DNA of 64,000 bases from a phage. The notes below the pieces were generated by a model. That model was not told where the DNA came from. It did no database searches and saw only the letters and a list, made by a program, of their open reading frames with translations. The first letter of the stretch is position 1; the number at the start of each line of letters is the position of its first letter. The stretch is taken from sequence record PZ386974.1. One strand, 5' to 3'. Both the position numbers and the translations under genes were made by a program. Shown one piece after another: positions 1 to 64,000 of the stretch.

Positions 1-841
1 TTTTACCAGGTGCAACTTGGTCATAACATTCTGAAACTAATTTATCGATGAACCATGAATAATCTGCGGCATATTTTGGAGCTAATGCACGAAGCTGTTT
101 GATATCTTTGTTCTTCATTGCTTCGATAACATCAGAGACTGTGCCACGGTCATTAGTTACGATAGACAAAATACCCGCATCAAGAACACCTTTAGACGAG
201 TACTGGTCTAATTGGCCAATTGTACGACGAAAGTCCGGGAAGTTCTTTTTAACCAGAGCTGCAACAACTTTCATATCAGCGATTTCGATATTTTCATTCT
301 TACAGATTTCAACCATACGATGAATCATTTTCTTCATCATCGAGATTTTATCTTCTTCGGTTGGACGTCCGAATTCGATAACTCGACAACGACTACGTAA
401 CGGTTCGATAATTCCATCGATGTTGTTGGCAGTAATAATAATAGAACAGTTACTAGAGAATTCTTCCATAAACGTACGAAGGTGACGTTGTGATTCGGCG
501 AGACCACTACGATCAAATTCATCAATAACAATAACTTTAGGCTTGCCTTCCATTGAGACTGAACGAGCGAATGCAGTTAATGGACCACGCACAAAATCAA
601 TCTTACAATCAGAACCGTTGACGAACATCATTTCGGCATTGATATCATTACATAATGCTTTTGCTACGGTTGTTTTACCTGTACCAGGAGAAGGAGAGTG
701 CAAAATAATATGAGGAAGTTTTCCTTTAGATACTAAAGACTTGAATGTTTCATGGTCATACGCAGGCAGAATACATTCGTCAATGGAAGAAGGACGATAT
801 TTCTGTTCTAGAATGTGTTCTTTGGAATTGATAGTAATCAT
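1..841 (-). CDS. 44: Clamp loader large subunit gp44 (AAA+ ATPase); C-terminal ~38 aa lie beyond the window start
   Basis: Minus-strand ORF with ATG at 841..839 running off position 1; own translation MITINSKEHILEQKYRPS... with Walker A SPSPGTGKTT and Walker B VIVIDEFD; matches T4 gp44 as recalled. Confidence 0.9.
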   Translation of the reverse strand, partial: MITINSKEHILEQKYRPSSIDECILPAYDHETFKSLVSKGKLPHIILHSPSPGTGKTTVAKALCNDINAEMMFVNGSDCKIDFVRGPLTAFARSVSMEGKPKVIVIDEFDRSGLAESQRHLRTFMEEFSSNCSIIITANNIDGIIEPLRSRCRVIEFGRPTEEDKISMMKKMIHRMVEICKNENIEIADMKVVAALVKKNFPDFRRTIGQLDQYSSKGVLDAGILSIVTNDRGTVSDVIEAMKNKDIKQLRALAPKYAADYSWFIDKLVSECYDQVAPGK

Positions 842-916
842 GTAATTTTCCTCATTATCATTAAACTGGAGGATTTCTCCTCCATAATCGTACTACATTA
901 AACGTAAAGCTTTGAC

Positions 917-1603
917 TTAGAAGTCGTGAGTAGAATCGGCTTCCATCGCAATAACATAACTTACTTGAGAGCTTTCAAACTTAGCTGCAACTTTATCACC
1001 AGCTCCCCACAACATTACTTTATAGTTACCTGGCTGAATTTTCATATTAGCCATATTGATTACGAAGTTAAAGTTGTTAGAACCATCATAATCAGTAAGA
1101 GTCAAAGAATACTTAGGACGAGTTAGTCCAGAATCTTCAACTTTATTATAACCATTGATAACAATTTTACCATCTTTATTTGTAATAGCAATTGTATCAA
1201 TCTGGAGACCACGTGAAACTCGAAGCAATTGTTGAAGGTCTTCAGCTTTAATTTCAGTAATCACAGAAGCCACCGGGAATTGAATTGGCTTATTAGGAAA
1301 AACAATGGTGCTCTTGTCGGCAGCAGGCCAATAAACTGTGGAACGTGTATCTGCAATTTTAATATTGCCGTCAGTGTGCATTGAAATTTCAGCATCGTCA
1401 GACACTAGACTCAAAATGCTTAAGAAGCTATTCAAATCATAAAGTGCTACGTCAAAATCAATTTCATCAGAGATATTTGCTTCCGCATAAGTGGTGCCAT
1501 TAACTGCACGAGTCATAATAAATTTACCTTGACTCAGCAGAATGCCGGAGTTAATAGAGGCAAAGTTTTTCAGAATAGCGATAGTATCTTTAGACAGTTT
1601 CAT
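917..1603 (-). CDS. 45: Sliding clamp gp45
   Basis: Track ORF 917..1618; first codon is TTG, true ATG at 1603 gives MKLSKDT...ADSTHDF (228 aa), near-identical to T4 gp45 as recalled. Confidence 0.93.
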   Translation of the reverse strand: MKLSKDTIAILKNFASINSGILLSQGKFIMTRAVNGTTYAEANISDEIDFDVALYDLNSFLSILSLVSDDAEISMHTDGNIKIADTRSTVYWPAADKSTIVFPNKPIQFPVASVITEIKAEDLQQLLRVSRGLQIDTIAITNKDGKIVINGYNKVEDSGLTRPKYSLTLTDYDGSNNFNFVINMANMKIQPGNYKVMLWGAGDKVAAKFESSQVSYVIAMEADSTHDF

Positions 1604-1645
1604 TTTATTTCCTTTCAAGACAATTCAAAGTTTATAACAAATTTA

Positions 1646-2062
1646 TTATGCAGCAACCATCTGCTTTTTAATAGCTTCAGGCAGTGATTCAATATATTCT
1701 GGAATTTTAGAAGCAACAATTTCACCAGCTGCAATTAGTTGTTCGTCGGCATCAACACAGTAAAAATCTTCAAGGCGTTCAGAACCGTCTTTATCAAGAA
1801 CGATTTTAGCACCTGCTTCGATAGAATCTTTATAGTGCTTACGCATCAAATGAATCCACATATCAGACACATCGTTATCAATAAAACCATAAATCATAAA
1901 ACGAGTTTCTTGTGGCAAAGATTGGAGTTTTTTAGCACTTGCGTCATCACAATGCAGGACCCATGCTTTACGAACACGATTATGGTTATGCGGGTTAGCG
2001 TCAGTACGGATAGAAGTAACTTTCAGATCAGCAGCGGTAAAACCTTTAGCAGTAGTAAACAT
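1646..2062 (-). CDS. rpbA: RNA polymerase binding protein RpbA
   Basis: 138 aa ORF immediately downstream of gene 45, the T4 rpbA position and size class. Confidence 0.7.
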   Translation of the reverse strand: MFTTAKGFTAADLKVTSIRTDANPHNHNRVRKAWVLHCDDASAKKLQSLPQETRFMIYGFIDNDVSDMWIHLMRKHYKDSIEAGAKIVLDKDGSERLEDFYCVDADEQLIAAGEIVASKIPEYIESLPEAIKKQMVAA

Positions 2063-2074
2063 ATTATTTCTCTC

Positions 2075-2275
2075 TTATTCGTAGAAGTCGGTAACTGTCC
2101 ATGCGGAATTGCGATTAGACATTATTTTATTATACTCATCTTTAAAAGCAGATTTGAGCATTTGTTCAGTAACAATATGTTCTTCACCTGAAAACGTATT
2201 GGTCAAAACATATTTTTTAATTTCAGGGACAACGAGAAGATGTTGGCCAGTTGAATACTCCATGTTGTTCTCCAT
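2075..2275 (-). CDS. Hypothetical protein (T4 45.2 position)
   Basis: 66 aa ORF between rpbA and gene 46, ATG start. Confidence 0.5.
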   Translation of the reverse strand: MENNMEYSTGQHLLVVPEIKKYVLTNTFSGEEHIVTEQMLKSAFKDEYNKIMSNRNSAWTVTDFYE

Positions 2276-2317
2276 TTAATTTGATGTGGTCATTATAACC
2301 ACATCGTGTTAAAGCGT

Positions 2318-4006
2318 TTATGAAACAGTCATTACAGTAAATCGTCCAACTTTGCTCATCCGAAGATGTTGTCCATAACGTTGAGGGTCATGGTCTCGAT
2401 GAGAGATAATGAACACATTAGTATTTTGTAAACTTCCAAGAATGGTATCTATAGCCTTAACAGCCTCAGAATCGACAGCCCCGTCAAAAACCTCATCAAG
2501 AATCAGAGTGTTGATTTTAACACCAGAGACCTTTTCAGCAATATCTCTCCATGTAAACAACAATGCGATATCGATACGTGCCTTTTCACCTTGACTAAAT
2601 GAAGCATAACTAAAATCTTCACGACCACGTGATTTTATAGATTCATTGAATTCTTCGTCAATAGAAAACACGTAATCAGCTTCCATGATTTTAAGATAAT
2701 GGTTAATCTGCTTGTTGAACAGAGGCACATATTTTTTAATGATAGCACCTTTAATACCAGAATCTTTTAACATATCTGTGATAATACCACGATGGTATTT
2801 TTCAAGAACGATATCCGATTTTGTTTTAATGATTTTATCAAGTTCTTTTTGAAGCAAAGCTATCTCATCGGCATGGTCGATAAATTCTGCTGAGGCTTGC
2901 TCTATTGCAGCTTTAACTTTCTTAGCTTTATCAATAGTGGCAATCATTGCTTGTTTCTTGGTATGAATATCAGATGCAAGGTCCTGTTTAGTCTTAACAT
3001 TAGCTCTATATTCGTCCACTAGGACACTCAGATTATCTCTGTGACATGTAAGTTGCTCGAATGAGTGATTACATTCGTGAAGCTTATCGGTAATCTTAGA
3101 GACAATAGGATCACCCTGGTGCAACTGTGATGCACAAGTAGGACATGTGCCACCATCATGATACATCTTAATAACTTTGTTGTATGAGTCGATTTTAGAT
3201 TTAATCAAGAATGCTTCTTGTCCTATCTTGTTGAATGCCTCAGTAGGGTCTTCATCAAGAACGATATTAAGTAGTCGCTCATTAGCTTCTTCGATTTCTG
3301 CTTTTAATGAACGAGCTTCTTTGGCTAGGTCGTCATACATATTCTGTAGACGCGCTACATTATCACCAGATAATTTCTTTTGACGTTCGATATTCTCGTT
3401 ATAAATCTTAATTTGTTGGATAACACCATCTTTCTTGGCATCGAGAACTTGTCCCTGGGAATTAAGTTCTCGAACTTGAGACTTATTGATTTTATCCATT
3501 TCGGCGAGTGTGCCGACTTCTAAAAGGTCTTCGACAAGTTTTCTACGAGCAGGGGTGCTAAGAGCCATGAAAGGGGTATACCCTGCCGTCCCAAGCACAA
3601 CGATCTGTTTAAAAGACGCGTATGACATTCCGATGCTACGTTCAAATTCTTCTTGGAAGTCACGACTGCTGGCAGATTCATCGAGACGAACACCGTCAAC
3701 GGAGATTTCGAAAATATTGGGCTTTTGGCCACGTCTAATGAAGTATTTTTTATCATCGAATTCCATCCAAAGCTCAACTAAGAGCTCTTTCTTGTTCGTG
3801 CTATTAATGATTTGTCCTTTCTTAACATCACGAAATGGTTTACCGAAAAGTCCGAAAGTAATGGCTTCTAACATCGTAGATTTACCACCGCCATTTTTAC
3901 CAGTGATTAATGTCTTTTGGACTTTATCTAATTGGATATCAATAGGATTCCCACCTACCGACATGATGTTTTGATAACGAACACGATTTAATTTAAATGA
4001 TTTCAT
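2318..4006 (-). CDS. 46: Recombination endonuclease subunit gp46 (Rad50/SbcC-like ATPase)
   Basis: 562 aa; N-terminal P-loop GKNGGGKST, long coiled-coil, CxxC hook-like motif (GGTCPTCAS), C-terminal LILDEVFD Walker B; T4 gp46 size. Confidence 0.92.
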   Translation of the reverse strand: MKSFKLNRVRYQNIMSVGGNPIDIQLDKVQKTLITGKNGGGKSTMLEAITFGLFGKPFRDVKKGQIINSTNKKELLVELWMEFDDKKYFIRRGQKPNIFEISVDGVRLDESASSRDFQEEFERSIGMSYASFKQIVVLGTAGYTPFMALSTPARRKLVEDLLEVGTLAEMDKINKSQVRELNSQGQVLDAKKDGVIQQIKIYNENIERQKKLSGDNVARLQNMYDDLAKEARSLKAEIEEANERLLNIVLDEDPTEAFNKIGQEAFLIKSKIDSYNKVIKMYHDGGTCPTCASQLHQGDPIVSKITDKLHECNHSFEQLTCHRDNLSVLVDEYRANVKTKQDLASDIHTKKQAMIATIDKAKKVKAAIEQASAEFIDHADEIALLQKELDKIIKTKSDIVLEKYHRGIITDMLKDSGIKGAIIKKYVPLFNKQINHYLKIMEADYVFSIDEEFNESIKSRGREDFSYASFSQGEKARIDIALLFTWRDIAEKVSGVKINTLILDEVFDGAVDSEAVKAIDTILGSLQNTNVFIISHRDHDPQRYGQHLRMSKVGRFTVMTVS

Positions 4007-4251
4007 ATGTATTCTCTTCGAATGAAGTCCTCTACATATTTTAACATGTCATCTCTATCAGCAAAATATTCATCTAGTTCTGCATACATAACAACACCTG
4101 GCGCGTACTCACAGGTAACATACATTGTTCCAAAGAAACTAGGAGTTGATTCCTCGTAATTCTCAGTCCATTCAACGATACCAATATAACCGTCACCAAT
4201 ACTAAATTCATGACGATGGATTTCATAATCAGTCTTCGTCATTATACGCAT
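4003..4251 (-). CDS. Hypothetical protein (46.1 position)
   Basis: Track ORF 4003..4257; internal ATG at 4251; overlaps gp46 start (coupled). Confidence 0.5.
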   Translation of the reverse strand: MRIMTKTDYEIHRHEFSIGDGYIGIVEWTENYEESTPSFFGTMYVTCEYAPGVVMYAELDEYFADRDDMLKYVEDFIRREYI

Positions 4252-4486
4252 CCTCAATACACGCTTCAGCCATTTTAAGAATAGAGCCAGGAGTATCGTT
4301 GTCCATTATATTAAAGCTAAATTCAATAGCCCAGTCGGTGCAGACATGAACTGCTTTAACTTCATTGCCTTCAACGCGTAATGGCTCAATCCAATACTTG
4401 ATAGTGTTCTCGAATCCATCATCATCTTTAACGTCAATTTCAACTTCAAGGTTGAGTCCAGCATTGTTAAATTCATCTAAAGTCAT
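4229..4486 (-). CDS. Hypothetical protein (46.2 position)
   Basis: 85 aa acidic ORF with ATG start, overlaps neighbours. Confidence 0.5.
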   Translation of the reverse strand: MTLDEFNNAGLNLEVEIDVKDDDGFENTIKYWIEPLRVEGNEVKAVHVCTDWAIEFSFNIMDNDTPGSILKMAEACIEDAYNDED

Positions 4487-5502
4487 TGTGTTGCCTCGAT
4501 ATAAAGTTCGTTGGAATATTTGACCAGCGCTTCTCTGTCTTCGTCTGAGATATCTGGAATCGCGTCAATATATTCTTTAATGATATCTTGAAGTGATTTA
4601 ATCTCTATTTCCTGGTCGTCATCAGATTCAACACTGTTATCAACTTTAGAAACCATACGAAGAGAGTGAACTACTTTTTCAAGTTCAGATTCAAACTTAG
4701 TCAACTCTGAATCGATTTCTGATACTATAACACGTACGGCTAGATTAGTATAATCAGAATAATTGATTTTGCCTTTAAACGGATAAGTGATTCGTCGATG
4801 CCATGTTGTTTCATTAGGAATAAATTCCATACGTTCAACATCAGTGTCAAATACCCAGAATCCTCGAGGGTCGTTCTCATCGCCTGCAGTAAGGGTCCAT
4901 GGTGTCCCAATATATTTGACGTTAGCAGCTTCAGAGATTGTGTGGAAGTGGCCGGACCAGACTTGTTTATAGGTCTTTAAGAAATCAGGTTCAAGCCCAT
5001 GAGACTTCATTCCTTTATAGAAATAAAAGCCATTCAGTTCCCAGTGCCCAACACAATACGCTGCGGAAGAAGTCTTGATGTGCTCTAAGATTTCACCTGT
5101 ATTTTCTTCACACATCCATGGAACGATATCAATCAGACATCCGTCAAAATCTACAGTAGTTGGATGTTCATAAATAGTAAAGTTTTCAAATTGAGTTAAC
5201 AATTCAGAAACAGTGTTAGGTGTTATTGTATTCTTAAACGCCATGTCATGGTTTCCTATCGTGACATGAACGTGAATGCCTGCTTTAGAAATCATATCAA
5301 CGATTTCACGATTGAATTCCATTGTACGATGTGTTATTGCTTTACGGACGTCAAACCAATCACCGTACTGAATCCAAGTTTTAATCCCGTGTTTCTTAGA
5401 GTATTCAATTGCTTGTCGAATACCATCACGTTGAATATCTTGAACCCATGGGTCGTCTTGTTTGACTCCGATATGGAAGTCGCCTAAGTGCAAAATTTTC
5501 AT
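4483..5502 (-). CDS. 47: Recombination endonuclease subunit gp47 (Mre11/SbcD-like phosphoesterase)
   Basis: 339 aa; calcineurin-like phosphoesterase motifs (MKILHLGDFHIG, GNHD, GHWE); T4 gp47 length. Confidence 0.92.
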   Translation of the reverse strand: MKILHLGDFHIGVKQDDPWVQDIQRDGIRQAIEYSKKHGIKTWIQYGDWFDVRKAITHRTMEFNREIVDMISKAGIHVHVTIGNHDMAFKNTITPNTVSELLTQFENFTIYEHPTTVDFDGCLIDIVPWMCEENTGEILEHIKTSSAAYCVGHWELNGFYFYKGMKSHGLEPDFLKTYKQVWSGHFHTISEAANVKYIGTPWTLTAGDENDPRGFWVFDTDVERMEFIPNETTWHRRITYPFKGKINYSDYTNLAVRVIVSEIDSELTKFESELEKVVHSLRMVSKVDNSVESDDDQEIEIKSLQDIIKEYIDAIPDISDEDREALVKYSNELYIEATQ

Positions 5503-5554
5503 ATTATTTCCTCATTAGTTAATTCATTTTATCATCCGTTTATAAAGCAAAAAA

Positions 5555-5572
5555 GGAACTCCGAAGAGTTCC
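5555..5572 (-). terminator. Intrinsic terminator hairpin GGAACTC-UUCG-GAGUUCC followed by a U-run on the minus strand
   Basis: Perfect 7 bp stem with UUCG tetraloop, then TTTTTT on the minus strand; coordinates approximate. Confidence 0.55.
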
Positions 5573-5745
5573 TATCCACATAATACACCGTACAGAGGCT
5601 CATTTGAACTTTTAAATCGAATGGGCTTGTACGTAATAGTTCCTTCGGCTTTAGCTTTATCATAAGACTCTTTAAAACGTCTCATTCTTTCTGCTTTGCC
5701 TTTACGGATTTTATCGAAATTTTCAGAAGTCGGGATGTTCGTCAT
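5572..5745 (-). CDS. Small hypothetical protein (about 57 aa, below track threshold)
   Basis: Own translation MTNIPTSENFDKIRKGKAERMRRFKESYDKAKAEGTITYKPIRFKSSNEPLYGVLCG with AGGTG upstream; stop abuts the terminator hairpin; coordinates approximate. Confidence 0.35.
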   Translation of the reverse strand: MTNIPTSENFDKIRKGKAERMRRFKESYDKAKAEGTITYKPIRFKSSNEPLYGVLCG

Positions 5746-5965
5746 GCATAAGCACCTCTCAGAAAATGCCTAAATCAATTTCTCTCATCGTTTCCACCAT
5801 TTCTTAACTTGAAATGAATCGACCCACACGAGTTGTTTTGGGTCTGCCTTTACAATAGGCGGACAAATTTCTGTAATAGAACCGTCGTGATATTCCTTTT
5901 CAGAAATTTTAACACAAAGAGGACCTCCCAATTTAAGGGTGAACCCTGCGTTCAGCTTCAGACGT

Positions 5966-6289
5966 TTAAACTTTGTTTGAACTAGCGCCATTAATGATGT
6001 CCTCAATAGCCTGACGAGTAGTAACCCACTGGATTTTAATTAACTTGTCATTGTACGGTTGTCGTAGAATATCCCGAGATTTCTTAATAGCATATTCGTA
6101 AGCTTCGAAGTTGTTTTGAATTGCTGCTTCTTGAGCATGAGCATAAAGACGGTTTAGTTCAAAACGATTCTTTTTAAGAATCTTTTCGGATTTTTTACGT
6201 GCTTCAGCTTCATTTTTCTTTTGGATTTCTTGTAGCATTTTAGCTACTGCATCTTCTGCTTCTTTATTTTCAATAATCTCGGTAGTCAT
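5966..6289 (-). CDS. Hypothetical protein
   Basis: 107 aa track ORF between genes 47 and 55. Confidence 0.5.
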   Translation of the reverse strand: MTTEIIENKEAEDAVAKMLQEIQKKNEAEARKKSEKILKKNRFELNRLYAHAQEAAIQNNFEAYEYAIKKSRDILRQPYNDKLIKIQWVTTRQAIEDIINGASSNKV

Positions 6290-6290
6290 A

Positions 6291-6506
6291 TTATCTCATT
6301 AAATTAAAATAAAAACGTCCATCCTCTTCAATACAGAACTCATACTCAACCGGAGTCCCGTTTATTGAAAATGACACGTCATGTGGGTTCAAAGGGTCGA
6401 TGTCAAAATTAATTTTAAATTCACGACCCAACAGTTTTACCAAATAAGGGATTGCTTCGTCAAAAGGTTCTTCTAAGTAGTTAGAGATGTCAATTGTCAT
6501 CCTCAT
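6291..6506 (-). CDS. Hypothetical protein (start overlaps gene 55 stop)
   Basis: Track ORF 6291..6584 extends into gene 55 in another frame; ATG (MRMTIDIS...) sits at the gene 55 stop. Confidence 0.45.
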
Positions 6507-7047
6507 ATAAAAAATCCAAACTAGGCGAATCGCTAACAACTTCCTTCTTTTCAGCCCCAGGAGCTTTATAAGCGGATTCTTCATAATGCGTCATTTTATC
6601 GTAGATGTCTTGAATAAACGTTTCATCTACCAACGCTACCATATCATCGTCATGACTGTCATAGACATTATGAACGAAGTAACTATATTTCTTTGCAACT
6701 TCCTTACGTTCTTTTTTGATACGTTGGACAAAAGCATTAAAACAAGCTCGAGTTATGTATGCATGTGGGTTATTGTACTTAGTTTCGTCGAAATTATGAA
6801 GTCCCTTAATAGAGGCTTCAATCCCATCTGCAATCATCTCCTGCTTCCAAGACTGGGTATATCCTGAAAAGTTGAAACGTTTGGACAGGCCTTCGGCGAT
6901 AAGCATAATTGCTAAACCGATGGTATCATTCTGACGAATAATTTTGTTTGGGTCTTTATTATTTAAGAGCTCCTTTTTCCACTCGATTATAGCGGCGAGA
7001 AGCTCTTTATTATTCACATAGTTATTTTTAGGTTTTTGTTCAGTCAT
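6490..7047 (-). CDS. 55: Late-transcription sigma factor gp55
   Basis: Track ORF 6490..7065 begins at TTG; ATG at 7047 gives a 185 aa protein ([10 protein letters not shown]...[12 protein letters not shown]) matching T4 gp55 as recalled. Confidence 0.93.
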
Positions 7048-7069
7048 AAGTACCTCTTGGCTCAATTCA

Positions 7070-7103
7070 TAGGTCTATTATATCATAATATTTAGAGACC
7101 TAT
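7070..7103 (-). promoter_or_regulatory. Promoter-associated inverted repeat (PeSL-like) upstream of gene 55
   Basis: ATAGGTCT...AGACCTAT arms flanking an AT-rich segment containing TATAAT on the minus strand; coordinates approximate. Confidence 0.4.
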
Positions 7104-7119
7104 CTTAAAGCACGAGATA

Positions 7120-7389
7120 CTATCGGAGCAAACAATAAGCCTGAAACACTTTTTCCATTAAACGTTTGAACTCATGGATATCGATATAAAACTCAGTAAG
7201 ACCGGCATTATAAAGAAAATCTAAAAAGTTATCATGTGTTTCGTTATAGTCGCCTTCGTTTAATTGAGATACATGAGTTTCCCAAAAACCAACACCTTTA
7301 ACGAATGGAAAATACGTGACTTTCATGAAGTTATCGACGTAAAATTCGCCCAGCTTTTCTTCAGTTATACTGATTCGAGTTAATTTCAT
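7120..7389 (-). CDS. Hypothetical protein
   Basis: 89 aa track ORF. Confidence 0.5.
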   Translation of the reverse strand: MKLTRISITEEKLGEFYVDNFMKVTYFPFVKGVGFWETHVSQLNEGDYNETHDNFLDFLYNAGLTEFYIDIHEFKRLMEKVFQAYCLLR

Positions 7390-7613
7390 TTTAGTTCCTT
7401 TGCTGCTTCAAGAGCAGCATCCAGCGAATCAAATTGGTCAACGAAATCAATATTCAACGCATCGTCAACCGTAGCATATAACCACCATTGTTTGAATTCA
7501 TATTCTAGGATAAATCCAGGCCCTTCAATCTGAGGAAGACCTAGACTATTTGTACCAACTTCGTAACCAGCTAGACGCAGGTCATTAATCAAAGTTTCTG
7601 TTAATACGCTCAT
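7386..7613 (-). CDS. Hypothetical protein (acidic)
   Basis: 75 aa track ORF overlapping neighbours by 4 nt. Confidence 0.5.
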   Translation of the reverse strand: MSVLTETLINDLRLAGYEVGTNSLGLPQIEGPGFILEYEFKQWWLYATVDDALNIDFVDQFDSLDAALEAAKELK

Positions 7614-7942
7614 TTTACCGCCTTAACAATTTTAAGGTCAACGAATTTTTTCTTACGTTGATTTTTCATACGACGGATAGTCTTTTCAGAGATTTCATGT
7701 TTCTGATAAGCTTTAGATTCAACACCAAATGCAGCAACGTCAAATTCAGAAAGAATATATTGTACTAGAATTTCACGAATAGAATTACGTCCAATTTTCT
7801 GGTCGTGTTTTTGCATGATTTCGTAAAGACGGAATTCCCATGCGTCAAGAACTTGAGGAGTAACAATATTGCCAGATTCCAGAAGAGCAACAACTTTATC
7901 GAAAGCGAAAGAATTAACTACGTTTTTGATTTTAGTAGACAT
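7610..7942 (-). CDS. Hypothetical protein
   Basis: Track ORF 7610..7981; internal ATG at 7942 (MSTKIKN...) with Shine-Dalgarno. Confidence 0.5.
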   Translation of the reverse strand: MSTKIKNVVNSFAFDKVVALLESGNIVTPQVLDAWEFRLYEIMQKHDQKIGRNSIREILVQYILSEFDVAAFGVESKAYQKHEISEKTIRRMKNQRKKKFVDLKIVKAVK

Positions 7943-7957
7943 ATTATTTTCCTCGGT

Positions 7958-8010
7958 TATTTTATTATCCAACGAGAGCATTATACTCTGCTCCCAAGAG
8001 TCTGTACACT
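7958..8010 (-). promoter_or_regulatory. PeSL-like early promoter with inverted repeat around the -10 element
   Basis: Minus strand reads GTACAG-N17-TATAAT with GAGAGCA/TGCTCTC arms; near-identical copy at about 37355-37410; coordinates approximate. Confidence 0.45.
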
Positions 8011-8248
8011 ATTTTTTAAGCATGAAAAGTAAGTAATTTGTATCACGTGGAGTAATATCAACACCCATATCAAAGATGCCTTTATAGATCGGGTATTTGT
8101 TTTCGGTTGTATCGAAGCTGAAACTATTTCCATCACAACTAACAGTAATAGCATCTGTTAAAATGTCATACTCAATCCTAACAATTGAATCCCCAATTTT
8201 AACGTCGAGGTGTTTTTTGAATTTGATAAAATCTAATTCTTGGGCCAT
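8009..8248 (-). CDS. Hypothetical protein
   Basis: 79 aa track ORF with ATG start. Confidence 0.5.
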   Translation of the reverse strand: MAQELDFIKFKKHLDVKIGDSIVRIEYDILTDAITVSCDGNSFSFDTTENKYPIYKGIFDMGVDITPRDTNYLLFMLKK

Positions 8249-8270
8249 GATATTTTCCTCATTTTAAGAC

Positions 8271-8308
8271 GATAGGAAGATAATAACATGTCTTCCTATC
8301 GTTGTACA
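8271..8308 (-). promoter_or_regulatory. PeSL-like promoter/stem-loop (GATAGGAAGA...TCTTCCTATC)
   Basis: 10 bp inverted repeat enclosing an AT-rich -10-like loop, TGTACA -35-like element; coordinates approximate. Confidence 0.4.
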
Positions 8309-8311
8309 TTA

Positions 8312-8512
8312 TTAACCGAACTTTTTAGCGCCTTTCCAGCCTTCGTACATAACTGCACAAGTCAGTAGTACAGCGTGCTGGCATTCTTTGTATTTGTAAA
8401 TCCAGAACCAGCGTAAGAAGTCTTCATCCTCAACGCCGTTGAGTTTCATATTGGCAAAGAATTCGGCACGTTCTTCACGAAGCTTTTGCGATAACATAGA
8501 TTCAGGATTCAT
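8312..8512 (-). CDS. Hypothetical protein
   Basis: 66 aa track ORF. Confidence 0.45.
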   Translation of the reverse strand: MNPESMLSQKLREERAEFFANMKLNGVEDEDFLRWFWIYKYKECQHAVLLTCAVMYEGWKGAKKFG

Positions 8513-8643
8513 TTTGTGTTCCAGGCCCCATTTTCATCGATGAACTTAATCCAGTCATTTACAGACCATTTAGTTGTATCACCCTTTGGATTAACATTTA
8601 AAGTATATAATCCCTGCTTAAAAAGCATTCGTTTGATATTCAT
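8509..8643 (-). CDS. Small hypothetical protein (start uncertain)
   Basis: Track ORF 8509..8736 overlaps 8651..8971 in another frame; internal ATG (MNIKRMLFKQ...) taken as start. Confidence 0.3.
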   Translation of the reverse strand: MNIKRMLFKQGLYTLNVNPKGDTTKWSVNDWIKFIDENGAWNTK

Positions 8644-8650
8644 AATTTCC

Positions 8651-8944
8651 TCAACTGTAACGATAACATTCGTTAGCTTTACGTTTGGCTTCAGTATGAG
8701 AAGTATTATAATCATAATCTTCTTTACTGTAAACATCTTTTTTCAACTTACGAACTTCTTTGCGGAGTTGTCGATTCATTTCATTCTTGACTTCAGAATC
8801 AACGCCTTTCATACGTTTCCATTTATCTGAGCGGAAAATGTTTTCAACCATGTCTTTGTGGCTAACACCGTCAGGAGCTTTACGCTTACCAAAATAGTCG
8901 TAATCGCGAACTTTCAAATCTTTACGACGATATGTTTTACCCAT
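8651..8944 (-). CDS. Hypothetical basic protein (Lys/Arg-rich)
   Basis: Track ORF 8651..8971 begins at TTG; ATG at 8944 (MGKTYRRKDLK...). Confidence 0.45.
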   Translation of the reverse strand: MGKTYRRKDLKVRDYDYFGKRKAPDGVSHKDMVENIFRSDKWKRMKGVDSEVKNEMNRQLRKEVRKLKKDVYSKEDYDYNTSHTEAKRKANECYRYS

Positions 8945-8951
8945 AAGTACC

Positions 8952-9200
8952 TCAGAGGTTGATCGATACAACGCGTTTGATAAAATTCACTTCACTTACT
9001 GAAAGGTCTTTAAGACCGATTGATTCTAAACGCTGAGTAAGCGTCAACATCGGGATATAATCCCATTGAGTTTTATTTGCTTGATAAGTACGAACGCCAT
9101 TAGCAATTTCAACATGCAAATCGGAAATGGTAATGAATACCGGATGCTCGTCATTAACTTTAAGGGTTAGAACAACCTTCTTTGAATCTAAACTAATCAT
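8952..9200 (-). CDS. Hypothetical protein
   Basis: 82 aa track ORF with ATG start. Confidence 0.5.
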   Translation of the reverse strand: MISLDSKKVVLTLKVNDEHPVFITISDLHVEIANGVRTYQANKTQWDYIPMLTLTQRLESIGLKDLSVSEVNFIKRVVSINL

Positions 9201-9379
9201 GGCTTAATTTCCTTCGCAATTGAACAGAAGATACTACGGTCACAAAGCATTTCACCAATTTCTGGATATTTGATTGAACGGTACCAAACATCCAGGCTTG
9301 AAACTCTGGTTATCTGTACTGCATTACCGTTGACAGAATAGTACTGGTCAACCTTAATTTCTTTATCTTCAATTGTCAT
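9197..9379 (-). CDS. Hypothetical protein (60 aa)
   Basis: Track ORF 9197..9541 begins at GTG with a low-complexity N-terminus; ATG at 9379 (MTIEDKEIK...) is preceded by GAGGAAAACAAA. Confidence 0.45.
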   Translation of the reverse strand: MTIEDKEIKVDQYYSVNGNAVQITRVSSLDVWYRSIKYPEIGEMLCDRSIFCSIAKEIKP

Positions 9380-9527
9380 TTTGTTTTCCTCTGTGGTAGA
9401 TGGTGCTAATCTTAACATATCTATCGAGGATGTAAACTGTTTTATGAAAATATTTTTGATTTGAGAGGGGCACAAGGAGATAATGAAGTGAAGATTCCAA
9501 TGGATTATATTAGAAATGAGATAAAGA

Positions 9528-9548
9528 AGACCAGGCGGCACCTGGTCA
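9528..9548 (-). terminator. Hairpin GACCAGG-tgccg-CCTGGTC at the 3' end of the nrdH-like gene
   Basis: 7 bp perfect stem overlapping the stop codon, followed by a T-rich tract on the minus strand; coordinates approximate. Confidence 0.4.
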
Positions 9549-9869
9549 ATCTTCTATGATATCAGAGTCATATCCTAATGAAATCAAGGACTTTTTAAAC
9601 TCTGCAATATTCTTTTGTTTCTTATCATTTAAAAATATGACAGGATAACGAATATTAAGTGAAGTGAATCCTGCACGTTTAGCAAGAGATACGATTAAAG
9701 GACGGTCATATTCAATCTTACCATTATTAGTGAGGACTTTATAAAATGTATAAGGAGCATTGAGCTCCTTTAAAAGTTTTGTAACAGTATAACATCCTGG
9801 ACAACGTCCTACTTCTTCAGGGATGCCATAGATTTCAATCTTGTTCTTTAAGTTCGAGTTTTGTTCCAC
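9546..9869 (-). CDS. nrdH: Glutaredoxin-like protein (NrdH-like redoxin); start uncertain, probably GTG
   Basis: C-terminal ~100 aa KIEIYGIPEEVGRCPGCYTVTKLL... carries a CPGC redox motif; no in-frame ATG upstream of the domain; sits upstream of nrdG as in T4. Confidence 0.55.
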   Translation of the reverse strand: MEQNSNLKNKIEIYGIPEEVGRCPGCYTVTKLLKELNAPYTFYKVLTNNGKIEYDRPLIVSLAKRAGFTSLNIRYPVIFLNDKKQKNIAEFKKSLISLGYDSDIIED

Positions 9870-10153
9870 GAGAAATAATTCCTTGGTAAGCCCAATAAGG
9901 AGGATTAACAGAATCCTCGCCAGAGTTTTCTTCAGGAAAATAAACCTGGATAACAAATCCAGACTCATCAAAGGTAAAATAAACCGTAGGCAGTTCACCT
10001 AACAATTCGACACGAGCATTAATTTCTTCTAGATCTCGTTCACGTCCAGCCCAAAAAACTAGGATTTAGACTACATTCATAGAAATAATAGTCATTACCG
10101 AACATATCAAAACCTTTCCAACTCTCTACCACATACCGCTCAAAACTAATCAT
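9835..10153 (-). pseudogene. Frame-interrupted ORF: ATG at 10153, frame change at a T6 run, continues about 64 codons in the +1 frame
   Basis: Frame 1 MISFERYVVESWKGFDMFGNDYYFYECSLNPSFLGWT-stop; frame +1 continues WAGRERDLEEINARVELLGELPTVYFTFDESGFVIQVYFPEENSGEDSV... without a start codon; junction at TTTTTTGGG. Confidence 0.35.
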
Positions 10154-10155
10154 AA

Positions 10156-10371
10156 TTAAGCCTTTTTATCAAGAACAGAATTCAGTTTATTAGTAATTTT
10201 GTCCAAACGTTCATTGAATTCGCTGGAGGATAAACCCTTTTCTGGAGAAATTAAACTAATCACGAAAAATACACCAGTAAAAGGAATAAGAAAAATAGCT
10301 CCAACTGCCATAAACAAAAAGAACGTTACAGTTGTAAGAAAATCAGCTAAACCTTTACGAAATTTATACAT
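10156..10371 (-). CDS. Hypothetical small membrane protein
   Basis: 71 aa ORF with a hydrophobic helix (VTFFLFMAVGAIFLIPFTGVFFVISLI). Confidence 0.5.
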   Translation of the reverse strand: MYKFRKGLADFLTTVTFFLFMAVGAIFLIPFTGVFFVISLISPEKGLSSSEFNERLDKITNKLNSVLDKKA

Positions 10372-10481
10372 ATTTACCCTTAATTAACTAAGCATTGATA
10401 ATCATTAAACTATATTGCGAATAAAATTCTGGGCCAAAACGAAAAATCATATCATTTATAGTATCCATAATATAATTCAAT

Positions 10482-10952
10482 TTAATCATGTTTCCACACC
10501 CCATCGGTATTTGACCAAAGTCGCTGATTATCTGATCCTCGCCACAGCTTTTTAGTCGGAAGATTTTTCTCATACTTCCCATCAATAATAACATCAACAT
10601 ATTTAAGCATTTCTAGTTGTTTAATATCTTCAAACTTATATCCTGTCCACAACCAAATGCTTTTATTGGGATAAAGATTTTTTACTGTTTGAACAATGCG
10701 ATGAATAACATCTCGGTTATCAGGATAGAGAGGGTCTCCTCCGGTTATAGTTAATCCTTCTATATAATCATTATTCAAACATTCAATTAATTGTTCTAGT
10801 GTCTCTCCAGTGAATGGAACACCGTTTCTAGCATTCCATGTTGATTTATTATAACACCCTTCGCATTTATGCAAACAACCTGTGACGAAAAGAACGACCC
10901 TGCAACCAGGGCCATTCACAAAATCGCAAGGATAAAATCTATCATAATTCAT
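10482..10952 (-). CDS. nrdG: Anaerobic ribonucleotide reductase activating protein NrdG (radical SAM)
   Basis: 156 aa; CLHKCEGCYN radical-SAM cysteine motif; immediately downstream of nrdD with an ATGA overlap. Confidence 0.9.
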   Translation of the reverse strand: MNYDRFYPCDFVNGPGCRVVLFVTGCLHKCEGCYNKSTWNARNGVPFTGETLEQLIECLNNDYIEGLTITGGDPLYPDNRDVIHRIVQTVKNLYPNKSIWLWTGYKFEDIKQLEMLKYVDVIIDGKYEKNLPTKKLWRGSDNQRLWSNTDGVWKHD

Positions 10953-12766
10953 TGGTGTTTAACCCTATGCATGATTTCTTTATTTTTGCCTAGATTAAAT
11001 CCGCGTTCGTTCGGGTTTCCAAGATAACCACACGTTCTTCTTATTGTGTTCATCTTTTTAGGATCAGTTTCTCCACAAATAGAACAAACAAATCCGTTTT
11101 CAGTAGGAGTCATTTCATGGGTACTTCCACACGTAAAACATTTATCTACTGGCATATTAACACCAAAATAATCTAAATGTTGTGCAGCATAATCCCAGAC
11201 AGCCTCAAGTCCCTTTAAATTGTTTTTCATATCTGGAAGTTCAACATAAGAAATGTGACCACCTGACGCAATGAAATGATATGGCGCTTCACGAGAAATC
11301 TTTTCAAACGGAGTAATATTTTCTTCTACTGAAACATGGAAACTATTAGTGTACCAGCCTTTATCAGTGACATCCTTTACACTTCCATATTTTTCCGTGT
11401 CGAGTTTACAGAAACGATAACACAAGTTTTCAGCAGGAGTAGAATACAAGCTAAAAGCAAAACCGGTTCTTTCGGTCCACTGTTTAAGATGAGTATTCAT
11501 TTTAGTTAAAATTTCTTGTCCAATATCACGACCGACAAGAATATTCAATTCGTGAATACCAATGTATCCTAGGGACACTGAACTTCTACCGTTTTTAAAT
11601 AACTCAATTATATCGTCATCAGGTTTAAGACGGACCCCGAATGCACCTTCTTGGTAAAGAATAGGAGCAACAGTCGCTTTAACCCCTTTTAAGGAACTAA
11701 TTCTACACATCAAAGCTTCAAAACACAAATCCATTCGTTCATCGAACAATTCGGCAAATTTCTGTTCATTGAACTGTGTTCCAATATAAGAATCTAATGC
11801 GATACGAGGAAGATTCAGTGTTACAACACCGAGATTATTACGTCCATCAAGAATTTCATTACCGGTCGAATCTTTCCATACGCTCAAGAAACTACGGCAA
11901 CCCATTGGAGAAACAGGAACTGAAGAACCGGTAATAGCTTTATTATTCTTAACCGAAATAATATCAGGATACATTCTTTTGCTTGCGCACTCTAGAGCAA
12001 GCTGCTTAATATCATAGTTCGGATCATCTTTATAAAGATTAACACCTTCTTCAACAAACATAACAAGCTTAGGGAAAATAGGAGTTATTCCATCACGACC
12101 AAGACCTTTAATGCGGTTTTTAAGAATTGCCTTCTGAATCATTCGTTCAGTCCAATCGGTTCCCGTACCAAATGTAATTGTTACAAAAGGCGTTTGTCCG
12201 TTTGAACTAAAGAGAGTATTTACTTCATATTCATAAGCTTGGAATGCGTCATAGACATCTTTTTCTGTTTTGGATTGAGCATAATTCAACGCATCAGCGA
12301 TTTGCCATTTTTCTGCATCTTCAATATGTTTTGCATAGGTGCGTTTAACATAAGGAGAAAGTACTTTATCTACATTAGCAAAAGTCGTTCCGCCATACTG
12401 GTGAGAAGCAACTTGTGCGGTAATTTGTGCCATAATTGCAGTAGCAACGCCAATAGATTTAGGCGTTTCAATTTGAGCATTGCCTAATTTAAATCCATTC
12501 TCAAGCATCCCATTTAAATCGACTAAACAGCAATTAGTAAATGGAAGAGCAGGAGAATAATCAATATCATGCATGTGAATGATTCCGCTTTCATGCGCAT
12601 TCATAATAAAAGACGGGACCATATTTTTGGCAATGTGCTTAGACACAATACCAGCCATAAGGTCCCGTTGAGTTGGAAAAACACGAGAATCTTTATTAGC
12701 ATTCTCGTTTAAAAGGTCTTTATTAGTTTTATGAATTAATCCTTCAATTTCTTTTTCAATTTTCAT
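10949..12766 (-). CDS. nrdD: Anaerobic ribonucleoside-triphosphate reductase NrdD (glycyl radical enzyme)
   Basis: 605 aa, the T4 NrdD length; C-terminal zinc-ribbon cysteines (CFTCGS...CSICG) and glycyl-radical region (RTCGYLG). Confidence 0.92.
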   Translation of the reverse strand: MKIEKEIEGLIHKTNKDLLNENANKDSRVFPTQRDLMAGIVSKHIAKNMVPSFIMNAHESGIIHMHDIDYSPALPFTNCCLVDLNGMLENGFKLGNAQIETPKSIGVATAIMAQITAQVASHQYGGTTFANVDKVLSPYVKRTYAKHIEDAEKWQIADALNYAQSKTEKDVYDAFQAYEYEVNTLFSSNGQTPFVTITFGTGTDWTERMIQKAILKNRIKGLGRDGITPIFPKLVMFVEEGVNLYKDDPNYDIKQLALECASKRMYPDIISVKNNKAITGSSVPVSPMGCRSFLSVWKDSTGNEILDGRNNLGVVTLNLPRIALDSYIGTQFNEQKFAELFDERMDLCFEALMCRISSLKGVKATVAPILYQEGAFGVRLKPDDDIIELFKNGRSSVSLGYIGIHELNILVGRDIGQEILTKMNTHLKQWTERTGFAFSLYSTPAENLCYRFCKLDTEKYGSVKDVTDKGWYTNSFHVSVEENITPFEKISREAPYHFIASGGHISYVELPDMKNNLKGLEAVWDYAAQHLDYFGVNMPVDKCFTCGSTHEMTPTENGFVCSICGETDPKKMNTIRRTCGYLGNPNERGFNLGKNKEIMHRVKHQ

Positions 12767-13236
12767 TTTAAACTCTTTCTAAGCTGCTTTTTGAATGAAG
12801 CTATTAATTGTGTTTTAGTGTCAGATTCATTATATTTAAATCCTCTTTGAAGCATCTCAGTCATCATTTCCTCTTTACCTAGTCTTGAGAACTCTTTAGT
12901 TTTGTCTGGAACAAAATTAGGATGGATATTATTATCAGAATAATCTTGTTTCAAATAAGCAAGAAGAGCTTCAAGCCATTCGAGGTAATCAACGTTTTGA
13001 CCTTTAAGACCAGAACGGTTGAACTTATGCTTCATTTGACCTTCTGCTGCGTTGCACAGGTTACATAGTAAACCACGAACCTTACCTGCTTTTGGCCCGT
13101 TTAATTCATGGTCGTGGTCAAGATGGTTACCTTGAACATCAGGGTCTAATTCACGGTGGCAAATAGGACACTTACCGTTCTGTGCATCATAAAATTTTTG
13201 TTTTTCTTCTTTATATTTTGCGCCTGATAATAACAT
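12763..13236 (-). CDS. 49: Endonuclease VII (Holliday junction resolvase) gp49
   Basis: 157 aa; MLLSGAKYKEEKQKFYDAQNGKCPICHREL...HLDHDHELNGP... near-identical to T4 endo VII as recalled. Confidence 0.93.
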   Translation of the reverse strand: MLLSGAKYKEEKQKFYDAQNGKCPICHRELDPDVQGNHLDHDHELNGPKAGKVRGLLCNLCNAAEGQMKHKFNRSGLKGQNVDYLEWLEALLAYLKQDYSDNNIHPNFVPDKTKEFSRLGKEEMMTEMLQRGFKYNESDTKTQLIASFKKQLRKSLK

Positions 13237-13271
13237 GATAAACCCTTACCTTAAATAGATAAGGGTATTTA

Positions 13272-13685
13272 TTAACTTAAACGTCTTTCTAAATATTCAA
13301 TGTATTCTGCGGCTGCTTGCATCAGGTTACCTTCATAGCCGTCGTTATTTTCTTGTCCGGCTAATTTAGCTAATGCATAAGAAATTCGTTCACCTTCGAA
13401 TTCACCAAGTCCGCCATCACAAACTTCTTGGTCAATTTCTTCGAGTTCATCTATTGAATGGGATTCCCAGAAGCACCAAAGAGAAGTATCACGGTCATAG
13501 ATGCAAAGTTTCTCACCTGTGTTCAACATCACTTCGATAATGCCATGGTCGCCATAACCATCTTCGGTAGTAGTACCAATTACCTTGATGATTGTTCCTT
13601 TCTTTAATTCAGGAAACTTGACTTGTAGTTCTTCATCTTCTTTAACAATCTTGAACCATTTACCGCGAGTTTCAGAAATATTCAT
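13272..13685 (-). CDS. Hypothetical acidic protein (T4 pin/49.x position)
   Basis: Track ORF 13272..13823 has a low-complexity extension; ATG at 13685 (MNISETRGKWF...) gives 138 aa. Confidence 0.45.
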   Translation of the reverse strand: MNISETRGKWFKIVKEDEELQVKFPELKKGTIIKVIGTTTEDGYGDHGIIEVMLNTGEKLCIYDRDTSLWCFWESHSIDELEEIDQEVCDGGLGEFEGERISYALAKLAGQENNDGYEGNLMQAAAEYIEYLERRLS

Positions 13686-13686
13686 A

Positions 13687-13857
13687 TCAATATTCTCTAT
13701 AAAAGTTACGATGAGAACGTTTAGCTTTGCGAAGCTGACGTTTAGTAGGACGAACTGTAAATGGTTGTCCAGAGAAAAAATTCGGATCGGTTTTAATAAG
13801 CAAATACCAATCATGCTTGCCATTTTTTAATAAACGGTACAATAATTTAACTTGCAT
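13687..13857 (-). CDS. Small basic hypothetical protein
   Basis: Track ORF 13687..13884 begins at TTG; ATG at 13857 (MQVKLLYRLL...). Confidence 0.4.
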   Translation of the reverse strand: MQVKLLYRLLKNGKHDWYLLIKTDPNFFSGQPFTVRPTKRQLRKAKRSHRNFYREY

Positions 13858-14158
13858 AATAATCTCTTCCCATTTCCATATCAATTAATTCATTTATTGA
13901 AGGTTCATCATAACACGTTTCTTCGTCGTTGTAAAATGTTTCGACGTCTGGCTCGACCGTCTCCCATCGAGCCGAATACCACGGTTTAACCGCGGAGCTT
14001 ATTGAGCTCTTCATAATCAATCCAGGATTCTAGTCCGGATGGTAAAGCCGATTCAATTTCCCAAAGAAGCTCTTCAATTTTTTGAAGACGATCTAATTCT
14101 TCAACAGGAATAGTAACCATTGATGGAGCTCTTGCTGCACTAATATCGTAAATCATAT

Positions 14159-14374
14159 TTACCCCAGTTTAACCATGCAATCGCCGTATTTCCATTTAGA
14201 AATAGACTTTTCGCCATTAGAATAATAAACTTCGAGTTTAGCACGATTATTTTTAATTTGAATAACCTTGGCTGTCATCAAAGTTCCATACCCATAGTAA
14301 ACTGCAACTTCATCACCTACATACACCGCGTTTCCACGGTAGTCATGGATATAATCAGTTCCTTTAAGCATCAT
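14159..14374 (-). CDS. Hypothetical protein
   Basis: 71 aa ORF overlapping nrdC by 4 nt. Confidence 0.5.
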   Translation of the reverse strand: MMLKGTDYIHDYRGNAVYVGDEVAVYYGYGTLMTAKVIQIKNNRAKLEVYYSNGEKSISKWKYGDCMVKLG

Positions 14375-14634
14375 TTAAAATATTCCCGCAGTTGATCAAA
14401 TCCACCGATCGAAGTTCCATCAGGAGCAAACACCTGAGGCATCGTCAACCCAACATGTGTTTCACGTCCTAGTTTATTCAGAAGCTCGTCAATTTTTTCT
14501 TCATCAAATACACCTTTCTCTGGCATCACGTTAATGAATTCGAACGGCTGTTTCTTAACAGTCAGCAATCGTTTCGCATTATCACAATAAATGCATTTAT
14601 GAATAGTAGAGTCATACCCGTACACTTTAAACAT
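14371..14634 (-). CDS. nrdC: Thioredoxin/glutaredoxin NrdC
   Basis: Track ORF 14371..14652; ATG at 14634 gives 87 aa MFKVYGYDSTIHKCIYCDNAKRLL... near-identical to T4 NrdC as recalled (CxYC active site). Confidence 0.92.
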   Translation of the reverse strand: MFKVYGYDSTIHKCIYCDNAKRLLTVKKQPFEFINVMPEKGVFDEEKIDELLNKLGRETHVGLTMPQVFAPDGTSIGGFDQLREYFK

Positions 14635-15040
14635 TATTTTTCCTTTCATCAATTAAATATGCAATGCCAAATACAATACATGTAATAAAACCTGTGATAC
14701 AGATAGAAACCAACAACACTGTACCAAAGAACCAAATCAAGTTATCTTTAGTAGTTTGTTTGATATCCATCTCACGAATTTCTATAGCTATCGTATCACC
14801 TTTATTCAGAAGCGTATAAAACGATGGCGATACACGCCTGTCAAAAACTCGTCCTTGCTCATCTTTATAGACGGCAATAAATTCTAATTTAGAATATTTT
14901 CCTGTAGATTGACCTGAGATTAGCTCTACTACCTCCACAGGAATTACTTTAGTTTCCATGTAAGTATTCTGGCTGTTCCAAATGAACGGGATGATGGCAA
15001 AAACTAAAGCTGCAATAAAACAACGAAGACTATATCTCAT
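14627..15040 (-). CDS. Hypothetical membrane protein (N- and C-terminal TM helices)
   Basis: 137 aa; hydrophobic segments at both ends. Confidence 0.5.
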   Translation of the reverse strand: MRYSLRCFIAALVFAIIPFIWNSQNTYMETKVIPVEVVELISGQSTGKYSKLEFIAVYKDEQGRVFDRRVSPSFYTLLNKGDTIAIEIREMDIKQTTKDNLIWFFGTVLLVSICITGFITCIVFGIAYLIDERKNNV

Positions 15041-15345
15041 TATAATGTTCTCTCAAATTTGTGGAAGCATTTACGGCATTTCAATTTCAAGTTATCACTG
15101 GTCCAGTTAACCAGTTGGACTTGGATAGTTCCACATTCTGGGCATGGGTGTTTTGCTGCCGATTTGGCAGCATTTTCACGTCGTTCAACCATTTTCATTA
15201 TTTCGTTCCATGCTGGAGGAACGAACTCTTCTTCACCATGAATTTTATCTCGCTGAACAAATTCAATCTTTGAACTATCATCAATAAACTTAACTAAGCC
15301 ATGATTAGTGCTCATATCAATATCCTCTAGAAGACGTAGGTTCAT
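15040..15345 (-). CDS. Hypothetical zinc-ribbon protein
   Basis: 101 aa; CPEC...CRKC cysteine pairs near the C-terminus. Confidence 0.5.
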   Translation of the reverse strand: MNLRLLEDIDMSTNHGLVKFIDDSSKIEFVQRDKIHGEEEFVPPAWNEIMKMVERRENAAKSAAKHPCPECGTIQVQLVNWTSDNLKLKCRKCFHKFERTL

Positions 15346-16292
15346 TATAACACCTCAATGGCATTTCGTAAACCATCCGCTTTCGCGTTCAGAGCTTTTA
15401 ACGATTTAGTCTGTTCTTTAATCTGGGCTTCGACTTCTTTAAGACGAGATTTGAGATATTCACGTTCTTCGCTCAAGTTGTCAACTTTTTCTACTTTAGG
15501 TTCTTTAATAGTCTTAAGTTTATACTCGTTAGGGTTCTTCAACTTAATTTGAATGCGAGAACTGAATAACATCGAACCGTTATCTTCGGTTTCGTCATAC
15601 ATTTCTACTACGTCCATGATTCTTAACATCATGCGAAGTTTATAAGACAGCGAACGAACGGTTTTATTGTGCTTCTTAATTTCTTCAGCTTTCATGGTGC
15701 CGAGATTACGTGAGTAGTAATAAGGAACCTGGATATCAATTGACAATGATGCGTTACCATTACCTGTTGGTTTGAATACTGCAGTAACCCAATCTTTAAC
15801 ATGAACTTTATTTGTACGATCATCGCCACCAGTGAATAATTTACGAGAATGTTTAAAAAGCATATTCACTTGGTTATTGAATTCACAAGCAAATTTATCA
15901 GCAAATTTAGTTTCAGGAATGGTAGATAACCAATCAGCCAAATGAGTCTTTTTAACATCATTAACAATAGTGAATTCAACCAAATCGGTTTTAGATGTCA
16001 CAGATTTAATAAAGCTCGGCTTCATAAAGTTTTTAATGTTATCGCGAGCTACAGTAGAAGATAATAAACGAGAACGTTTGAACCATTGAAGCAGCGTCCC
16101 TAATGAATGAGAATATGCATTTTGAGTATCTTTACAGATATGATTTTCTTGGCCTGTGTATGTAAGAAAATCACGAAGAATACTATAAACCACACCTTTA
16201 TGTGGAACATCAGTCCAAGCACCAGTAGCACGTTGAGCGTGAGCGTTAGCGATAAGACCGGCAAAGTATTCAATGTAATGTGAACGTGTCAT
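15345..16292 (-). CDS. Hypothetical protein with C-terminal coiled-coil
   Basis: 315 aa ORF with ATG start; Lys/Glu-rich heptad-like tail. Confidence 0.55.
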   Translation of the reverse strand: MTRSHYIEYFAGLIANAHAQRATGAWTDVPHKGVVYSILRDFLTYTGQENHICKDTQNAYSHSLGTLLQWFKRSRLLSSTVARDNIKNFMKPSFIKSVTSKTDLVEFTIVNDVKKTHLADWLSTIPETKFADKFACEFNNQVNMLFKHSRKLFTGGDDRTNKVHVKDWVTAVFKPTGNGNASLSIDIQVPYYYSRNLGTMKAEEIKKHNKTVRSLSYKLRMMLRIMDVVEMYDETEDNGSMLFSSRIQIKLKNPNEYKLKTIKEPKVEKVDNLSEEREYLKSRLKEVEAQIKEQTKSLKALNAKADGLRNAIEVL

Positions 16293-16320
16293 AATATTTT
16301 CCTCTCGTTAAGATAAATTC

Positions 16321-16350
16321 ATTATACTCCAACCATCCTTGGTTGTAAAC
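16321..16350 (-). promoter_or_regulatory. Early promoter (GTTTAC-N18-TATAAT) with hairpin CAACCA-tcct-TGGTTG in the spacer
   Basis: Plus strand attatactccaaccatccttggttgtaaac; 27 nt identical copy at 17341-17367. Confidence 0.5.
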
Positions 16351-16354
16351 TGAT

Positions 16355-17314
16355 TTATGATTTTAACGCATTCATTGCGTTAAAAAGTTTAGAATACTGC
16401 AACTGGAGATTCGTTACAACACTTTGAGCATCACGAAGCTTAGCTTGTGCTTTGTCAAGTTCAACAGACAGTTGGTCCATAGTGGCCTTGATTTGATTGT
16501 AATGGTAATCTTCGACCGGAAGAAGGTCATTAGAAACATTTAGTTTTACTGCAGACAGTTTGCACACATTTGGCAAACCTTTAAACATTGATTTACCCGA
16601 AGTAGAATAAGCACTTAGGACTTCGGCCTGTTCAATTGGGGTCCCAGTAAGCGATGCTTCAAACGTTGCATTTTCCTTTTTAAGATTTTGATAATATTCG
16701 GAGTCTTTGTGCCACCATGGCGCAGGAACCTTTTTACCAATAGATACACGAGCCTGGATAGCGATATGGCCCTTATTCTTGATAGGGTTGATAATATTAA
16801 GCTCACGAGAATAAATTGCTTTAATCTGGTGGATATTATCACCTAACACTTCCAATGCTTGGTGGAATACACGAGCAACGTTATCATTCTTAGGTTTATA
16901 CGTAAGAGTGAACTCATTCTCACTGATAACCATGATTTCCAACTTATCGTAAGTATATTTCAAATGTTTCATGTTAATTGCTTGAGGACGAATACGAGAA
17001 GCAATGGCCATCAGATTGTTAAGGTTATTCCGGAACTGCTTAGCGAAATATTGACCTTCACCGCCAATACAAAAATTACGAAGTTTCTGTTTGGCCAATA
17101 AACGGCTGAACTCACCATTTTTAATGAACTCTTTAACGGGTGTGTTAGTAACGCATTCAAATTGGGTAAACATACGAGAAGTAATCCCATAATATGAACA
17201 GATTTCCTCAATCTCTTCAGGAGTCTTTACAGGCATACGGATAGGATTAGGTCCTGGAGTATATGCGTTCGAGGTAAATTCTTTGATAAGTTCTCTACGT
17301 GTAATAAAAGCCAT
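16355..17314 (-). CDS. Hypothetical protein with C-terminal coiled-coil
   Basis: 319 aa ORF, ATG start. Confidence 0.55.
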   Translation of the reverse strand: MAFITRRELIKEFTSNAYTPGPNPIRMPVKTPEEIEEICSYYGITSRMFTQFECVTNTPVKEFIKNGEFSRLLAKQKLRNFCIGGEGQYFAKQFRNNLNNLMAIASRIRPQAINMKHLKYTYDKLEIMVISENEFTLTYKPKNDNVARVFHQALEVLGDNIHQIKAIYSRELNIINPIKNKGHIAIQARVSIGKKVPAPWWHKDSEYYQNLKKENATFEASLTGTPIEQAEVLSAYSTSGKSMFKGLPNVCKLSAVKLNVSNDLLPVEDYHYNQIKATMDQLSVELDKAQAKLRDAQSVVTNLQLQYSKLFNAMNALKS

Positions 17315-17340
17315 TTTATATTCCTCATGTTGAAAAATTT

Positions 17341-17370
17341 ATTATACTCCAACCATCCTTGGTTGTACAT
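17341..17370 (-). promoter_or_regulatory. Early promoter/stem-loop, duplicate of the 16321 element
   Basis: attatactccaaccatccttggttgta repeated exactly; -35-like TGTACA. Confidence 0.5.
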
Positions 17371-18365
17371 CATTCCTTAAGAAGTTTTACTACTTGAATA
17401 AGATTAGCTCGTTCTGTTTTATTTTTACCGTTTAAGCCTGCTAATCGTGAGATTTCATCGTCAGTCTGTTGAATAGTTACATTAAGTTCGTTAATCAAAG
17501 CTTCAAAGTATTTGATTTGCTCAGCATGTTTTGATTCAAATTTCTGAACCGGAATAACGTCTTGGTTCAGTTCATCAATAAGGTCTTTAAGAGCATCTTC
17601 TTGGTTGATATCATATTCAACTTCTTTTATTTCTTCAACTAGCTCGTCTTTATATCTAACGTCTTTTAGTCCTGGTGCTGGTCCTGAAATCTCTTCTTTA
17701 AGAGTACAAACATACCCAATACGGTATCCAGTGCCGTCTCGCTTGATATCAACTTCGTCGATAAATCCACAATGTTTGAGACCAGAGCCGATTAGGTCAA
17801 AATATCCTTGACGACGTCCTTCAAACGTTACACGAACTACTAAGACAGTTTTGCCTGCAATCTTTTGAAGCTCACATTTATAAAAGTCAGTTGAACCTGA
17901 ATAACGTGGATGAGTTTTAAAGTTCATCTGACGATCTAGGCCCATTTGTAAACGTGCTGTTACGGCCATAAAACGTGTTTGGTTCTCGTTAAGATGAGCA
18001 ACAATCCATTTCAAAGGCATTTTACACTGTTCACGACCGAACAAATCAGTACGTCCTAGATTACGCAGGATGTTGTTAGAGTTAATCATCGACAGAACGT
18101 TAAGTTTATTCAGCGCGCTGAAGATTCCATCAGCCATTGATTTTCCGTAGCCTTTACACGCTTTAATAAGCGCTCGCGGTAGATTAGTATAGATTTCAGA
18201 CGGCATATGAAAATCAAATTTACTAACCAGTAATTGATGAACTTGGATAGCAATTCGTTCATAATTAAGCGCTCTGCGATCATTATGGTCTTTAAACCAC
18301 ACTTTAATCTGTGAAGCACATAAACCGTTAATTTCATGTTTTATCGCATCAGATGTAATGCTCAT
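17370..18365 (-). CDS. Hypothetical protein with C-terminal coiled-coil
   Basis: 331 aa ORF. Confidence 0.55.
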   Translation of the reverse strand: MSITSDAIKHEINGLCASQIKVWFKDHNDRRALNYERIAIQVHQLLVSKFDFHMPSEIYTNLPRALIKACKGYGKSMADGIFSALNKLNVLSMINSNNILRNLGRTDLFGREQCKMPLKWIVAHLNENQTRFMAVTARLQMGLDRQMNFKTHPRYSGSTDFYKCELQKIAGKTVLVVRVTFEGRRQGYFDLIGSGLKHCGFIDEVDIKRDGTGYRIGYVCTLKEEISGPAPGLKDVRYKDELVEEIKEVEYDINQEDALKDLIDELNQDVIPVQKFESKHAEQIKYFEALINELNVTIQQTDDEISRLAGLNGKNKTERANLIQVVKLLKE

Positions 18366-18427
18366 AACTATTTCCTCAGATTGAATTGGAACTCAAAACC
18401 ATTATAACCCGTCCTTGGGTAAAGCGT

Positions 18428-18955
18428 TTATGCGTGAACCGTCTTTAAACGTTCTTCAAATTTCCGAAGAGTACTAATACGTTCTGCTTTCTGTTTTGTA
18501 TAGTTTGCAATACGTTCCGAAGTGAGAGCGTATCGTTCGTTTACTGTTTCTTTCATGAAGTCAGGGATTTCACGAGAAGCTTTAATTTCATCAAACTTAT
18601 CGAGTACTGCCTGGTCTTCAGCGATTAAATTTTCGTACATCTCGATATCTTTCTTAATAAACTCGATATCTTCCTGGGTTACTTTGGATAAACGAGATGC
18701 TTTATCCTTTTTGTACTGCTCGTTAGTTTCACGAGACCAGAATAATGTACGGTTTTTGTTAGTGTTTTTGTAGACTTCCACAATTCCAACTGAATCGATG
18801 ATAACAATCCAATTCCAGCGAGATTTGAAAATCTGACCTCCATCTACGGTAATCTCGTTACCATAAGCAACGTCATTAAAGAACTTGCTTTGTGCTTCAG
18901 ATTTAAATTTACCGTCGTTATAATTTACCAGGTTGAAAATATCTTTAGCGTTCAT
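18428..18955 (-). CDS. Hypothetical protein
   Basis: 175 aa ORF. Confidence 0.5.
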   Translation of the reverse strand: MNAKDIFNLVNYNDGKFKSEAQSKFFNDVAYGNEITVDGGQIFKSRWNWIVIIDSVGIVEVYKNTNKNRTLFWSRETNEQYKKDKASRLSKVTQEDIEFIKKDIEMYENLIAEDQAVLDKFDEIKASREIPDFMKETVNERYALTSERIANYTKQKAERISTLRKFEERLKTVHA

Positions 18956-18970
18956 GTTTTACCTCCAGTA

Positions 18971-19011
18971 GTTGATAGGTCTATAATAACATAACCATAG
19001 ACCTTGTAAAC
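18971..19011 (-). promoter_or_regulatory. PeSL-like promoter: GTTTAC -35, TAGGTCTAT/ATAGACCT arms around a TATTAT -10
   Basis: Plus strand gttgataggtctataataacataaccatagaccttgtaaac; coordinates approximate. Confidence 0.45.
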
Positions 19012-19013
19012 AA

Positions 19014-19301
19014 CTAAAAGAAACTTTTTTCGGTATTTTTTCCACTGAACCAAACCGACTTCGGGATTTTTTGTAATTTTTCAGATTTAAGTTTCTCTTC
19101 CTGTTCTTTCTTATATACACCCTTGTCGTACTGGAGCATCTCTATGGCATTCTTTTGCAAACGATCTAAGGTAATTAAGGCTTTAGTTTTTCCTTTCAAG
19201 GAAGAGTCCTGGCGAACCTCCTCGCTATATTGCATCGTAGAACTAACCATACGATGAGCATAGAGTTCGACTGCGGCTTTAATTTTTTGCATAAAATCCA
19301 T
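19014..19301 (-). CDS. Hypothetical protein
   Basis: 95 aa ORF. Confidence 0.45.
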   Translation of the reverse strand: MDFMQKIKAAVELYAHRMVSSTMQYSEEVRQDSSLKGKTKALITLDRLQKNAIEMLQYDKGVYKKEQEEKLKSEKLQKIPKSVWFSGKNTEKSFF

Positions 19302-19438
19302 AACATATCCTCTTTGATTTGTACATCATTATTTTAAATATTTCTATGCCCTCAGTAGGTTCCTAGTGTCCTTCTTTGAGGTAAGCCATATGATTATTCA
19401 TCTTTATGGCTTTTGTTACCTCAGAACTTCCTATAAGC

Positions 19439-20417
19439 TTATTTCAGTAAAGTTACTTCGGAGATTTCCTCCCAACCATCTTTATCAGTTGAAATAAAAT
19501 CTGCTACATAAAGAGCCGTACGTAATGATACATTGCGAAGACGAGATACGTTAGCCTTCATCCAGGACAATGCTTTGTACGTTTCAGCATCAGTCAGACC
19601 ACGTTTCTGCATCATGTCAGTAGATAATATTACGTCTTCAACTCGAACCATAATCTCTTCATTAGAGTGTACTCCAAGGTCGAGATACACTGAACGAGAT
19701 ACTAAAGCTTGAAGGTGTGGGGCAAGTTTCGAACCACGTTCTAACTCTTTATCGATATCAACGTTTGTAATGAAAACGATAGTACCTTCAAACTCAAATT
19801 CTTTATCAATACCCTTATCATCAAGATAAGATGACGCAGTGCTCCAACAAACTTTGCGTTTATCTCCGGTATCTAATGCTGCTTTAAGAAGGTTCAAGAT
19901 ATCCATATCAGAGAATACATCAACATCGTCGATTAAGAGAACGCTGTCTGCATCACGGTTGAGCCAAAGTTGTTCGTAAAGGCCGATACCAGAGATTTTA
20001 CCATTAATGCTTTTGTATTTGATGAAACCATTATCATTAGCATTATTAAGTGCTTTATCCAGAGAATACGTCTTACCAATACCGGCTGCACCTGAAATGA
20101 TGAGTGAACGAATTTTGCCATCGATAATGCCATTCGTCATCATGTTCATTACTTTAAAGCGTTTGTTGATACGAGTTTTCATATCTTCAGTGCTTTCAAC
20201 AACTGCAACTGGTGATGTCTCAACTCCTTCCATTACGATGTCTGATTTGAAGACCCATACTCCACGTTCAGAACCATCAATCATAACGAAAATTTTACCA
20301 TCACCTAAGTGGGAACATTCAGGATTAAGCTTTGCTGGGAACCATGTCTTTGTGGCGACATAAGAACCAGAGATTTCGTTATTACGATAGATACCTTTTT
20401 TGATTTGAACGTTGAAC
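19439..20417 (-). CDS. Hypothetical P-loop NTPase
   Basis: Walker A GAAGIGKT and Walker B LLIDDVD; track start 20440, but the ATG at 20417 has a strong GGAGA Shine-Dalgarno. Confidence 0.55.
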
Positions 20418-20516
20418 ATTTTATTCTCCAATTTACTCATTTCGTTTCGATAGGTCTATAATAACATATCCTAAAAGCATGTACACTACTTTTTAAAAAT
20501 ATTTTAACCCCCTAAA

Positions 20517-20532
20517 GGGACCCGAAGGTCCC
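20517..20532 (-). terminator. Hairpin GGGACC-UUCG-GGUCCC downstream of the 20538..20819 gene
   Basis: Perfect 6 bp GC stem with UUCG loop; the following U tract is interrupted. Confidence 0.4.
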
Positions 20533-20537
20533 CACAT

Positions 20538-20819
20538 TTACTTATCGCACTTAGCAACATAATTAGGCATATCACAGAATACGGAGCGAGTAACTACTCG
20601 ACCCTTTGACCATGCTTCAGTTGCTTGTCCGGCAGTGCTATTAATATAGCTTGATTTGATATTCTCAATACCCTGAGAATGTGATGCATTTACCGAACCG
20701 TTGGAAGGCCCAGAAGACTGGTTACCACCAGCTCCTGCACTACCGCTGGCTGCACCCGTGGTAGCACCAACAGAGAACGCCATCATTACTGCGAATAAAC
20801 CAATTACTAATTTTTTCAT
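20538..20819 (-). CDS. Hypothetical secreted Gly/Ser-rich protein with signal peptide
   Basis: N-terminal MKKLVIGLFAVMMAFSVGA, then a G/S/A-rich low-complexity region and two C-terminal cysteines. Confidence 0.5.
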   Translation of the reverse strand: MKKLVIGLFAVMMAFSVGATTGAASGSAGAGGNQSSGPSNGSVNASHSQGIENIKSSYINSTAGQATEAWSKGRVVTRSVFCDMPNYVAKCDK

Positions 20820-20850
20820 ATTTACCTCAAGTGAATGGTTATTTATCTAT

Positions 20851-21840
20851 TTATTTATAGTAAGAATTATGATTTTCGAGATAGACTTGCTCAAGGAAAT
20901 CATCCCAGAAACTCATATCTACTTTTTGTTGCATACCGTTCTTAGCGGCTTGTTCTGATGCTTGTTCAACTTGGTCAACGATATCTTCTAGGAATTCTTG
21001 TACAGTTTTAAACGTATGTTTACCAAGCTTAACATCGAGAATAAATGGAGCATCCTGAAGCGGGTAAACCAGGTCACCGGTTTTGTAAATTTCCAATAAT
21101 TGAAGTCCACCACGACATGCATGACTCAATGCTTTCCAGTCAATACCTTCGTTGGCTTCCGCCTTACGAGCACGTTCACCATAGTTCTCTTCCAGTTTAA
21201 CCAGGATGGCATTGAACTCTTTATTGGTTAACGTGTCTTGGAATTTACGGTCCAACAGATTATAGAATGTTTGCTTACCTGTTTTCTCGTTTTCGGTTTC
21301 AACCCACGAAGCAAATTCACCTACAGGCAGAACATTCTTCATATGTGATAAACGAATTACTGCACCATTATCAAAGTATTGTCCCCATTCATTAGAACGT
21401 TTAAGGGCTTGTCGAAGAACAGCCAGTCGAGAACCCTTGACACCGTATTTAGAAGCTTGCTTACGGACATACCCTAAATAAGATTTCATGTTAGTGGTAT
21501 AGAAACGAGACCTGTTATCTTGAATATACTTCCATACATCAGGCAAATCAGATTTAACTACTAGACTTTGTGGAGTGTGAAGCATATCTAATGCGACGGT
21601 TTCACCATCTGCAGCTAGTTTAAAGAAATATTTGAGACTATATAACTCATGGTCCACGTCGTCTTTTGTGTTCTTAGAAGATGTGTTATTCGTGTTCTTG
21701 CTCATATGTTCTTTAACGTTACCGGTCAAGATATCACGAGCATGAGGGACATAAATTTCTTTAAAATCAACGTCAGATTCTGGGGTAGACGTTCCATAAA
21801 GGTGGCTACCAAAGTAGCCTTTCATAATTGTTTTCATCAT
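20851..21840 (-). CDS. Predicted nucleotidyltransferase-fold protein (Pol-beta-like NTase motif)
   Basis: N-terminal GSHLYGTSTPESDVDF (GS-x10-DxD) and downstream VALDMLH acidic residue; 329 aa. Confidence 0.5.
   Translation of the reverse strand: MMKTIMKGYFGSHLYGTSTPESDVDFKEIYVPHARDILTGNVKEHMSKNTNNTSSKNTKDDVDHELYSLKYFFKLAADGETVALDMLHTPQSLVVKSDLPDVWKYIQDNRSRFYTTNMKSYLGYVRKQASKYGVKGSRLAVLRQALKRSNEWGQYFDNGAVIRLSHMKNVLPVGEFASWVETENEKTGKQTFYNLLDRKFQDTLTNKEFNAILVKLEENYGERARKAEANEGIDWKALSHACRGGLQLLEIYKTGDLVYPLQDAPFILDVKLGKHTFKTVQEFLEDIVDQVEQASEQAAKNGMQQKVDMSFWDDFLEQVYLENHNSYYK
20852..20859 (-). promoter_or_regulatory. Late promoter-like TATAAATA (minus strand) upstream of the 20538..20819 gene
   Basis: Exact TATAAATA about 33 nt upstream of the ATG. 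Confidence 0.4.
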
Positions 21841-22310
21841 TTAGCCTTATATTCAAGAGTAGGACAGACTTTTTCTTTACGAGCTTTAAGGTATTCACCT
21901 ATTAATGATTTCTTACGTTCAATAGGCGCAAGTCCATTTTTAATTCGTTCTTGGTTTTGTGCAATGAGCTCAATTTCTTTATAATATTTTCTGTCGTTAT
22001 ATTTGTCTAACAACCAAGACGGACCAATTACCGCCCCGACAGCAATAAGAACCATTACTGATATTGTTAAAATGCCTATACCAATTGAAGCAGGAACTAA
22101 TGTCCATAAACTACTAAAGACAAAGAATTTAGTTAAAATTTCTTGGCCAATGATTGCGGCACCTGCTAAAGTTGCAAATCCAACAATTGAAACAGCCAAT
22201 ACCGGAATAAACGTTTTCCAAAAATAAGCACATAATGTTTTCGGACGATTCCATGTACTATTGAACGTGGCATAAATTTTAAAGTGCCAAGAGTTTTCAT
22301 TGATAATCAT
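21837..22310 (-). CDS. Hypothetical membrane protein
   Basis: 157 aa with several hydrophobic helices. Confidence 0.5.
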   Translation of the reverse strand: MIINENSWHFKIYATFNSTWNRPKTLCAYFWKTFIPVLAVSIVGFATLAGAAIIGQEILTKFFVFSSLWTLVPASIGIGILTISVMVLIAVGAVIGPSWLLDKYNDRKYYKEIELIAQNQERIKNGLAPIERKKSLIGEYLKARKEKVCPTLEYKAK

Positions 22311-22319
22311 AATAATTCC

Positions 22320-22862
22320 TTATTTCAAAGTCGGGATAATAGAATCGAGATAAGCTTTAAGAGCAACTGCTTCATCTTTGTCTAATGTAATGATATGTTG
22401 ACGAAGGTCGTCAATTTGACGAATAACTACAACATCACCGTCTTCATAAGAAGGATTAACGCTCAGGACTGTTGTATAGTCAGGGTTGTCCTGATTTGTA
22501 ATAAAAGCATTACGACATTTAGCCCATTGAAGTTTGGCCTTTTTGGCTGTTTCAGATTCCATGAATTCTTTCACTTTAGCGACGAATGTTTTCCAATTAT
22601 TAATAGAAAAACATTCGTCTTCTGTTTCGATATTAACCCCACTATAAAGTCCGTGATAAAAACGAACTTGAAGGTCTTCATCAATGTTAATTACAGATGC
22701 ATGGCCTGGTGGATTGAGTTTCAAAATCTTGTCCAGTTCCATAGGAAGAATAGTAACAGCATCATCTTCTTGCGTCAGAACGTAAGCATAACCGCGTTTT
22801 TCAATACATAAATCACCAAACAATTCAGTTGTTTCAATTACAGTTTTCATATTATTCACCAA
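22320..22862 (-). CDS. Hypothetical protein
   Basis: 180 aa ORF. Confidence 0.5.
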   Translation of the reverse strand: MVNNMKTVIETTELFGDLCIEKRGYAYVLTQEDDAVTILPMELDKILKLNPPGHASVINIDEDLQVRFYHGLYSGVNIETEDECFSINNWKTFVAKVKEFMESETAKKAKLQWAKCRNAFITNQDNPDYTTVLSVNPSYEDGDVVVIRQIDDLRQHIITLDKDEAVALKAYLDSIIPTLK

Positions 22863-23150
22863 TTAAAGTTTCAACAAAATTCACCAAAGCATTCTGGCAA
22901 GCGTCAACCTGATTTTCATAAAAGTCTCCGTTATCATTTACCGCATGATAAGCTACATCATTCAAATCTGAATCGGCTTCACGTAAGTCATGGATAAGGT
23001 CCATCAATTTATTAGCTTGTTCACGGGTCATTTTACCATACTCGTTTCAATAAGATTCACTATGCCGTTTACCATGTTATAAGTAAACATCGGATAATTG
23101 TATTGTACTACAACATAAGCGATAAGCAAAAGTTTCATTTTGTTCTCCGT

Positions 23151-23195
23151 TCGTTTTGATAGGACTACTATAACATAGTCCTATCAAGTTGTAAA
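23151..23195 (-). promoter_or_regulatory. PeSL: GTTTAC -35, perfect 10 bp inverted repeat GATAGGACTA/TAGTCCTATC with the -10 (TATAGT) in the loop
   Basis: Plus strand ttttgataggactactataacatagtcctatcaagttgtaaac; coordinates approximate. Confidence 0.5.
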
Positions 23196-23432
23196 CTACC
23201 GATTGTGTTTTAAATGTTGATAAAGTTCTTCAACTTGTTTAGGGTCCAAAACAATTAAGTCATTTTCTTGACGAAGATAAATCCATCCCTTATCCCCAGG
23301 GCCATTTTTACAAAACATCACCGTCGTCATATCGTCATCTTCAGCGCTTTCAGGTAAAAGTTCAAGTACACCATCTTCAGATTTTCCAGTATAATCGTAA
23401 AGCATAATATCCTCACATAATCTCGTTAACAT
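23196..23432 (-). CDS. Hypothetical protein
   Basis: 78 aa ORF. Confidence 0.5.
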   Translation of the reverse strand: MLTRLCEDIMLYDYTGKSEDGVLELLPESAEDDDMTTVMFCKNGPGDKGWIYLRQENDLIVLDPKQVEELYQHLKHNR

Positions 23433-23592
23433 ACATTTGCAATTCGGTGTGCGTATCAGCCATCTTTTTCATAGCTCTGTTAATGTCGATGTCTCCATCT
23501 TCGCAACCATGAGCATTTTCCCAATCAGATACCGCATTAGCGTACTCTTCAATCAAAAACATCAACTTAGAAATTTTTTCTTTACGTGACAT
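23413..23592 (-). CDS. Hypothetical protein
   Basis: Track ORF 23413..23661 begins at TTG; ATG at 23592 (MSRKEKISKLMF...). Confidence 0.45.
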   Translation of the reverse strand: MSRKEKISKLMFLIEEYANAVSDWENAHGCEDGDIDINRAMKKMADTHTELQMYVNEIM

Positions 23593-23664
23593 AACGTTCT
23601 CCTCTAGTAAGTAAGGTCTACTATAACACAACCTGAGGAAAAGTAAACTGCTAAATGCCAAAAA

Positions 23665-23686
23665 GCCCCAACCTTTCGGAAGGGGC
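23665..23686 (-). terminator. Intrinsic terminator hairpin GCCCC-uu-CC-GAAA-GG-uu-GGGGC plus U-run, downstream of rI
   Basis: Same hairpin sequence recurs at about 39055 and, with a different loop, at about 38511. Confidence 0.6.
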
Positions 23687-23693
23687 TATTAAA

Positions 23694-23996
23694 TTAGATA
23701 GATGTAGGCTCTAATTTTATTTTCATGAACTCAGCAAATTGTCTGGCGGTTTTTATGCCTTGTTCATGACATTCAAATGCATCATCACAGGGACTATTTT
23801 TGTAATGCTTTGCCATATACTTATAGAATTTTTCAGAATTCTCGACATTTTGAATTTCAAACAAAGTATATACGTTTTTAATCCCTGATTCCATAAAGTT
23901 ATCAAAATATGGGTCGATATGTGCAGTACCAACGATAGGAGTTGTTGCTGCAAAAAACCCCAGCATCGCTATGACAGCTATCGCTCTTAAGGCCAT
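23694..23996 (-). CDS. rI: Lysis inhibition regulator RI (antiholin)
   Basis: 100 aa; MALRAIAVIAMLGFFAAT... signal-anchor N-terminus and ...DPYFDNFMESGIKNVY... resemble T4 RI as recalled. Confidence 0.75.
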   Translation of the reverse strand: MALRAIAVIAMLGFFAATTPIVGTAHIDPYFDNFMESGIKNVYTLFEIQNVENSEKFYKYMAKHYKNSPCDDAFECHEQGIKTARQFAEFMKIKLEPTSI

Positions 23997-24008
23997 ATAG
24001 GCCTCCTG

Positions 24009-24221
24009 TTAATTTTGGCCAGTATTTATTTTTCGCCTTTGGACGGCCTTAACATCTGTGAGGTATTTTTCCAGCTTGCGCTTGCGTGTATAATCAGCTT
24101 TAGAACCAGTTTGACGGATATCCTCATTTAAATGAGAAATAGAATGTCCTAATTCTCTTCGGATTTCATCCAATTGGGTTACAGTAAGATTACGAAGTTG
24201 TCTTTCGTTTAATTGCTGCAT
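24009..24221 (-). CDS. Hypothetical protein
   Basis: 70 aa ORF. Confidence 0.45.
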
Positions 24222-24248
24222 ATATACCTCTTGGTTAGATATTAGTAT

Positions 24249-24830
24249 TTATAACAACCCTGTCAAATCATTCCAATGCTTCCGGCATAATGACACGTAT
24301 CTATCAGTATCACCAATTTCAATTTGACTGCCATCTGTAATTGGAAGTCCGTCTTCCGTGACTCTAGCTACCATTGTGGCCTTTTTACCACAATGACAGA
24401 CACCTTTAAGTTCAACAAGCTTATCGGCAATAGCCATTAATGCTTGAGAACCTTCAAATAGATTACCTTTAAAATCTGTTCGTAGTCCATATGCCATTAC
24501 TGGCACATTGTATACGTCAACAATACGACTAAGTTGATACACCTTTTCAGTAGTTAAGAACTGAGCTTCGTCAACAAATACACAATGAATATCCTTTTGT
24601 GCTGCAGCCCATTTATAGAATTCAAAGATGTCCATGTCTTTTGTAATTATATTGGCATCCTGACGAATACCAATACGAGAGACTATTTCACCTTTTGAAT
24701 CACGAGTATCAATAGCCGGTTTAAGAACTAATACACCCATGCCACGTTCTTTATAGTTATGTGCAGCAGTAAGTAATGAAGCAGACTTACCGGCATTCAT
24801 AGCGGCATATGTAAAAATTAAACTAGCCAT
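24249..24830 (-). CDS. tk: Thymidine kinase
   Basis: 193 aa; P-loop AAMNAGKS, VFVDEAQF, C-terminal zinc-binding CHCG...C motif. Confidence 0.92.
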   Translation of the reverse strand: MASLIFTYAAMNAGKSASLLTAAHNYKERGMGVLVLKPAIDTRDSKGEIVSRIGIRQDANIITKDMDIFEFYKWAAAQKDIHCVFVDEAQFLTTEKVYQLSRIVDVYNVPVMAYGLRTDFKGNLFEGSQALMAIADKLVELKGVCHCGKKATMVARVTEDGLPITDGSQIEIGDTDRYVSLCRKHWNDLTGLL

Positions 24831-24839
24831 AAGAGTCCC

Positions 24840-25022
24840 TTATAGTGAATTCACGTAGTCAATGAGTTCTTGTTCTTTCCTGTCAAATGATTCCATCAAT
24901 GCGTGATATTCTTCGTCCGTCAAAGGAGCATATTCATCGTACGCATTGGTGGCTGCTTGTTCATCCAATAGGTCATGGATAAGTTCAAACAGTTTAGTTT
25001 TCTCTTCTTTAGACAATTTCAT
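24840..25022 (-). CDS. Hypothetical acidic protein
   Basis: 60 aa ORF. Confidence 0.45.
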   Translation of the reverse strand: MKLSKEEKTKLFELIHDLLDEQAATNAYDEYAPLTDEEYHALMESFDRKEQELIDYVNSL

Positions 25023-25513
25023 TTAGGTTCCCAATCAACAATCACAATTTCTAGTTTAGTGGAATACGTATCCAAAATCTCTTCGATGACATCCCAGTTT
25101 CCACCACCAATACCTGCACCAATTCTTGGCATATAAATTACAGGCTTTGTTATCTTATTCTTTCCGAATTCATTTAATTCTATTATACAATTCATTAAAG
25201 CAGAGTACTCAAAATTAGGTCCCGGCTCAAACTGTGTATAAAGATTAAAGCAATAAGCTTTATGGGTCTTAAAATATTTTTCATAAACCGAATAAGTCCC
25301 GAGTTTAGACTCGTCTCCGAATTCGGTTTGAAGTTTATCGGCTTCCAGAATTTTTGGATAAGCCTTTGCTAATTGTCCTGCCACACCCGCGCCCATTGTA
25401 TGAAAACAATTACACCCATGAGCAATATTATTACCTTTAGAAAACAGGGCGACAATATCGCCCTTGATATAGTTTTTAATCACTTGCTGCAAGTCCTCTA
25501 TTATAAGAGTCAA
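25019..25513 (-). CDS. Macrodomain protein (TARG1/DarG-like ADP-ribose binding or hydrolase fold); start codon uncertain (TTG at 25513 or GTG at 25483)
   Basis: YIKGDIVALFSKGNNIAHGCNCFHTMGAGVAGQ and YMPRIGAGIGGGNW align to the TARG1 motifs (IAHCISEDCRMGAGIA and MPRIGCGLDRL) as recalled. Confidence 0.65.
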   Translation of the reverse strand: MTLIIEDLQQVIKNYIKGDIVALFSKGNNIAHGCNCFHTMGAGVAGQLAKAYPKILEADKLQTEFGDESKLGTYSVYEKYFKTHKAYCFNLYTQFEPGPNFEYSALMNCIIELNEFGKNKITKPVIYMPRIGAGIGGGNWDVIEEILDTYSTKLEIVIVDWEPK

Positions 25514-25823
25514 CTAGACGGTCCACCATAGAATTGCATGCTGCCTTATCTTTAGGTTCCGCCACCGAGCATTCTAATATTTGCCATTTTTTATAGTATC
25601 TTTTAATTAAGGTAGACGCCTTGAACCTACTAGACGCCCCATCTTTTTCTCCGTCTTTATACGCATATAACAATTTTTGTGAAAAATCTACTTTACACTC
25701 TTGACTTTTACCACAATAATCAGACGCCGTTCTATTTGTATACTCCGTTACATCAGTATATGTAGTATTAGCAAGAGCGTTAAATGAAACCAAGCCAACT
25801 ATTAAAGCCAACATTTTGGTCAT
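25476..25823 (-). CDS. Hypothetical periplasmic protein with signal peptide (T4 vs-size, 115 aa)
   Basis: MTKMLALIVGLVSFNALA signal peptide; four cysteines. Confidence 0.5.
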   Translation of the reverse strand: MTKMLALIVGLVSFNALANTTYTDVTEYTNRTASDYCGKSQECKVDFSQKLLYAYKDGEKDGASSRFKASTLIKRYYKKWQILECSVAEPKDKAACNSMVDRLVDSYNRGLAASD

Positions 25824-26362
25824 TCTTTTATTTCCAGTAGTTTATTTGATTTAAGGTAATTAGCCTTTTCTAGGACTTCAGAAGCATATTTATTTCCAGC
25901 ACTTGTCTTCCATCCCGCATTATATGAGGATATAGCTTTTCTTATATCCCCGTTATGTATATTTAACCAATAAGAAAATTCGATATAAGCCCATCTGGCT
26001 GAATTAGACCGCTTAGATAGCATTTTCTTAATTTGGGCATCAGTCATATTATAACCAAGCTGGTTAATTCGTGCCCTCATTGTTGGTAGATAATTTTGGA
26101 ACATTCCATACGCATGGTGACCTTTCTTATCTTTAAGATTAATACCAGCAGATGATTCCTGCCATAGTATTGCGGCCATTATGTATCCAAGTCCTTTCTT
26201 ATGCATATTTTCATGCGTTTTAAATTTTCCATCCTTAGAAAACTGTTCCCCAAACTGATAAGCATAATTCAAGTTATCGAGTTGGACATTACTAAAAGTA
26301 TGCTCGGAGCTATGTGCTGATAACGAAAGAGCAAATAGACCAGCGAGTAGTGCTTTTCTCAT
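25820..26362 (-). CDS. Putative secreted lytic transglycosylase (SLT-like domain)
   Basis: Signal peptide MRKALLAGLFALSLSA; WQESSAG...YGMFQ...SYNAG resembles SLT catalytic motifs. Confidence 0.5.
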   Translation of the reverse strand: MRKALLAGLFALSLSAHSSEHTFSNVQLDNLNYAYQFGEQFSKDGKFKTHENMHKKGLGYIMAAILWQESSAGINLKDKKGHHAYGMFQNYLPTMRARINQLGYNMTDAQIKKMLSKRSNSARWAYIEFSYWLNIHNGDIRKAISSYNAGWKTSAGNKYASEVLEKANYLKSNKLLEIKE

Positions 26363-26370
26363 GTTTACCT

Positions 26371-26829
26371 CTAGATTTTAATCACTGCTTTAGAAGCTTT
26401 TCCTGGTAGTCGTTTACTGTTAATAATAGCCATTCTACATTGAAGAGTCTTCATTTTGAATGCCGGATTTTCGCGACAAACTGTAAGTCCTAACCAAAGA
26501 TTTCCATCAGTTATTTCTAAACGGCCTGGGCGGTACTCGACACCTTCGACAAAATCTTCATCAACATCCGGACGTGCCGGCATTGATAAAAATTCTGCAA
26601 CTTCTTTAACGTGATTTTTTACTTTATGAAATAATTCAAAAACGTAATTCTCATCTATTTCTCTCTGGATGGCACGATCTAAGAGATGTTGAGAATACTT
26701 GATATGAAAGCCTGGTAGTCCAAGAGACTTTGCAGCATCTTTTATACCGGCATTTATTTTGCGGAACTCCGTTTCAAAGATTCGACGGAGTTTATTACGG
26801 CGGATAAAAACTTCCGAATTGATAGTCAT
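26371..26829 (-). CDS. regB: Endoribonuclease RegB
   Basis: Track ORF 26371..26853; ATG at 26829 gives MTINSEVFIRRNKLRR...RMAIINSKRLPGKASKAVIK, near-identical to T4 RegB as recalled. Confidence 0.9.
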   Translation of the reverse strand: MTINSEVFIRRNKLRRIFETEFRKINAGIKDAAKSLGLPGFHIKYSQHLLDRAIQREIDENYVFELFHKVKNHVKEVAEFLSMPARPDVDEDFVEGVEYRPGRLEITDGNLWLGLTVCRENPAFKMKTLQCRMAIINSKRLPGKASKAVIKI

Positions 26830-26834
26830 TTTGA

Positions 26835-26885
26835 TTTCTCCTCTAGTTGACAAGTCTATAGTAACACAACTAGAGGAGAAGTAAA
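26835..26885 (-). promoter_or_regulatory. PeSL upstream of regB: GTTTAC -35 and 14 bp inverted repeat TTCTCCTCTAGTTG/CAACTAGAGGAGAA around the -10
   Basis: Right arm contains the GGAG Shine-Dalgarno of regB; coordinates approximate. Confidence 0.5.
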
Positions 26886-27185
26886 CTACTCTTTGAAAGG
26901 AATTAACTTTTTAACTGCTTTAGATACTTCGTCACGAACCTGATGGAAGTTCTTGAGCTGTTCAAGGCGTTGTTCGTAATACGCAATCTCATCTTCTTCA
27001 AGACAATCGTCAGCGTCTTCTTTCAGATATGCCTTGTACTCATTAAAGAGGGCCCATAGGCGGTTCTCAAAGTCATCAAGGCTTTGAATTTTCTTGTGCT
27101 TCGGAACAAGGCCAAAAGGATTGCTTTCAGTTATGCGTCTAGATGCTTCATAATGAGTTCCAAAGCCTGATAGGATTTGAGCCAT
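26886..27185 (-). CDS. Hypothetical protein (T4 vs.x position)
   Basis: 99 aa ORF. Confidence 0.5.
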
Positions 27186-27451
27186 TAGTATTTTTCCTCA
27201 GGTCGAAATACCGCACGACATGCCCACATGCTGGCTTCTTTTAGATGTTGCTTAGCATACTTAAGAGCCTGCACTGCATCCATATCTTCTTTGGTTTGTT
27301 GCTCTGTTTCATTTTCTTTCAAGATATATGCTTCTTCAATCAGAGCATCAAACAACAATCCAAGACGGACTTCTGCATCTTTAATAGCGTTCACTTTACC
27401 GATTTTATCATCGGTATGCGGCTTGTAGCCTTTGATGTCTTCAATCGACAT
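27185..27451 (-). CDS. Hypothetical protein (T4 vs.x position)
   Basis: Track ORF 27185..27619 overlaps the next gene in another frame; internal ATG at 27451 ([10 protein letters not shown]...). Confidence 0.45.
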
Positions 27452-27665
27452 AAGGAATTTCCTCATCGGTGGCAAGGTCATATTCGACCAATTGGATAGG
27501 CTCATTAATACCATATCCACGTACAGTGATATCAGTTGTCGGATAGTTTCCAGTAATATCACCCATTCTAAATGCTTCAGTGAATGATTGCTCGCCTGAG
27601 CAACTAAACCAGGCGGCAAAACATTTTAAAACATCTTCAGACCCTTCTATAATCAATTTAGCCAT
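27441..27665 (-). CDS. Hypothetical acidic protein
   Basis: 74 aa ORF, ATG start. Confidence 0.5.
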   Translation of the reverse strand: MAKLIIEGSEDVLKCFAAWFSCSGEQSFTEAFRMGDITGNYPTTDITVRGYGINEPIQLVEYDLATDEEIPYVD

Positions 27666-28027
27666 TATAGACTCTCAGTAAAGGTGCGAGCGATAACGTC
27701 ACGCTGCTGTTCCGGAGTCAGAGAGTTAAAGCGAACTGCATAACCGGATACACGGATGGTCAACTGCGGATATTTTTCTGGATGCTTAACTGCATCTTCC
27801 AGAGTTTCACGACGCAGAACATTAACGTTCAGGTGTTGACCACCTTCAATTTTAACTTTAGGTTGTTGTTCAATTTCAATTTCACGGGCATTCAAACCGT
27901 AGAAAATTTCCGGGTCTACAATAGCGTCTTCTTTAAAAGTCTTAGAGACAATAATCCTGGCTTGAGTACCGTCTTCAAAATAAATAGTGCCTTTGTGTGT
28001 GCCTTCAAGAATTTGATATGCTTTCAT
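27665..28027 (-). CDS. Autonomous glycyl-radical cofactor (GrcA/YfiD-like; T4 Y06I-type)
   Basis: C-terminal ...[59 protein letters not shown] with the RVSGY glycyl-radical motif. Confidence 0.85.
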
Positions 28028-28033
28028 ATAACC

Positions 28034-28342
28034 TCAATTAGAAAATAAATTTATCCAAGTTTTTTCTTTAATCAAAAATGGGTCGGAATTAAACGCCATT
28101 AAACTTTGAGTGATTAATCCCTTAAATGGCCCATCAATAAATTCCATTTTGAAATGTGGAATACTAGTCATTAACCGTGCATTAGGAGCAGTACAAAAAA
28201 CCTGCTGCCCTGCGAACGGACCTTTAGTCAAACGGTATCGTTTAGGTTTAAAATGGTAAATCTCGTAATTTTCTACAAGGGCCCTTTTATTGCATACTGG
28301 GCTGTTATAACAATGCTCAAAAACTTCAATAGTGGTCATCAT
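28034..28342 (-). CDS. Hypothetical protein
   Basis: Track ORF 28034..28405; ATG at 28342 overlaps the upstream stop (ATGA coupling). Confidence 0.45.
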   Translation of the reverse strand: MMTTIEVFEHCYNSPVCNKRALVENYEIYHFKPKRYRLTKGPFAGQQVFCTAPNARLMTSIPHFKMEFIDGPFKGLITQSLMAFNSDPFLIKEKTWINLFSN

Positions 28343-28878
28343 TGCATTCCAATCACAAAAAATTGAGGACGAGCAATACCACCGATGCAATATTTGCTTT
28401 TGCAACAGTGTTGGACTGTTTTAATATGGATGTCGTAAATCTTATCCATATCAGGAGCTTTAATAGGCTCGTCAATTATGTACAGAATACGAGAAAGCGT
28501 TAATCCACGGAATTTATGTCCTTCATTACCAATAAAACTACGGACAGAATCAGTAAATAAACGGAATCGAATATCATCGCTAGAATATCGAGAAAATTCT
28601 TTTTCAATGTTGCCGGCAGAAATTTTAGCGTAAGCTGAAGTATTAGAAAGAACAATAACTGTTCCGCCATCATACAACCAATTAGCAGCAAAATTAGTCA
28701 CAGCAATTGATTTACCGGATTGTCTGCCGCCGTCTAAACGAAGTGTACAGTACTGCTTGAGTACGTCTTCAAATGGTGGGGCATAACCGTTCTTACAAAT
28801 TTCTTCTACTCTAGCATCAGAATGGTGTGTAAAAGCATTCATCAGGGATAGATAAGGTCCGGTTAAAAATGTTCTCAT
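28339..28878 (-). CDS. Hypothetical P-loop protein
   Basis: 179 aa; GGRQSGKS Walker A-like and LYIIDEP Walker B-like motifs. Confidence 0.5.
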   Translation of the reverse strand: MRTFLTGPYLSLMNAFTHHSDARVEEICKNGYAPPFEDVLKQYCTLRLDGGRQSGKSIAVTNFAANWLYDGGTVIVLSNTSAYAKISAGNIEKEFSRYSSDDIRFRLFTDSVRSFIGNEGHKFRGLTLSRILYIIDEPIKAPDMDKIYDIHIKTVQHCCKSKYCIGGIARPQFFVIGMQ

Positions 28879-29051
28879 TTAGTTTCTCTTAAGGTTGGGG
28901 CCGTTCCGTGGCACATGTTAGGTCCTTCGACTCGCTATGTAAACCCATTACCGCACTTGGGCTCGACCTTATTACAGGTTGGAAAAGGTACATCACTCAG
29001 AGGACTCGACGTTCATGAGGAGAGGTTGCGTTTCCCTTTATTAGGCAAGAA
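28879..29051. other. GC-rich non-coding island with repeated (G)CTCGAC motifs
   Basis: About 170 nt with no convincing ORF, visibly more GC-rich than flanking DNA; motifs gggctcgacc, ggactcgacg, tcgactcgc. Confidence 0.4.
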
Positions 29052-29381
29052 TTATACTCTAGGCTTTTGAGCTTGTTTGGTATTGGATTCCCATGCAGCT
29101 TTGGTAATTTTGTTAGCGGCATAACCAAAGGCATTAGATAGAACACCTTTAGAGTTGAATACATCCAATCCAATAAGTACACCGGCTGTGTTAAATTTAG
29201 GAGCAAAGTACGCATTAGTTTTAGAAAGAGCTTTTTTCAATTCAGGGTCTTGAACCAAACCATCAAAAACGCCTTTACTATTTACTTTATATGTTACTTT
29301 GGGATTTTTACCTTCTTCGATAGCAGCTTTCTGTTCCGCAGATAATGTAACTTCAGTGATAAACTCTTGATACGTTTTCAT
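29052..29381 (-). CDS. Internal-protein-like protein with capsid targeting sequence (MKTYQEFITE)
   Basis: N-terminal decapeptide matches the T4 IP capsid-targeting consensus MKTYQEFIAE; 109 aa, basic. Confidence 0.6.
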   Translation of the reverse strand: MKTYQEFITEVTLSAEQKAAIEEGKNPKVTYKVNSKGVFDGLVQDPELKKALSKTNAYFAPKFNTAGVLIGLDVFNSKGVLSNAFGYAANKITKAAWESNTKQAQKPRV

Positions 29382-29406
29382 TTTGTTCCTATTGTTTTAA
29401 TTTATG

Positions 29407-29721
29407 TTATTCTTTAGGGAAGTTTTTAGAGTATGCATCATAAAGTTTATTACCGATGCGACGGAAGACTTTAGCTGCAAAACGGTTTTCAGGGTTTTTA
29501 ATCATGATTTGCATCATGTAAGTTCCTGCATCCGAAAGAGCTTCTTCATAGTACCCATTAATTTCTTTAAGGGTCCTACGTTTACCACCAGGACCATCAA
29601 CAGTAATTTTCCATTTACCTGTAGAAGTGCGGCTCGGTGGCTCAACTTGTTCAATCCAAATATAACCACCTTCAACGCGTTGGTTGGCGGATTCTGCAAT
29701 AAATTCTTTATACGTTTTCAT
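29407..29721 (-). CDS. Internal-protein-like protein with capsid targeting sequence (MKTYKEFIAE)
   Basis: N-terminal CTS; 104 aa. Confidence 0.6.
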   Translation of the reverse strand: MKTYKEFIAESANQRVEGGYIWIEQVEPPSRTSTGKWKITVDGPGGKRRTLKEINGYYEEALSDAGTYMMQIMIKNPENRFAAKVFRRIGNKLYDAYSKNFPKE

Positions 29722-29785
29722 TTTTTGTTTCCTTGTTTGTTTTGATAGAGTAATTATACCATATTAATACTTAAGCGTAAACAAT

Positions 29786-30046
29786 TTAAGCTTTACCGCC
29801 AGAAATAATTCCGAAGTTGTTAAAATCGTATCCAATATCGTCAACATCTACTTTAGGGCTTGCTACAACATAAGCAATTTCACTACGTTTTGCATAGGTG
29901 TTGATTTCTTTACCATCGCCACCTAAGAAAGAATACCCATTACGCTTTAATGAGCCAAAGTCTTCCGCATCACCAATGAAAGCTTTAACTTTAAATTTAG
30001 GACCTTTGGCATCTGCTTCAATGATAAATTCTTGATACATTTTCAT
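29786..30046 (-). CDS. Internal-protein-like protein with capsid targeting sequence (MKMYQEFIIE)
   Basis: N-terminal CTS variant; 86 aa. Confidence 0.55.
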   Translation of the reverse strand: MKMYQEFIIEADAKGPKFKVKAFIGDAEDFGSLKRNGYSFLGGDGKEINTYAKRSEIAYVVASPKVDVDDIGYDFNNFGIISGGKA

Positions 30047-30052
30047 TTTTCC

Positions 30053-30466
30053 TTAGTAAATTGATTTACCATAGTATTTGTACCAAGTCGGACGTTGAGC
30101 AATTTTTTCATCTAAGCGTGCTTGACTTATCGCAATGGACGCTTCGGACGGGACGTAATTATTACGAAATTCGGCAGGGATGTCGGAAATATCCTGGACA
30201 GTCGTGTCCTTGATTTTGAAACCACGTTTCAAGCATTCAGCGATTAGCTCGATTTGTCGTAAACGTAAAAATTCGAGTTTGTCGTAAAAGAATGTTACGT
30301 GACCTGTGCCTAAGATAAATGTTGGAGAGATTTTAAAATCCTTTACACGTTTACCGTTTTGAACATGTTTACGGACTGCACCAAATACGCGTGGTAATTC
30401 ACGATACTCAGCCATAAGATGTTGGTCGGCCAGTTCAGAAACAAGCGTTAAATTGATACGGGTCAT
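30053..30466 (-). CDS. denV: Endonuclease V (pyrimidine dimer DNA glycosylase) DenV
   Basis: Track ORF 30053..30478; ATG at 30466 gives 138 aa [34 protein letters not shown]..., near-identical to T4 DenV as recalled. Confidence 0.93.
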
Positions 30467-30469
30467 AAT

Positions 30470-30525
30470 TTCCTCCAAGTAGTTGATGAATGTATAGTAT
30501 CAAAGTCCTTGGAGGAAGTAAACAC
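30470..30525 (-). promoter_or_regulatory. PeSL upstream of denV (TCCTCCAAG/CTTGGAGGA arms, GTTTAC -35)
   Basis: Plus strand cctccaagtagttgatgaatgtatagtatcaaagtccttggaggaagtaaac; coordinates approximate. Confidence 0.45.
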
Positions 30526-30806
30526 TATTTTTCTGAAGCGCCTGAAATATATTTTTCAAGACGTTGTTTCATTAGCGAGCCGTTCTTAGCGATTTCTTCT
30601 GGTTTATCGCACATACGCAACAGTGCTTCAAGCTTAACGATATCACTGGTGCGCTCAAATTTGCGAGTATCTATCTTACTAGCAAGTTCAGAAATACGTG
30701 CTAATAGACTTTCAGCTTCAACCAAAGCTGCACCTAGCTTAGTTGCAAATGTGTCGGTAGCTTCGTTAAGAATAGATTCTGATAAAAATTCACTATATGT
30801 TTTCAT
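30525..30806 (-). CDS. Internal-protein-like protein with capsid targeting sequence ([10 protein letters not shown])
   Basis: Track ORF 30525..30821; ATG at 30806; sits between e and denV, the T4 ipII/ipIII position. Confidence 0.6.
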
Positions 30807-31291
30807 ATATACGCTTTCCAAGTTCCTGTTTTAAATGTTGAGATTACGCGTTTCGCGCGATTAGGTGTCTGACGATACCATTTAGATTGGGCTAGATTTA
30901 CTGCCGCTTCGTCCCAACGTTTCTGTTGAAGCATACGAAGAGAATTAGTAAAACCGGCGACGCCTGCTACACCCATTTGGAAGACCATATTGACCAACGC
31001 ACATCGACGAACCGCATCTAAAGAATCATACACCGGTTTAAGTTTAGCATTACCCAAGATTCCGCGAACGGCTTTATCAACGTCTTCATTAAATAGCTTT
31101 TCAGCCTCATCAAGGGTAATTGTACCGTTGCATTTACGACCGATCATTCTGTCAAGTTCAGCTTTAGCTACGGCTAAAGACGGGTTCTTTGTTACTAAAT
31201 GGCCTATGCCAATCGTCCAAAAGCCTTCAGTGTCTTTGTATAAAGTCAGTCTAAGACCTTCGTCATTACGAAGCATTTCAAATATATTCAT
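30803..31291 (-). CDS. e: Lysozyme (endolysin) e
   Basis: Track ORF 30803..31303; ATG at 31291 gives [32 protein letters not shown]..., matching T4 lysozyme as recalled (catalytic E11, D20, T26 context). Confidence 0.95.
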
Positions 31292-31319
31292 AATACCTCC
31301 CACGTTTATAGGAGGTATT
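31292..31319 (-). promoter_or_regulatory. Hairpin sequestering the gene e Shine-Dalgarno, with a late-promoter-like TATAAAC in the loop
   Basis: AATACCTCC-tataaacgtg-GGAGGTATT directly before the ATG on the minus strand; same architecture as T4 gene e. Confidence 0.55.
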
Positions 31320-31325
31320 TATTAC

Positions 31326-31784
31326 TTATAGGAGTGTAGTGAGCACCTTATATAATGATTTGCCCATTACATATTCCCATTGAGAAGGTTTAATTAAAGC
31401 GAATGCATCAAATTCAGGAATCTGTCGTCCGTCTGGGAATGTATGATAGGAATTACAAACACTGTTTCTGAATTGCTCGTGCTCTACAGGGATGGTATAT
31501 AGGAACAGATGAATATTCTTATTGTCTGAGTAATGATGTTCACCTAGGTCTTTCAGGAAGGCAGGGTCATATTGTGTAAACCCAGTTTCTTCTTCGCATT
31601 CACGAATAGCGGCTTCAATAGGAGATTCACCAGGCTCGACACGTCCTTTAGGAATATCCCACCGATGAGCTAAAGAACCTTTAGGACGAGAACCAGTTAC
31701 ACGCCCCATGAATAATTCTTTATCTTCGGTAAGGAAAATAATACCGGCTGATAGTTCTTTCACTTTATTTTTCTTACTCATCAT
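31326..31784 (-). CDS. nudE: Nudix hydrolase NudE
   Basis: Nudix box GRVEPGESPIEAAIRECEEETGF; 152 aa; immediately upstream of e as in T4. Confidence 0.85.
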   Translation of the reverse strand: MMSKKNKVKELSAGIIFLTEDKELFMGRVTGSRPKGSLAHRWDIPKGRVEPGESPIEAAIRECEEETGFTQYDPAFLKDLGEHHYSDNKNIHLFLYTIPVEHEQFRNSVCNSYHTFPDGRQIPEFDAFALIKPSQWEYVMGKSLYKVLTTLL

Positions 31785-32025
31785 CTCGGTCCCATGATTT
31801 GGCCATTAATTCGGACATAAATTCTTCAATGCGCGTTTCTTTAGATGGACTTTCACTATTAGAGACCGCAAGTTTGTAATCTGCAATAGGACAGAACATA
31901 TCAAGGTCCATATTAAGGTCGTCTTTGATTTTTTCTTCTGACACATCTTTATCGTATGTGTACAGATAACTATCACATGATTCTGATTTAATGTAAATTG
32001 CTATACTCATCTCAAATTCCTGCAT
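31774..32025 (-). CDS. Hypothetical acidic protein
   Basis: 83 aa ORF. Confidence 0.45.
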   Translation of the reverse strand: MQEFEMSIAIYIKSESCDSYLYTYDKDVSEEKIKDDLNMDLDMFCPIADYKLAVSNSESPSKETRIEEFMSELMAKSWDRDDE

Positions 32026-32498
32026 TCGGTAATAAAACGTTCAACTTCGTTATTCTTGGCTTTTATCTTGTCTTTATGTTCTTGTAAACTACTTTTAATA
32101 AGATTAATAATGATGGCGGCGGTACCTCCACCAATTATACCGCCAATTATACTTACGATACTAGATGCTAATAAGATAGCAATAATATCAACAAAACCGA
32201 AAGAACTCACCTTAGTACTGAAAAACCATATAGACGGTACAAATATAATCCATCCTGTTATCCATTGACACTTATTGAAAAACTTTTCAAGCTCAGCTTG
32301 AGTTGTTCGTATTACTTCATCGATAGGTTGATATCCATTAATGTATCTGTTCACGATAATACCTGCTGGCTGGTCGATTTTAAATTCTTGGCAAATACGT
32401 TTAACTAAGTAGGATGGACATCCTGTCCAATCTACTGAATAGTATGAAATACCTTTATTGCCGTCGTCTATATTAGACCAATATGTTTTGTTAATCAT
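32007..32498 (-). CDS. Hypothetical membrane protein (Gly-zipper TM helices)
   Basis: 163 aa; hydrophobic segments including IIGGIIGGGTAAIIINLI. Confidence 0.5.
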   Translation of the reverse strand: MINKTYWSNIDDGNKGISYYSVDWTGCPSYLVKRICQEFKIDQPAGIIVNRYINGYQPIDEVIRTTQAELEKFFNKCQWITGWIIFVPSIWFFSTKVSSFGFVDIIAILLASSIVSIIGGIIGGGTAAIIINLIKSSLQEHKDKIKAKNNEVERFITECRNLR

Positions 32499-33184
32499 TA
32501 CCAGCCTTCCATAGGGAATTCCAGATAAACTTGAGCATTGACACGAATTTCATTGGTAATCTTTTTAACTCGGTCTGTATTACGAGATACACGTCCGAAC
32601 CAACGCCATCCATTACTAATTGCACGAGAACCAGTGTGCCATGTTTGCCAATCAAACTGAAGAAGAGTACGGTCTGGAGCTTCCCATTTCTCTAGTTCAC
32701 CTTTTTCAATTTTTTCGAGGACTTCTTTGTGCCACTGGCGATAGATAAGTTCGCCATCAGGAATCTGACTGAACTCTGCAGTTCCTGTTGCAAAATGAGT
32801 AGGACACACATCAGCGTTAACAAGACCAAGAATATGTTCAGACAAATAGCGAGGATTGTCATAATCAGGTTGTCCTGCAGTAATAAAATGTTGTCCTGTT
32901 GGAATATCCGGGCGTGGTACGTCATCATGGTGATAACCAGGAATAGCAGGATACCAACCAGGCATCAGCATATGGACTCGTGAATCAAATACTACATCCG
33001 AGTCTTTCCAATCGTCAGGAAGATTTTGGATAAAGCTACGAGTAATTGGACCGCCGTTATCAAAAGCAAAATTCAAATCGCAATTAAAGAACATAGGCTC
33101 GTTTTTAATCTGGTCATTTTTAATCGCATGAGCAAAACCACCTACTGCACGAGCTTGACTATTAAACACTTTAGAACTATTCAT
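32498..33184 (-). CDS. Hypothetical protein
   Basis: 228 aa ORF; His/Asp-rich central region; no fold assigned. Confidence 0.5.
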   Translation of the reverse strand: MNSSKVFNSQARAVGGFAHAIKNDQIKNEPMFFNCDLNFAFDNGGPITRSFIQNLPDDWKDSDVVFDSRVHMLMPGWYPAIPGYHHDDVPRPDIPTGQHFITAGQPDYDNPRYLSEHILGLVNADVCPTHFATGTAEFSQIPDGELIYRQWHKEVLEKIEKGELEKWEAPDRTLLQFDWQTWHTGSRAISNGWRWFGRVSRNTDRVKKITNEIRVNAQVYLEFPMEGW

Positions 33185-33185
33185 A

Positions 33186-33491
33186 TTATTTTCCTCGGCA
33201 TTCTTTAATGAAATTTTCTAGATTGGTAGATTCAATAGCTTTTTTACGAGCTTCGGCATGTTCTTCTTCAGACAATCTACATTTGTAATTGACCCAGACA
33301 TTATGGTCGAAACTAGTTGTGGCATATAATAACAATGCTCCAACGAATAGCAAAAACGGCGATAAGAATACAAAACCAGGAACACCATCCATATCGTACG
33401 CCTTTTGTAATACTGCAACAGAAAGAGCTGCGTAAAAAGGTGATGCAAATATTGTTAAAAGACCAATTCGGTTGGTTTCGCCTAATTTCAT
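33186..33491 (-). CDS. Hypothetical membrane protein
   Basis: 101 aa with two hydrophobic helices. Confidence 0.5.
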   Translation of the reverse strand: MKLGETNRIGLLTIFASPFYAALSVAVLQKAYDMDGVPGFVFLSPFLLFVGALLLYATTSFDHNVWVNYKCRLSEEEHAEARKKAIESTNLENFIKECRGK

Positions 33492-33504
33492 AATATTCTC
33501 CTCA

Positions 33505-33550
33505 TGTTTTAATAGGACTACTATAACATAATCCTATAATTGTGTAAACA
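33505..33550 (-). promoter_or_regulatory. PeSL (ATAGGACTA...TAATCCTAT arms, GTTTAC -35)
   Basis: Plus strand ttaataggactactataacataatcctataattgtgtaaac; coordinates approximate. Confidence 0.45.
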
Positions 33551-33561
33551 GTTTTGCGAAA

Positions 33562-34518
33562 TTATTTGAAAGGTTTTACCATATGGAAATTTTGTTTGAA
33601 ACGTTTGACGTAATCGTCATGTCCTAAACTTTGGTACATACTTACTACTTTGCTGTAGTTTTCCCAGGCATATTCACGGAACCAACCGGAGGTGATGCTT
33701 GTACAGACTTTTTCCAATGCCATCATAAAACTGGCTTCAGGGTTAATTTTAAAGTCATTAGGAATTTGAGAACGTTCTAATGCTAGTACACATGATTCTT
33801 CGTATACGCCGGCCAATTTGACCATTTCTGGTAATGATTCGAACTTCTCGCGTGAGGTCATGACTTCAGAACCATCTTTCATATAAAATGTATACGCTGG
33901 ACGGTCTGTTAGTGCAATGGCTTCATGAATAGTATCATGGTCATATGTATAGATGTCATCTTTAAAGAACGCACTTTTAGAAGTGTCAAGAACAGGGTGA
34001 GCATAGTTCAAGGTTTCTTTCTGGCGTTTCAGCATAATTTCAGTAAGTTCATCGTTCAGCGTAACACCTTTACCACGAAGATACTGAATATGGTTCATAG
34101 TCTTTAAAAAGAATGGGTTATTTTTCTTGAAACGATGAGACATCTTAATTGCAAGACATATCTCAGGAGTTGCCCAGTAAAACCCGTTCAAACGGTCTTT
34201 AGTCAAATTTTTCTTGGCGTATTTTAAAAGGTCATAAGAAGACGTGAAATCTTCAGGAGTGAGTTCACCGACTAATTCACGGACATTAGTGATTGCCGGA
34301 ACGATATATGCTTCAAAATGAGTTTCGCGTCCATTATGGAAGCATTTGAAAACTTGGACATCAGGGTTATCTTGGTGAACATATACACCCATCATTTGAT
34401 TTTTGAATGCATTCCAAGAACATTGGTCCGCAATAAAGTCCCAGTCACTATTTTTGATAGCGTTAGAATCAATAAGACCGTGATAGTGAAGTGCACGAGA
34501 ACCAATAACTAACATCAT
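33562..34518 (-). CDS. Hypothetical protein; possible divergent nucleotidyltransferase fold
   Basis: 318 aa; N-terminal VIGSRALHYHGL...SDWDF loosely resembles a GS...DxD NTase motif but with longer spacing. Confidence 0.45.
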   Translation of the reverse strand: MMLVIGSRALHYHGLIDSNAIKNSDWDFIADQCSWNAFKNQMMGVYVHQDNPDVQVFKCFHNGRETHFEAYIVPAITNVRELVGELTPEDFTSSYDLLKYAKKNLTKDRLNGFYWATPEICLAIKMSHRFKKNNPFFLKTMNHIQYLRGKGVTLNDELTEIMLKRQKETLNYAHPVLDTSKSAFFKDDIYTYDHDTIHEAIALTDRPAYTFYMKDGSEVMTSREKFESLPEMVKLAGVYEESCVLALERSQIPNDFKINPEASFMMALEKVCTSITSGWFREYAWENYSKVVSMYQSLGHDDYVKRFKQNFHMVKPFK

Positions 34519-34546
34519 AATATTTTCCTCGGATTAATTCATTAAC

Positions 34547-34798
34547 TTAAATTTCACGACATGCGATATTATATTCATCCCAGAGGTCATCGTGTGAAGC
34601 CTCTACCAATGGAACGATTGTACCGTTTATGTCTTCATTATAAGGGCAAATTGTACAGTGCGCATCTTCGAATCGGATGCCTTTGTGTTCAGATTTTTTA
34701 TAACGCATATCGAATATCTTTGCAAACTTTTCACGAGTAATGGTTTTACCAACCACTTTGGTTCCGATACTTTCGTAATAAATCATTGTGGACTCCAT
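34547..34798 (-). CDS. Hypothetical protein
   Basis: 83 aa ORF. Confidence 0.45.
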   Translation of the reverse strand: MESTMIYYESIGTKVVGKTITREKFAKIFDMRYKKSEHKGIRFEDAHCTICPYNEDINGTIVPLVEASHDDLWDEYNIACREI

Positions 34799-34799
34799 T

Positions 34800-34845
34800 T
34801 GTTTTGATAGGACTACTATAACATAGCCCTATCTTGTTGTAAACT
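34800..34845 (-). promoter_or_regulatory. PeSL (GATAGGACTA.../...TAGCCCTATC, GTTTAC -35)
   Basis: Plus strand gttttgataggactactataacatagccctatcttgttgtaaac; coordinates approximate. Confidence 0.45.
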
Positions 34846-34848
34846 GTT

Positions 34849-35046
34849 TTAGCAAGAATAACTAGATGATACCCAGCCTTGAACAGTGATACTATTGTGG
34901 GATAATGAGATAGCGTCCTGGAGATTCAGACCTGCGTTATCTTCAATCCACAATGTAACTTCTTCACGCTCTTCGGTTGCAATTTGGAACAGGTTTTCCA
35001 GAGCAGCTACTGCCGTACGTACAGCACAATCTAATTCACGAGACAT
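34849..35046 (-). CDS. Small protein, member A of a tandem paralogue triplet (C-terminal GWVSSSYSC)
   Basis: 65 aa; C-terminal motif shared with the next two ORFs. Confidence 0.5.
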   Translation of the reverse strand: MSRELDCAVRTAVAALENLFQIATEEREEVTLWIEDNAGLNLQDAISLSHNSITVQGWVSSSYSC

Positions 35047-35055
35047 ATTGTTTCC

Positions 35056-35328
35056 TTAGCAAGTGTGAGAAGATGCTACCCAACCACCGGTTTCGAGGCT
35101 CAGGTTGTAGTCGTATTGATAAACGTCAGCCCATTCAGCATAACCGTTTTTTGTACAACGTTCAAGATCGGCTTTAAGCTGTCCGGGTGAATGATAGGTT
35201 CCACCCATACCATAAGCTGGATACAAGTCGAATGTTGTGTTTTGTTTATCAGCAATTTCTTTGGCAGCCTCAATAGCTGCATAGATTTTTGCTACAGCTT
35301 CAGCCAGCTCGGTTTGTTCTTTAGACAT
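35056..35328 (-). CDS. Small protein, member B of the paralogue triplet (C-terminal GGWVASSHTC)
   Basis: 90 aa; shares IADxxxxxF...YGxGxTYxxxG and the C-terminal motif with member C. Confidence 0.5.
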   Translation of the reverse strand: MSKEQTELAEAVAKIYAAIEAAKEIADKQNTTFDLYPAYGMGGTYHSPGQLKADLERCTKNGYAEWADVYQYDYNLSLETGGWVASSHTC

Positions 35329-35337
35329 AATGATTCC

Positions 35338-35643
35338 TTAGCACAACGCAGAAGACGAAACCCAAGCACCTTCAGTAATAACGTAACCATTACCTTCACG
35401 CTTAACATCGCCACCATTATTTTCAATTTCGTTTTTCATCCACTGGGATACGATTTCACCCTTAGGATAATAAGTACGGCCGCTACCATAATCACCTACA
35501 GAAAACGATACTGCATATTGGTCTGCGATCTTTGTTGCTTCTTCTTCGATACGTTCAGCTTGATTCAGAAGTTTATAAATTGCATCTGAAGCGGATTTGG
35601 CATCATTAAACTCTGGTACTTTAATTTCAATAATCTTACTCAT
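35338..35643 (-). CDS. Small protein, member C of the paralogue triplet (C-terminal GAWVSSSALC)
   Basis: 101 aa. Confidence 0.5.
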   Translation of the reverse strand: MSKIIEIKVPEFNDAKSASDAIYKLLNQAERIEEEATKIADQYAVSFSVGDYGSGRTYYPKGEIVSQWMKNEIENNGGDVKREGNGYVITEGAWVSSSALC

Positions 35644-35741
35644 TTTCTACATTCCTTAATAAAGTTTTCGATTGTTTCATTTTCACGTCTAGCTAGGAGT
35701 TCATTATAACTAATCATTTGAGAAGCGTAAACAGTATAAAT

Positions 35742-36164
35742 TCAGTTCAGGCTTTTGCATCTTATCTCCTTAACGAATTCCATAGCTTCTTCGTATTCAT
35801 ACTTTTTAACAGCTTCATCATACTGAGCTTGGGCTTTTGCGCACTGAACTTTCCATTCTCTTAATCGGGCTCTGTGATGACGGCCTTGGTACCAATATCC
35901 CACCCAGTTAATAGGCATTAATAAAAATGGCACAATAAACGACCCGGCTATAATAAGTAAAAACACTGCATCAGACGATATAACTTCACTAGAATCTAAA
36001 ACAGCTCCTATAATCATAAAGATTAAAAATGCTAAAGCTAAAATAGGGCCAAATAGTACTTCATTTGGGATTAATTTACGCTTATATTCATACGCCCAGG
36101 GCTTACTTGGCATGTATAGGGTTGGCTTTGACATATTCTCTACATTCCATAATAAATTGCTCAA
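35742..36164 (-). CDS. Hypothetical membrane protein
   Basis: 140 aa; two TM helices then a charged C-terminal helix. Confidence 0.5.
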   Translation of the reverse strand: MSNLLWNVENMSKPTLYMPSKPWAYEYKRKLIPNEVLFGPILALAFLIFMIIGAVLDSSEVISSDAVFLLIIAGSFIVPFLLMPINWVGYWYQGRHHRARLREWKVQCAKAQAQYDEAVKKYEYEEAMEFVKEIRCKSLN

Positions 36165-36699
36165 GGATTAAATTGTTAGTGAAATTAGGACTAACAACCA
36201 TAGTTTCATAAAGCGCATCAATAGCACTTAAAGCATCAACTCTTTTAAGCAAAGGCTTGCCTTCATACATAGTTTCAGAATCGATGATTAACGTAAAGTA
36301 ATATTTTTTATTATCGACTAGAACTTCTGTATCGATATAAAACATATTAGACCTCAGAAGCTTATCTCTAAAACCATAATAATCTTCTGAACGTTCACTG
36401 ATATATTCCAATTCGGTGTTTAAACAACAAACAGACCACGTAGGAGCGACGAAATCAGTGAATCTAATATCATGGTCTGCGACTAGTTTAGCAATAGCTC
36501 CGATATCATGAATCATAATACCTGGGGCTAATAAAGATTTTCGGCGATTTGCGTATTCAGTTGTCTCATAAGAAGCTGACCAGTACCATTTACGTCCAGT
36601 TGCAACATATCGTAATGAATCAACTAAAGACGTAGGTGGATTTACCTTATCTCGGAACTCTTCGAACATTGAGTCAATATCATTATTTTGGTTTCGCAT
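36103..36699 (-). CDS. Hypothetical protein
   Basis: Track ORF 36103..36720; ATG at 36699 (MRNQNNDIDSMF...). Confidence 0.5.
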   Translation of the reverse strand: MRNQNNDIDSMFEEFRDKVNPPTSLVDSLRYVATGRKWYWSASYETTEYANRRKSLLAPGIMIHDIGAIAKLVADHDIRFTDFVAPTWSVCCLNTELEYISERSEDYYGFRDKLLRSNMFYIDTEVLVDNKKYYFTLIIDSETMYEGKPLLKRVDALSAIDALYETMVVSPNFTNNLILEQFIMECREYVKANPIHAK

Positions 36700-36748
36700 G
36701 TTAACTCCTTTATTATCCAAAAGGAGGACCGGAGTCCTCCGTATTATT

Positions 36749-37342
36749 TTATTTCAAAGAGTTAATATATTCTTGTACATCAGCAGAAGTGGTTTCGACA
36801 CCGGCTGGAGTACCATTGAATGTTTCAACACGAGTCAGAGTGTCTTCGATATCAACCTTAGTCAGTGCAGCGATTTCAATTACATCATCGGCCGTAGAGA
36901 TACCAAGGGCATTGGCTGCTCGAGTTTCACGAATGTATTCGAGTTTGATTGCCAGATTCTGACGAGCATCATCAAGTTCAACCACCTTACGAGCAATTTC
37001 AATTCGCATAGCGGCATACCCGTCAGCTTTTGTATTAAGTTGTTCGGCAGTTCGACGATACAGAAGACCAAGCTTAGCATGCATGGTAACATCTTGTCCT
37101 TCAGCCAGGAGCTTACGAATTTCACGTTCCTTAGAAGCGGCTTGCTTATTCTTTTCGATAACAAGTTCGCGAATACGTTTTTCTTCATTAATAGATTTAA
37201 CAGAAGCCGTTTTTAGTTCTTTGATTTGGGTAATCAACTTATCTGCAGCTGCATTATACTGTTCTTCGACAGTCAGATTTTTAGCCATAGCAGTACCCAG
37301 TTTAGTGCGGATGAATTCAACAAGTTTCTTCAGTGTGTTCAT
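36749..37342 (-). CDS. Hypothetical coiled-coil protein
   Basis: Track ORF 36749..37357; ATG at 37342 ([10 protein letters not shown]...); helical heptad-rich sequence. Confidence 0.5.
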
Positions 37343-37354
37343 ATTATTACCTTT

Positions 37355-37410
37355 CAATTGGTGGTTTATTATCCAACGAGAGCATTATACTCTGCTCTCA
37401 AGAGTTTGTA
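37355..37410 (-). promoter_or_regulatory. PeSL (TTTACA-N17-TATAAT with GAGAGCA/TGCTCTC arms), duplicate of the 7958 element
   Basis: ttatccaacgagagcattatactctgctc shared with 7965-7993; coordinates approximate. Confidence 0.5.
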
Positions 37411-37412
37411 AA

Positions 37413-37640
37413 TTATTTTTTAATCAAATTGACATAAAACTTGGCGTCTTCGGGGTGCATGCCTTCGCAGTATTCTTCAACCATGAACTTCTTAACAGCT
37501 TCATAAGGACCGCTAAGATTAAGCTCAGTTGTCCAGAACTTGGAATCTTGTACTGAATCGATACGAACTTCAGGGTGACGGTTGCGAATAACTTCTTCAG
37601 TGTATTCATAATCAACGACATCAATACTAACTTTAGCCAT
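37413..37640 (-). CDS. Hypothetical protein
   Basis: 75 aa ORF with ATG start. Confidence 0.5.
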   Translation of the reverse strand: MAKVSIDVVDYEYTEEVIRNRHPEVRIDSVQDSKFWTTELNLSGPYEAVKKFMVEEYCEGMHPEDAKFYVNLIKK

Positions 37641-37910
37641 TTTGTTTTCCTCTTGATTTGATAGGACTACTATAACATAAACTTACTTAGATGTAAATTA
37701 TTTCAACGTCACCTTTAGCTGCTTTATAACCTTCAGCCCAAGATACAACAGAGTTTTTATCTGAGGATTCAAATTCAGGCATTGGACTTTCACCAATATT
37801 CACACAGTATGTTTCTTCATTTTCATCGAACCAAATAATTAAAGTAGTCATTTTGTTTACTCCTCTGTAGTTGATAAGTCTATAGTATCACCATCCTTGG
37901 TGCTTGTACA

Positions 37911-38414
37911 TCATTTATTTTTAATTTTGCAAATTTTTTCTGCTTCAGCAATTGCAGCGTCAATGATGCTTTGTGCAATTTTATTACTAGTTGACCTGGC
38001 AATCACACTAAGAACAATTTCTTTTTCTTCACCACCCCAACCCCAAGTCCTTTGTTCGTGGGTACCTTTAACTACAGCTGAAACTTCAACAGAACGTCCA
38101 CCATCAGAAGTTTTAACATCTACAACCCAATCACCATCTTTCTCTTCTACCCTTGATTTATCCCAAGAAATACTAATATATGATTCGCTATCAATAGAAG
38201 TCGCCGGGTTTTTCTCTACCGTAAGACCTTCACTTTCCAGCCATTCAATAGTATTTGCGCATAAATCTGAAGAACACCTAATCGGAAACCGGCAAGATTT
38301 TTCACCTTTAGCTGCAGCGTTATACATCTTTTCTAAAATACGCTTTTGCACGTTTTTAAAAATAGTTTCAGCAGATTCTTCAGATTTTTTATTCAGTTCA
38401 GTGTAAAGACTCAT
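37911..38414 (-). CDS. Hypothetical protein
   Basis: 167 aa ORF with ATG start. Confidence 0.5.
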   Translation of the reverse strand: MSLYTELNKKSEESAETIFKNVQKRILEKMYNAAAKGEKSCRFPIRCSSDLCANTIEWLESEGLTVEKNPATSIDSESYISISWDKSRVEEKDGDWVVDVKTSDGGRSVEVSAVVKGTHEQRTWGWGGEEKEIVLSVIARSTSNKIAQSIIDAAIAEAEKICKIKNK

Positions 38415-38510
38415 AATATTCTCCCCATGTTTTGATAGGTCTATAGTAACACATCTAGGGAAGAAGTAAACATCTTTATGAAATATTTTTATGCCCTAGA
38501 TACCAAAAAG

Positions 38511-38532
38511 CCCCAACCGTAAGGAAGGGGCA
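38511..38532 (-). terminator. Terminator hairpin GCCCC-uu-CC-UUAC-GG-uu-GGGGC plus U-run, downstream of the IP-like gene
   Basis: Same stem as the 23665 and 39055 hairpins with a different loop. Confidence 0.55.
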
Positions 38533-38537
38533 TTCTA

Positions 38538-39002
38538 TTATTTAATTTGTTTAGCAGACCAGATACGGTCTTTAATAAGTTTTTGGATATCTTCAACATA
38601 CTCAAGGCTATGAGCGTGAGGATTATCTTTGAAGCTATGTGCTCGTGCCAGTTTCTGGCCTTCTGTTTTGATTACTAAAAGCTCTTTAAGAATTGCTTCA
38701 TACTTAGAAATAATTCCTTTGGCGATATTTTTTTCTTGAGCGGCTTTAGGGTCCGCTTTTGGTGCAGGTGCTTTACCTGTAGCTTTCTGGAACAATTCAC
38801 CTGATGCAGCTAGGCTTTTAAAAACTCGGCTAACAGTATTAGCATTAGTAAAACCTTCGGCTTTAAAATCTCTAATAAAACGGAAACGTTCTTCATCAGA
38901 GGCGTCTTTGTAAGAATATTTACCTGCTTGAATTGCTGCAATCGCAGCGGCTTTTACATCTGAACTAGATTGTTCAGTCAAAAATTCAGCGTATGATTTC
39001 AT
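38538..39002 (-). CDS. Internal-protein-like protein with capsid targeting sequence (MKSYAEFLTE)
   Basis: 154 aa, Lys/Ala-rich; N-terminal CTS-like decapeptide. Confidence 0.55.
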   Translation of the reverse strand: MKSYAEFLTEQSSSDVKAAAIAAIQAGKYSYKDASDEERFRFIRDFKAEGFTNANTVSRVFKSLAASGELFQKATGKAPAPKADPKAAQEKNIAKGIISKYEAILKELLVIKTEGQKLARAHSFKDNPHAHSLEYVEDIQKLIKDRIWSAKQIK

Positions 39003-39054
39003 GTTGCTTTTCCTAAGTTAATTAACTTATCTATTTATTATTATGCAAAAAAAA

Positions 39055-39076
39055 GCCCCAACCTTTCGGAAGGGGC
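39055..39076 (-). terminator. Terminator hairpin GCCCC-uu-CC-GAAA-GG-uu-GGGGC followed by a U8 run
   Basis: Closes the tRNA/small-RNA transcription unit on the minus strand. Confidence 0.6.
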
Positions 39077-39388
39077 TATGCCTTGCGGCAACCTTGTCGG
39101 GGTTCCACCTGCTAAGGCAAGTGTTTGTACGAAACGCCGGGATTCGAACCCGGTTATTAAGTAGTTGACGCTACTCAATATTTTTAAAAGGCCATATCTC
39201 GACCATATCCGAACGTTCCGTCAAAAACGCTACTCGGCTTACGGCAAAGATATTTCCTCGAATCGATAATTCGGTGCGCCGTTTCTGCTGTGATGTAAGG
39301 GGATATTAACAAATCGTAAAGATTTATTAAGACCAGTCCTTACTCAGGGAGCATCAGTCCGACGACTTACCGGTAGCGACCCGGCTTC
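39077..39388 (-). ncRNA. Candidate stable small RNA region (T4 rnaC/rnaD-like position), including a tRNA-like T-arm
   Basis: About 310 nt without ORFs between the tRNA-side ORF and the terminator; canonical CCGGG-TTCGAAT-CCCGG T-arm at about 39137-39153 but no full cloverleaf. Confidence 0.3.
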
Positions 39389-39733
39389 TTATTTTGACAT
39401 ATCATCAATTTGCTCTCGACGCCGACGCCATAGATTAATCACTTCATTAACACATTCGGCGTTTGATATATGACGGCAATAATATAATGATTCGCGTTTC
39501 TGGAACCGATGTTGCAATGGGATTTCGTTTAAAAGGTCTTTACGGTCAAAGTATTCAAAACTAGTTAACCCAGAACGGTTTTTAATGAACTTCCAATGAC
39601 CGAATTCATTTTGAACATAGATGTAATCTGCATGTTGGTATAACAAATTAATCAATCGGTCTGAAATAACTGTATCATGTTCGTTAAAATAAAACGTTAA
39701 ATCATGAACTACCAGATAAATATTGCCTTTCAT
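39389..39733 (-). CDS. Hypothetical protein adjacent to the tRNA genes
   Basis: Track ORF 39389..39781 begins at TTG inside tRNA-Arg; ATG at 39733 (MKGNIYLVVHDL...) has an upstream Shine-Dalgarno. Confidence 0.45.
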   Translation of the reverse strand: MKGNIYLVVHDLTFYFNEHDTVISDRLINLLYQHADYIYVQNEFGHWKFIKNRSGLTSFEYFDRKDLLNEIPLQHRFQKRESLYYCRHISNAECVNEVINLWRRRREQIDDMSK

Positions 39734-39751
39734 ATTTTCCTCACTTAAAAT

Positions 39752-39828
39752 TGGTCGAGACAGAAGGATTCTAACCTTCAACCTACGGATTAGAAGTCCG
39801 TTGCTCGATACAATTGAGCTATGCCTCG
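39752..39828 (-). tRNA. tRNA-Arg (anticodon UCU), CCA encoded
   Basis: Hand-folded cloverleaf: acceptor CGAGGCA/TGTCTCG, D-stem GCTC/GAGC, anticodon stem ACGGA/TCCGT with loop CUUCUAA, T-arm GAAGG-TTAGAAT-CCTTC. Confidence 0.75.
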
Positions 39829-39834
39829 AATATA

Positions 39835-39908
39835 TGACCCAGACCAGATTCGAACTGGTAACCTTTCCCTTATGAGGGGACTGCTGCTAACCATTGAGCT
39901 ACAGGGCC
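39835..39908 (-). tRNA. tRNA with CAU anticodon (Ile2-type as in T4, or Met)
   Basis: T-arm ACCAG-TTCGAAT-CTGGT, anticodon loop CUCAUAA, acceptor GGCCCTG/CTGGGTC with one mismatch; D-arm folds imperfectly by hand. Confidence 0.55.
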
Positions 39909-39987
39909 TAAATAACTTTCTATTATGAAAGGCACTTTAGAGTACCTTTGGTAATAGAGGGTATGAATTAATAATAACACATAATTC

Positions 39988-40503
39988 TTAAAGCAAATCA
40001 ATCATTTTAACAGTTGGCAAAACGATTTCTTCTTCAATATAAGCAAATTCGACACGTTCAACTACACGCAAGAAATCGTAATCATAGTATTCAGAAGCAT
40101 AGCCAAGAATATCAATAAGACCTTGAGATATCTCATCGCCTTTCACAAAGAACAGGTCGAATACGCGGGCTTCGTCTTCTTCAGATTTATTACCAAGGTC
40201 GACTTCAATATCAAAGACCTTTTTAATGAATTCCGGCTGGAGCTGGTCTGAAAACAGTCCTTCAACCAGATATTCGTAGATAATAAGCGAGCAATCACTG
40301 AATGGTGTATTACCACAGTAACGTTCAGCTTTAGTGCTGGAATGACGACTCTTAAATTTCTTCAAGAGATATTTAAACTGTTGGAGCTCATGTTCTTCCA
40401 CACCAAATAATGTTTTGGTTTTATAGTTGTCACCGTCATTTTCCCAAGTAGTGACATCAATTACGTAACCCTTAGGAATTGTACTGCCTAAACAAATATT
40501 CAT
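39988..40503 (-). CDS. Hypothetical protein
   Basis: 171 aa ORF with ATG start. Confidence 0.5.
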   Translation of the reverse strand: MNICLGSTIPKGYVIDVTTWENDGDNYKTKTLFGVEEHELQQFKYLLKKFKSRHSSTKAERYCGNTPFSDCSLIIYEYLVEGLFSDQLQPEFIKKVFDIEVDLGNKSEEDEARVFDLFFVKGDEISQGLIDILGYASEYYDYDFLRVVERVEFAYIEEEIVLPTVKMIDLL

Positions 40504-40507
40504 TTAC

Positions 40508-40798
40508 TCACCGTACCATATTAATGTAATTATATTCAATGCAACGTAATTTCAAAGGATTCTTGAAAATATCATATTCAAGAGGGCCTTGTTCTGTTTC
40601 AATAAAGAAATCAAAGTTAACTGTGTTAAATTTATCGTCTTCACAGAGTAATTTAACTTGCGAAGATGAACGGTCGATATAAACCTTTTCAACCTCAAAG
40701 TTAGTCAGAATACCGTAGTCATCGACTAGTGCTTTAGCTGCTCGTTGGTCGCTTTCATATCCGTTCTCGACAGATTTTACTTTAGCGTAAAGAATCAT
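40508..40798 (-). CDS. Hypothetical protein
   Basis: 96 aa ORF. Confidence 0.5.
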   Translation of the reverse strand: MILYAKVKSVENGYESDQRAAKALVDDYGILTNFEVEKVYIDRSSSQVKLLCEDDKFNTVNFDFFIETEQGPLEYDIFKNPLKLRCIEYNYINMVR

Positions 40799-41157
40799 GA
40801 ATGTTCCACCATTTCAAAGGTATGAGCATCAACAATATGATACCAGTCAAAATTTTCTTCTGCGTTTTTATAAATTTCGCGAAGAGCCTCAACAGTTTTT
40901 CCTGTAGCAACAAGGTCGTCAATACCACCAAGAGGATAACAGTCATAACCAGCAAACAGAAGGAAATTAATAGTTTCTGTAGGTTCTGGATGCAGAACTC
41001 CGTTATCGTCTACCACTTCAAAGAAAGTGTAAGAAGGAGTACAAGTTTTAATCCAGGTCCATGCTTGAGCTGCTGAATCAAATGGTCTGCGTATCAAACG
41101 ACAATCAGGGTCTTTAGAAGGATTTGCTTCAAAATCCGCATATACATGATATTTCAT
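40795..41157 (-). CDS. Hypothetical protein
   Basis: Track ORF 40795..41175; ATG (MKYHVYADF...) at 41157. Confidence 0.5.
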   Translation of the reverse strand: MKYHVYADFEANPSKDPDCRLIRRPFDSAAQAWTWIKTCTPSYTFFEVVDDNGVLHPEPTETINFLLFAGYDCYPLGGIDDLVATGKTVEALREIYKNAEENFDWYHIVDAHTFEMVEHS

Positions 41158-41158
41158 T

Positions 41159-41344
41159 TTACTCACCTTTTGCAATTTTATCCATAACGATAGCGATTAA
41201 ACCGATTAGAAATGCTACTACCAATGAGATAGAATTTTCTGATGTTGACAGTAGTCCGCAAATGAATCCTACAAACATCGAAAAACTAAAAGCCATTGAA
41301 GCAATTACTACAGCAACATTACGAATCAGTTCAGCGCGTTTCAT
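41159..41344 (-). CDS. Small hypothetical membrane protein
   Basis: Track ORF 41159..41365; second ATG (MKRAEL...) has the stronger GGAGA Shine-Dalgarno; single TM helix. Confidence 0.45.
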   Translation of the reverse strand: MKRAELIRNVAVVIASMAFSFSMFVGFICGLLSTSENSISLVVAFLIGLIAIVMDKIAKGE

Positions 41345-41369
41345 TTTATTTCTCCATTTACTCATTTGT

Positions 41370-41415
41370 TTTGATAGGACTACTATAACATAGTCCTATC
41401 AGCATGTAAACTACT
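41370..41415 (-). promoter_or_regulatory. PeSL: GTTTAC -35, inverted repeat GATAGGACTA/TAGTCCTATC with -10 TATAGT in the loop
   Basis: Plus strand gttttgataggactactataacatagtcctatcagcatgtaaac; same arms as the 23151 copy. Confidence 0.5.
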
Positions 41416-41702
41416 TATAGAAGAGTTTTTGCAATAATTTTAAGCTGAGCTACAGAAATATGCTTAGCTTTAAACAGTGCAGTCTCTTCAGCCGGAGAGA
41501 TAACAATAGTAGCGCCATCTTTCTTAGCAGACCATCCATCCCCTAAATAAACAGTACCTTTTACTTCTTCGCCGTCAACCAGACTAATCATTGGTTTACC
41601 CTCGCGTCCTTTATTTGCTTTAATAACTTCGGAAGTAAGGGTTGCTTCGGTCAGAGTAGAAACGTTAGCAACAGGTGATATAAATTCTTTATAGGTTTTC
41701 AT
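41415..41702 (-). CDS. ipI: Internal protein I (IPI), capsid-injected anti-restriction protein
   Basis: 95 aa; MKTYKEFI... CTS and ...GREGKPMISLVDGEEVKGTVYLGDGWSAKKDGATIVISPAEETALFKAKHIS... near-identical to T4 IPI as recalled. Confidence 0.9.
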   Translation of the reverse strand: MKTYKEFISPVANVSTLTEATLTSEVIKANKGREGKPMISLVDGEEVKGTVYLGDGWSAKKDGATIVISPAEETALFKAKHISVAQLKIIAKTLL

Positions 41703-41779
41703 TTTATTTCCTTGAGGTTGTTTATTTGATAGGATGATAGTAACACACCATCATCCTTATGTAAACTGTTTTGTGAAAA

Positions 41780-42465
<686 letters not shown>

Positions 42466-42469
42466 TTTA

Positions 42470-43204
42470 TTACCTTAAGATTGTTTCAATTTTAGAATAA
42501 AGCTCTTCTAAAGAGCCGTCGTTTGTAATAACTAAATCGCCTTCTTCAATAGGCAACCCAGCTTCTGTAATATGTTTATCGGTGGATTCCGTACCAGAGC
42601 GAACCACATGAATAACTGTAGCACCCATCGCTCTAGCGGTTTCCATTTCATGGACTTGACGTGTATCGGTTACGACATAGTAATCGAAATCACTTCCAAT
42701 ATAATCCATATAGTTTAATGCAAAAAGCTTAACCCAATACATACGGTCAAATAAATTAACGACAACATCCGTACCGAGGGCTTGCATAAGACGGCGGATT
42801 GACCATGTGTCGTTGATATTATTTATAGCTTCACGCAGGGCTTCATATGGTTTAATATCTAGATACGAATATCCACCTTCTAACGATGATAATACTTTAA
42901 CATTATTAATCGGTAAATATTGACTTTGTAAATAAATTAGCGCTTCTTCCATTAATTCAATAACATCCAACTTATTGATATTTAATGGCGTTTCACGGTC
43001 GTATCCAACACCTTCAAAGTATTCATATTTCAACTCAGTGAATACATCAGGGTTTTCAGCATGTTTACGTTCCCAGGCTATTGCTAGAGCGTCTTTAATC
43101 GGATAGGCCAATTGGTATTTTACGGATTTAAAGTTTGAATTGATGTAATCAGCAGTGGTGTCTTTACCACTACGTTTGATGCCGCTTAAAAAGATTAGCT
43201 CCAT
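42470..43204 (-). CDS. 1: Deoxynucleoside monophosphate kinase gp1
   Basis: 244 aa; MELIFLSGIKRSGKDTTADYI... P-loop kinase matching T4 gp1 as recalled. Confidence 0.9.
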   Translation of the reverse strand: MELIFLSGIKRSGKDTTADYINSNFKSVKYQLAYPIKDALAIAWERKHAENPDVFTELKYEYFEGVGYDRETPLNINKLDVIELMEEALIYLQSQYLPINNVKVLSSLEGGYSYLDIKPYEALREAINNINDTWSIRRLMQALGTDVVVNLFDRMYWVKLFALNYMDYIGSDFDYYVVTDTRQVHEMETARAMGATVIHVVRSGTESTDKHITEAGLPIEEGDLVITNDGSLEELYSKIETILR

Positions 43205-43257
43205 AGGTTTTCCTCATATAATTTATGAGTGATTATAACATACGGAGCTAGAAGCGA

Positions 43258-43842
43258 TTAACGCAAGGAAGGGTGTCTAGAAATGGATTTAGATTCGACC
43301 GCTTGACGTGGTTGTTGAGATACAATGACTTCACCATCTTTTTCTATCGTCATATACGCGTAGTGAATAGTTGCTACGCACGTAACGGCAGGGTCAGAGT
43401 CTTCGGTGTAACTAAATTCAATTTCACTCAAATCAGAAATCCATGGTTTATAGAAATTTGCCGTCAAAACTACTTCTGTCTTATTGTTGTTTAAAATGTG
43501 CAAAGTAACAAACTCAGGACCATCGGAGTGGGCCGTATTATGTCCGGTTATATAGTTATTAGTGCTGAGCATCCATTTATACATGTTCATCCAGGACGTC
43601 ATGTCTTCATCAACTATAAATCGTACAACAAAAGGGTCATATTCAAATGTGGTGCCTGCACGCATTGCACGTCCTAACCCCATTGTGCCTGTCACAGTTT
43701 CAACAACAGGAATTCTCACACCTGGCAATGGAGCCGTTTGGGCATTGAGCACAAAACCTGAAGTTCGTGTACTATCTGGGATATCCACAACAAAGTTTGT
43801 TATATTTGTTTGGTTAAAAATCTGTCTCGTTGGACGAGTCAT
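43258..43842 (-). CDS. 3: Tail completion and sheath stabiliser protein gp3
   Basis: Position between genes 1 and 2 as in T4; about 194 aa; start taken at the internal ATG (MTRPTRQ...). Confidence 0.7.
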   Translation of the reverse strand: MTRPTRQIFNQTNITNFVVDIPDSTRTSGFVLNAQTAPLPGVRIPVVETVTGTMGLGRAMRAGTTFEYDPFVVRFIVDEDMTSWMNMYKWMLSTNNYITGHNTAHSDGPEFVTLHILNNNKTEVVLTANFYKPWISDLSEIEFSYTEDSDPAVTCVATIHYAYMTIEKDGEVIVSQQPRQAVESKSISRHPSLR

Positions 43843-43944
43843 AAGCACCTCAAAAACGCTTTAATAAAAATGCAGTATAATGGTTTTAGGTCTCTTCCAT
43901 TAATCCGGTTCAACAGAATATCAGAAGAACGGAAGAGAATAGAA

Positions 43945-44766
43945 TTAAGATTTCCAAACAGTATTCGCAGAGAAACGTTTTCCTTTTGACATAAACTGCT
44001 GAGTAGGTAACATGATTATGTTAGCCCAGTCTTTAGGAGCTATTTCTGTTATTGTTCCTCTAATGTGGCCTGGCAGGTATGCTTTAATCATTTTGTCAGC
44101 ACCTTGAAATCCTTTCACCTTGCTCCAGTCTATCTTCAACTTTGTGTTATTAGTAATAGTAGTTGTGCTAGCATATTGCTTCAGCAATTCTTCAAGAAAC
44201 TGTTGGCGTGCTTTAGGTGGGATATAGTGCAAGTTTAACCCATACATCAAATTATGTTTACCTAATCCTAAATAAATAATCAAAGGATATCGGTCCCAGT
44301 ATGGCAGAGTATCTTTATGTTTAGCATCATACACGTAAGTATAAATTTTGCCTGGCGTAGGCTTGACTACTTTATGACCTTTTACACTTTTTTTAATTGT
44401 TTCAACAAACCACTTAGATGATTTGTTGTTTACTGCTGCGCCTTCATTTCTAATCTTTTCTCGTATTGAACTGCGAAACGAGTTTATCATCAGAAGTTGA
44501 CGTTCTTGCTTATTGAGTTTATTTTTAGGTTTAGATTCAAGCGTTTCAATTTTCTGTGCAGTCTTAATAGATGATGCATATCTAGACATTGCAGATGTAA
44601 ACGACGAGTATTTTATTCCTTTTGATTCTGCAAATGCTTTTGCAGTGATTCCTTTCTCTTTAGCTTTCTTGTATTCTAATCCTATCTCAATCCATTTTCT
44701 TTCATTCATAGACTGAGCAATCTTAGGGGCTTGTACGCCTTCAGATATAATTTGGAATATGCTCAT
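43945..44766 (-). CDS. 2: DNA end protector protein gp2
   Basis: 273 aa basic protein at the T4 gene 2 position and length. Confidence 0.8.
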
Positions 44767-44768
44767 AA

Positions 44769-45218
44769 TTACCCCTTGTATCCGAGTTTTCTAAGACCAT
44801 CTTCGGTTAGAACTCGAAATTTTATATTTCTCTTTTCAGCAACAGCTGAGGCAGCTTTCCATTTGTCACAGTTCACAGACCACGTGTAGATTTCATTCAT
44901 ATAACGTTTCTTTGCTGCAGTCGTAAGATTTGCAGGCTTAATAGGTGGTTGAGTTTCTTTCTTTGGTTTTATTTCTACAAAGAACTCTTGACCTGATGCA
45001 TCTTTCATCCATATGTCCATATAGTATCGACGTTTTTTACCTTCTGCGTTACAGAAATATGGAATTACTGCTGTTTCACTACCCCATGCAATAATTTCTG
45101 GATTTTTATCCAACCATTCGAAAAAGAATTTTTCCCAGTTTGAACGATACGTTATTTTGGTATGGTCTCCACGGTATTTTTTTAAATTTTTTGGGACCCA
45201 TTTACCAGAGTAGGCCAT
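44769..45218 (-). CDS. 4: Head completion protein gp4
   Basis: 149 aa at the T4 gene 4 position and length. Confidence 0.8.
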
Positions 45219-45229
45219 GTTGTCCTCCT

Positions 45230-45237
45230 TATAAATA
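45230..45237 (+). promoter_or_regulatory. Late promoter TATAAATA (plus strand) upstream of gene 53
   Basis: Exact octamer in the divergent 4/53 intergenic region. Confidence 0.5.
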
Positions 45238-45244
45238 GTATTAT

Positions 45245-45252
45245 TATTTATA
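45245..45252 (-). promoter_or_regulatory. Late promoter TATAAATA (minus strand) upstream of gene 4
   Basis: Exact T4 late-promoter octamer about 27 nt upstream of the gene 4 ATG. Confidence 0.5.
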
Positions 45253-45279
45253 CCAATTTCATATTGGAAGGAGACTATC

Positions 45280-45855
45280 TTGTTATTTACATTCTTCGAC
45301 CCAATAGGATATAGTGCTAAAACAGTTAATAAGAACGCACCTACTATTCCTATGACAGATATATTTCGTAACTATAAAGAGTACTTTAAGCGTGTGGCCG
45401 CCAATTATAGATTACGTTCTTATTACATTAAAGGCTCTCCACGCCCTGAAGAACTAGCGAATATCATTTATGGCAACCCGCAATTATACTGGGTTCTTTT
45501 GATGTGTAATGATAACTATGATCCGTATTATGGTTGGATTACATCTCAGGAAGCAGCGTATCAAGCTTCTATTCAGAAATATGCAAATGCCGGCGGCGAC
45601 CAAATTCTTTATCATATTAACGAGAACCGTGAGAAATTTTACAATTTGGTTTCATATCCGGACGAGCCTTTAGTGTGGTACGATAAAGGTGATGAAGCTC
45701 GTAAGTATCCGCAATATAAAGGACCTTTAGCTGCAGTAGATACTTATGAAGCGGCAGTATTAGATAATGAAAAACTTCGTAAAATAAAAATTGTTGCAAA
45801 AGAAGATATAAACTCGTTTATTACTGATTTGATTCGTGAGATGGAGATTGCATAA
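45280..45855 (+). CDS. 53: Baseplate wedge protein gp53
   Basis: 191 aa MLFTFFDPIGYSAKTVNKNAPTIPMTDIFRNYKEYFKR... matches T4 gp53 as recalled; initiates at TTG with a GGAAGGAGA Shine-Dalgarno. Confidence 0.92.
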   Translation: MLFTFFDPIGYSAKTVNKNAPTIPMTDIFRNYKEYFKRVAANYRLRSYYIKGSPRPEELANIIYGNPQLYWVLLMCNDNYDPYYGWITSQEAAYQASIQKYANAGGDQILYHINENREKFYNLVSYPDEPLVWYDKGDEARKYPQYKGPLAAVDTYEAAVLDNEKLRKIKIVAKEDINSFITDLIREMEIA

Positions 45856-47588
45856 TGGAAATGATTAGCAGTAGCCTTAATTGGTTCGTGGGTGTTGTCG
45901 AAGACAGAATGGACCCATTAAAACAAGGGCGAGTTCGAGTTCGAGTCGTTGGTCTTCATCCAGCACAGAGAGCACAAGGTGATGTACAAGGTATTCCTAC
46001 AGAAAAACTTCCATGGATGACTGTTATTCAACCTATTACGTCTGCATCAATGTCAGGTATTGGCGGTTCTGTTACAGGTCCTGTTGAAGGAACTCGAGTA
46101 TATGGTCATTTCTTAGACAAATGGAAAACAAACGGGATTGTACTTGGTACATATGGCGGGATTGTACGTGAAAAGCCTAATAGACTTGAAGGTTTTTCAG
46201 ACCCGACAGGCCAGTATCCGCGACGTTTAGGTAATGATACGAACGTATTAAACCAAGGTGGTGAAGCTGGTTATTATTCGAACTCTAACGTAATTCAAGA
46301 TAACAACTTGGATTATGGTATAAACCCAGATGATACAGATTTAGCAAATATTCCAGAAGATGATGACCCTAATTTTACAATAACAGAAATGTTACGTCGT
46401 GACGAAGGTCTTCGTGATAAAGTGTATTGGGACCATCTCGGATATCCTACCGTAGGTATTGGACACCTTATCATAATGGAAAAGACCCGAGATATGTCTC
46501 GAATTAATAAATTGTTATCTGATCAAGTAGGGCGTGAAGTAACAGGAAATCCGGGAACTATTACATTAGAAGAAGCAACAGCGTTATTTGAGAAGGACCT
46601 TGCTAAGATGCAGAAAGACATTCGTTCTAATTCTAAAGTAGGTCCTGTTTATGCTAAAATGAACAGATCTCGCCAAATGGCATTAGAAAACATGTGCTTC
46701 CAAATGGGCGTTGGTGGTGTAGCAAAATTCAATACTATGCTTAAAGCAATGGCCGAAGGTGATTGGAAAACTGCATACAAATCTGGGCGCGATTCATTAT
46801 GGTTCCAACAGACTAAAGGACGCGCTTCACGTGTAACAACAATTATTTTAACCGGTAACATGGAATCATACGGTGTTCCTGTTAAAACACCGCCTTCACC
46901 AGGAGTTGGTGCCGATTTAGTTACTAGAAATACCGATTCAGAAGACCCGGCTGGTCCTCCTGTTCCATTAGATTCACGCATCCTTTTTAAAGAACCAGAA
47001 TCAAGTTATCGTGGTGAGTATCCATATGTTCATGCTATGGAAACAGAAAGCGGTCATATCCAAGAATTTGACGATACTCCAGGTAATGAACGTTATCGCT
47101 TAGTTCATCCAACAGGGTCATATGAGGAAGTTTCTCCGTCTGGGCGACGTACTCGTAAAACTGTAGAAGACCTTTTTGACATCACTAATGGTGATGGGAA
47201 CTTCTTGATTTCTGGCGATAAGCTTGTTAACGTTGGTGCTAATGAAATATATTATAACATGGCAGACCGCCTCCATCAAATAGACGGCAATGACACAATC
47301 TTTATTCGTGGTAACCAATCTAAAACTGTTGAAGGCGATGGAACTCTTTACGTTAAGGGTAATATCAAAATAGTTGTTGACGGAAATGCAGATATTCTTG
47401 TTAAAGGTGATGCTAAAACTCAGGTCGAAGGGAATCATGATTACACCGTTAACGGAAACGTTAAATGGACCGTTAATGGTAATGTTGATATGACTGTTGC
47501 CGGGGATTGGGCAGAAACAATGTCTACAATGAGCTCAGTAGCTTCAGGACAATACACTGTTGACGGATCTCGTATTGATATTGGGTAA
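45855..47588 (+). CDS. 5: Baseplate hub and tail lysozyme gp5
   Basis: 577 aa; MEMISSSLNWFVGVVEDRMD... OB-fold N-terminus, central lysozyme domain (...DEGLRDKVYWDHLGYPTVGIGHL...), C-terminal beta-helix VxG repeats. Confidence 0.95.
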   Translation: MEMISSSLNWFVGVVEDRMDPLKQGRVRVRVVGLHPAQRAQGDVQGIPTEKLPWMTVIQPITSASMSGIGGSVTGPVEGTRVYGHFLDKWKTNGIVLGTYGGIVREKPNRLEGFSDPTGQYPRRLGNDTNVLNQGGEAGYYSNSNVIQDNNLDYGINPDDTDLANIPEDDDPNFTITEMLRRDEGLRDKVYWDHLGYPTVGIGHLIIMEKTRDMSRINKLLSDQVGREVTGNPGTITLEEATALFEKDLAKMQKDIRSNSKVGPVYAKMNRSRQMALENMCFQMGVGGVAKFNTMLKAMAEGDWKTAYKSGRDSLWFQQTKGRASRVTTIILTGNMESYGVPVKTPPSPGVGADLVTRNTDSEDPAGPPVPLDSRILFKEPESSYRGEYPYVHAMETESGHIQEFDDTPGNERYRLVHPTGSYEEVSPSGRRTRKTVEDLFDITNGDGNFLISGDKLVNVGANEIYYNMADRLHQIDGNDTIFIRGNQSKTVEGDGTLYVKGNIKIVVDGNADILVKGDAKTQVEGNHDYTVNGNVKWTVNGNVDMTVAGDWAETMSTMSSVASGQYTVDGSRIDIG

Positions 47589-47591
47589 TAT

Positions 47592-48107
47592 ATGGCACAA
47601 ATACTTCCTTTAAATACCGACTTAGGAGAAGACATGGAAGGGGCGTCTATTGACGTCCTTTTTACTCCACAGTTAGAAACAACCGAAACTTTAGTGTCAA
47701 TAAATATAACAGATTATGAACCGACACAAGGCATTACGGTAGATGGTAATCGTTTATATGGAACATATGAAAGTGTGTTTAGCTTTTCTTCGGATGCATT
47801 GAAATACCGATTAAATGATGATTTTGAAACCGCATCTTCATGGGATGATTTACCAAAAGATGAATCCACACAGTTATATTTGTGGAGAGCTCCTCAGAAT
47901 CTTCGTAAAGTGTTTAGTTATACGGTTGAAATGATTTATAACCACCAAGAAGAAAGTTCATCAGGCGGTTCTAGAAGTGACTCTGGTACAGAACCTCCAC
48001 CGGCTCCAGTACAAAAAACTCTTACTAAGGTTTATACAAAAACTATAGTAGGAAATTGGAGCAAATGGGCTCATCAATTACGAAACTATGTTTATGTGAG
48101 GCCGTGA
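47592..48107 (+). CDS. 5.1: gp5.1-like protein
   Basis: 171 aa ORF between genes 5 and 5.4. Confidence 0.6.
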
Positions 48108-48109
48108 AA

Positions 48110-48403
48110 ATGTCTGGCTTAAGTTACGACAAGTGCGTTACAGCAGGTCATGAAGCATGGCCTCCTACTGTAATAAATGCTTCCCAATCTAAAGTGTTCA
48201 CAGGCGGTATTCCTGTTCTTGTGGCAGGAGACCAAATAACACCTCATACAGAAATTAAAAAACCATACGAGACTCATGGAGGTGTTACTGAACCTCGTAC
48301 ATCTAAAGTATACGTCACCGGTAAAAAGGCCGTTCAAATGGCTGACCCAATTTCATGCGGGGATACTGTTTCTCAGGCCTCGTCAAAAGTCTTTATAAAA
48401 TAG
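48110..48403 (+). CDS. 5.4: PAAR-repeat spike tip protein gp5.4
   Basis: Track ORF 48056..48403; ATG at 48110 gives 97 aa, the T4 gp5.4 size; position after 5.1. Confidence 0.7.
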
Positions 48404-48411
48404 GAATTAAA

Positions 48412-50385
48412 ATGGCAAACACTCCTGTAAATTATCAATTAACCCGAACAGCGAATGCTATTCCCGAGATTTTTATCGGGGGCACATTTGCCGAAATCAA
48501 ACAGAACATTATCGAATGGCTTAATGGGCAGAATGAATTTCTTGATTATGATTTTGAAGGTTCACGCTTAAACGTATTGTGCGACCTTTTAGCATATAAC
48601 ACTCTTTACATCCAACAGTTCAGTAATAGTGCAGTGTATGAAAGTTTTATGCGTACTGCAAACTTGCGTAGTTCTGTTGTACAAGCGGCTCAAGATAACG
48701 GATATCTGCCTTCATCTAAATCAGCAGCACAAACAGAAATTATGCTCACATGTACGGATGCATTAAATAGAAACTATATCACCATTCCACGTGGCACTCG
48801 TTTCTTAGCATACGCTAAAGATACTTCTGTTAACCCATATAACTTTGTTTCTACTGAAGATGTCATTGTAGTTAAAGACAAAAATAACCAATATTTTCCA
48901 CGTCTTCGATTAGCTCAAGGACGTATTGTTCGCACTGAATTAACATTTGATAGATTAAAACCTATCATTATTCGTGATAAGAATATTGACCGTAATTTGG
49001 TTAAGTTGTATGTTGACGGAGCAGAATGGATTAACTGGACTCGTAAGTCGATGGTTCACGCTGGTTCTACGTCAACAATCTATTATATGCGTGAAACAGT
49101 TGATGGGAACACCGAATTTTATTTTGGTGAAGGCGAAATCTCTATTAACACATCAGAAGGTGCGTTAACATCTAACTATATTGGTGGCCTTAAACCTGTT
49201 CAGGGTTCTAAAATCGTAATTGAGTATATTTCTACTAATGGCGCAGATGCTAACGGTGCTGTAGGATTTTCTTATGCTGATACATTAGCTAATATCACGG
49301 TAATCGATATTAACGAGAACCCTAGCAATAACCCAGACTTTGTCGGGGCCGATGGTGGTGGTGACCCTGAAGATATTGAACGTATCCGCGAATTAGGCAC
49401 AATTAAACGCGAAACTCAACAACGTTGTGTAACCGCTTCCGACTATGACACATTCGTCTCTGAGCGGTTTGGTTCTATTATTCAAGCGGTTCAGACGTTC
49501 ACTGATTCTACTAAACCCGGTTATGCATTTATTGCTGCTAAGCCTAAATCTGGATTGTATTTGACTTCTGTCCAACGCGATGATATCAAAAACTATTTAA
49601 ATGATTATAACTTAGGGACTATTACACCTGTTGTTATTTCGCCTGATTATTTGTTTATCAAAATGAATATCAAGGTTACATACGCGTTGAATAAACTCCA
49701 AGAATCAGAACAATATCTTGAAGGGCAGATTATTAATAAAATAGACCGATATTATATCGAAGATGTAGAAATTTTTAACTCATCGTTTGCAAAATCTAAA
49801 ATGCTAACTTATGTCGATGATGCAGATATTTCTATTATTGGTTCTTCAGCTACTATTCAAATGGTTCGCGAAGTACAAAACTTCTATAAAACGCCTGAGG
49901 CCGGTATTAAATACAATAATCAGATTAAAGATAGATCGATGGAATCTAATATATTCTCGTTTGATTCGCACAGACCTAATCCAGAAAATGCAAACGAAAC
50001 TATTAAATACGGTGTTCGCATAGTATCTTCTGACCGTAATGACCGTGGCATAGGTCAAGTTATTATTGGTCCATTTGCAGACGGTGATGTTGTTGAAAAC
50101 GAAAATATACAACCTTATACAGGTAATGATTTTAATAAACTTACTGTTACTGACGGACGAAACAAATACTATTCAATTGGTGAAGTGAATTATCCTGCCG
50201 ATTCGATTTATTGGAACATTGCTAAAATTGACCTCACTTCAGACCGTTTTGAAGTTCAAACAATTGAACTTTATTCAGACCCTGCAGATGATATTATTTT
50301 TACAAAGGACGGTTCTTTAATCGTATTCGAAAATGACTTACGTCCTCAGTACTTAACTATAGATTTGGAGCCTATTTCACAATGA
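48412..50385 (+). CDS. 6: Baseplate wedge protein gp6
   Basis: Track ORF 48355..50385; ATG at 48412 (MANTPVNYQL...) gives about 657 aa, the T4 gp6 size class. Confidence 0.9.
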   Translation: MANTPVNYQLTRTANAIPEIFIGGTFAEIKQNIIEWLNGQNEFLDYDFEGSRLNVLCDLLAYNTLYIQQFSNSAVYESFMRTANLRSSVVQAAQDNGYLPSSKSAAQTEIMLTCTDALNRNYITIPRGTRFLAYAKDTSVNPYNFVSTEDVIVVKDKNNQYFPRLRLAQGRIVRTELTFDRLKPIIIRDKNIDRNLVKLYVDGAEWINWTRKSMVHAGSTSTIYYMRETVDGNTEFYFGEGEISINTSEGALTSNYIGGLKPVQGSKIVIEYISTNGADANGAVGFSYADTLANITVIDINENPSNNPDFVGADGGGDPEDIERIRELGTIKRETQQRCVTASDYDTFVSERFGSIIQAVQTFTDSTKPGYAFIAAKPKSGLYLTSVQRDDIKNYLNDYNLGTITPVVISPDYLFIKMNIKVTYALNKLQESEQYLEGQIINKIDRYYIEDVEIFNSSFAKSKMLTYVDDADISIIGSSATIQMVREVQNFYKTPEAGIKYNNQIKDRSMESNIFSFDSHRPNPENANETIKYGVRIVSSDRNDRGIGQVIIGPFADGDVVENENIQPYTGNDFNKLTVTDGRNKYYSIGEVNYPADSIYWNIAKIDLTSDRFEVQTIELYSDPADDIIFTKDGSLIVFENDLRPQYLTIDLEPISQ

Positions 50386-53300
50386 CAGTAAAAGCGCCAG
50401 CAGTCACAAGTCTCAGAATATCCAAGTTGTCCGCTAACCAAGTTCAAATACGCTGGGATGACGTTGGTGCTAATTTCTACTATTTCGTAGAAATCGCTGA
50501 GACTAAAACGGCAGACGGGGAAATAATTCCACCTGCCAGCTACAGATGGATAAATTTAGGATATACTCCTAATAGCAACTGGTTCGAAAATAGCTTAGAC
50601 CCATTAACTTCTTATATTATTCGTGTATCAACTGCCGCCGAAGGCTTCGAGAGATCTGATTGGGTATATACTGAAATATTTGAATCATTTCAGACTAACG
50701 CTTATACATTTCAACATATGATTGAAATGCAATTGGCTAACACTTTTATTAGAGAAAAATTTACAAATAACAACATGGCTTATGTCGATTTTAATAACGA
50801 CACTATAATGGCAGCTCTAATGAATGAATCGTTCCAATTTAGCCCTGCTTATGCAGATATTTCATCTATTAAAAATTTCATTATTGGCGAAAATGAGTAT
50901 CATGAAATTCAAGGTTCGATTCAACAGGTGTGTCATGATATAAACCGTGTTTATTTGATGGAATCCGAAGGAATTCTTTATTTGTTTGAACGGTATCAGC
51001 CTGTGGTTAAAGTCTCTAATGATAAGGGACAAACCTGGAAATCGGTTAAATTGTTTAATGACCGTGTAGGGTACCCTGTATCAAGAACAGTGTATTACCA
51101 GACAGATTACACCACGTATGTTCTTGGGTACGATAAATTATTTTACGGCCGTAAATCAACAGACGTTCGTTGGTCTGCTGATGATGTGAGATTTAGTTCT
51201 CAAGATATAACATTTGCTAAAATTGGTGACCAGTTAAATTTAGGATATGATGTAGAAATATTTGGTAACTATGCATCATTACCTGCTAACGTATCACGTA
51301 TTGCAGAAGCTATCGTTTGCAATGACGATTATGTATACGTTGCTGCTCGAGATAAAGTTCGTTTTATTAAAACTAGTAATGCCCCTATTGATTCAGACCC
51401 GTTATCTCCGACATATTCCGAACGTTTGTTTGAACAAGAAACATTTAACATCACAGGTAACCCTAAAGCAGTTTGCTATAAAATGGATTCTGTCGGTGGT
51501 AAAATATTTGCACTGATTATTGGTGAAGTTGTTAATCTTAATGACGACCCGAGGACCACTCCTATTGTCGATTCTGCTGATAAGGGTGTTTACGTTCTAG
51601 ACCATGATGCTGGCACATTTAAACGTGTGTTTGGTAATACTGAAGAAGAACGCCGTCGTATTGAACCTGGGTACACCAGTATGTCTACTGATGGTGTTGA
51701 GTTATCTATTTCATCTAGTAATTTTAAATTTTTAGAATCAGATATTGTTGATGACCCAAAAACACAAATCAAGTACGGTTTAATCGGTGCTGTTAAATAT
51801 GAGTATCCTCGCGAATGGTTGGCTGATAAACATTATCATATGATGGCATTTATTTCAACTGAAGACTCTCAATGGGAATCGTTCACTCCTCAACCGATGG
51901 AATACTATGCTGAGCCATTCTTTAGTTATTCTAGAAAGTCTGGTACTCGTTGTTGGATTAATAACTCAGACAAGGCCGTTGTAATTTATTCTGATTTACT
52001 TTACACTAAGGTTATTGAGAATCATCCACTTAGTTCTTCAGACCGTGAAGTTCATGAATATTGGAAGGACGGTGACTGTACAATAGTGATGCCTAACGTA
52101 GATTTCACCGGATTTAAAAAATATGCATCAGGCATGATTTTCTATAAATCATCAGGTGAGATTATTTCTTATTATGATTTTAGTTATCGTGTTAGAGATA
52201 ATGTTTCTATAATTTGGAAGCCTACTAATATATTCTTAACAGCATCGTTACAAAACCAAGAAAAAGATACCACATGGACTCCTGTAGAAGAGAATGGTAT
52301 TGCAGACCCAGATTTACGACCATTGCTCACTACAATGATGCCGGAGTCTTATCTTTTAGATAATTCAAACTTCGAAGCATTCTGTGAGGCTTATATTCAG
52401 TATCTTTCTGACGGCTATGGGACCCATTATAACAACCTTTTAAATCTTATTAAAAATCAATACCCGCGCGAAGAACATGCGTGGGAATATTTGTGGTCTG
52501 AGATTTATAAACGAAACATTTACTTAAACGCCGAAAAACGCGATTTAGTGTCTCGTTTCTTTGAATCAAGAAGTTATGACTTCTATTCAACTAAAGGAAC
52601 TGAAGCATCATATAAATTCTTGTTTAAAGTGCTTTATAACGAAGATGTTGAAATTGAAATTGAATCTAGTTCCGGGACCGAATATGATATCATCATTGAA
52701 TCTGATTCGTTGACAGAAGATTTGGTCGGACAAACCATATACACCGCGACAGGACGTTGTAATGTGACGTATATCGAGAGAAGTTACTCTAAAGGTAAAT
52801 TACAATGGACTGTAACAATTCACAACCTCTTAGGACGTTTAATCCAAGGACAGGAAGTTAAAGCTGAAAGACTCCCTGGTTTTGAAGGTGAAATTGTTCG
52901 TGGTATTAAAGGTAAAGAGCTTTCTCAGAACAACATCGATTACATAAATCGTGGTAGAGCATACTACGTAATGAAGATTAAATCTAAACTTCCATCATCT
53001 CGTTGGAAATCAGACGTATTACGTTTTGTTCATCCGGTTGGATTTGGATTTATCGCAATTACCCTTCTCACAATGTTTATTAACACCGGATTAACACTTA
53101 AACATGTTGAAACCGTTATTAATAAATACAAAAACTATAAGTGGGATTCTGGATTACCGACTAAATATGCAGACCGAGTGGCTAAATTAGACCCACAAGG
53201 AAATGTTGAGTTTGACCCTATTACAGGTAAAGCGATATATGAAATAGGCCCTATGGCTGGTCAAGATTATCCATTACCCGAAGATTATAACGCTGAAAAC

Positions 53301-53480
53301 AATAACTCCATATTTCAAGGTCAACTTCCATCGGAACGACGTAAACTGATGAGCCCATTATTTGATGCGTCCGGAACAACATTCTCTAAATTTAGAGATT
53401 TGGTTGAACAGCGGTTAATCGATAATGTAGGAAATCCAAGAGACCCCGTGAATCCACCACAGGTTAAATTAGATGAATGA
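50382..53480 (+). CDS. 7: Baseplate wedge initiator gp7
   Basis: 1032 aa, identical in length to T4 gp7; synteny. Confidence 0.92.
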   Translation: MTVKAPAVTSLRISKLSANQVQIRWDDVGANFYYFVEIAETKTADGEIIPPASYRWINLGYTPNSNWFENSLDPLTSYIIRVSTAAEGFERSDWVYTEIFESFQTNAYTFQHMIEMQLANTFIREKFTNNNMAYVDFNNDTIMAALMNESFQFSPAYADISSIKNFIIGENEYHEIQGSIQQVCHDINRVYLMESEGILYLFERYQPVVKVSNDKGQTWKSVKLFNDRVGYPVSRTVYYQTDYTTYVLGYDKLFYGRKSTDVRWSADDVRFSSQDITFAKIGDQLNLGYDVEIFGNYASLPANVSRIAEAIVCNDDYVYVAARDKVRFIKTSNAPIDSDPLSPTYSERLFEQETFNITGNPKAVCYKMDSVGGKIFALIIGEVVNLNDDPRTTPIVDSADKGVYVLDHDAGTFKRVFGNTEEERRRIEPGYTSMSTDGVELSISSSNFKFLESDIVDDPKTQIKYGLIGAVKYEYPREWLADKHYHMMAFISTEDSQWESFTPQPMEYYAEPFFSYSRKSGTRCWINNSDKAVVIYSDLLYTKVIENHPLSSSDREVHEYWKDGDCTIVMPNVDFTGFKKYASGMIFYKSSGEIISYYDFSYRVRDNVSIIWKPTNIFLTASLQNQEKDTTWTPVEENGIADPDLRPLLTTMMPESYLLDNSNFEAFCEAYIQYLSDGYGTHYNNLLNLIKNQYPREEHAWEYLWSEIYKRNIYLNAEKRDLVSRFFESRSYDFYSTKGTEASYKFLFKVLYNEDVEIEIESSSGTEYDIIIESDSLTEDLVGQTIYTATGRCNVTYIERSYSKGKLQWTVTIHNLLGRLIQGQEVKAERLPGFEGEIVRGIKGKELSQNNIDYINRGRAYYVMKIKSKLPSSRWKSDVLRFVHPVGFGFIAITLLTMFINTGLTLKHVETVINKYKNYKWDSGLPTKYADRVAKLDPQGNVEFDPITGKAIYEIGPMAGQDYPLPEDYNAENNNSIFQGQLPSERRKLMSPLFDASGTTFSKFRDLVEQRLIDNVGNPRDPVNPPQVKLDE

Positions 53481-54477
53481 TTCAAGTGTTATCTATCGTG
53501 CAATAGTTACATCAAAATTTAGAACAGAGAAAATGCTGAATTTTTATAATTCAGTTGGGGATGGAGATGATAAGAACTCCATTTATATTACGTTTGGACG
53601 TTCAGAGCCTTGGGCGTCAAATGAAAATGAGGTGGGCTTCGCCCCACCTTATCCTACAGATTCTGTTCTTGGTGTTACTGATATGTGGACCCATATGATG
53701 GGTACCGTTAAAGTTTTACCTTCAATGTTAGATTCTGTTATTCCTAGACGTGATTGGGGAGATGTGCGATATCCAGACCCTTACACGTTTAGAATTAACG
53801 ATATAGTCGCATGTAATACTGCTCCGTACAACGCGACAGAAGTTGGAGCCGGTTGGTTAATTTACCGTTGTTTAGACGTCCCTGACGTAGGGCTCTGTTC
53901 AATAGAATCTTTAGATAATAAAGACGAATGTCTTAAATTAGGTGGTAAATGGACTCCGTCTGTTCGTTCTATGTCTCCTCCTGAAGGCAGAGGCGATGCT
54001 AATGGGGTTATCGAAACCGGTGATGGATATATTTGGGAATATCTTTATGAGATTCCTGCCGATGTGTCAATTAACCGTTGCACTAATGAATATCTTGTAG
54101 TTCCATGGCCGGAAGAAATTAAAGAAGACCCCACCCGTTGGGGATATGAAAATAACTTAACTTGGCAACAAGACGACTACGGCTTGATTTATCGTGTTAA
54201 AGCTAATACAATGCGGTTTAAAGCATATTTTGATTCTGTTTATTTCCCTGAGGCAGCTTTGCCAGGTAACAAGGGTTTTAGACAGATATCAATTATCGCA
54301 AACCCATTAGAAGCTAAGAAAAATCCAAATGACCCTAATGTTAAAGCAGAAAAGGATTATTACGACCCTAGAGACCTGCAACGTCATTCTGGTGAAATGA
54401 TTTATATGGAAAACCGACCACCTGTTATTATGGCAATGGACCAAACAGAAGAAATTAACATTTTGTTTATGTTTTAA
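53473..54477 (+). CDS. 8: Baseplate wedge protein gp8
   Basis: 334 aa, the T4 gp8 length; synteny. Confidence 0.92.
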   Translation: MNDSSVIYRAIVTSKFRTEKMLNFYNSVGDGDDKNSIYITFGRSEPWASNENEVGFAPPYPTDSVLGVTDMWTHMMGTVKVLPSMLDSVIPRRDWGDVRYPDPYTFRINDIVACNTAPYNATEVGAGWLIYRCLDVPDVGLCSIESLDNKDECLKLGGKWTPSVRSMSPPEGRGDANGVIETGDGYIWEYLYEIPADVSINRCTNEYLVVPWPEEIKEDPTRWGYENNLTWQQDDYGLIYRVKANTMRFKAYFDSVYFPEAALPGNKGFRQISIIANPLEAKKNPNDPNVKAEKDYYDPRDLQRHSGEMIYMENRPPVIMAMDQTEEINILFMF

Positions 54478-54481
54478 TTAG

Positions 54482-54504
54482 GGAGCCTTCGGGCTCCTAT
54501 TTTT
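54482..54504 (+). terminator. Hairpin GGAGCC-UUCG-GGCUCC plus U-rich tract after gene 8
   Basis: Perfect 6 bp stem with UUCG loop followed by TATTTTTG. Confidence 0.5.
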
Positions 54505-54509
54505 GTATC

Positions 54510-54517
54510 TATAAATA
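54510..54517 (+). promoter_or_regulatory. Late promoter TATAAATA upstream of gene 9
   Basis: Exact octamer about 33 nt upstream of the gene 9 ATG. Confidence 0.55.
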
Positions 54518-54549
54518 GAATATAATATCGGACAACAAAAGGCAGAATT

Positions 54550-55422
54550 ATGGCATTTTTTAAGCAAACTCCTAAACAATTAATCGATACCGGCGAAATT
54601 GGTAATGCCTCAACAGGTGATATCTTATTCGACGGTGGTAATAAAATAAATGACGATATCAACGCTATTTACAATGCATTTGGCGATCAACGTAAAATGG
54701 CCGTAGCAGATGGAACCGGACCTACAGGTCAAACTATTCATGCCACAGGTTATTATCAAAAAGGAAAGGCGGTCGATTATCAAACTCCTATTAAACCAGG
54801 CACTATGCATGATATTGATGCTTCTGATGGTGGTGTGATTGTTATTATTGACCGTCCTGAATTAGGTGACTCTGTAGAATTCATAAACTCTAATGGGTCT
54901 ATTTCTGTTAACAATCCTTTAAGTATCCAAGTAACTGATGGTTCAATTAAAGGTGTTCTTAATAATCTTGTTATTTCCACCCCTTATACCCATGTTGTTC
55001 TTCGTTGTGTTGAAATTAATGGGCCGACTTCAGTATGGAATTATTCTACTGATAGCATGTTTGGGCAGAAAGAATCTCCTGTCGATGGGACTTGGAGTCT
55101 TACAGGAAACACAGTTTCTATTCCTCTGTTTTATCGCACAGATTATAACATGGCTAAATTGCTTGTTACATGTCAATCCGCTGACGGTAGAAAAATAAAA
55201 ACATGTGAAATAAATATTCTAATAGATACAATTAACTCAGAAGTTCTTTCTACCGAATTTGCAGTAATGCGAGTTGGTAATGTAGATGAAACCGACGAGA
55301 TTGCTAATATTAGCTTTAGTATTATTAACAACTTTGCTACTATGACGATTACATCCGATATTATTGGATTACGTTCGGCAGTTAAAATTATCTCAACTCA
55401 GAAAATTGGGGTCGCTCAATAA
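54550..55422 (+). CDS. 9: Baseplate protein gp9 (long tail fiber socket)
   Basis: 290 aa; synteny with T4 gp9. Confidence 0.9.
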   Translation: MAFFKQTPKQLIDTGEIGNASTGDILFDGGNKINDDINAIYNAFGDQRKMAVADGTGPTGQTIHATGYYQKGKAVDYQTPIKPGTMHDIDASDGGVIVIIDRPELGDSVEFINSNGSISVNNPLSIQVTDGSIKGVLNNLVISTPYTHVVLRCVEINGPTSVWNYSTDSMFGQKESPVDGTWSLTGNTVSIPLFYRTDYNMAKLLVTCQSADGRKIKTCEINILIDTINSEVLSTEFAVMRVGNVDETDEIANISFSIINNFATMTITSDIIGLRSAVKIISTQKIGVAQ

Positions 55423-57227
55423 TGAAACAAAATATTAAAATTGGTAACGTCGTTGATGACGGACAAGGCGATTACCTTCGTCGAGGTGGTGAAAAAATAA
55501 ATGAGAACTTTGACGAAATCTATTATGAATTAGGTGATGGTGAAGTTCCTTATGCCGCTGGTGCATGGAAGACTTATGATGCGGCTGATGGTCTTAATCT
55601 TAAGGCTGCTTGGGGTAAATCTTATGCAATTAATACTACTTCTGGACGAGTTTCGGTAAATCTTCCTAAAGGGACGATTGCAGACTATAATAAAGTTATT
55701 CGTGCTCGTGACGTATTTGCAACTTGGAACATTAACCCTGTTACTTTAATTCCAGCAAACGGAGACACTATTAAAGGTTCTTCATCTCCGGTGGAAATTA
55801 ACGTTCAGTTCTCTGATTTAGAATTAGTTTATTGTGCTCCTGGACGTTGGGAATACATCAAGAACAAACAAATTGACAAAATAGTTAGCTCTGACATTAG
55901 TAACGTTGCTCGTAGAGAATATCTGGTTGAAACCCAAGGTCAGACCGATTTCATGGATGTTTTTAACGGGACCTCTTATAATGTTAACAACATTCGCGTA
56001 AAACATCGTGGCAACGAATTGTACTATGGTGATGTATTCAGTGATAATAGTGATTTTGGTTCTCCAGGCGCTAATCCTGGTGAACTGGTTGCACTCGATG
56101 GATTTAATATTAGATTACGCCAACCATGTAATGTTGGCGACACTGTACAAATTGAGACATTCTTAGATGGTGTTTCTCAGTGGCGTAGTTCATATACTCG
56201 TCGCCAAGTTCGCATTTTAGATAGTAAATTGACTGCTAAAAAGTCTATTGATGGAAGTATTTACGTCACTGATTTGAGTACGTTCCGGTCTATTCCATTT
56301 ACAGCATTTGGTATTAATCCTACGGAACCACCTAACCCTAATTCGTTAGAAGTTCGCTTCAATGGTATTCTCCAAGAATTAGCTGGTACTGTTGGAACTC
56401 CTATTTTCCGTTGTGAAGGTGTGGATGCTGATTCTGAAGAGTCATGCGCTAATCTCGGTGGGACGTGGACTCAATCGTATACAGATTATGCGATTGAATA
56501 TACTGATAATATCCCTAGCGCAATTCTGTTTGACCGTCAATTTGAAGACCAAGACATTATTACCATCACATGGTTTAATAACGATTTAGGAACTCTTCTT
56601 GAAATGGAAGAAATCCTTGATGTCGCTGATGAGAAATATGTTTCTCAAGGGTCTAACATTGAAATTACTGGTGACGTTGCATTAACCGATTTCGATAAAA
56701 TTGGATGGCCTAATGTAGAACCTGTTCCTAAGTATGAACGTGAATTCTCGACTATCTCAGCAATATTTGATACAATTTATCCTGTCGGGACTATTTACGA
56801 AAATGCGGTTAACCCTAATAATCCGGCAACTTATTTAGGTTTTGGTTTGTGGAAAATTTGGGGACAAGGCAAAGTATTAGCAGGTTGGAATGACGACGCA
56901 TCCGATCCTAATTTTGCATTAAATAATAATGACCTTGACGTCAATGGTAACCCTACTCATACCGCAGGTGGTACCGTTGGTGTAACAACCATCACATTAG
57001 AAAATGCTGATTTACCAGCTACACAAACCGATGAAAAGGTTCTTATTTCTGATGATAATGGTACAGTAATTATAGGCGGTTGCCAATATGACCCGGATGA
57101 AGAAGGTCCTATTTACACTAAATATCGTGAAGACCATGCAAAGACTAATGGATCTCATGTTCCAGCGCGTTCTATAACTAATATTCAGCCATCTATAACT
57201 GTATACCGTTGGGTAAGGATTGCATAA
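55422..57227 (+). CDS. 10: Baseplate wedge protein gp10
   Basis: 601 aa; synteny with T4 gp10. Confidence 0.9.
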
Positions 57228-57886
57228 TGACTGTACTTAATACAAAGGCGGGAGTTATTTCCCGTCATGCTGATTTTTTGAATTACAGAAAAAATCCAGC
57301 TCAAATTGATGTTTTAAACAACCAAGCTGTAGGTTCCGTGACTATTTCTCAGTTAGCTCGCGGTTTTTATGATGCTAACGTAGAATCTGCAATAAATGAT
57401 GTCCATAATATGGCACGAGCTGATATTGGTACTGTTGTCACAAACACTTCAGGCGTATCGCCTGAAGGTACAGCACAAGTTGATTATTGGACTTTTTCTG
57501 GTGATGTTCTCGACGATACTTTGACCACTGGAACGCCAGTCGTTATTAACGTATTTGGACTTGCTGTTAAAGCAACAATCGGTATGACTGATAACGAATT
57601 AACGGCACAAGTTCGTATAGCTTTACAAGAAGCCATTGCTAATCAAATCGCTATTTCTTCTTATAAAGACCATCCATCCGAAGGTAATAAACTTCAGGTG
57701 ACATATTTAGATAACCAACGTCATGTGTTGCCAACATATGCTTCGTTTGGTGTAACAATTTCGCAAGAAATTTTGTCTGAAGCAAAATCCGGATACGGAA
57801 CATGGAATTTATTAGGTGCCCAAACGGTTACTCTTGATAACCATGATACTCCTACCGTTTTCTACCACTTTGTGAGAGCCTCATGA
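57227..57886 (+). CDS. 11: Baseplate wedge protein gp11 (short tail fiber attachment)
   Basis: Track ORF 57209..57886; ATG at 57227 overlaps the gene 10 stop (TAATG); 219 aa, the T4 gp11 length. Confidence 0.9.
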
Positions 57887-59466
57887 GTAATAACAATACA
57901 TACCAACACGTTTCAAATGAATCTATTTACGTTGAATTCGACCCTACTGGGTCGAATTTTCCAGATACAGTCACTAATGTCCAAGCCGCATTAGCTGCTA
58001 TTTCTCCTTCAGGTGTTAACGGCGTCCCGGAAGCAACAACTACTACACCTGGAATTATTCAAATAGCCACTCCACAAGAAGTTATTGATGGATTAGATAA
58101 TAGTAAAGCTGTTACTCCGGCATCACTGAATGCTCGTCTACAATATCCTAATGCAACCGAAACTCAATATGGTTTAACTCGTTATGCTACTGAAGATGAA
58201 GCAGTAGCCGGAGCTATTGACGATGCATCAATTACTCCGCTTAAATTGAATCAAAAAATAGACAATGTATTCCAGACAAAAGTATCAACAGAAGCAACAA
58301 ATGGTGTAATTAAAATTTCAACTTCTGCTGCGGCATTAGCTGGTTCTGACGATACAACGGCAATGACCCCGTTAAAAACACAACAATTAGCAATTAAACT
58401 TATTTCACAAATTGCTCCAAATAATAGTGACGCCACCGAATCTATTACAGGTGTTGTTCGTTTAGCTACAGTTGCACAAGCACAACAAGGCACCCTGCGT
58501 GAAGGCTATGCAATTTCACCTTATACCTTTATGAATTCAGTAGCATCAGAAACTAATAAAGGTGTCGTTAAACTAGGGACACAGACTGAAGTAAATAGTA
58601 ACAACTCTTCAGTTGTAGTGACCGGCGCAACATTAAACGGGCGTGGGGCTACAACTTCTTTACGTGGAGTTGTTCGTTTAACTACACAAGCGGGTAGCCA
58701 ATCAGGTGGTGATGGTTCTTCTGCCCTTGCTTGGAATGCTGATGTTATCCACCAACGAGGCGGTCAAACTATTAATGGCACGCTTCGCATTAATAATACG
58801 TTGACGGTTGGTTCTGGTGGTGCTAATATAACGGGTAATGTCAATATGACTGGTGGTTATATTCAAGGCAATCGTATTGTGACTCAAAATGAATTAGACC
58901 GAATTCTTCCAGTTGGCGCTATTACAATGTGGGCTGCAGATAGTTTGCCGAGTTCGGACTGGCGTTTCTGTCACGGTGGGACCGTTTCTGCTTCAGAATG
59001 TCCGGTATATGCTTCCAGAATTGGGACACGATATGGTGGTAGTTCTTCTAACCCAGGCTTGCCCGATATGCGTGGATTATTTGTTCGCGGCTCAGGTCGT
59101 GGTAACCATTTAACTAACCCTAATGTTAATGGTAATGACCAATTCGGTAAGCCTCGTCTGGCGGTAGGTTGTACCGGTGGATATGTTGGTGAGGTGCAAA
59201 AACAACAGATGTCATATCATAAGCATGCTGGCGGTTTTGGTGAACATGACGATGCAGGAGCATTCGGTAATACTCGTCGTTCAAACTTTGTTGGTACTCG
59301 TAAAGGACTTGACTGGGATAACCGTTCGTATTTTACTAACGATGGATATGAAATTGATCCAGCGTCTCAGCGTAACTCTAAATATACCCTGAATCGTCCA
59401 GAATTAATTGGAAATGAAACTCGCCCATGGAATATTTCTTTAAACTATATCATTAAGGTAAAATAA
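57883..59466 (+). CDS. 12: Short tail fiber protein gp12
   Basis: 527 aa, identical in length to T4 gp12; Gly/Thr/Ala-rich fibrous repeats. Confidence 0.92.
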
Positions 59467-60914
59467 TGACTGATATAACTCTGGTAGATTTACCATATGT
59501 TGACGGCCCACCAGACGCGGGTCAGAGTCGTATTGAATGGATTAAAAACGATGAAGAAATAACAGGTGCTGACACAAAATACGGTTCTGAAGGTGTAATG
59601 AACCGTCCTATTGTTGAAGTTCAACGTAACGTAGAAGCGTTAGATGTTAATATTAAAACTATAGCATCTTCTTTGAATACGGCCAATGAAGATATCAAAG
59701 CTATTCAAGGTATTTTAGATGTTTCTGGGGATGTTGATGCTCTTGCACAGATAGGCCAGAACACCCAAGATATCGATGTCATTAAAGTCACAGTTCAAAC
59801 CCATGCCAGTGAATTGAATGATTTGAATGAACATATTGATGCGAATACTGACGATATTGGTGTTTATAATCAGGAAACAGATTCAGTTTATAGAACGGTT
59901 CGTAACGACCTGCTTTGGATTAAAAATGAATTAGGACAATATACCGGTCAAGATATTAATGGGGTTCCTACTCCAGGAAATGATAGCACTGGTATGAAAC
60001 GCCGTATTATGACTAATAGCTCCGTAATTGTTGACCACGGTGTTCGTTTAACCGATTTGGAAACTAAATTTGCTGATTCTGACGTCGGCTCTTTAACTGT
60101 TGAAGTTGAACACTTGCGCGAAGAAATGGGGCCTCGCACTTCTTTCACTACTCCAGTGTTTAGTCGTCTTTCCGGTATTGATTTAACTTTGTCGCGTCAA
60201 AATGCTGACTTGGATGGCATTAAACAGTCTATTGGGTATCCTAATACGACTTCTATTATTACTACAACTAATGCGAATAGTTCAGCAATAAACGACATTA
60301 ATCTTGAGCTCAATCAATCTGGTGGTATTAAACCTCGTTTGACTACAGTAGAAACTGCCATTGGCGCCGATGATTTGCCTACTACAATCCAAGGACGTAT
60401 TAAACTCAATACTGATGCTATCGGAGCATTGAATACTGTTGTCGGCTCTGATTCTTCGTCAGGATTGCGTTTTAATGTGTCATGGTTAAATAACGTAGTT
60501 GGTGTTGACGCTTCAGGTGGGAAACCGGAACCAGACGGCTCTTTGCTTTATCGTACTCGAGAGCTTGAAGGAACTATCGGTGGGCTGAGTAATGACATTC
60601 AGAACATTCAAACTGATGTTGGGACTAATTCCACAGGAATTAAGGGTTCTGTAAACACATTAAATACTCTTATAAATGGCACCAACCCAAATGGTTCGAC
60701 TGTTGAAGAACGCGGTATATTGCCTACAGTTAAAAGTCATGATACGACAATTAATGGTTTAACTTCTAGAATTGCTACTCTTGAAACTGATTTGGCCGCT
60801 GCAGAAGCTGAAATCCAAACTCTTAAGGACGCTGGATATATTGAAGATGCTCCTTCAGACGGTAAATTCTATGTTCGCAAAGATGGTGCATGGGTTGAAC
60901 TTCCTACAGCTTAA
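59466..60914 (+). CDS. wac: Fibritin (whisker) wac
   Basis: 482 aa coiled-coil; N-terminus [28 protein letters not shown]... and C-terminal foldon-like ...GYIEDAPSDGKFYVRKDGAWVELPTA. Confidence 0.93.
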   Translation: MTDITLVDLPYVDGPPDAGQSRIEWIKNDEEITGADTKYGSEGVMNRPIVEVQRNVEALDVNIKTIASSLNTANEDIKAIQGILDVSGDVDALAQIGQNTQDIDVIKVTVQTHASELNDLNEHIDANTDDIGVYNQETDSVYRTVRNDLLWIKNELGQYTGQDINGVPTPGNDSTGMKRRIMTNSSVIVDHGVRLTDLETKFADSDVGSLTVEVEHLREEMGPRTSFTTPVFSRLSGIDLTLSRQNADLDGIKQSIGYPNTTSIITTTNANSSAINDINLELNQSGGIKPRLTTVETAIGADDLPTTIQGRIKLNTDAIGALNTVVGSDSSSGLRFNVSWLNNVVGVDASGGKPEPDGSLLYRTRELEGTIGGLSNDIQNIQTDVGTNSTGIKGSVNTLNTLINGTNPNGSTVEERGILPTVKSHDTTINGLTSRIATLETDLAAAEAEIQTLKDAGYIEDAPSDGKFYVRKDGAWVELPTA

Positions 60915-60920
60915 TGAAAA

Positions 60921-60934
60921 GGGCCTTCGGGCCC
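60921..60934 (+). terminator. Hairpin GGGCC-UUCG-GGCCC after wac
   Basis: Perfect 5 bp GC stem with UUCG loop; no clear U-run, so it may be an mRNA stability element rather than a terminator. Confidence 0.35.
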
Positions 60935-60946
60935 TAAAGGATTTAT

Positions 60947-61873
60947 ATGTCAGGTTATAATGCACAAAACCCTAAAGAATTAAAGGATGTAATATTACGT
61001 CGTTTAGGCGCTCCTATTGTAAATGTTGAATTAACTACAGACCAAATTTATGATTGTATTTCACGAGCGTTAGAACTTTATGGCGAATACCATTTTGACG
61101 GGTTGAATAAAGGTTTCCATGTATTTTTTGTTGATGACGAAGAAAAATACCGTCACGGCGTATTTGATATGCGTGGTTCTAACGTATTTGCTGTAACAAG
61201 AATTATAAGAACAAACGTTGGCTCTATTACTTCAATGGATGGTAATGCAACTTATCCATGGTTCACTGATTTCCTTTTAGGAATGGCCGGTGTTTCAGGT
61301 GGTATGGGTAGTAATTGTGGTAAATTCTACGGTCCGAACGCTTTTGGCGCTGACCTCGGGTATTATTCTCAATTAGTATCTTATATGGGTATGCTTCAAG
61401 ATATGATTGCTCCTCTTCCAGATTTTTGGTTTAACTCTGCAAACGAGCAATTAAAAGTAATGGGTAACTTTAGACAGAAAGATGTCATTATCGTTGAATC
61501 GTATGTTCGCTCTTATATCGAGACCCATAAGATGGTAGGAAATACAGTAGGGTACGGTCAGGTTGGTCCTCGTGATTCATGGTCTATTTCTGAACGTTAT
61601 GATAATCCAGACCATAATTTGGTCGGACGTCGAGTTGGTGAAGATCCTGCAACTAAACAAGGCGCATATAACAACCGCTGGGTTAAAGATTATGCAACTG
61701 CATTAGCTAAAGAGCTTAATGGACAAATTCTTGCTAAACATCAAGGTATGATGTTACCGGGTGGCGTCACTGTTGATGGTGTTCGATTAATTGAAGAAGC
61801 TCGTTTAGAGAAAGAAGCTTTACGAGAAGAGTTATATTTACTGGACCCTCCTGCAGGTATTTTGGTAGGTTAA
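60947..61873 (+). CDS. 13: Neck protein gp13
   Basis: 308 aa; synteny with T4 gp13. Confidence 0.9.
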
Positions 61874-61874
61874 T

Positions 61875-62639
61875 ATGGCAACTTATGATAAAAATCTTTT
61901 CGCCAAGCTAGAAAATCGTGGTGGGTATTCTCAGACAAATGAGACTGAAATCCTCAATCCATTTGTCAATTTTAATAATTATGAGAATAGTCAGACATTA
62001 GCCGATGTTCTAGTGGCAGAAAGCATACAGATGCGCGGTATTGAATGTTTTTATGTTCCACGTGAATATGTTGCCGTGGACCTTATCTTTGGTGAGGACC
62101 TTAAAAATAAATTTACTAAAGCATGGAAATTTGCTGCATATCTGAACTCTTTTGAAGGTTATGAAGGAGCGAAATCGTTCTTCAGCAACTTCGGAATGCA
62201 AGTTCAAGACGAAGTTACATTATCTATTAACCCGGGTCTTTTCAAACACCAGGTCAACAATCAGGAGCCCAAGGAAGGTGATCTAATATACTTCCCAATG
62301 GACAACAGTTTGTTTGAGATTAACTGGGTTGAACCATATGACCCATTCTATCAAGTAGGTAAAAATGCGATTCGTAAAATTACTGCAGGCAAGTTTATTT
62401 ACTCTGGCGAAGAAATCAATCCGGTGCTTCAGAAAAATGAAGGTATCAATATACCTGAATTTAGTGACTTGGAACTTAACCCTGTTAGAAATCTTGACGG
62501 TATCCATGACATTAATATCGATGAATATTCTGAAGTTGAGCAAATCAATTCAGAGGCAAGTGAATACGTTGAGCCGTATGTAGTAGTTAACAACCGTGGT
62601 AGACAAAATTCACCATTTGACGATGGGTTTATGAATTAA
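61875..62639 (+). CDS. 14: Neck protein gp14
   Basis: 254 aa; synteny with T4 gp14. Confidence 0.9.
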
Positions 62640-62691
62640 TAAATAGATAAGATAAAGCAAACACCGGTCGAAAGGCCGGTTAGGAGAAATG

Positions 62692-63513
62692 ATGTTTGGC
62701 TATTTTTACAACTCGTCGTTCAGGCGATATATCACAATGATGGGCGATTTGTTTTCAAATATCCAAGTTAACCGTCAATTGTCTACAGGCAATAAATTAA
62801 TTAGAGTTCCTATTACGTATGCATCTAAAGAGCACTTTATGATGAAACTTAATAAATGGACCTCTATAAACTCACAAGAAGATGTGGCTAAAGTCGAAAC
62901 TATTCTACCACGTATAAATCTCCAAATGGTAGATTTCGTTTATAACCCAACGTTTAAAACGAATATATTGAATAACTCTCTTTTGAGTAAATCGACTAAG
63001 GATATTGTAGACCAATACAACCCATCACCAATTAAAATGATTTTTGAACTGAGCATCTTTACTCGTTATGAAGATGATATGTTCCAAATCGTTGAGCAAA
63101 TTATTCCATATTTTCAGCCACATTTTAATACGACTATGATTGAGCAATATGGGCAGGATATTCCATTTGAAAGGGATATTAAAGTCGTATGGATGGCAGC
63201 AGCAATGGATGAACAAATAGACGGTGATAATTTATCCCGTCGACGTTTAGAGTGGTCATTAACATTTGAAGTAAATGGATGGATGTATCCTCCGGTAGGC
63301 GCAGCTGAAGGCCTTATTAAAACGACTTATCTTGATTTTCATGCTAATGAACGAGACCTTCAAACAGCCGCCAGCGTTTTTGAATCAGTTGATACAGAAA
63401 TTAAACCGAGAGACGTTGAAGCACAAGATTGGAATGGTGAAGTTGAACAAACTTATACTCATGATATTCCAATCCCGACTCCACCAACCCCTCCTGGTCC
63501 TAGAAAACAATAA
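62692..63513 (+). CDS. 15: Tail sheath stabiliser / tail terminator gp15
   Basis: MFGYFYNSSFRRY... matches the T4 gp15 N-terminus as recalled; second ATG chosen for Shine-Dalgarno spacing. Confidence 0.9.
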   Translation: MFGYFYNSSFRRYITMMGDLFSNIQVNRQLSTGNKLIRVPITYASKEHFMMKLNKWTSINSQEDVAKVETILPRINLQMVDFVYNPTFKTNILNNSLLSKSTKDIVDQYNPSPIKMIFELSIFTRYEDDMFQIVEQIIPYFQPHFNTTMIEQYGQDIPFERDIKVVWMAAAMDEQIDGDNLSRRRLEWSLTFEVNGWMYPPVGAAEGLIKTTYLDFHANERDLQTAASVFESVDTEIKPRDVEAQDWNGEVEQTYTHDIPIPTPPTPPGPRKQ

Positions 63514-63522
63514 GAGGTAAAT

Positions 63523-64000
63523 ATGGAAGGTCTAGATATTAATAAGCTTTTAGATATCTCTGACCTCCCTGGAATATCTGGGGAGGAAGTAGAGGTATAT
63601 GCTCCTTTACAATTGGTGGAAGTTCAGAGTAATCCTCAAAACCGCACCCCGGATTTGGAAGATGACTATAGCGTTGTTCGTAAGAATATGCACTTCCAAC
63701 AACAAATGTTAATGGACGCTGCCAAGATTTTTCTTGAGACGGCTAAAAATGCCGATTCTCCTCGTCACATGGAAGTATTTGCAACTCTTATGGGGCAAAT
63801 GACTACGACGAACAAAGAAATACTGAAGCTTCATAAAGATATGAAAGAAATCACATCTGAACAGGTTGGCACTAAAAGTACTGCTCCATCTAGTCAGATG
63901 AATATCCAAAATGCTACAGTGTTCATGGGCTCTCCAACAGAATTAATGGAAGAAGTAGGAGATGCTTACGAGGCTCAAGAAGCTCGTGAGAAGGTGATTA
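63523..64000 (+). CDS. 16: Terminase small subunit gp16 (3' end beyond window)
   Basis: ATG at 63523; own translation [49 protein letters not shown]... matches T4 gp16 as recalled; ORF runs off the window end. Confidence 0.9.

Follow-up and report, generated by a model that had tools for sequence, protein, structure and literature searches.

A series of composite regulatory cassettes, most probably of the PeSL type, runs through the accessory genes of this T4-type phage, an RB69-like Mosigvirus. The window, the whole 64,000-nucleotide stretch analyzed (PZ386974.1), comes from a Mosigvirus, an RB69-like T4-type coliphage with 97-98.5% identity to LNA2, G53 and mar005P1. Some 20 strong early promoters lie in its accessory-gene region, and in about half of them an inverted repeat takes in the -10 box. 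Judging from genome alignments, the elements often appear at points where relatives gained, lost or swapped small genes.

In a PeSL, an A/T-rich region precedes a strong early promoter of sigma-70-like type, and a stem-loop together with the Shine-Dalgarno sequence and ATG of the downstream gene completes the element (PMC2839356). The stem-loop can take five positions, most commonly between -35 and -10 or overlapping -10, and the elements are intergenic, concentrated in hyperplastic regions and linked to indels (PMC2839356); experimental support has been reported (PMC2839356, PMC4122927). The initial annotation had called the elements PeSL-like, and this is supported, as every sequence-level feature of the published definition (Arbiol et al. 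2010, PMC2839356) was found in them. The cassettes are a good example of the already known PeSL promoter/stem-loop elements and nothing new in kind.

Early promoters of the accessory region

Scanning for promoters and inspecting the hits gave 22 candidates for T4-type early promoters; all of them read on the minus strand and fall between 7973 and 41766. Three candidates (35732, 15373 and 8734) are doubtful, being located within ORFs or at their borders. The promoters consist of a GTTTAC-like -35, a spacer of 17-18 nt, usually a TGn, and a -10 box, and a Shine-Dalgarno sequence (GGAG/GAGG) follows. The ATG is 27-28 nt past the -10 in 12 of 22, and the upstream A/T content is 72% compared to 63% in the background. 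This anatomy agrees with the T4 early promoter class, defined by UP, -35 GTTTAC, TGn and -10 (PMC2988021, PMC1524935). Putative transcription start sites were placed by spacing. About half of the early promoters have no hairpin, and three directly follow a canonical terminator that is repeated, GCCCCTTCC-N4-GGTTGGGGC. Promoters with an upstream terminator or without a -10 hairpin are as follows.

38414-38531, minus strand: terminator copy (38531-38510, then a T run) and early promoter (-35 38471-38466); no -10 hairpin, weak anti-SD/SD pairing of 38465-38458 with 38426-38419 (shuffle p 0.17)
23592-23686, minus strand: terminator copy (23686-23665) and early promoter (-35 23648-23643); weak anti-SD/SD pairing (shuffle p 0.2)
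20419-20533, minus strand: G+C-rich terminator-like hairpin (~20533-20514) and early promoter (-35 GTGTAC, 20486-20481); no significant -10 hairpin by RNAfold and shuffle test
37640-37698, minus strand: early promoter 37698; right half of the A1 palindrome (TGTTATAGTAGTCCTATC) kept, complementary left arm absent, 0 kcal/mol
29721-29782, minus strand: consensus early promoter (GTTTAC, 18 nt, TATAAT); no significant hairpin
16292-17370, minus strand: two early promoters (-35 at 17370 and 16350) with a common spacer, AACCAAGGATGGTTGGAG; neither with a significant hairpin
9379-9437, minus strand: early promoter (-35 9437-9432, -10 TAAGAT); no significant hairpin

Compact hairpins over the -10 box

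With an RNAfold energy of ≤ -10 kcal/mol in a 36-nt window over the -10 as the threshold, a compact hairpin was present at nine of the 22 promoters. Since 2.56% of background windows reach this energy, the enrichment has a binomial p of 1.8e-9. The shuffle p is ≤ 0.053 at every one of the nine sites, and the stems have z-scores of -3.4 to -5.8. When scored instead as a contiguous stem of at least 8 bp enclosing the -10, 13 of 23 sites were positive, ten of them with shuffle p ≤ 0.05. The figure of at least 15 sites in the initial annotation was therefore an overcount, reached only by admitting chance-level stems of 4-7 bp or by taking promoters with a separate upstream terminator as stem-loops. 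The nine sites are listed below.

41731-41766, minus strand: promoter and compact hairpin, -15.4 kcal/mol, shuffle p 0.000, z -4.06; -35 41766-41761, -10 TACTAT 41742-41737, arms 41757-41749 / 41739-41731; just after gene 57B, upstream of an internal-protein-like ORF (ATG 41702)
41372-41411, minus strand: A1-family promoter-hairpin, -17.7 kcal/mol; -35 41411-41406, -10 TATAGT 41387-41382, arms 41401-41390 / 41383-41372 (GATAGGACTA / TAGTCCTATC); ATG 41344
37377-37413, minus strand: promoter and hairpin, -11.9 kcal/mol, z -3.4; -35 ATTTAC, -10 TATAAT 37389-37384, arms 37400-37393 / 37384-37377; entire -10 in the loop of a GAGAGC/GCTCTC stem; paralogue of site 8009
34806-34844, minus strand: A1-family promoter-hairpin, -16.0 kcal/mol; -10 34820-34815, arms 34833-34823 / 34816-34806 (GATAGGGCTA / TAGTCCTATC, one G.U pair); ATG 34786
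33512-33549, minus strand: A1-family promoter-hairpin (TATAGGATTA / TAGTCCTATT), -10.4 kcal/mol; -10 33525-33520; ATG 33491
23156-23196, minus strand: A1-family promoter-hairpin with a 13-bp stem, -18.6 kcal/mol, z -5.77; -10 23172-23167, arms 23187-23175 / 23168-23156; ATG 23138
18977-19011, minus strand: promoter and hairpin in a different register (AGGTCTATG / TATAGACCT), -13.4 kcal/mol, z -3.94; -10 TATTAT 18988-18983, mostly within the stem; ATG 18955
8269-8309, minus strand: promoter and hairpin (ACGATAGGAAGA / TCTTCCTATCGT), -16.7 kcal/mol, z -5.18; weak -35 ATGTAC; ATG 8248
7973-8009, minus strand: promoter and GGGAGC/GCTCTC hairpin, -11.0 kcal/mol, shuffle p 0.053; -35 GTGTAC, -10 TATAAT; ATG 7942

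The palindrome named in the initial annotation, GATAGGACTA-N8-TAGTCCTATC, does occur, at 23158-23185 and 41373-41400. A further copy (34806-34833) has one mismatch, and 8271-8300 holds a variant, GATAGGAAGA-N10-TCTTCCTATC; shuffles predict 0 to 0.02 matches. Read on the minus strand, the copies lie between the GTTTAC -35 and the transcription start. Placement of the -10 in the loop, as had been proposed, is correct for the named copies, which have TGnTATAGT there, and fails at 41766 and 19011, where the -10 is mostly in the stem.

Promoter composition does not account for the hairpin, as just six of 78 metagenomic T4-type early promoters, collected with an arm-neutral pattern, carry one, and all six are related to the hairpin families found here. 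An intrinsic-terminator scan picked up none of the compact hairpins, which are followed by AAAAC; as they lack a U-tract, the terminator activity that the PeSL model includes is unsupported for them.

Read-through RNA and the long hairpins of regB and denV

The cassette has the form of a compact, standardized linker joining small early genes. An upstream stop codon is followed after 0-13 nt by the A/T-rich UP-like region and the GTTTAC -35, after 17-18 nt by TGn and the -10, and after about 28 nt by the GGAG Shine-Dalgarno sequence and ATG. Host sigma-70 RNA polymerase is predicted to start ~7 nt past the -10, where the inverted repeat ends on its 3' side, so that the element's own transcript would lack the 5' arm and the hairpin would be formed solely by RNA reading through from an upstream promoter. 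Because only read-through RNA could fold it, the hairpin probably marks or insulates the boundary between adjacent early transcription units. Possible effects are attenuation of read-through and a block to 3' exonucleases.

A further reading, compatible with the PeSL-cassette explanation rather than exclusive of it, makes translational or stability gating the hairpin's main function, distinguishing read-through RNA from own-promoter RNA as at T4 e, soc, 49 and I-TevI. We regard this as possible, though doubtful as the main function. It draws on two to four further promoters with a long hairpin that holds the Shine-Dalgarno sequence in the 3' arm, of which regB and denV are clear.

26829-26886, minus strand: regB early promoter in a long hairpin, -21.6 kcal/mol, z -4.05; 14-bp stem with the 5' arm (26880-26867) in the -35/-10 spacer and GGAG Shine-Dalgarno in the 3' arm (26849-26836); -10 TACTAT 26863-26858; ATG 26829
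30466-30523, minus strand: denV early promoter in a long hairpin, -17.8 kcal/mol, z -5.69; 10-bp stem, arms 30517-30508 (TTCCTCCAAG) / 30479-30470 (CTTGGAGGAA, with the Shine-Dalgarno); ATG 30466

In this long form, the Shine-Dalgarno sequence would be hidden on read-through RNA. The regB design recurs in a Tequatrovirus and a Gelderlandvirus with changed arm sequence (three double-sided pairs), and T4 offers a precedent for a promoter enclosed by a hairpin, with the ribosome-binding site sequestered by that hairpin on longer transcripts (PMC3014915). The compact hairpins speak for both sides: all of their 3' ends fall within ~3 nt of the inferred start, which should keep them out of own-promoter transcripts altogether, but the nine end ~19 nt 5' of the ATG and leave the Shine-Dalgarno sequence untouched. 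The anti-SD pairings at 38471 and 23648 are no better than shuffles, and spacers that begin T-rich are a common feature of T4-type promoters at large.

Breakpoints and mobility

Under the preferred PeSL-cassette reading, near-identical 50-80 bp repeated 5-8 times per genome in direct orientation act, as genome comparison shows, as homology for recombination at the DNA level. Because the repeats supply this homology, small ORFs are deleted, inserted or exchanged with a ready-made junction promoter. The element was found in 340 phage records and at 5-8 places per Mosigvirus-type genome. In a comparison with five relatives, nine of 29 homology breakpoints fell within elements (p = 1.8e-6 under a uniform null, 0.014 under a gene-junction null), a coincidence above both nulls that favors the initial annotation's proposal. 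Besides these breakpoints, G53 has an extra 66-codon ORF between two promoters where the window has a single chimeric promoter (33549), and the same small ORF with its element is found at another locus in Tequatrovirus slur03; a caveat is that the other 20 of 29 breakpoints lie outside the elements. The ORF-plus-element unit also occurs in the rV5-like phage A5-4, beside an ORF 70% identical to RB69ORF245c, and 41339-41416, around site 41411, forms a 78-bp promoter homology island between unrelated genes in the RB69 and G53 comparison.

The breakpoints track promoters in general rather than hairpins. Seven promoters are involved, of which three to four carry a hairpin, and the hairpin-free promoters 20486, 35732, 37698 and 38471 equally have breakpoints. 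An RB69 replacement breakpoint lies directly after the -35 of promoter 20486, and a G53 breakpoint at promoter 37698 falls at the TGn, just 5' of the -10. With hairpin-bearing and hairpin-free promoters both affected, the decisive factor may be the homology of the promoters and not the stem-loop. That makes it unlikely that the DNA hairpin or cruciform itself drives mobility as a recombination substrate for structure-specific cleavage (for example, by endonuclease VII or gp46/47). Palindromes do occur at several junctions, but six of nine promoter-associated boundaries are within ~6 nt of the -35 hexamer and not in the loop, and short stems (8-13 bp) with 6-10 nt loops would be poor cruciform formers.

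Arm families and covariation

Five unrelated hairpin arm families coexist in this one genome: GATAGGACTA, GATAGGAAGA, AGGATGATGG, GGTCTAT and GAGAGC. The claim that the arms differ yet stay complementary thus applies between families; the main GATAGGACTA family is mostly one conserved palindrome, and the preserved GATAGG...CCTATC ends are confined to that family (five sites). Between families and orthologues, pairing persists through some changes of sequence. Two compensatory changes, both double-sided, separate site 8309 from A1; the second pair at site 23196 is A-U in the window, G.U in G53 and RB69 and G-C in mar005p1; and GGGAGC/GCTCTC at site 8009 corresponds to GAGAGA/TCTCTC in the RB69 and G53 orthologues, a compensatory change. 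Structure is kept despite changed sequence in CC31 (GGTAGGGCTA/TAGCCCTATC) and Tequatrovirus ES21 (GATAGGGTA/TACCCTATC), and the promoter just after 57B has a hairpin with different arms in both Mosigvirus and Tequatrovirus. Inside the A1 family, selection on structure is weakly shown: 93% of cells pair, but double changes occur in just four cells, matched by 34 of 500 shuffles. Sense-strand G.U mismatches account for only ~5 distinct events, compared to 3-4 for A.C, so that either RNA or DNA may form the structure.

This weak covariation, together with the near invariance of GATAGGACTA/TAGTCCTATC in Mosigvirus, a Tequatrovirus, an rV5-like phage and Acinetobacter Lazarusvirus phages, would fit an operator overlapping the -10, at which a dimeric phage or host protein binds to switch some of the early promoters. 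We consider this very improbable, as hairpins of other promoters in the same genome have unrelated arms, two positions are changed symmetrically in the 8309 variant of that genome, G.U intermediates and asymmetric copies exist (34844 and 33549) and site 37698 retains one half-site only. Equally remote is the notion that the hairpins are neutral passengers of one palindromic promoter copied around the genome, with enrichment from paralogy and not function: five of the nine belong to one sequence family and two more, 37413 and 8009, are paralogues, but counting by family still leaves 4-5 independent hairpins among ~17 promoter lineages against a 2.6% background, orthologues show compensatory changes and T4-type early promoters elsewhere mostly lack hairpins.

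Comparison with known systems

The PeSL cassettes described here share with those of RB49/phi1 (PMC2839356) the A/T-rich upstream region, the strong sigma-70-type early promoter, the downstream Shine-Dalgarno and ATG, a stem-loop commonly over the -10 or between -35 and -10, and an intergenic location in hyperplastic-region clusters before small ORFans, with indels or replacements between close relatives. They differ in the -35 (TTGACA in RB49/phi1, GTTTAC here) and in the stems, which are polyG/polyC in RB49/phi1 and of mixed sequence here (GATAGGACTA and others). For RB49/phi1, experiments established terminator activity and mini-circles, whereas the present elements are known from sequence and their compact stems have no U-tract. 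The PST/T4 and nt-1/KVP40 PeSLs (Comeau et al. 2014, PMC4122927) have the same T-even promoter consensus (TTTACW, N17, TAYWAT) and the same role at small-gene swap points, including the internal-protein locus. Their PST/nt-1 stem-loops, commonly AGNA-loop-TCNT in PST, lie just upstream of the promoter, an arrangement matched by the three sites with a terminator before the promoter, whereas the hairpins here mostly embrace the -10. A scan of Tequatrovirus ES21 found -10-embracing hairpins as well, at four of 15 promoters; three of the four belong to the internal-protein locus.

T4 e, soc, 49 and I-TevI (PMC3014915) resemble regB and denV in having the promoter inside a hairpin with the Shine-Dalgarno in the 3' arm, so that the ribosome-binding site is free only on transcripts started at the internal promoter. 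The T4 cases are late promoters gating late translation, whereas the internal promoter here is early, and the nine compact hairpins, unlike those of T4, exclude the Shine-Dalgarno sequence. Lambdoid-phage morons are also single accessory genes with their own promoter and sometimes a terminator; in contrast to these, breakpoints here fall inside the promoter sequences themselves.

Early promoters of the hyperplastic region

A 10-kb test stretch was 97–98.5% identical to Mosigvirus genomes (LNA2, G53, mar005P1, JK36 and RB69 relatives), and about 150 records matched it over at least 80% of its length. Annotation transferred from G53 and RB69 gave the minus-strand gene order gp45, 46, 47, 55, nrdD, 49, nrdC, tk, vs, regB, denV, e, two tRNAs, the internal-protein locus, 57B, 1, 3, 2 and 4. 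This block ends at ~45.2 kb, after which late baseplate genes occupy the plus strand. The promoters described below therefore belong to the large hyperplastic region of a T4-type phage related to RB69.

A hexamer scan combined with inspection yielded 22 candidate early promoters, all on the minus strand (7973–41766; sites are named by the start of the −35), of which three (35732, 15373 and 8734) are doubtful, lying inside or at the edge of ORFs. The sites combine GTTTAC-like and TATAAT-like hexamers with a 17–18-nt spacer, mostly with TGn, parallel to the sigma-70-type early promoter of promoter-early stem-loops (PeSLs), in which the boxes lie ~17 nt apart. As in PeSLs, the 25 nt upstream are A+T rich (mean 72% versus 63%, s.d. 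9%, in background windows). The promoters belong to the T4 early class, defined by an UP element, a GTTTAC −35, TGn and a −10 (PMC2988021). For RB69, 57 promoters of this class had been predicted by Nolan et al., who reported no stems or palindromes (PMC1524935). A generic sigma-70 scan gave no overall enrichment (73 sites versus 65.5 in shuffles); its meaningful sites are only the top-scoring, TGn-bearing ones on the minus strand.

All promoter sites fall within 7.9–41.8 kb, from gene 55 (just downstream of gene 47) to 57B, and the late baseplate block (45–64 kb) contained zero promoter elements. Like PeSLs, the elements are concentrated in the hyperplastic region in front of small ORFs of unknown function, and they are intergenic, extending from an upstream stop to a downstream Shine–Dalgarno and ATG at 21 of 94 gene junctions. 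At most sites the upstream stop codon lies 0–13 nt from the −35. In 12 of the 22 promoters the ATG is 27–28 nt past the end of the −10 (overall range, 26–38 nt).

The leaders of the 22 sites (7.9–41.8 kb) look standardized, with a Shine–Dalgarno that is mostly GGAG or GAGG followed by an A-rich stretch; this is the known target context of RegB/S1. The site upstream of gene 55 (7102–7070), where the series began in the initial annotation, was excluded, having no GTTTAC −35 and a stem no better than chance (p = 0.46). The same intergenic stretch (7070–7120, minus strand) carries a TGCTTTA MotA-box-like motif and a TGaTATAAT extended −10, the latter in the 19-nt loop of a 7-bp inverted repeat (TAGGTCT/AGACCTA), at a spacing that fits neither the standard middle promoter nor the standard early one.

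Compact hairpins over the −10

The palindrome GATAGGACTA-N8-TAGTCCTATC, singled out in the initial annotation, is present at 23158–23185 and 41373–41400, with a one-mismatch copy at 34806–34833 and a variant at 8271–8300; none would be expected by chance. Each copy is flanked, on the minus strand, by a GTTTAC −35 on the 5′ side and by the expected start on the 3′ side; its loop contains TGnTATAGT, and a short A-rich leader, a GGAG Shine–Dalgarno and an ATG come after it.

Stability was assessed in a 36-nt window centered on the −10, with a cut-off of −10 kcal/mol or below. This promoter-anchored test replaced a 40-nt sliding minimum-free-energy profile at a −10 kcal/mol cut-off, which was too permissive (215 minima per strand). 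Compact hairpins were found at 9 of 22 promoters (41766, 41411, 37413, 34844, 33549, 23196, 19011, 8309 and 8009), compared with 2.56% of 15,055 same-strand background windows (binomial p = 1.8e-9); hairpins are enriched at the promoters. A further folding of the promoter hairpins gave z-scores of −3.4 to −5.8. A stem of at least 8 bp encloses the −10 at 13 of 23 sites, 10 of which beat shuffles, and about seven promoters have no significant stem-loop. The initial count of at least 15 elements with the −10 in the loop was therefore too high, the supported numbers being nine compact and two long hairpins, or 13 of 23 when any stem of at least 8 bp is admitted. Placement in the loop holds for the palindrome copies but not for 41766 and 19011, in which the −10 is mostly in the stem. 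PeSLs have a stable stem-loop in or beside the promoter, in five positional subclasses and commonly over the −10; here the nine compact hairpins are accompanied by two clear long hairpins and three upstream terminators. Rfam at gathering thresholds returned two tRNAs only and no known RNA family over the hairpins.

That a hairpin simply comes with the promoter sequence was addressed with an arm-neutral control, in which metagenome contigs were scanned with the −35, a TGTTAYWRT box and the downstream AAAAC fixed and both arms free. Among 78 distinct T4-type early promoters recovered, only 6 folded at −10 kcal/mol or below, and all 6 were related to families in the window. The hairpin is not a by-product of the promoter sequence. 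Applied to RB69, the same scan gave hairpins at 8 of 21 promoters; for Tequatrovirus ES21 the figure was 4 of 15, including three in the internal-protein locus.

Long hairpins at regB and denV

The promoters of regB (26886) and denV (30523) lie inside long hairpins whose 5′ arm is in the spacer and whose 3′ arm holds the Shine–Dalgarno.

Long hairpins enclosing early promoters
26829–26886, minus strand: regB hairpin, 26880–26867 paired with 26849–26836; 14-bp stem, −21.6 kcal/mol, 3′ arm includes GGAG
30466–30523, minus strand: denV hairpin, 30517–30508 paired with 30479–30470; −17.8 kcal/mol, z −5.7

The denV stem pairs TTCCTCCAAG from the spacer with CTTGGAGGAA at the Shine–Dalgarno. Both hairpins have the layout of T4-type sequestering structures, in which the Shine–Dalgarno and/or AUG is base-paired to a 5′ arm located upstream of an internal transcription start; the nine compact hairpins do not. 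With altered arm sequences, the regB layout is also present in Tequatrovirus ES21 (−23.4 kcal/mol) and in Gelderlandvirus UTK0003 (loci L107–L109 were compared); Gaprivervirus CJ20 lacks it. The MAFFT/RNAalifold consensus for this hairpin was weak, four sequences being misaligned by indels, and the single-sequence folds are the better evidence. The review by Uzan and Miller, the main one on RegB regulation, describes the regB early promoter and self-cleavage and does not mention the hairpin.

Terminators

Only three copies of one canonical structure look like intrinsic terminators, two of them directly upstream of promoters.

Canonical terminators, GCCCCTTCC-N4-GGTTGGGGC followed by a T run
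23686–23665, minus strand: directly upstream of promoter 23648
38531–38510, minus strand: directly upstream of promoter 38471
39076–39055, minus strand: third copy

Promoter 20486 is preceded by another G+C-rich terminator. In the PeSL model the stem-loop serves as a transcription terminator or attenuator. Here the compact hairpins are followed by AAAAC and no U-tract, and none was called by the hairpin-plus-T-run scan. A replacement boundary with mar005p1 (39048) falls at the T run just past the third copy (39055–39076); terminators therefore also act as conserved islands.

Homology boundaries at the elements

Breakpoints were derived from chained BLAST alignments of the window with G53, mar005p1, two partial relatives and RB69 (96–97% identity). 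The prediction that they would coincide with the elements was borne out: promoter elements make up 4.2% of the region and contain 9 of 29 distinct homology boundaries (p = 1.8e-6). Gene junctions account for 22 of the boundaries; 10 of these coincide with promoter-bearing junctions, against 22% expected (p = 0.014). The other 20 of the 29 boundaries lie elsewhere, and promoters with and without hairpins are both hit. As described for PeSLs, indels and replacements among close relatives occur at or beside the elements. At 20479, 26890, 35732, 38477 and 41416 the edge of homology is no more than 6 nt away from the −35, and at 37677 homology starts at the TGn. RB69 and G53 share the element at 41339–41416, conserved from its −35 through the second codon, between flanking genes that are unrelated on both sides. 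At 33549, G53 has an extra 66-codon ORF between two promoters; the window has a single promoter that resembles the first on its −35 side and the second on its −10 side and, judged from these resemblances, is chimeric. In the PeSL model, neighboring copies recombine to give mini-circles; the chimera at 33549 is indirect evidence for such recombination.

Other rearrangements were also seen. At 35732–35744, ~250 bp of G53, mar005p1 and RB69 (inside e.3 in RB69 coordinates) are absent from the window, where there is an 11-nt filler and the downstream boundary lies exactly at a GTTTAC. In the 45.2/46 intergenic region (2261–2329), mar005p1 has an 806-bp insertion, possibly a mobile gene (a homing endonuclease, for example), and the window has a 19-nt inverted repeat (2275–2313). 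In the nrdG/nrdD region (10251–12762), ~2.5 kb are absent from G53, which has 240 bp instead, with boundaries away from early promoters.

Spread beyond close relatives

A 49-nt element query matched 340 phage records and roughly 1,300 copies in all, with five to eight places in each Mosigvirus-type genome and single copies in Tequatrovirus, Karamvirus CC31 and Dhakavirus-type genomes. Matches extended to Acinetobacter Lazarusvirus phages and the rV5-like phage A5-4; the element was matched by 53 Acinetobacter phage records. INPHARED and the metagenome scan were the informative sources, copies in IMG/VR being very few (2 and 5 loci).

In slur03, a G53-type small ORF and its downstream element precede an nrdC.10 homolog, a different locus. 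Escherichia phage A5-4 (rV5-like, Vequintavirinae; locus L008, 359–660) carries the exact 28-nt hairpin promoter of A1, the main hairpin family, which has direct copies in the window at 41411, 34844, 33549 and 23196. In A5-4 an 80-codon ORF lies just before the element and shares 70% identity with RB69ORF245c, and the downstream gene is from rV5-like phages, which looks like a transfer of ORF plus element between phage families. Together, the slur03 and A5-4 arrangements support movement of an ORF with its element.

Two further loci carry A1 sequence. Acinetobacter phage Kimel (L011, 599–650) has GATAGGACTATT-GTTAT-AATAGTCCTATC around TATAAT, an A1 arm sequence, directly after the gp43A half of its split DNA polymerase gene. 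Escherichia phage Av-05 (L010, classified in Vequintavirinae) has a Mosigvirus-like internal head protein gene, an A1-type element and a homolog of window ORF 33491–33186 in succession; the junction reflects a deletion from one A1 copy to another or else an assembly chimera.

Conservation of the stems

The proposal that arms differ while pairing is kept, so that structure is under selection, held between families but was weak within A1. Unrelated arms occur in one genome (GATAGGACTA, AGGATGATGG, GGTCTAT and GAGAGC), and the 8309 copy departs from the main A1 family at two pairs, each altered on both sides (C-G to A-U and U-A to G-C). At the second pair of the 23196 stem, the window has A-U, G53 and RB69 have G·U and mar005p1 has G-C; the 8009 stem is GGGAGC/GCTCTC in the window versus GAGAGA/TCTCTC in RB69 and G53. 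Further arm variants were found in CC31 (GGTAGGGCTA/TAGCCCTATC) and ES21 (GATAGGGTA/TACCCTATC). These compensatory changes argue for selection on structure between hairpin families. Within A1 (24 distinct sequences), covariation was unconvincing: 93% of cells pair, double changes occur in 4 cells and 34 of 500 shuffles did equally well. A1 is mainly sequence-conserved. At 37698 the palindrome retains its right half and has no left arm. At fixed stem positions, mismatches that would be G·U in the sense RNA exceed A·C ones by only about five distinct events to three or four, too small a difference to argue for selection on the RNA.

Possible roles and relation to known systems

Judging from the spacing, transcription would start at the 3′ edge of the compact stem, so that the stem could be folded only by read-through RNA. 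Compact hairpins may dampen read-through or shield the upstream message at its 3′ end, the least secure step because there is no U-tract and no terminator call. By analogy with T4 e, soc, 49 and I-TevI (PMC3014915), the regB and denV hairpins would silence translation from read-through RNA.

The published PeSL model is weak for these copies in two respects, the lack of a terminator signature and of a hairpin-specific link to breakpoints. A broader reading is that hairpins may be a general RNA-level device at T-even-like early promoters, distinguishing read-through from local transcripts by hiding the ribosome-binding site (regB and denV) or capping the end of the neighboring message. The near-invariant GATAGGACTA...TAGTCCTATC may be an autonomous regulatory module moving alone or with one small ORF between unrelated families (Straboviridae, rV5-like Vequintavirinae and Acinetobacter Twarogvirinae). 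We regard this reading as rather unlikely.

The elements are another instance of known PeSLs, a well-supported and useful example that will not surprise a specialist. In agreement with the assignment to PeSLs in the initial annotation, every sequence-level feature of the definition is present, including the stem-loop over the −10 as a common subclass (PMC2839356, PMC4122927). The authors of the PeSL studies already suggested their occurrence in probably all T4-like phages (PMC2839356, PMC4122927). Our analysis extends PeSL-type cassettes to RB69-like coliphages, a group in wide therapeutic use. Quantitative support, thin in the earlier accounts, is strengthened by the arm-neutral promoter control set, by the breakpoint test against a gene-junction null and by examples of one unit occurring at more than one locus and in a phage family unrelated to the first. 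The sites mark expected points of accessory gene gain and loss and are natural insertion points for engineering.

Among known systems, T4 e, 49, soc and I-TevI combine a hairpin sequestering the Shine–Dalgarno with an internal promoter, a likeness shared by regB and denV, whereas the nine compact hairpins differ. With PeSLs (Arbiol 2010; Comeau 2014), the elements share the promoter, the A+T-rich upstream sequence, the stem-loop, the intergenic layout, the hyperplastic siting and the indels.

Follow-up and report, generated by a model that had tools for sequence, protein, structure and literature searches.

How should a short open reading frame (ORF) that breaks at a run of six Ts immediately upstream of nrdH be interpreted, as a pseudogene, as a sequencing error, or as a site of programmed frameshifting, and does the same interruption extend into nrdH itself? 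The ORF lies on the minus strand of the window, that is, the whole stretch of 64,000 nucleotides of phage DNA that was analyzed (PZ386974.1). The window is a Mosigvirus segment, from an RB69-like T-even phage; moskry, mobillu, AlbertHofmann, and other phages share about 97% identity with it over 25 kb. The genes around the break run in the order nrdD, nrdG, a small ORF, a gp55.8-like gene, the broken ORF, nrdH, a terminator, and 55.6. The upstream neighbor of the broken ORF, which encodes a gp55.8-like small membrane protein (phrog_1930; 10156..10371, minus strand), has its stop codon 2 nt ahead of the ATG at 10153. Directly after the nrdH stop codon, there is a strong intrinsic terminator-like hairpin, GACCAGG...CCTGGTC followed by TTCTTT (9529..9547, minus strand), and relatives are annotated with a terminator in the matching region. 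The small ORF located between nrdG and the gp55.8-like gene (10388-10504, minus strand; MIKLNYIMDTINDMIFRFGPEFYSQYSLMIINA, some 33-38 codons) overlaps the stop codon of nrdG; several relatives have it annotated as a hypothetical protein, and Tequatrovirus ECML-134 carries it too. As detailed below, the break itself is nothing more than an ordinary insertion of one base in a homopolymer of a known conserved hypothetical gene and represents either a knock-out allele of recent origin or an error in the consensus.

The ATG at 10153-10151 (minus strand) opens an ORF of 37 codons, with the product MISFERYVVESWKGFDMFGNDYYFYECSLNPSFLGWT, that terminates at the TGA at 10042-10040, as stated in an earlier note on this DNA. 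Alignment to intact orthologs identifies this ORF as the 5' fragment (10040..10153, minus strand) of a broken gene, a homolog of RB69 ORF082c (phrog_2749). The fragment consists of native codons 1-33, followed by four out-of-frame codons (LGWT) and the TGA, so that the truncated product ends in ...NPSFLGWT. The 3' part of the gene, that is, native codons 34-105 and a TGA (9835..10053, minus strand), lies in the +1 frame, which is closed by a TAA at 10068-10066 and is open from 10065 to the TGA at 9837-9835. This frame is indeed open, as previously noticed, but the original count of about 64 codons was too low: the open stretch spans 76 codons, 72 of which are sense codons past the junction. 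The absence of a usual start in this frame holds as well, given that there is no ATG and the sole candidate start is a TTG at 10005. The two frames are jointly open over 10065-10043 only, and this stretch encompasses the T6 run, with a GGG directly after it, which places the junction at the T6 run, where it had originally been located. The T6 homopolymer (10053..10058, minus strand) is the site of a one-base insertion, with relatives carrying either T5 or, with synonymous changes, AGC TTC at this place. The insertion converts the T5 run into T6 at codons Ser32-Phe33-Trp34, and the position of the frameshift coincides with a conserved NPxF(W/F) motif. The tryptic peptide that would span the junction in the predicted full-length shifted product is GFDMFGNDYYFYECSLNPSFWAGR.

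The comparison of sequences indicates that the two ORF pieces are one gene, the RB69 ORF082c homolog, located between gp55.8 and nrdH. In the window as it stands, the match to phrog_2749 is split across two frames. When one T is removed, the 105-aa product matches this profile with an E-value of 4.1e-49 (residues 1-100 of 105 aligned to profile positions 1-99 of 100); a chance pair of adjacent ORFs is excluded by this end-to-end match. The same product is 100% identical to a protein of phage ECO26.1 3-1 (tblastn). The regional alignment of the window with SSE1, moskry, NicPhage, and JS09 contains a single indel column, at the T run. At the junction, relatives have AGT TTT TGG, and NicPhage has CCA AGC TTC TGG, all the differences in NicPhage being synonymous in an uninterrupted single frame. 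Thus, the relatives carry a single 318-nt ORF, which is annotated, for example, as moskry_99, bas47_0180, or 'RB69ORF082c-like'.

Intact copies of this gene are common. In a tblastn search, at least 80% of the protein was covered in 526 of the 527 phage records, and all 39 rows with at least 80% coverage among the matches listed were single-piece. The amino acid identity to the orthologs is 93-100% for Mosigvirus and some Tequatrovirus phages and drops to 39-50% for Dhakavirus, Mosugukvirus, and Kanagawavirus. In Mosigvirus, Dhakavirus, Kanagawavirus, and some Tequatrovirus phages, the gene is flanked by 55.8 and nrdH, and the window conforms to this family-typical arrangement, with the 3' end of the gene overlapping the nrdH start. 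In a collection of 5.8 billion proteins, the family comprises 26 protein clusters, all of them stand-alone proteins of 92-105 aa. Among five close sequences, 0, 3, and 20 variable sites fall in codon positions 1, 2, and 3, respectively, and the bias is the same on either side of the junction, from which it follows that purifying selection acts on the intact single frame. Compared to the RB69 ORF082c-like protein (phrog_2749), the copy in the window occupies the same position and has the same length once one T is removed; it differs in that the frame is broken at codon 33/34 by the T5-to-T6 change, which is unmatched among the public copies searched. In the literature, we looked for a paper mentioning ORF082c and found none.

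Judging by five public sequence collections, the T6 run is a one-base insertion unique to this sequence. A 40-mer containing T6, for which each 28-nt megablast word covers the entire T run, yielded no matches in 50,697 phage records, whereas the control, a 39-mer containing T5, was found in 170 phage records (147 of them exact matches). There was also no match to the T6 40-mer in complete E. coli genomes, and none to a T6 26-mer in IMG/VR, JGI metagenome contigs, or GTDB genome contigs; the T5 form occurs once in IMG/VR. A look-up of the exact 37-aa product and of the exact NrdD protein in an assembly index found neither of them. Another sporadic broken copy of the gene is represented by a Logan assembly protein, P0002, a 101-aa variant with a different frameshift, near codon 91 (...YQGNYFSWNKTQT).

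We give about an even chance to the possibility that the insertion is real and represents a slipped-strand (Streisinger-type) frameshift, very recent and specific to this lineage, in a dispensable gene, which would make the gene a young pseudogene. Streisinger-type slipped-strand frameshifts at short homopolymers are classic, in particular, at the rII and lysozyme hotspots of phage T4. The case described here resembles these T-even frameshifts in that it involves a single-base gain within a run, in a non-essential gene, with other lesions absent; the difference is that, in this case, the event is deduced from the comparison with relatives and is indistinguishable from a consensus error. Such an error of sequencing or assembly, which we consider a serious contender, if a less probable one, would imply a true T5 run and an intact 105-codon gene, with the sixth T of the homopolymer miscalled in the consensus. 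Errors in homopolymer length are the classic type, the T6 allele was seen only once across all the public sequences searched, and comparable singletons exist in public data (the A7 'fusion' of phage PM2, discussed below, and the P0002 variant). Furthermore, removal of one T suffices to give a protein 100% identical to that of an intact ortholog, and there is no second lesion. A decayed pseudogene would be expected to display several lesions and relaxed substitutions; we found a single lesion in this gene, with the rest encoding a protein 100% identical to the intact ortholog. Because the lesion is single and the remainder of the ORF is intact, it has to be very young if it is real; an artifact and a mutation of very recent origin would account equally well for the flawless rest of the ORF.

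The distribution of indels across the window bears on this choice. The indel comparison covered AlbertHofmann (49 kb), ECO26.1 3-1 (32 kb), vB_EQ1 (10 kb), and moskry, which aligns with most of the window. Although the window contains 278 homopolymer runs of 5 or more, no frame-breaking indels in coding sequences, other than the one described here, were detected in the moskry-aligned parts, which argues against a consensus error. More precisely, position 10053 is the only isolated indel of a length not divisible by three that falls in an annotated coding sequence, as defined by the moskry annotation, in the moskry-aligned parts of the 64 kb. The remaining isolated indels, of 1-2 nt, map to intergenic regions, often to the spacers between Shine-Dalgarno sequences and start codons (5549, 9405/9453, 19332, 29725, 37914, and 41160). 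Random homopolymer miscalls would mostly strike coding sequences, whereas the observed pattern, in which the remaining 1-nt homopolymer differences are all intergenic, is what real variation filtered by selection predicts; it therefore argues against an error-rich assembly. For the same reason, and given the 278 runs, a platform with systematic homopolymer error is unlikely: the signature of such error, that is, multiple frame-breaking indels in conserved genes, was not found in the moskry-aligned parts. The absence of other frame breaks in coding sequences thus lowers the prior for an artifact, without bringing it to zero. A T6 run is also short for an Illumina consensus error.

Four of the intergenic positions, 19332, 29725, 37914, and 41160, are isolated 1-nt homopolymer differences from every relative that was compared. 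Several such differences affect the spacer between the Shine-Dalgarno sequence and the start codon, for example, AGGAAACAAAAAATG at 29725. Differences in the length of this spacer could tune translation.

The ORF082c gene is missing or reduced in some related phages. In T4 and ECML-134, the gene is wholly absent, and nrdH directly follows 55.8. In Shigella phage CT01 (OK018184.1; positions 512-775 of the locus compared), an in-frame deletion fuses gp55.8 to the terminal portion of ORF082c, about 24 codons long, and the remnant is exactly the stretch that bears the Shine-Dalgarno sequence and the GTG start codon of nrdH. The CT01 deletion shows both the dispensability of ORF082c and the constraint that the initiation of nrdH translation places on the 3' end of this gene. 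Together, the absence of the gene from T4 and ECML-134 and its near-complete deletion in CT01 indicate that it is dispensable in nature. This dispensability, along with the indel pattern, is the reason why we rank a real insertion slightly above a consensus error. The presence of T6 in the phage DNA itself is what we infer, and the decision between the two possibilities rests with the sequencing reads.

If the insertion is real, a slipped-strand event would have added a T to the T5 run, shifting the frame such that translation ends after 37 codons. The truncated 37-residue product would lack half of the six strands predicted for the fold, as well as the long helix, and should be inactive. The NrdH protein would still be produced from its own Shine-Dalgarno sequence and GTG start. 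With the stop codon of the mutant frame 171 nt ahead of the nrdH GTG, translational coupling into nrdH might be lost. A small fraction of the ribosomes may skip one U at AGU_UUU_UUG and so yield the exact wild-type protein, which would be an incidental outcome.

The latter possibility stems from the known behavior of this type of sequence. The UUU_Ynn sequence is especially prone to +1 frameshifting in bacteria and is found at the YopN-TyeA shift site (Atkins et al. 2016, PMC5009743); +1 frameshifting at UUU_Ynn, either incidental or utilized, is documented in E. coli argI and in Yersinia YopN-TyeA (PMC5009743). Given that AGU_UUU_UUG carries the +1-prone UUU_Y, the allele in the window, if T6 is real, may be leaky. 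As in argI and YopN-TyeA, a shift-prone site is present, and the mutant UUU_U sits exactly where a +1 shift restores the native protein; unlike in those cases, conservation and a stimulator are missing, so that the shift would be a leak 'correcting' an indel rather than an evolved signal. Any leak of the wild-type protein thus may be incidental and not programmed.

It appears quite improbable to us that T6 is real and that +1 slippage at AGU_UUU_UUG supplies a useful amount of the full-length protein. Were this the case, slippage of useful yield in a T-even phage would be a natural example of a fresh indel being 'corrected' in translation. Separately, and with the same low expectation, the gene product could work with NrdH: the invariable adjacency to and overlap with nrdH and the single ORF deposited for PM2 suggest that the protein could act together with NrdH in anaerobic nucleotide reduction.

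An even slimmer chance is given to programmed +1 ribosomal frameshifting, under which T6 would be a functional recoding site that yields the 37-aa and the full-length products in a set ratio. The geometry of the site is compatible with such a role: AGU_UUU_UUG lies within the shift window 10065-10043, tRNA-Phe could re-pair perfectly in the +1 frame (UUU to UUU), the shifted product (...S-F-W-A...) would have exactly the wild-type sequence, and UUU_Ynn is a documented +1-prone site in bacteria (PMC5009743). However, the two-frame arrangement is not conserved: 170 records have T5 and none has T6, whereas others have AGC TTC, which is not slippery. Nor does the site display the stimulators expected of programmed frameshifting, namely, a stop or very slow codon in the A site, an upstream Shine-Dalgarno-like element, or a downstream structure. 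The A-site codon is a sense codon, UUG, rather than a stop; there is no Shine-Dalgarno-like (GGAGG-like) element within 20 nt upstream of the T6 site (sequence GUCUAAAUCCUAG); and an 86-nt fold at and after the site is no better than those of shuffled sequences (z = +0.86). An Rfam search of the site matched no family, returning only a meaningless sub-threshold hit. Hence, of the three alternatives raised in the earlier note, pseudogene and sequencing error stand, and programmed frameshifting is disfavored because the orthologs have T5 and are uninterrupted, T6 occurs in none of them, and stimulators are absent. Transcriptional slippage or phase variation, which usually needs runs of 8-9 or more, was rejected given that a run of 6 is too short.

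A different question is whether nrdH depends on the broken gene for its translation. The nrdH gene (107 codons; 9546..9869, minus strand) encodes a T4-type NrdH glutaredoxin with a CPGC motif that is 86% identical to T4 NrdH over 100 residues and matches phrog_22 with an E-value of 1e-15; the match to Pfam Glutaredoxin is sub-threshold, with 21 bits against a cut-off of 22.9. As previously observed, there is no ATG ahead of the conserved core of this frame. This, however, does not amount to a missing start: the frame has a GTG at 9869-9867, with a Shine-Dalgarno sequence, AAGGA (9880..9884, minus strand), 10 nt ahead of it, within the codons for a conserved YQG in the upstream gene. By these sequence features, nrdH has a normal GTG start of its own, separate from the upstream gene. 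In the T4 RefSeq genome, NrdH (NP_049686.1) likewise starts at a GTG, which is preceded by AAGGAA and lies two bases past the 55.8 stop codon. The Shine-Dalgarno sequence and the GTG are also present in ECML-134, DalCa, and Dhakavirus VR5 (AAGGAG, 9 nt, GTG), and Kanagawavirus IME523 has a GTG at the equivalent position and in the equivalent frame; in Jiaodavirus KPV15, the nrdH start is an ATG, within an ATGA overlap. Curated relatives are annotated with a 324-nt nrdH that starts from the GTG. The structure around the nrdH start is not unusual (z +0.24). Thus, the gene in the window resembles T4 nrdH in the CPGC motif, the AAGGAA-type Shine-Dalgarno sequence with GTG, and the location after 55.8 and downstream of nrdG; it differs in that the start region lies inside the 3' end of an extra upstream gene and in that the N-terminus is 5 residues longer.

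The earlier note also proposed that a second +1 shift, at an A4 run, fuses the upstream protein to NrdH, which would then have no start of its own. The geometry is right for such a fusion: the nrdH frame is +1 relative to the 3' piece of the broken gene, and the A4 run (9859..9862, minus strand) is contained in the 35-nt overlap between the two. Nevertheless, we attach almost no credence to this scenario, and the conserved nrdH start makes a second frameshift unnecessary. The GTG is conserved over four genera (Mosigvirus, Dhakavirus, Kanagawavirus, and Tequatrovirus), is preceded by a Shine-Dalgarno sequence also in T4 and ECML-134, which lack the upstream gene, and is the annotated start in the T4 RefSeq genome, where ORF082c is absent. 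The whole 35-nt overlap, including A4, is identical in the four closest relatives aligned, the A4 run being an ordinary part of the gene overlap. Furthermore, all 26 clusters of the ORF082c family are stand-alone (92-105 aa), and A_AAA_C would permit no +1 re-pairing of tRNA-Lys. Comparison of the orthologs finds independent genes with normal starts, the very observation that the earlier note had named as counting against its interpretation.

The one record that appears to favor a fusion is that of Pectobacterium phage PM2, deposited with both proteins as a single 199-aa ORF. Against it, PM2 stands alone as a single-piece match in 1201 records, with an A7 run at the junction that an additional A would fix. 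A natural nrdH fusion was rejected as a candidate on the outcome of the search with the PM2 199-aa query, which was single-piece in PM2 alone among the 1201 records; the singleton status and the A7 junction suggest that the PM2 fusion is probably another homopolymer indel. In the PM2 sequence (NC_028940.1; 395-994 of the locus compared), the ORF082c homolog and NrdH are deposited together as one 199-aa 'glutaredoxin', and one more A in the A7 run (GGAAAAAAATATCC) restores a GTG-initiated nrdH and a separate upstream stop codon.

The value of these observations lies mainly in correct annotation, and new biology is not implied. Both ORF fragments should be treated in the annotation as parts of a single frameshifted copy of a conserved hypothetical gene and marked for a read-level check. 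For nrdH, the start belongs at the GTG at 9869, with neither upstream extension, nor fusion, nor internal ATG, all of which are present in deposited annotations. A real insertion would mean that the window contains a natural knock-out of a conserved accessory gene located by the anaerobic ribonucleotide reductase genes, and such a knock-out would be usable in a search for a phenotype. Among the public annotations of this region, the start of ORF082c is misplaced at the internal Met16 in SSE1, JS09, and DalCa, and the gene is not called at all in IME523 and NicPhage. In NicPhage and vB_EQ1, nrdH is given 141 aa by an upstream extension that reads ORF082c in the wrong frame; in JS98, it is trimmed to an internal ATG, which removes the first strand.

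Follow-up and report, generated by a model that had tools for sequence, protein, structure and literature searches.

Repair of PrrC-cut tRNA-Lys by the T4 enzymes Pnk and Rnl1 is the founding example of RNA repair. Nucleases of the RloC type have been proposed to defeat Pnk/Rnl1 repair because they also excise the wobble nucleotide. The nucleotidyltransferase (NTase) family RlaP, named by Burroughs and Aravind (2016, as relayed in papers that cite that work), is predicted to restore nucleotides lost to nucleases such as RloC. In jumbo phages it is the most prevalent RNA-end NTase, with a distribution that mirrors that of RNA ligases (PMC7824862). Two Pseudomonas members, PfRlaP and PaRlaP, extend the 3'-OH of RNA by one or two NMPs or dNMPs, prefer Mn2+ and are inactive on DNA and protein (bioRxiv, December 2025; 10.64898/2025.12.29.696909). 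The same work describes a PfRlaP crystal structure with an NTase domain and a C-terminal helical domain, the last helix of which packs back onto the NTase domain. In a nicked-tRNA mimic PfRlaP acts preferentially on the 5' tRNA half, at its 3' end, and a tRNA mimic with one nucleotide missing from the anticodon loop is better aminoacylated when RlaP treatment precedes ligation. When total RNA was used, full-length tRNAs and rRNAs were labelled as well (10.64898/2025.12.29.696909).

Bacteriophage T4 encodes a protein, 'T4NrdC.11', that the preprint marks as a PF10127/RlaP member of unknown function within SSN cluster 5 (10.64898/2025.12.29.696909). NrdC.11 is a 38.9-kDa protein whose gene lies between mobD and nrdC.10; the order in the T4 record is mobD.1, mobD, nrdC.11, a terminator, an early promoter and nrdC.10. 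T4 with a deletion from nrdC.11 to mobD.3 is viable (PMC9825161), the record of a genome-reduced T4 keeps only residues 291-329 of the protein, and in the laboratory the phage can do without the gene. A search of the literature returned no experiment on NrdC.11 itself.

The gene described here lies in a 64,000-nucleotide stretch of phage DNA (PZ386974.1), referred to as the window, with a G+C content of about 37%. In the ORF listing of the window a 329-aa ATG-to-stop ORF occupies exactly 20851..21840 on the minus strand, which also carries nearly all genes nearby. The translation starts MMKTIMKGYFGSHLYGTSTPESDVDF; residues 11-26 are GSHLYGTSTPESDVDF and residues 82-88 are VALDMLH, so that the ORF ends and both motifs quoted in an earlier note on this DNA are confirmed. 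With a translation beginning MMKT..., the start could equally lie one codon further on, and 328 aa are annotated in many records. The protein, subsequently referred to as the NTase, is 77.7% identical to T4 NrdC.11 (336 aa) over its full length. The two genes have in common their genome position, strand, a downstream terminator and then the nrdC.10 promoter, and by alignment the ORF is identified as the Mosigvirus orthologue of T4 nrdC.11. The label 'nrdC-tk region' given in the earlier note is correct, because the nrdC orthologue (14374-14634, minus strand) and the thymidine kinase gene tk (24249-24830, minus strand) bracket the NTase. At the DNA level the ORF is 98-99% identical to many Mosigvirus genomes (T4-like, Straboviridae). 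A homologue is encoded in 1521 phage records (tblastn), 1450 of which cover at least 80% of the protein, and an exhaustive HMMER search matches 3264 cluster representatives (50% identity) at E<=1e-3 and 745 at E<=1e-30. Judged from these sequence comparisons the gene is real and under selection, far beyond chance.

Pfam places the NTase in RlaP (PF10127) with 48.7 bits (gathering cut-off 23, E 1e-12), residues 7-140 aligning to positions 23-147 of the 249-position profile. All close homologues carry a precomputed PF10127 assignment, and PHROGs returns phrog_388, 'nucleotidyltransferase' (E 4e-126). The Pfam match stops at residue 140 and the C-terminal third alone gives no RlaP profile match. 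A 338-aa protein from a Deferribacter plasmid, 25.6% identical to the NTase over 92% of length, covers the RlaP profile from one end to the other (positions 2-246 of 249). Moreover, phmmer searches with this protein or with a 252-aa Curtobacterium RlaP recover all 80 viral long-form proteins (see below). This intermediate sequence, together with a shared C-terminal motif, makes it likely that the C-terminal domain is homologous to that of RlaP. That the NTase belongs to the family was already known, since both the family and the membership of this gene are published; with the family assignment and the functional prediction already in the literature, this is a known kind of gene. The earlier note had recognized a Pol-beta-superfamily NTase from its motifs and left the family open. 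The RlaP profile match, the conserved catalytic set and the confident NTase-fold model described below support that reading, and the profile searches now place the protein in an NTase family with demonstrated activity in its Pseudomonas members.

Conservation was assessed in alignments of 139-144 full-length homologues with 34-52% identity. The predicted N-terminal NTase core (residues 1-100; 21541..21840, minus strand) contains strands at residues 3-10, 24-31, 45-49 and 62-68 and helices at 69-77 and 81-87. The hG[GS] motif is formed by G11-S12 (21805..21810, minus strand), with an invariant G11 and an S12 that is 99% conserved; both are invariant when compared with canonical RlaPs. The [DE]x[DE] metal-binding motif is D23-V-D25 (21766..21774, minus strand), both aspartates being 99% conserved and also invariant when seven long and canonical RlaPs are aligned. 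Only G11, Y132 and R243 are invariant among the 139-144 homologues. At least 90% conservation is seen for S12, L14, Y15, G16, S22, D23, D25, K27, P32, N57, D61, D63, G79, D85 and W103 in the NTase part, and for Y124, Q128, G136, Y220, G221, R223, D234, K236, S239, H240, P260, K271 and G273 in the helical part.

The acidic residue of VALDMLH had been proposed in the earlier note to complete the metal-binding set. This residue, D85 (21586..21588, minus strand), is indeed 97% conserved in the long form, but it is predicted to lie in helix 81-87, pairs with a Glu in two canonical RlaPs and with a non-acidic residue in the Curtobacterium RlaP, and is excluded from the residues invariant in the seven long and canonical RlaPs (G11, S12, G16, S22, D23, D25, D63, L87, R223 and D234). 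D63 (21652..21654, minus strand) fits better. It is 98% conserved, it forms an hDh motif (V62-D63-H64) at the start of strand 62-68, and it is paired by hhalign with the Asp of the canonical RlaP 'LDL'. That comparison, in which the family profile was set against one canonical RlaP, had a probability of 21.6% and was used for residue pairing only; the seven-sequence alignment agrees with it. The alignment and the predicted strand thus indicate that the third carboxylate, acting with D23 and D25, is most likely D63 and probably not D85. The catalytic set as a whole (G11-S12, D23, D25 and D63) is at least 97% conserved in 139 diverse homologues. With D23 and D25 at 99% and D63 at 98% the acidic triad is conserved, and therefore the NTase reading stands on this point.

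The AlphaFold2 model of the NTase (pLDDT 94.2, pTM 0.86) displays the overall α/β NTase core in three dimensions. G11-S12 are placed between strand 3-10 and helix 12-15. D23/D25 and D61/D63 lie where strands 24-31 and 62-68, respectively, begin, and D85 falls within helix 81-87. The secondary-structure elements follow the order described for the PfRlaP crystal structure. The 250 or so residues that follow the NTase motif were expected from the earlier note to be helical; in the model they are mostly so, but a three-stranded β element is predicted at residues 177-201. The architecture modelled is that of a minimal NTase with a HEPN-like substrate-binding domain, a familiar arrangement. In BFVD the matches include many viral 'nucleotidyltransferases', among them those of jumbo phages and giant viruses and baculovirus HE65. 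PDB sequence searches with the single protein, a 139-sequence profile and an N-terminal-only profile returned no NTase, the PDB copy evidently being without the PfRlaP structure.

A Foldseek search against the PDB does give NTase-fold matches, but they are weak (E >= 5e-3). The nearest solved structures are Hailong HalB, the kanamycin nucleotidyltransferase ANT(4') and 3c18, at 10-16% identity and with no sequence-family match. Matches to ANT(4'), LinB and AadA (TM about 0.3) could suggest a small-molecule NTase of the aminoglycoside or lincosamide type; however, antibiotic modification is of no obvious use to a lytic phage, and neither the strength of these matches nor the sequence families favour this reading. 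ANT(4') acts on aminoglycosides and HalB synthesizes oligomers from dATP only, and the gene contexts of both are also unlike that of the NTase. The protein could alternatively be a structural remnant, but its catalytic residues are at least 97% conserved across hundreds of divergent lineages, and therefore a dead enzyme is argued against. Between them, a small-molecule enzyme and a dead remnant deserve scarcely any credence.

The NrdC.11 type forms, by sequence comparison, a distinct 'long' RlaP subtype of about 325-335 aa. An insertion at about residues 141-215 (21196..21420, minus strand), which includes the β element at 177-201, is seen in both the alignment and the AlphaFold2 model and is absent from the canonical RlaPs of 250-270 aa. 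The long form also has an extra conserved KNTxxDxD segment (N57, D61), unlike canonical RlaP. Because of the insertion of about 70 aa and these extra conserved residues, the substrate or product of the long form could differ. The C-terminal helical domain carries the motif D234-W-K236-x3-H240-x2-R243 (21112..21141, minus strand), which is at least 90% conserved. The pattern D-x-K-x3-H-x2-R is found in the Deferribacter and Curtobacterium RlaPs, and not in the Asticcacaulis short form as aligned. Comparison with the preprint's description of PfRlaP suggests that the residues of this motif probably line the NTP/RNA-binding cleft.

The HEPN-like bundle raises the question of whether the NTase is a protein modifier of the MNT/MntA type, which would use its C-terminal bundle to recognize a HEPN ribonuclease of the host, such as an anticodon nuclease, and neutralize it by AMPylation. 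The sole NCBIfam match is indeed to the MntA equivalog, but at 12.9 bits it falls far below the cut-off of 60. No HepT/HEPN toxin gene adjoins the NTase, and PADLOC gives no match at E<=0.1 for the NTase or its neighbours. The HEPN nuclease motif Rx4-6H is absent from the NTase, where the conserved pattern is instead H240-x2-R243. Furthermore, the neighbours of its relatives are RNA-end enzymes (see below), and canonical RlaPs left E. coli proteins unlabelled (10.64898/2025.12.29.696909). An MntA-type activity is accordingly considered very improbable.

At the window locus the NTase gene is preceded by a gene for a 157-aa membrane protein (21837..22310, minus strand), whose TGA stop shares the sequence ATGA with the NTase start codon. 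In T4 the homing endonuclease gene mobD stands at this place. A y05I/mobD.1-like gene (22320-22862) lies upstream of the membrane-protein gene. The NTase gene is followed by the last gene of the unit, encoding a 93-aa protein with a signal peptide (20538..20819, minus strand), for which T4 has no gene at this place. A terminator-like hairpin, GGGGACC-UUCG-GGUCCC then U's (20516..20533, minus strand), comes next, at the same position as the terminator annotated in T4 between nrdC.11 and the nrdC.10 early promoter. The hairpin folds at -13.9 kcal/mol with a z-score of -1.1, statistically like shuffled sequence; as a terminator it is weak on its own, the basis being the T4 annotation. After the hairpin and a promoter-like site lies the nrdC.10 orthologue (19439-20440), encoding a P-loop (AAA) ATPase.

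The membrane protein and the NTase form one transcription unit, but the membrane protein is not a conserved partner. Its cluster occurs in nine of the 80 viral loci described below, at -2 or -3 in eight of them and directly adjacent in none. nrdC.10 accompanies the NTase in six of the 80. Both genes were rejected as partners because each joins the NTase in T4-like genomes only. These neighbours also bear on a reading in which the NTase is a CD-NTase- or HalB-like synthase of an oligonucleotide or second messenger, working with the translationally coupled membrane protein or mimicking a host signal to silence defence. No CD-NTase/SMODS-type Pfam match was obtained at E<=1, and neither the specific similarity nor the conserved HalA-type membrane effector partner that mark Hailong HalB was found. 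The neighbours of the NTase are the membrane protein, the secreted peptide and the AAA ATPase. Membership of the CD-NTase, MntA or Hailong groups has no support, and a signal synthase seems even less probable than a protein modifier.

To survey the subtype more widely, an IMG/VR pattern scan based on a 5-sequence alignment was used, giving 80 diverse viral loci (59 NTase clusters at 70% identity). ORFs were called in the flanks, neighbours were clustered and recurrent clusters were annotated. A gene for RNA-end healing or sealing is present in the flank of 36 of the 80 loci and within three genes in 29 (raw counts). The commonest neighbour, in 18 loci and at +1 in 16, is an HD protein that stands alone; in NCBIfam it scores best against the multifunctional CCA addition/repair protein, in the HD region of the latter (E 7.6e-8). 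RtcB is found in 10 loci (+3 to +6; same strand in 9), a Pnkp-type HAD phosphatase in five (-1 in 4), and an Rnl1-type RNA ligase in a further recurrent arrangement (five loci, -1 in 3), where position -2 is taken by an HD-plus-P-loop-kinase fusion. Ten further recurrent families of neighbours in the viral loci held nothing RNA-related (Mre11/Rad50-like, primase-helicase, KilA-N and unknowns). Across phage records the genus-level counts are nearly equal for NrdC.11 and Rnl1 homologues, a similarity confounded by shared Straboviridae descent.

A conserved partner gene had been thought worth seeking in the earlier note. RNA-end genes recur beside relatives, but none adjoins the NTase at the window locus or in T4. 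The window itself contains no RNA ligase gene and no HD gene; Rnl1, Pnk and Rnl2 are encoded elsewhere in the genome of a Mosigvirus with a 98%-identical NTase orthologue. Association with RNA ligases or repair operons is therefore a property of the subtype, seen in the viral loci and in the bacterial Hen1-Pnkp and RtcR-RtcB loci described below, and not of the window locus. The predicted RNA-repair role of the NrdC.11 type is well supported by this gene context.

The same chemistry might be directed at another RNA end. The NTase would then rebuild or tail the tRNA 3' acceptor (CCA) end, or other RNAs, in effect a phage-type, split counterpart of the multifunctional CCA addition/repair protein. 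The frequency of the Cca-HD-like neighbour is consistent with this, as are a homologue in Rheinheimera phage Barba31A encoded two genes downstream of a CCA tRNA nucleotidyltransferase and the labelling of full-length tRNAs and rRNAs by RlaP (10.64898/2025.12.29.696909). The linkage to RtcB, Rnl1 and Pnkp/Hen1, however, points to breaks that need sealing, which an acceptor end does not, and in the nicked mimic PfRlaP favoured the 5' tRNA half, at its 3' end (10.64898/2025.12.29.696909). Action at the acceptor end is consequently regarded as unlikely, though it is the strongest of the rival readings.

Bacterial loci were drawn from a plasmid collection and from contigs encoding relatives of the Asticcacaulis long form, of which a search returned many in bacteria. 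In all seven loci examined the long gene (325-332 aa) is followed by an overlapping canonical short RlaP gene (266-273 aa), and these seven loci have at least five different surroundings. Twice the module lies inside Pnkp/Hen1 or RtcR-RtcB operons: the order on the Asticcacaulis plasmid is Hen1, Pnkp, the NrdC.11-like gene (38% identity) and canonical RlaP, and another order is RtcR, Ro60, RtcB, long, short and RNase T. Other surroundings resemble defence islands, with HipA, GmrSD and AbiEii. Long and short proteins diverge in parallel, at 63% and 60% identity between loci L094 and L095 and at 68% and 51% between L086 and L096. The bacterial long partners (Asticcacaulis, Dadabacteria-like and others) are the closest cellular relatives of the NTase, with 33-38% identity, the same length and the same insertion. 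One bacterial long-form protein is annotated 'nrdC.11'.

Neither the window nor the 80 viral flanks nor any Escherichia phage record contained a short RlaP, and therefore T4-like phages appear from their sequences to carry only the long half of the bacterial two-gene module. Short RlaPs occur in 78 phage records only, mostly of jumbo phages. The bacterial arrangement suggests that long and short RlaPs act as a heterodimer or in sequence. Because bacterial long forms always accompany a short RlaP, the phage enzyme, acting by itself, may have another task. The RNA-repair neighbourhoods of the viral relatives (36/80), the short partner in bacteria (7/7) and the restriction of T4-like phages to the long form are new here.

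Taken with the orthology, the family assignment, the conserved catalytic residues, the model of an NTase plus helical domain and the linkage of the subtype to RNA-healing and -sealing genes, all of which are established here, the favoured reading is that the NTase is a catalytically competent long-subtype RlaP that adds nucleotides to the 3'-OH of broken tRNA as a counter-defence accessory. We give this a probability of roughly 0.6. The NTase would be made early in infection, as the early unit and the T4 annotation suggest. D23, D25 and D63, with two divalent metals that are probably Mn2+, would drive catalysis. NTP would supply the nucleotides, one or a few of which would be joined, non-templated, to broken RNA at its 3'-OH. 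The chief targets may be the tRNA halves produced by nucleotide-trimming anticodon nucleases of the host (RloC type). The step would fall after Pnk has made the 3'-OH and before Rnl1 or Rnl2 reseals the tRNA, and as a counter-defence accessory it could be dispensed with in laboratory hosts. What we infer in this scheme is that RNA is the substrate and tRNA the target, how many nucleotides are added and with which metal, and that there is a connection to RloC-like nucleases.

A more tentative extension is that the long RlaP is a functionally separate enzyme, one half of an ancient co-evolving bacterial module of which T4-like phages took the long half. Together with the phage's Pnk and Rnl1, it could then make up a counter-defence of three enzymes in which RloC-removed nucleotides are restored; their removal has long been thought to render RloC-type damage irreparable for T4. 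If NrdC.11 does refill gaps of the RloC type, the missing phage countermove in this arms race would be supplied and a function given to a gene that is conserved in over 1500 sequenced phages, the best-studied one among them. The long-plus-short pairing in bacteria also bears on how RlaPs limit addition to one or two nucleotides.

The pairing of an NrdC.11-type NTase with a stand-alone Cca-HD-like protein in 18 viral loci resembles E. coli Cca, in which an NTase head is joined to an HD domain, so that a template-independent 3'-end NTase is combined with a 3'-end-cleaning HD phosphohydrolase. The analogy is functional only, the Cca head being a class II PolyA_pol domain (PF01743) whose profile does not match the NTase, and the HD gene has no counterpart in the window. 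The closest comparison is with canonical RlaP. The NTase is about 70 residues longer than canonical RlaPs and about 19-27% identical to them, and activity has been shown for the canonical form whereas that of the NrdC.11 long form is predicted. In the three canonical RlaPs aligned, R223 and D234 are invariant with those of the NTase and the same G-S / D-x-D / D set is found. The P. fluorescens and P. aeruginosa proteins and the NTase, as modelled, all consist of an NTase domain and a C-terminal helical domain that ends in a long helix. Finally, canonical RlaP and the NrdC.11 type keep similar genomic company, in operons with RtcB and 5'-P RNA ligases.

The string of genes that contains nrdC.11 begins with the orthologue of T4 mobD.1 (window 22320-22862, minus strand), whose product carries the Pfam domains T4_y05I_N and T4_y05I_C and is described as a ‘putative transcription factor’. 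This is followed on the same strand by the gene for a 157-aa membrane protein (21837-22310; phrog_944), occupying the slot in which T4 instead holds the homing endonuclease mobD. The start codon of the nucleotidyltransferase (NTase) overlaps the stop codon of this membrane protein gene (ATGA). Between nrdC.11 and the terminator lies a further minus-strand gene (20538-20819; phrog_2243, with a weak YbgS-like match). Its 93-aa product is rich in Gly, Ser and Ala and clearly has a signal peptide at its N-terminus; T4 has no gene at this place. The orthologue of nrdC.10 (19439-20440, minus strand; phrog_1250) encodes a P-loop ATPase of AAA/STAND-like type, possibly with an HTH at its C-terminus, and the companionship of nrdC.10 with nrdC.11 is restricted to T4-like genomes. 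Elsewhere in the window, adjoining phage genes for tRNA-Arg(TCT) and tRNA-Met(CAT) are found on the minus strand at 39752-39908, and this pair may have a bearing on host defences that target tRNA.

The NTase (20851-21840, minus strand) is labelled ‘thioredoxin’ in dozens of GenBank phage records. This label has apparently spread from the locus name nrdC.11; a Pfam search of the protein gave no thioredoxin-like match, and the true nrdC orthologue of the window is located at 14374-14634.

A search of the NTase model against BFVD matched HE65 proteins of baculoviruses and, from giant viruses, several proteins named ‘nucleotidyltransferases’, with E-values of 1e-3 to 1e-7. On the basis of these model matches, RlaP-like enzymes may therefore be common in eukaryotic viruses too.

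Three of the IMG/VR viral loci (L079-L081) contain a compact cassette: an HD-phosphohydrolase/P-loop-kinase fusion is encoded at -2, a ligase of the Rnl1 type at -1 and the NrdC.11-type NTase at 0. The cassette resembles a full heal–fill–seal RNA repair set, with an HD domain in place of the T4 Pnk phosphatase. In several IMG/VR loci, including L060 and L068, NAD-salvage genes (NAMPT-like, and an NMN adenylyltransferase–Nudix fusion) recur on the downstream side of the NTase, at +3 to +6, which may reflect either linkage or coincidence.

Bacterial loci with a NrdC.11-like long RlaP (L086, L090-L096) carry an overlapping short canonical RlaP directly after it in 7/7 cases, and the long and short partners have co-diverged. 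The settings of these pairs include Hen1–Pnkp, RtcR–Ro60–RtcB and regions resembling defence islands (HipA, GmrSD, AbiEii). The T4-like phages have the long form only.

Follow-up and report, generated by a model that had tools for sequence, protein, structure and literature searches.

A phage ortholog of T4 Tk.4/AdfM, a predicted macrodomain protein, matches the glutamine-type active site of SCO6735

Introduction

Does the minus-strand open reading frame that lies between tk and regB in a 64,000-nucleotide stretch of phage DNA (record PZ386974.1; this whole stretch is called the window below) specify an enzyme that removes ADP-ribose from DNA, and with which active site would such an enzyme work? 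DarTG systems block phages by attaching ADP-ribose to the phage DNA, and T-even phages appear to carry one eraser for each flavor of DarTG: AdfN for the guanine marks of DarT1 and Tk.4/AdfM for the thymine marks of DarT2. AdfN (gene 30.3), a NADAR enzyme, protects T-even phages against DarTG1 but gives no protection against DarTG2 (PMC11825919). A HIDEN-SEQ transposon library of T4, put on DarTG2-expressing cells, gave tk.4 as its one significant hit, and a clean knockout of the gene makes T4 sensitive to DarTG2 (10.1101/2025.11.20.689424). The gene was renamed adfM (anti-DarT factor Macrodomain) in that November 2025 bioRxiv preprint, whose authors say of the enzymatic removal of ADP-ribose from DNA that it "seems likely" (10.1101/2025.11.20.689424).

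An earlier note on the window, made from the sequence alone, had read the frame as a TARG1/DarG-like macrodomain protein with a plausible role in counter-defense. That role is already known: the T4 ortholog has been published, and near-identical genes are annotated as macro domain proteins. New here are the corrected start codon, the absence of the TARG1 Lys/Asp dyad, and the correspondence with the Gln-type site of SCO6735. A T4-type enzyme that lacks the lysine of DarG and TARG1 and has a SCO6735-type Asn-Gln site goes beyond the cited literature, and the glutamine site bears on the origin of the phage gene and on whether inhibitors and activity probes made for DarG would work on the T4-type enzyme.

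Results

Gene order and identity of the locus

The DNA of this region is 98.5-98.8% identical to that of Mosigvirus phages, e.g., JK36 and vB_EcoM_G53. BLASTP against T4 proteins recovered the T4 order rI, rI.1, tk, tk.2, tk.4, vs, vs.1, regB, vs.3, with identities of 52% (rI), 64% (rI.1), 81% (tk), 49% (tk.2), 84% (tk.4), 68% (vs), 83% (vs.1), 78% (regB), and 59% (vs.3), which bears out the earlier placement of the gene between tk and regB. From the DNA identity to Mosigviruses and the T4-like gene order we conclude that the window, judged by its sequence, belongs to a Mosigvirus-type T-even phage and that the frame is the counterpart of T4 tk.4. T4 Tk.4 is 84% identical to the product over 153 aa (25 of the 153 aligned positions differ), and the window gene is its ortholog. 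Phages like JK36 and vB_EcoM_G53 carry the macro gene under the label "macro domain protein" or "phosphatase." The features of the locus are:

24840..25022: tk.2-like gene, downstream of the macro gene (ORF list)
25019..25022, minus strand: ATGA overlap, the TGA of the macro gene with the ATG of the tk.2-like gene (sequence check, ORF list)
25019..25483, minus strand: predicted macrodomain coding sequence, 154 aa, ortholog of T4 Tk.4/AdfM (ORF, T4 identity, Pfam, AlphaFold2)
25446-25464, minus strand: terminator-like hairpin AGGGCGAT-ATT-GTCGCCCT, then GTTTTCT (8-bp GC-rich stem, T-rich tail)
25481..25483, minus strand: GTG, most likely the start codon (position of the T4 ATG, starts of relatives, upstream TAG)
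25484..25513, minus strand: in-frame extension up to a TTG, within the vs coding region and absent from T4 Tk.4
25476-25823, minus strand: vs homolog, valyl-tRNA synthetase modifier (BLASTP, 68% to T4)
25820-26362, minus strand: vs.1 homolog (BLASTP against T4)
26371-26853: regB, the next gene after vs.1 (BLASTP against T4)

The putative anti-defense macro gene lies directly downstream of, and overlaps, vs, a gene conditionally important for growth: no T4 gene was depleted more strongly than vs in minimal medium (HIDEN-SEQ preprint, 10.1101/2025.11.20.689424). The vs.1 homolog of JK36 is labeled "endoribonuclease RegB," and several adjoining small ORFs are also called endoribonuclease; in the T4 record, vs.1 is listed as hypothetical, and the gene after it is the real regB. 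The endoribonuclease labels around vs.1 look like annotation errors copied between phage records. A promoter scan found 7 sigma-70-like sites, compared with 11.4 in shuffled sequence, and is uninformative on expression.

Start codon

Unbroken on the minus strand, the frame spans 25513 to 25019 and would give 164 aa if counted from the TTG at its upstream end. The earlier note had proposed a non-ATG start (TTG or GTG), which stands, and had given the gene as 25019-25513; its upstream end, TTG 25513, gives way to GTG 25483 on the evidence of T4, close relatives, and GenBank. The true start is most likely this GTG, giving 154 aa, because the ATG of T4 Tk.4 is exactly the codon that is GTG here (25483..25481), because an in-frame TAG stands two codons ahead of the GTG position in L003 and L004, two relatives with 99% identity, and because the GenBank annotation of near-identical phages starts there. 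Among 53 related loci, the start at this position is ATG in 48 and GTG in 5. An AGAGGA Shine-Dalgarno-like motif ends 10 nt upstream of GTG 25483, and the first 8 nt of the gene are also the last 8 nt of vs.

The extension 25484..25513 is probably not translated as part of the macro protein. TTG 25513 was rejected as a start: the extension that it would add is unconserved as coding sequence, closed by a stop in the 99%-identical relatives, and absent in T4 Tk.4. TTG 25492 was rejected as well, its extension being unconserved and stop-closed in close relatives, and the AGAGGA motif being adjacent, too close for a ribosome-binding site.

A hairpin and a deletion at the ends of the gene

The terminator-like hairpin lies 12 nt past the vs stop, inside macro codons 7-13. 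T4 and about 20 of 43 distinct relatives retain it, and compensatory changes occur in the stem (GGGAGAT/ATCTCCC and GGCGAC/GTCGCC). Its covariation score was 0.232, compared with 0.166 in shuffles (0 of 500 shuffles scored as high), a control that related sequences alone can exceed. The hairpin could be a terminator, an attenuator, a stabilizer of the 3' end of vs mRNA, or a control element for translation of the macro gene.

At the other end of the gene, about 410 bp that separate tk.2 from the macro gene in other Mosigviruses (JK36, L001, 2532-2941) are missing in the window; the deleted segment contains a Cys-rich 68-aa ORF and tk.3. A 5-nt GAACC microhomology marks the junction (window 25019-25030) in the last macro codons. 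The deletion turns the macro C terminus from WEPLL-stop into WEPK-stop and recreates the ATGA overlap with tk.2. Of the 374 matching phage records, AV116 (OR352946) alone matches the same junction in one piece. Between T4 (Tequatrovirus; L002, 4714-4926) and JK36 (Mosigvirus; L001, 2723-2935), tk.3 shows 100% identity in protein and 96-98% in DNA, but identity falls to 76-86% in the tk.4 DNA next to it. This sharp mosaic boundary at tk.3/tk.4 suggests a recent exchange of tk.3, the gene that is missing in the window.

Fold class

Both motifs that had been quoted from the frame by eye, IAHGCNCFHTMGAGVAGQ and MPRIGAGIGGGNW, are present in its translation. As for the TARG1 strings set beside them, MPRIGCGLDRL is exact, while the other reads LAHCISEDCRMGAGIA in PDB 2lgr and does not begin with IAH. 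A Pfam search, one of the checks put forward in the earlier note, matched Macro (PF01661) with 28.1 bits, above the gathering score of 22 (E=2e-6), and the family profile aligned with TARG1 at an hhalign probability of 98.2% (E=5e-14). Searched against PDB chains, the family profile matched Bt_1257 of Bacteroides (4e-17), TARG1 (5e-16), yeast Poa1p (2e-14), SCO6735 of Streptomyces coelicolor (7e-14), and Mtb DarG (3e-13). These scores put the resemblance far above chance level. The single protein, searched against PDB sequences, gave Bt_1257 (6e-11), Poa1p (1e-8), SCO6735 (6.5e-5), TARG1 (about 7e-4), and DarG (1e-3 to 6e-3); a profile of 117 homologs raised these five to between 1e-10 and 4e-17, with coronavirus Mac1 at 1.5e-4.

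The AlphaFold2 model had a mean pLDDT of 95.8 and a pTM of 0.91, and its top Foldseek neighbors were TARG1, Poa1p, DarG, Bt_1257, and SCO6735. A clear gap separates Bt_1257, Poa1p, DarG, and TARG1 from other macrodomain classes among the structural neighbors. In both profile and structure the protein is nearer to TARG1, DarG, Poa1p, and Bt_1257 than to MacroD-type, viral, PARG-like, or macroH2A-like domains. We conclude from profiles and model that the predicted product consists of one macrodomain, which falls in the ALC1-like (TARG1/DarG/Poa1p) class. The earlier assignment to a TARG1/DarG-like macrodomain is thus upheld by the Pfam score, the hhalign match to TARG1, and the modeled fold.

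Poa1p and some annotations point to another function within this class, namely a housekeeping ADP-ribose-1''-phosphate phosphatase or O-acetyl-ADP-ribose deacetylase that, like Poa1p, would clear small ADP-ribose metabolites. The protein matches PHROG 335 (E=9e-67), which is labeled "phosphatase"; the T4 record has "contains A1pp phosphatase motif"; the HxCNC motif is common to Poa1p; and the family has long been annotated as ADP-ribose-1''-phosphate phosphatase. These labels, however, are transferred annotation and not assays. The Poa1p match is weak in the C-terminal half (just 8-10 bits by phmmer for residues 119-156), and Poa1p has Ser, not Gln, at the position of Gln84, as read from partial alignments. 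We know of no production of ADP-ribose-1''-phosphate by T4-type tRNA repair, and the sole known phenotype of the T4 ortholog is lost resistance to DarTG2. Hence we consider a metabolite-clearing function quite unlikely.

Active-site residues

A six-sequence MAFFT alignment got the central strand wrong, and at this strand hhalign against gp104 of PhiKZ alone was out of register; profile alignments were used instead. They place the following motifs:

25409..25420, minus strand: H22-G-C-N25 motif, equal to H24-V-C-N27 of SCO6735 (translation check, conservation)
25379..25396, minus strand: glycine-rich loop M30-G-A-G-V-A35, as MGAGIA in TARG1 (TARG1 alignment)
25232..25246, minus strand: N80-L-Y-T-Q84 (hhalign and hmmsearch alignments)
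25094..25129, minus strand: P119-R-I-G-A-G-I-G-G-G-N-W130 loop (translation check, alignments, conservation)

The motif match made by eye masks the absence of both TARG1 catalytic residues: Lys84 is replaced by Gln84, and Asp125 by Gly126 (hhalign at 98.2% and hmmsearch alignment). Gln84, at the end of strand E74-84 in the AlphaFold2 model, stands where TARG1 (K84), DarG (K80), and PhiKZ AdfM (K78) have the catalytic Lys and SCO6735 has Gln85; the equivalence of DarG Lys80, TARG1 Lys84, and SCO6735 Q85 is that of PMC9411070 and not of a direct DarG alignment. Asn25 also corresponds to DarG N22 and PhiKZ AdfM N23, and Gly122 and Gly124 to SCO6735 G126 and G128.

Conservation was read from a family set of 261 sequences that includes 150 representatives of 50%-identity clusters. 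Gln84 is kept in 260, Asn25, Asn80, and Gly122 in 259 each, Gly124 in 258, and His22 in 250 of the 261, and the TARG1 Asp125 position is Ala or Gly in 259 of them. G33 and A35 are invariant or almost so; the M30-A35 loop would, by analogy, bind ADP-ribose. Across these alignments the missing Lys/Asp dyad appears as a fixed feature of the family and not as a defect of the window copy. The same pattern (H-x-C-N, N-x-x-x-Q, and PRIGxGhxGGxW) is found in Bt_1257 and SCO6735. H22, N25, Q84, G122, and G124, which match H24, N27, Q85, G126, and G128 of SCO6735, are kept in 96-100% of the 261 sequences. The protein therefore has the active-site features of the Gln-type subclass, Q84 with a locking N25 (equal to SCO6735 Q85 and N27) together with H22, G122, and G124.

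SCO6735 lacks the Lys and the Asp, yet clears DarT-made ADP-ribose from thymidine in DNA; it outpaces both DarG and TARG1 on dT-ADPr DNA and rescues E. coli from DarT toxicity (PMC9411070). Its Q85A and Q85E variants lost all activity, N27S lost almost all, and G128E was reduced (PMC9411070). In the proposal of Hlousek-Kasun et al., Asn27 locks Gln85, Gln85 sets the position of the distal ribose, and a backbone-held water starts the reaction (PMC9411070). The earlier note had taken absent catalytic residues to count against its reading. Lys84 and Asp125 of TARG1 and Lys80 of DarG are indeed gone, but activity is not thereby refuted, because SCO6735, which has the same Gln, is a very efficient dT-ADPr DNA hydrolase.

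Distribution of the family

By tblastn, relatives were found in 2,801 of 50,697 phage records, from phages of Escherichia, Klebsiella, Salmonella, Pseudomonas, Vibrio, Acinetobacter, and Aeromonas. The family profile matched 18,072 cluster representatives at E<=1e-3, 1,210 of them at 1e-30.

Discussion

We put at roughly 0.8 the probability that the gene encodes an orphan DNA ADP-ribosylglycohydrolase that erases the thymidine marks of DarT2 and so defeats DarTG2, most likely via a lysine-independent, SCO6735-type mechanism. The macro gene would be expressed early in infection together with its tk-to-regB neighbors, and the free-standing macrodomain hydrolase would remove the ADP-ribose that host DarT2 puts on thymidines in single-stranded phage DNA; once the marks were cleared, replication could proceed and the DarTG2 defense would fail. 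As there is no catalytic lysine, Gln84, held by Asn25, would position the distal ribose, and a bound water would start cleavage of the N-glycosidic bond to thymine. We infer that the window protein acts as T4 Tk.4 does, hydrolyzing dT-ADPr by the Gln-type mechanism.

Counter-defense against DarT ADP-ribosylation, as the earlier note had suggested, draws its support from the genetics of the T4 ortholog (84% identity, same gene order), the anti-DarTG2 phenotype being known in T4 only. The note's other suggestion, a modulator of the phage's own ADP-ribosyltransferases, found support in no result here. Reversal of the phage's own Alt/Mod marks was set aside because no result favors it and because the Alt/Mod enzymes make arginine-linked marks (T4 Alt, ModA, and ModB modify arginine).

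Activity might be wider than DNA. An eraser of dT-ADPr on DNA that also removed U-linked ADP-ribose from RNA and/or Glu/Asp-linked ADP-ribose from proteins would counter other ADP-ribosylating defenses or tune the marks made by the phage's own transferases. For the latter use, it counts against such breadth that this macrodomain class is, to our knowledge, not one that cleaves arginine-linked marks (Alt, ModA, ModB). SCO6735, TARG1, and DarG do also cleave U-ADPr on RNA (PMC13036486), and SCO6735 and TARG1 cleave Glu/Asp-linked ADP-ribose on proteins, less well than on DNA (PMC9411070); the size of the family (18,072 cluster representatives) and the approximately 2,800 phage records also hint at wider use. 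However, neither the results here nor the cited literature shows such a substrate in phage infection, and the adenine ADP-ribosylation of RNA by CmdT is described as irreversible (PMC13036486). We regard the wider activity as unlikely; it is plausibly an extension of the proposed erasure of DarT2 marks and not an alternative to it.

Protection without hydrolysis is a different matter. A non-catalytic or weakly catalytic macrodomain could act by binding or blocking DarT2 or by binding ADP-ribosylated DNA, and the missing catalytic Lys of the window protein would fit this. So would ALC1, whose macrodomain is a non-catalytic binder of ADP-ribose and has Gln at the Q84 position in the alignment. 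Moreover, Q85A, a dead SCO6735 variant, inhibits DarT by interacting with it, and does so more strongly than dead DarG or TARG1, so that protection might need no hydrolysis (PMC9411070). Yet the invariance of the SCO6735 catalytic residues across the family is hard to explain for a pure binder, and the C-terminal DarT-binding domain of DarG is missing. Protection by binding therefore seems to us very improbable, and we keep to a catalytic eraser of DarT2 marks.

The Gln-type site in T4-type AdfM suggests an origin separate from that of DarG. We tentatively propose, at slightly worse than even odds, that T4-type AdfM is no captured DarG but a separate, very large phage lineage of the Gln type that cleaves base-linked ADP-ribose without a catalytic lysine and was recruited independently of the Lys-type enzyme of PhiKZ. 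If this were true, phages would have recruited macrodomains against DarT2 at least twice, once as Lys type (PhiKZ) and once as Gln type (T-even phages), and the Gln-type enzyme might also erase U-linked ADP-ribose on RNA or the marks of other defense transferases. On the practical side, the gene for the putative second eraser is intact in this Mosigvirus-type phage, which would aid host-range prediction on DarTG2-carrying E. coli, e.g., in the choice of therapeutic phages.

Comparison with known systems

The closest known system is T4 Tk.4 itself, which is of the same size, occupies the same genome place between tk.x genes and vs, and has all family-invariant residues. It differs in its ATG start (GTG in the window gene), in its C terminus (...WEPLL, compared with ...WEPK in the window protein, where the adjacent deletion accounts for the change), and at position 127, where T4 has Lys and the window protein has Gly, the family consensus (242/261).

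SCO6735 (PDB 5E3B) and Bt_1257 (PDB 2FG1) belong to the Gln-type ALC1-like branch and are 23-29% identical to the window protein; they are cellular proteins, whereas the window protein is from a phage. All residues important in SCO6735 have equivalents here except Lys34, which is replaced by Ala32, and Lys89. The latter sits in a mobile loop of SCO6735 that is 5 residues longer than that of TARG1 or DarG and is absent in the window protein; the longer loop and Lys89 are the proposed reason for the efficiency of SCO6735 on DNA (PMC9411070). Indeed, the profile alignment with Bt_1257 requires a 6-residue gap after Q84, and the Q84-Y93 loop has the length of the K84-Y93 loop of TARG1. The aligned sequences thus describe a SCO6735-type active site combined with a short, TARG1-type loop.

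Human TARG1 (OARD1) has in common with the window protein the MGAG and MPRIGxG motifs and the length of the loop from residue 84 to Tyr93. It differs in having Lys84 in place of Gln, Asp125 in place of Gly, and Ser where the window protein has Asn25.

DarG (T. aquaticus, 5M31/5M3E; M. tuberculosis, 5M3I) has the catalytic Lys80 where the window protein has Gln. The NCBIfam DarG equivalog NF048014 gave 32.1 bits, against a cut-off of 250, and matched at model positions 4-148 of 338 only; the PADLOC DarG model matched at 5-145 of 329, the macro part alone (1e-8). The C-terminal DarT-binding domain of DarG is absent from the window protein, whose 154 aa are all macrodomain. No darT stands beside the macro gene, whose neighbors are tk.2 and vs in the phage early-gene cluster, and tblastn of plasmids gave no DarG-like match adjoining a darT gene. 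By these matches the window protein is a relative of DarG and not DarG.

PhiKZ gp104, which is also named AdfM, comes from a jumbo phage. It too consists of one macrodomain, and it defeats DarTG2. In vitro it strips DarT2 marks from DNA; its active-site residues are Asn23 and Lys78, with activity reduced in N23A (Cell Rep 2026, PMC13309987). We translated gp104 from the sequence in PMC13309987 for the comparison. Its kinship with the window protein is remote, and overall similarity is very low: BLASTP found a local match of 23 residues (E=0.004), and hhalign gave a probability of 96%. Of the PhiKZ pair Asn23/Lys78, the Asn is kept (N25) and the Lys is not (Gln84); the equivalence of K78 and Q84 rests on that with DarG K80 given in PMC13309987, the local alignments of gp104 being unreliable at that segment. 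On this comparison of sequences, the Gln-type AdfM of T4 and the Lys-type AdfM of PhiKZ are separate lineages of one class, and transfer of the AdfM name between T4 Tk.4 and PhiKZ gp104 by annotation would hide the mechanistic difference between them.
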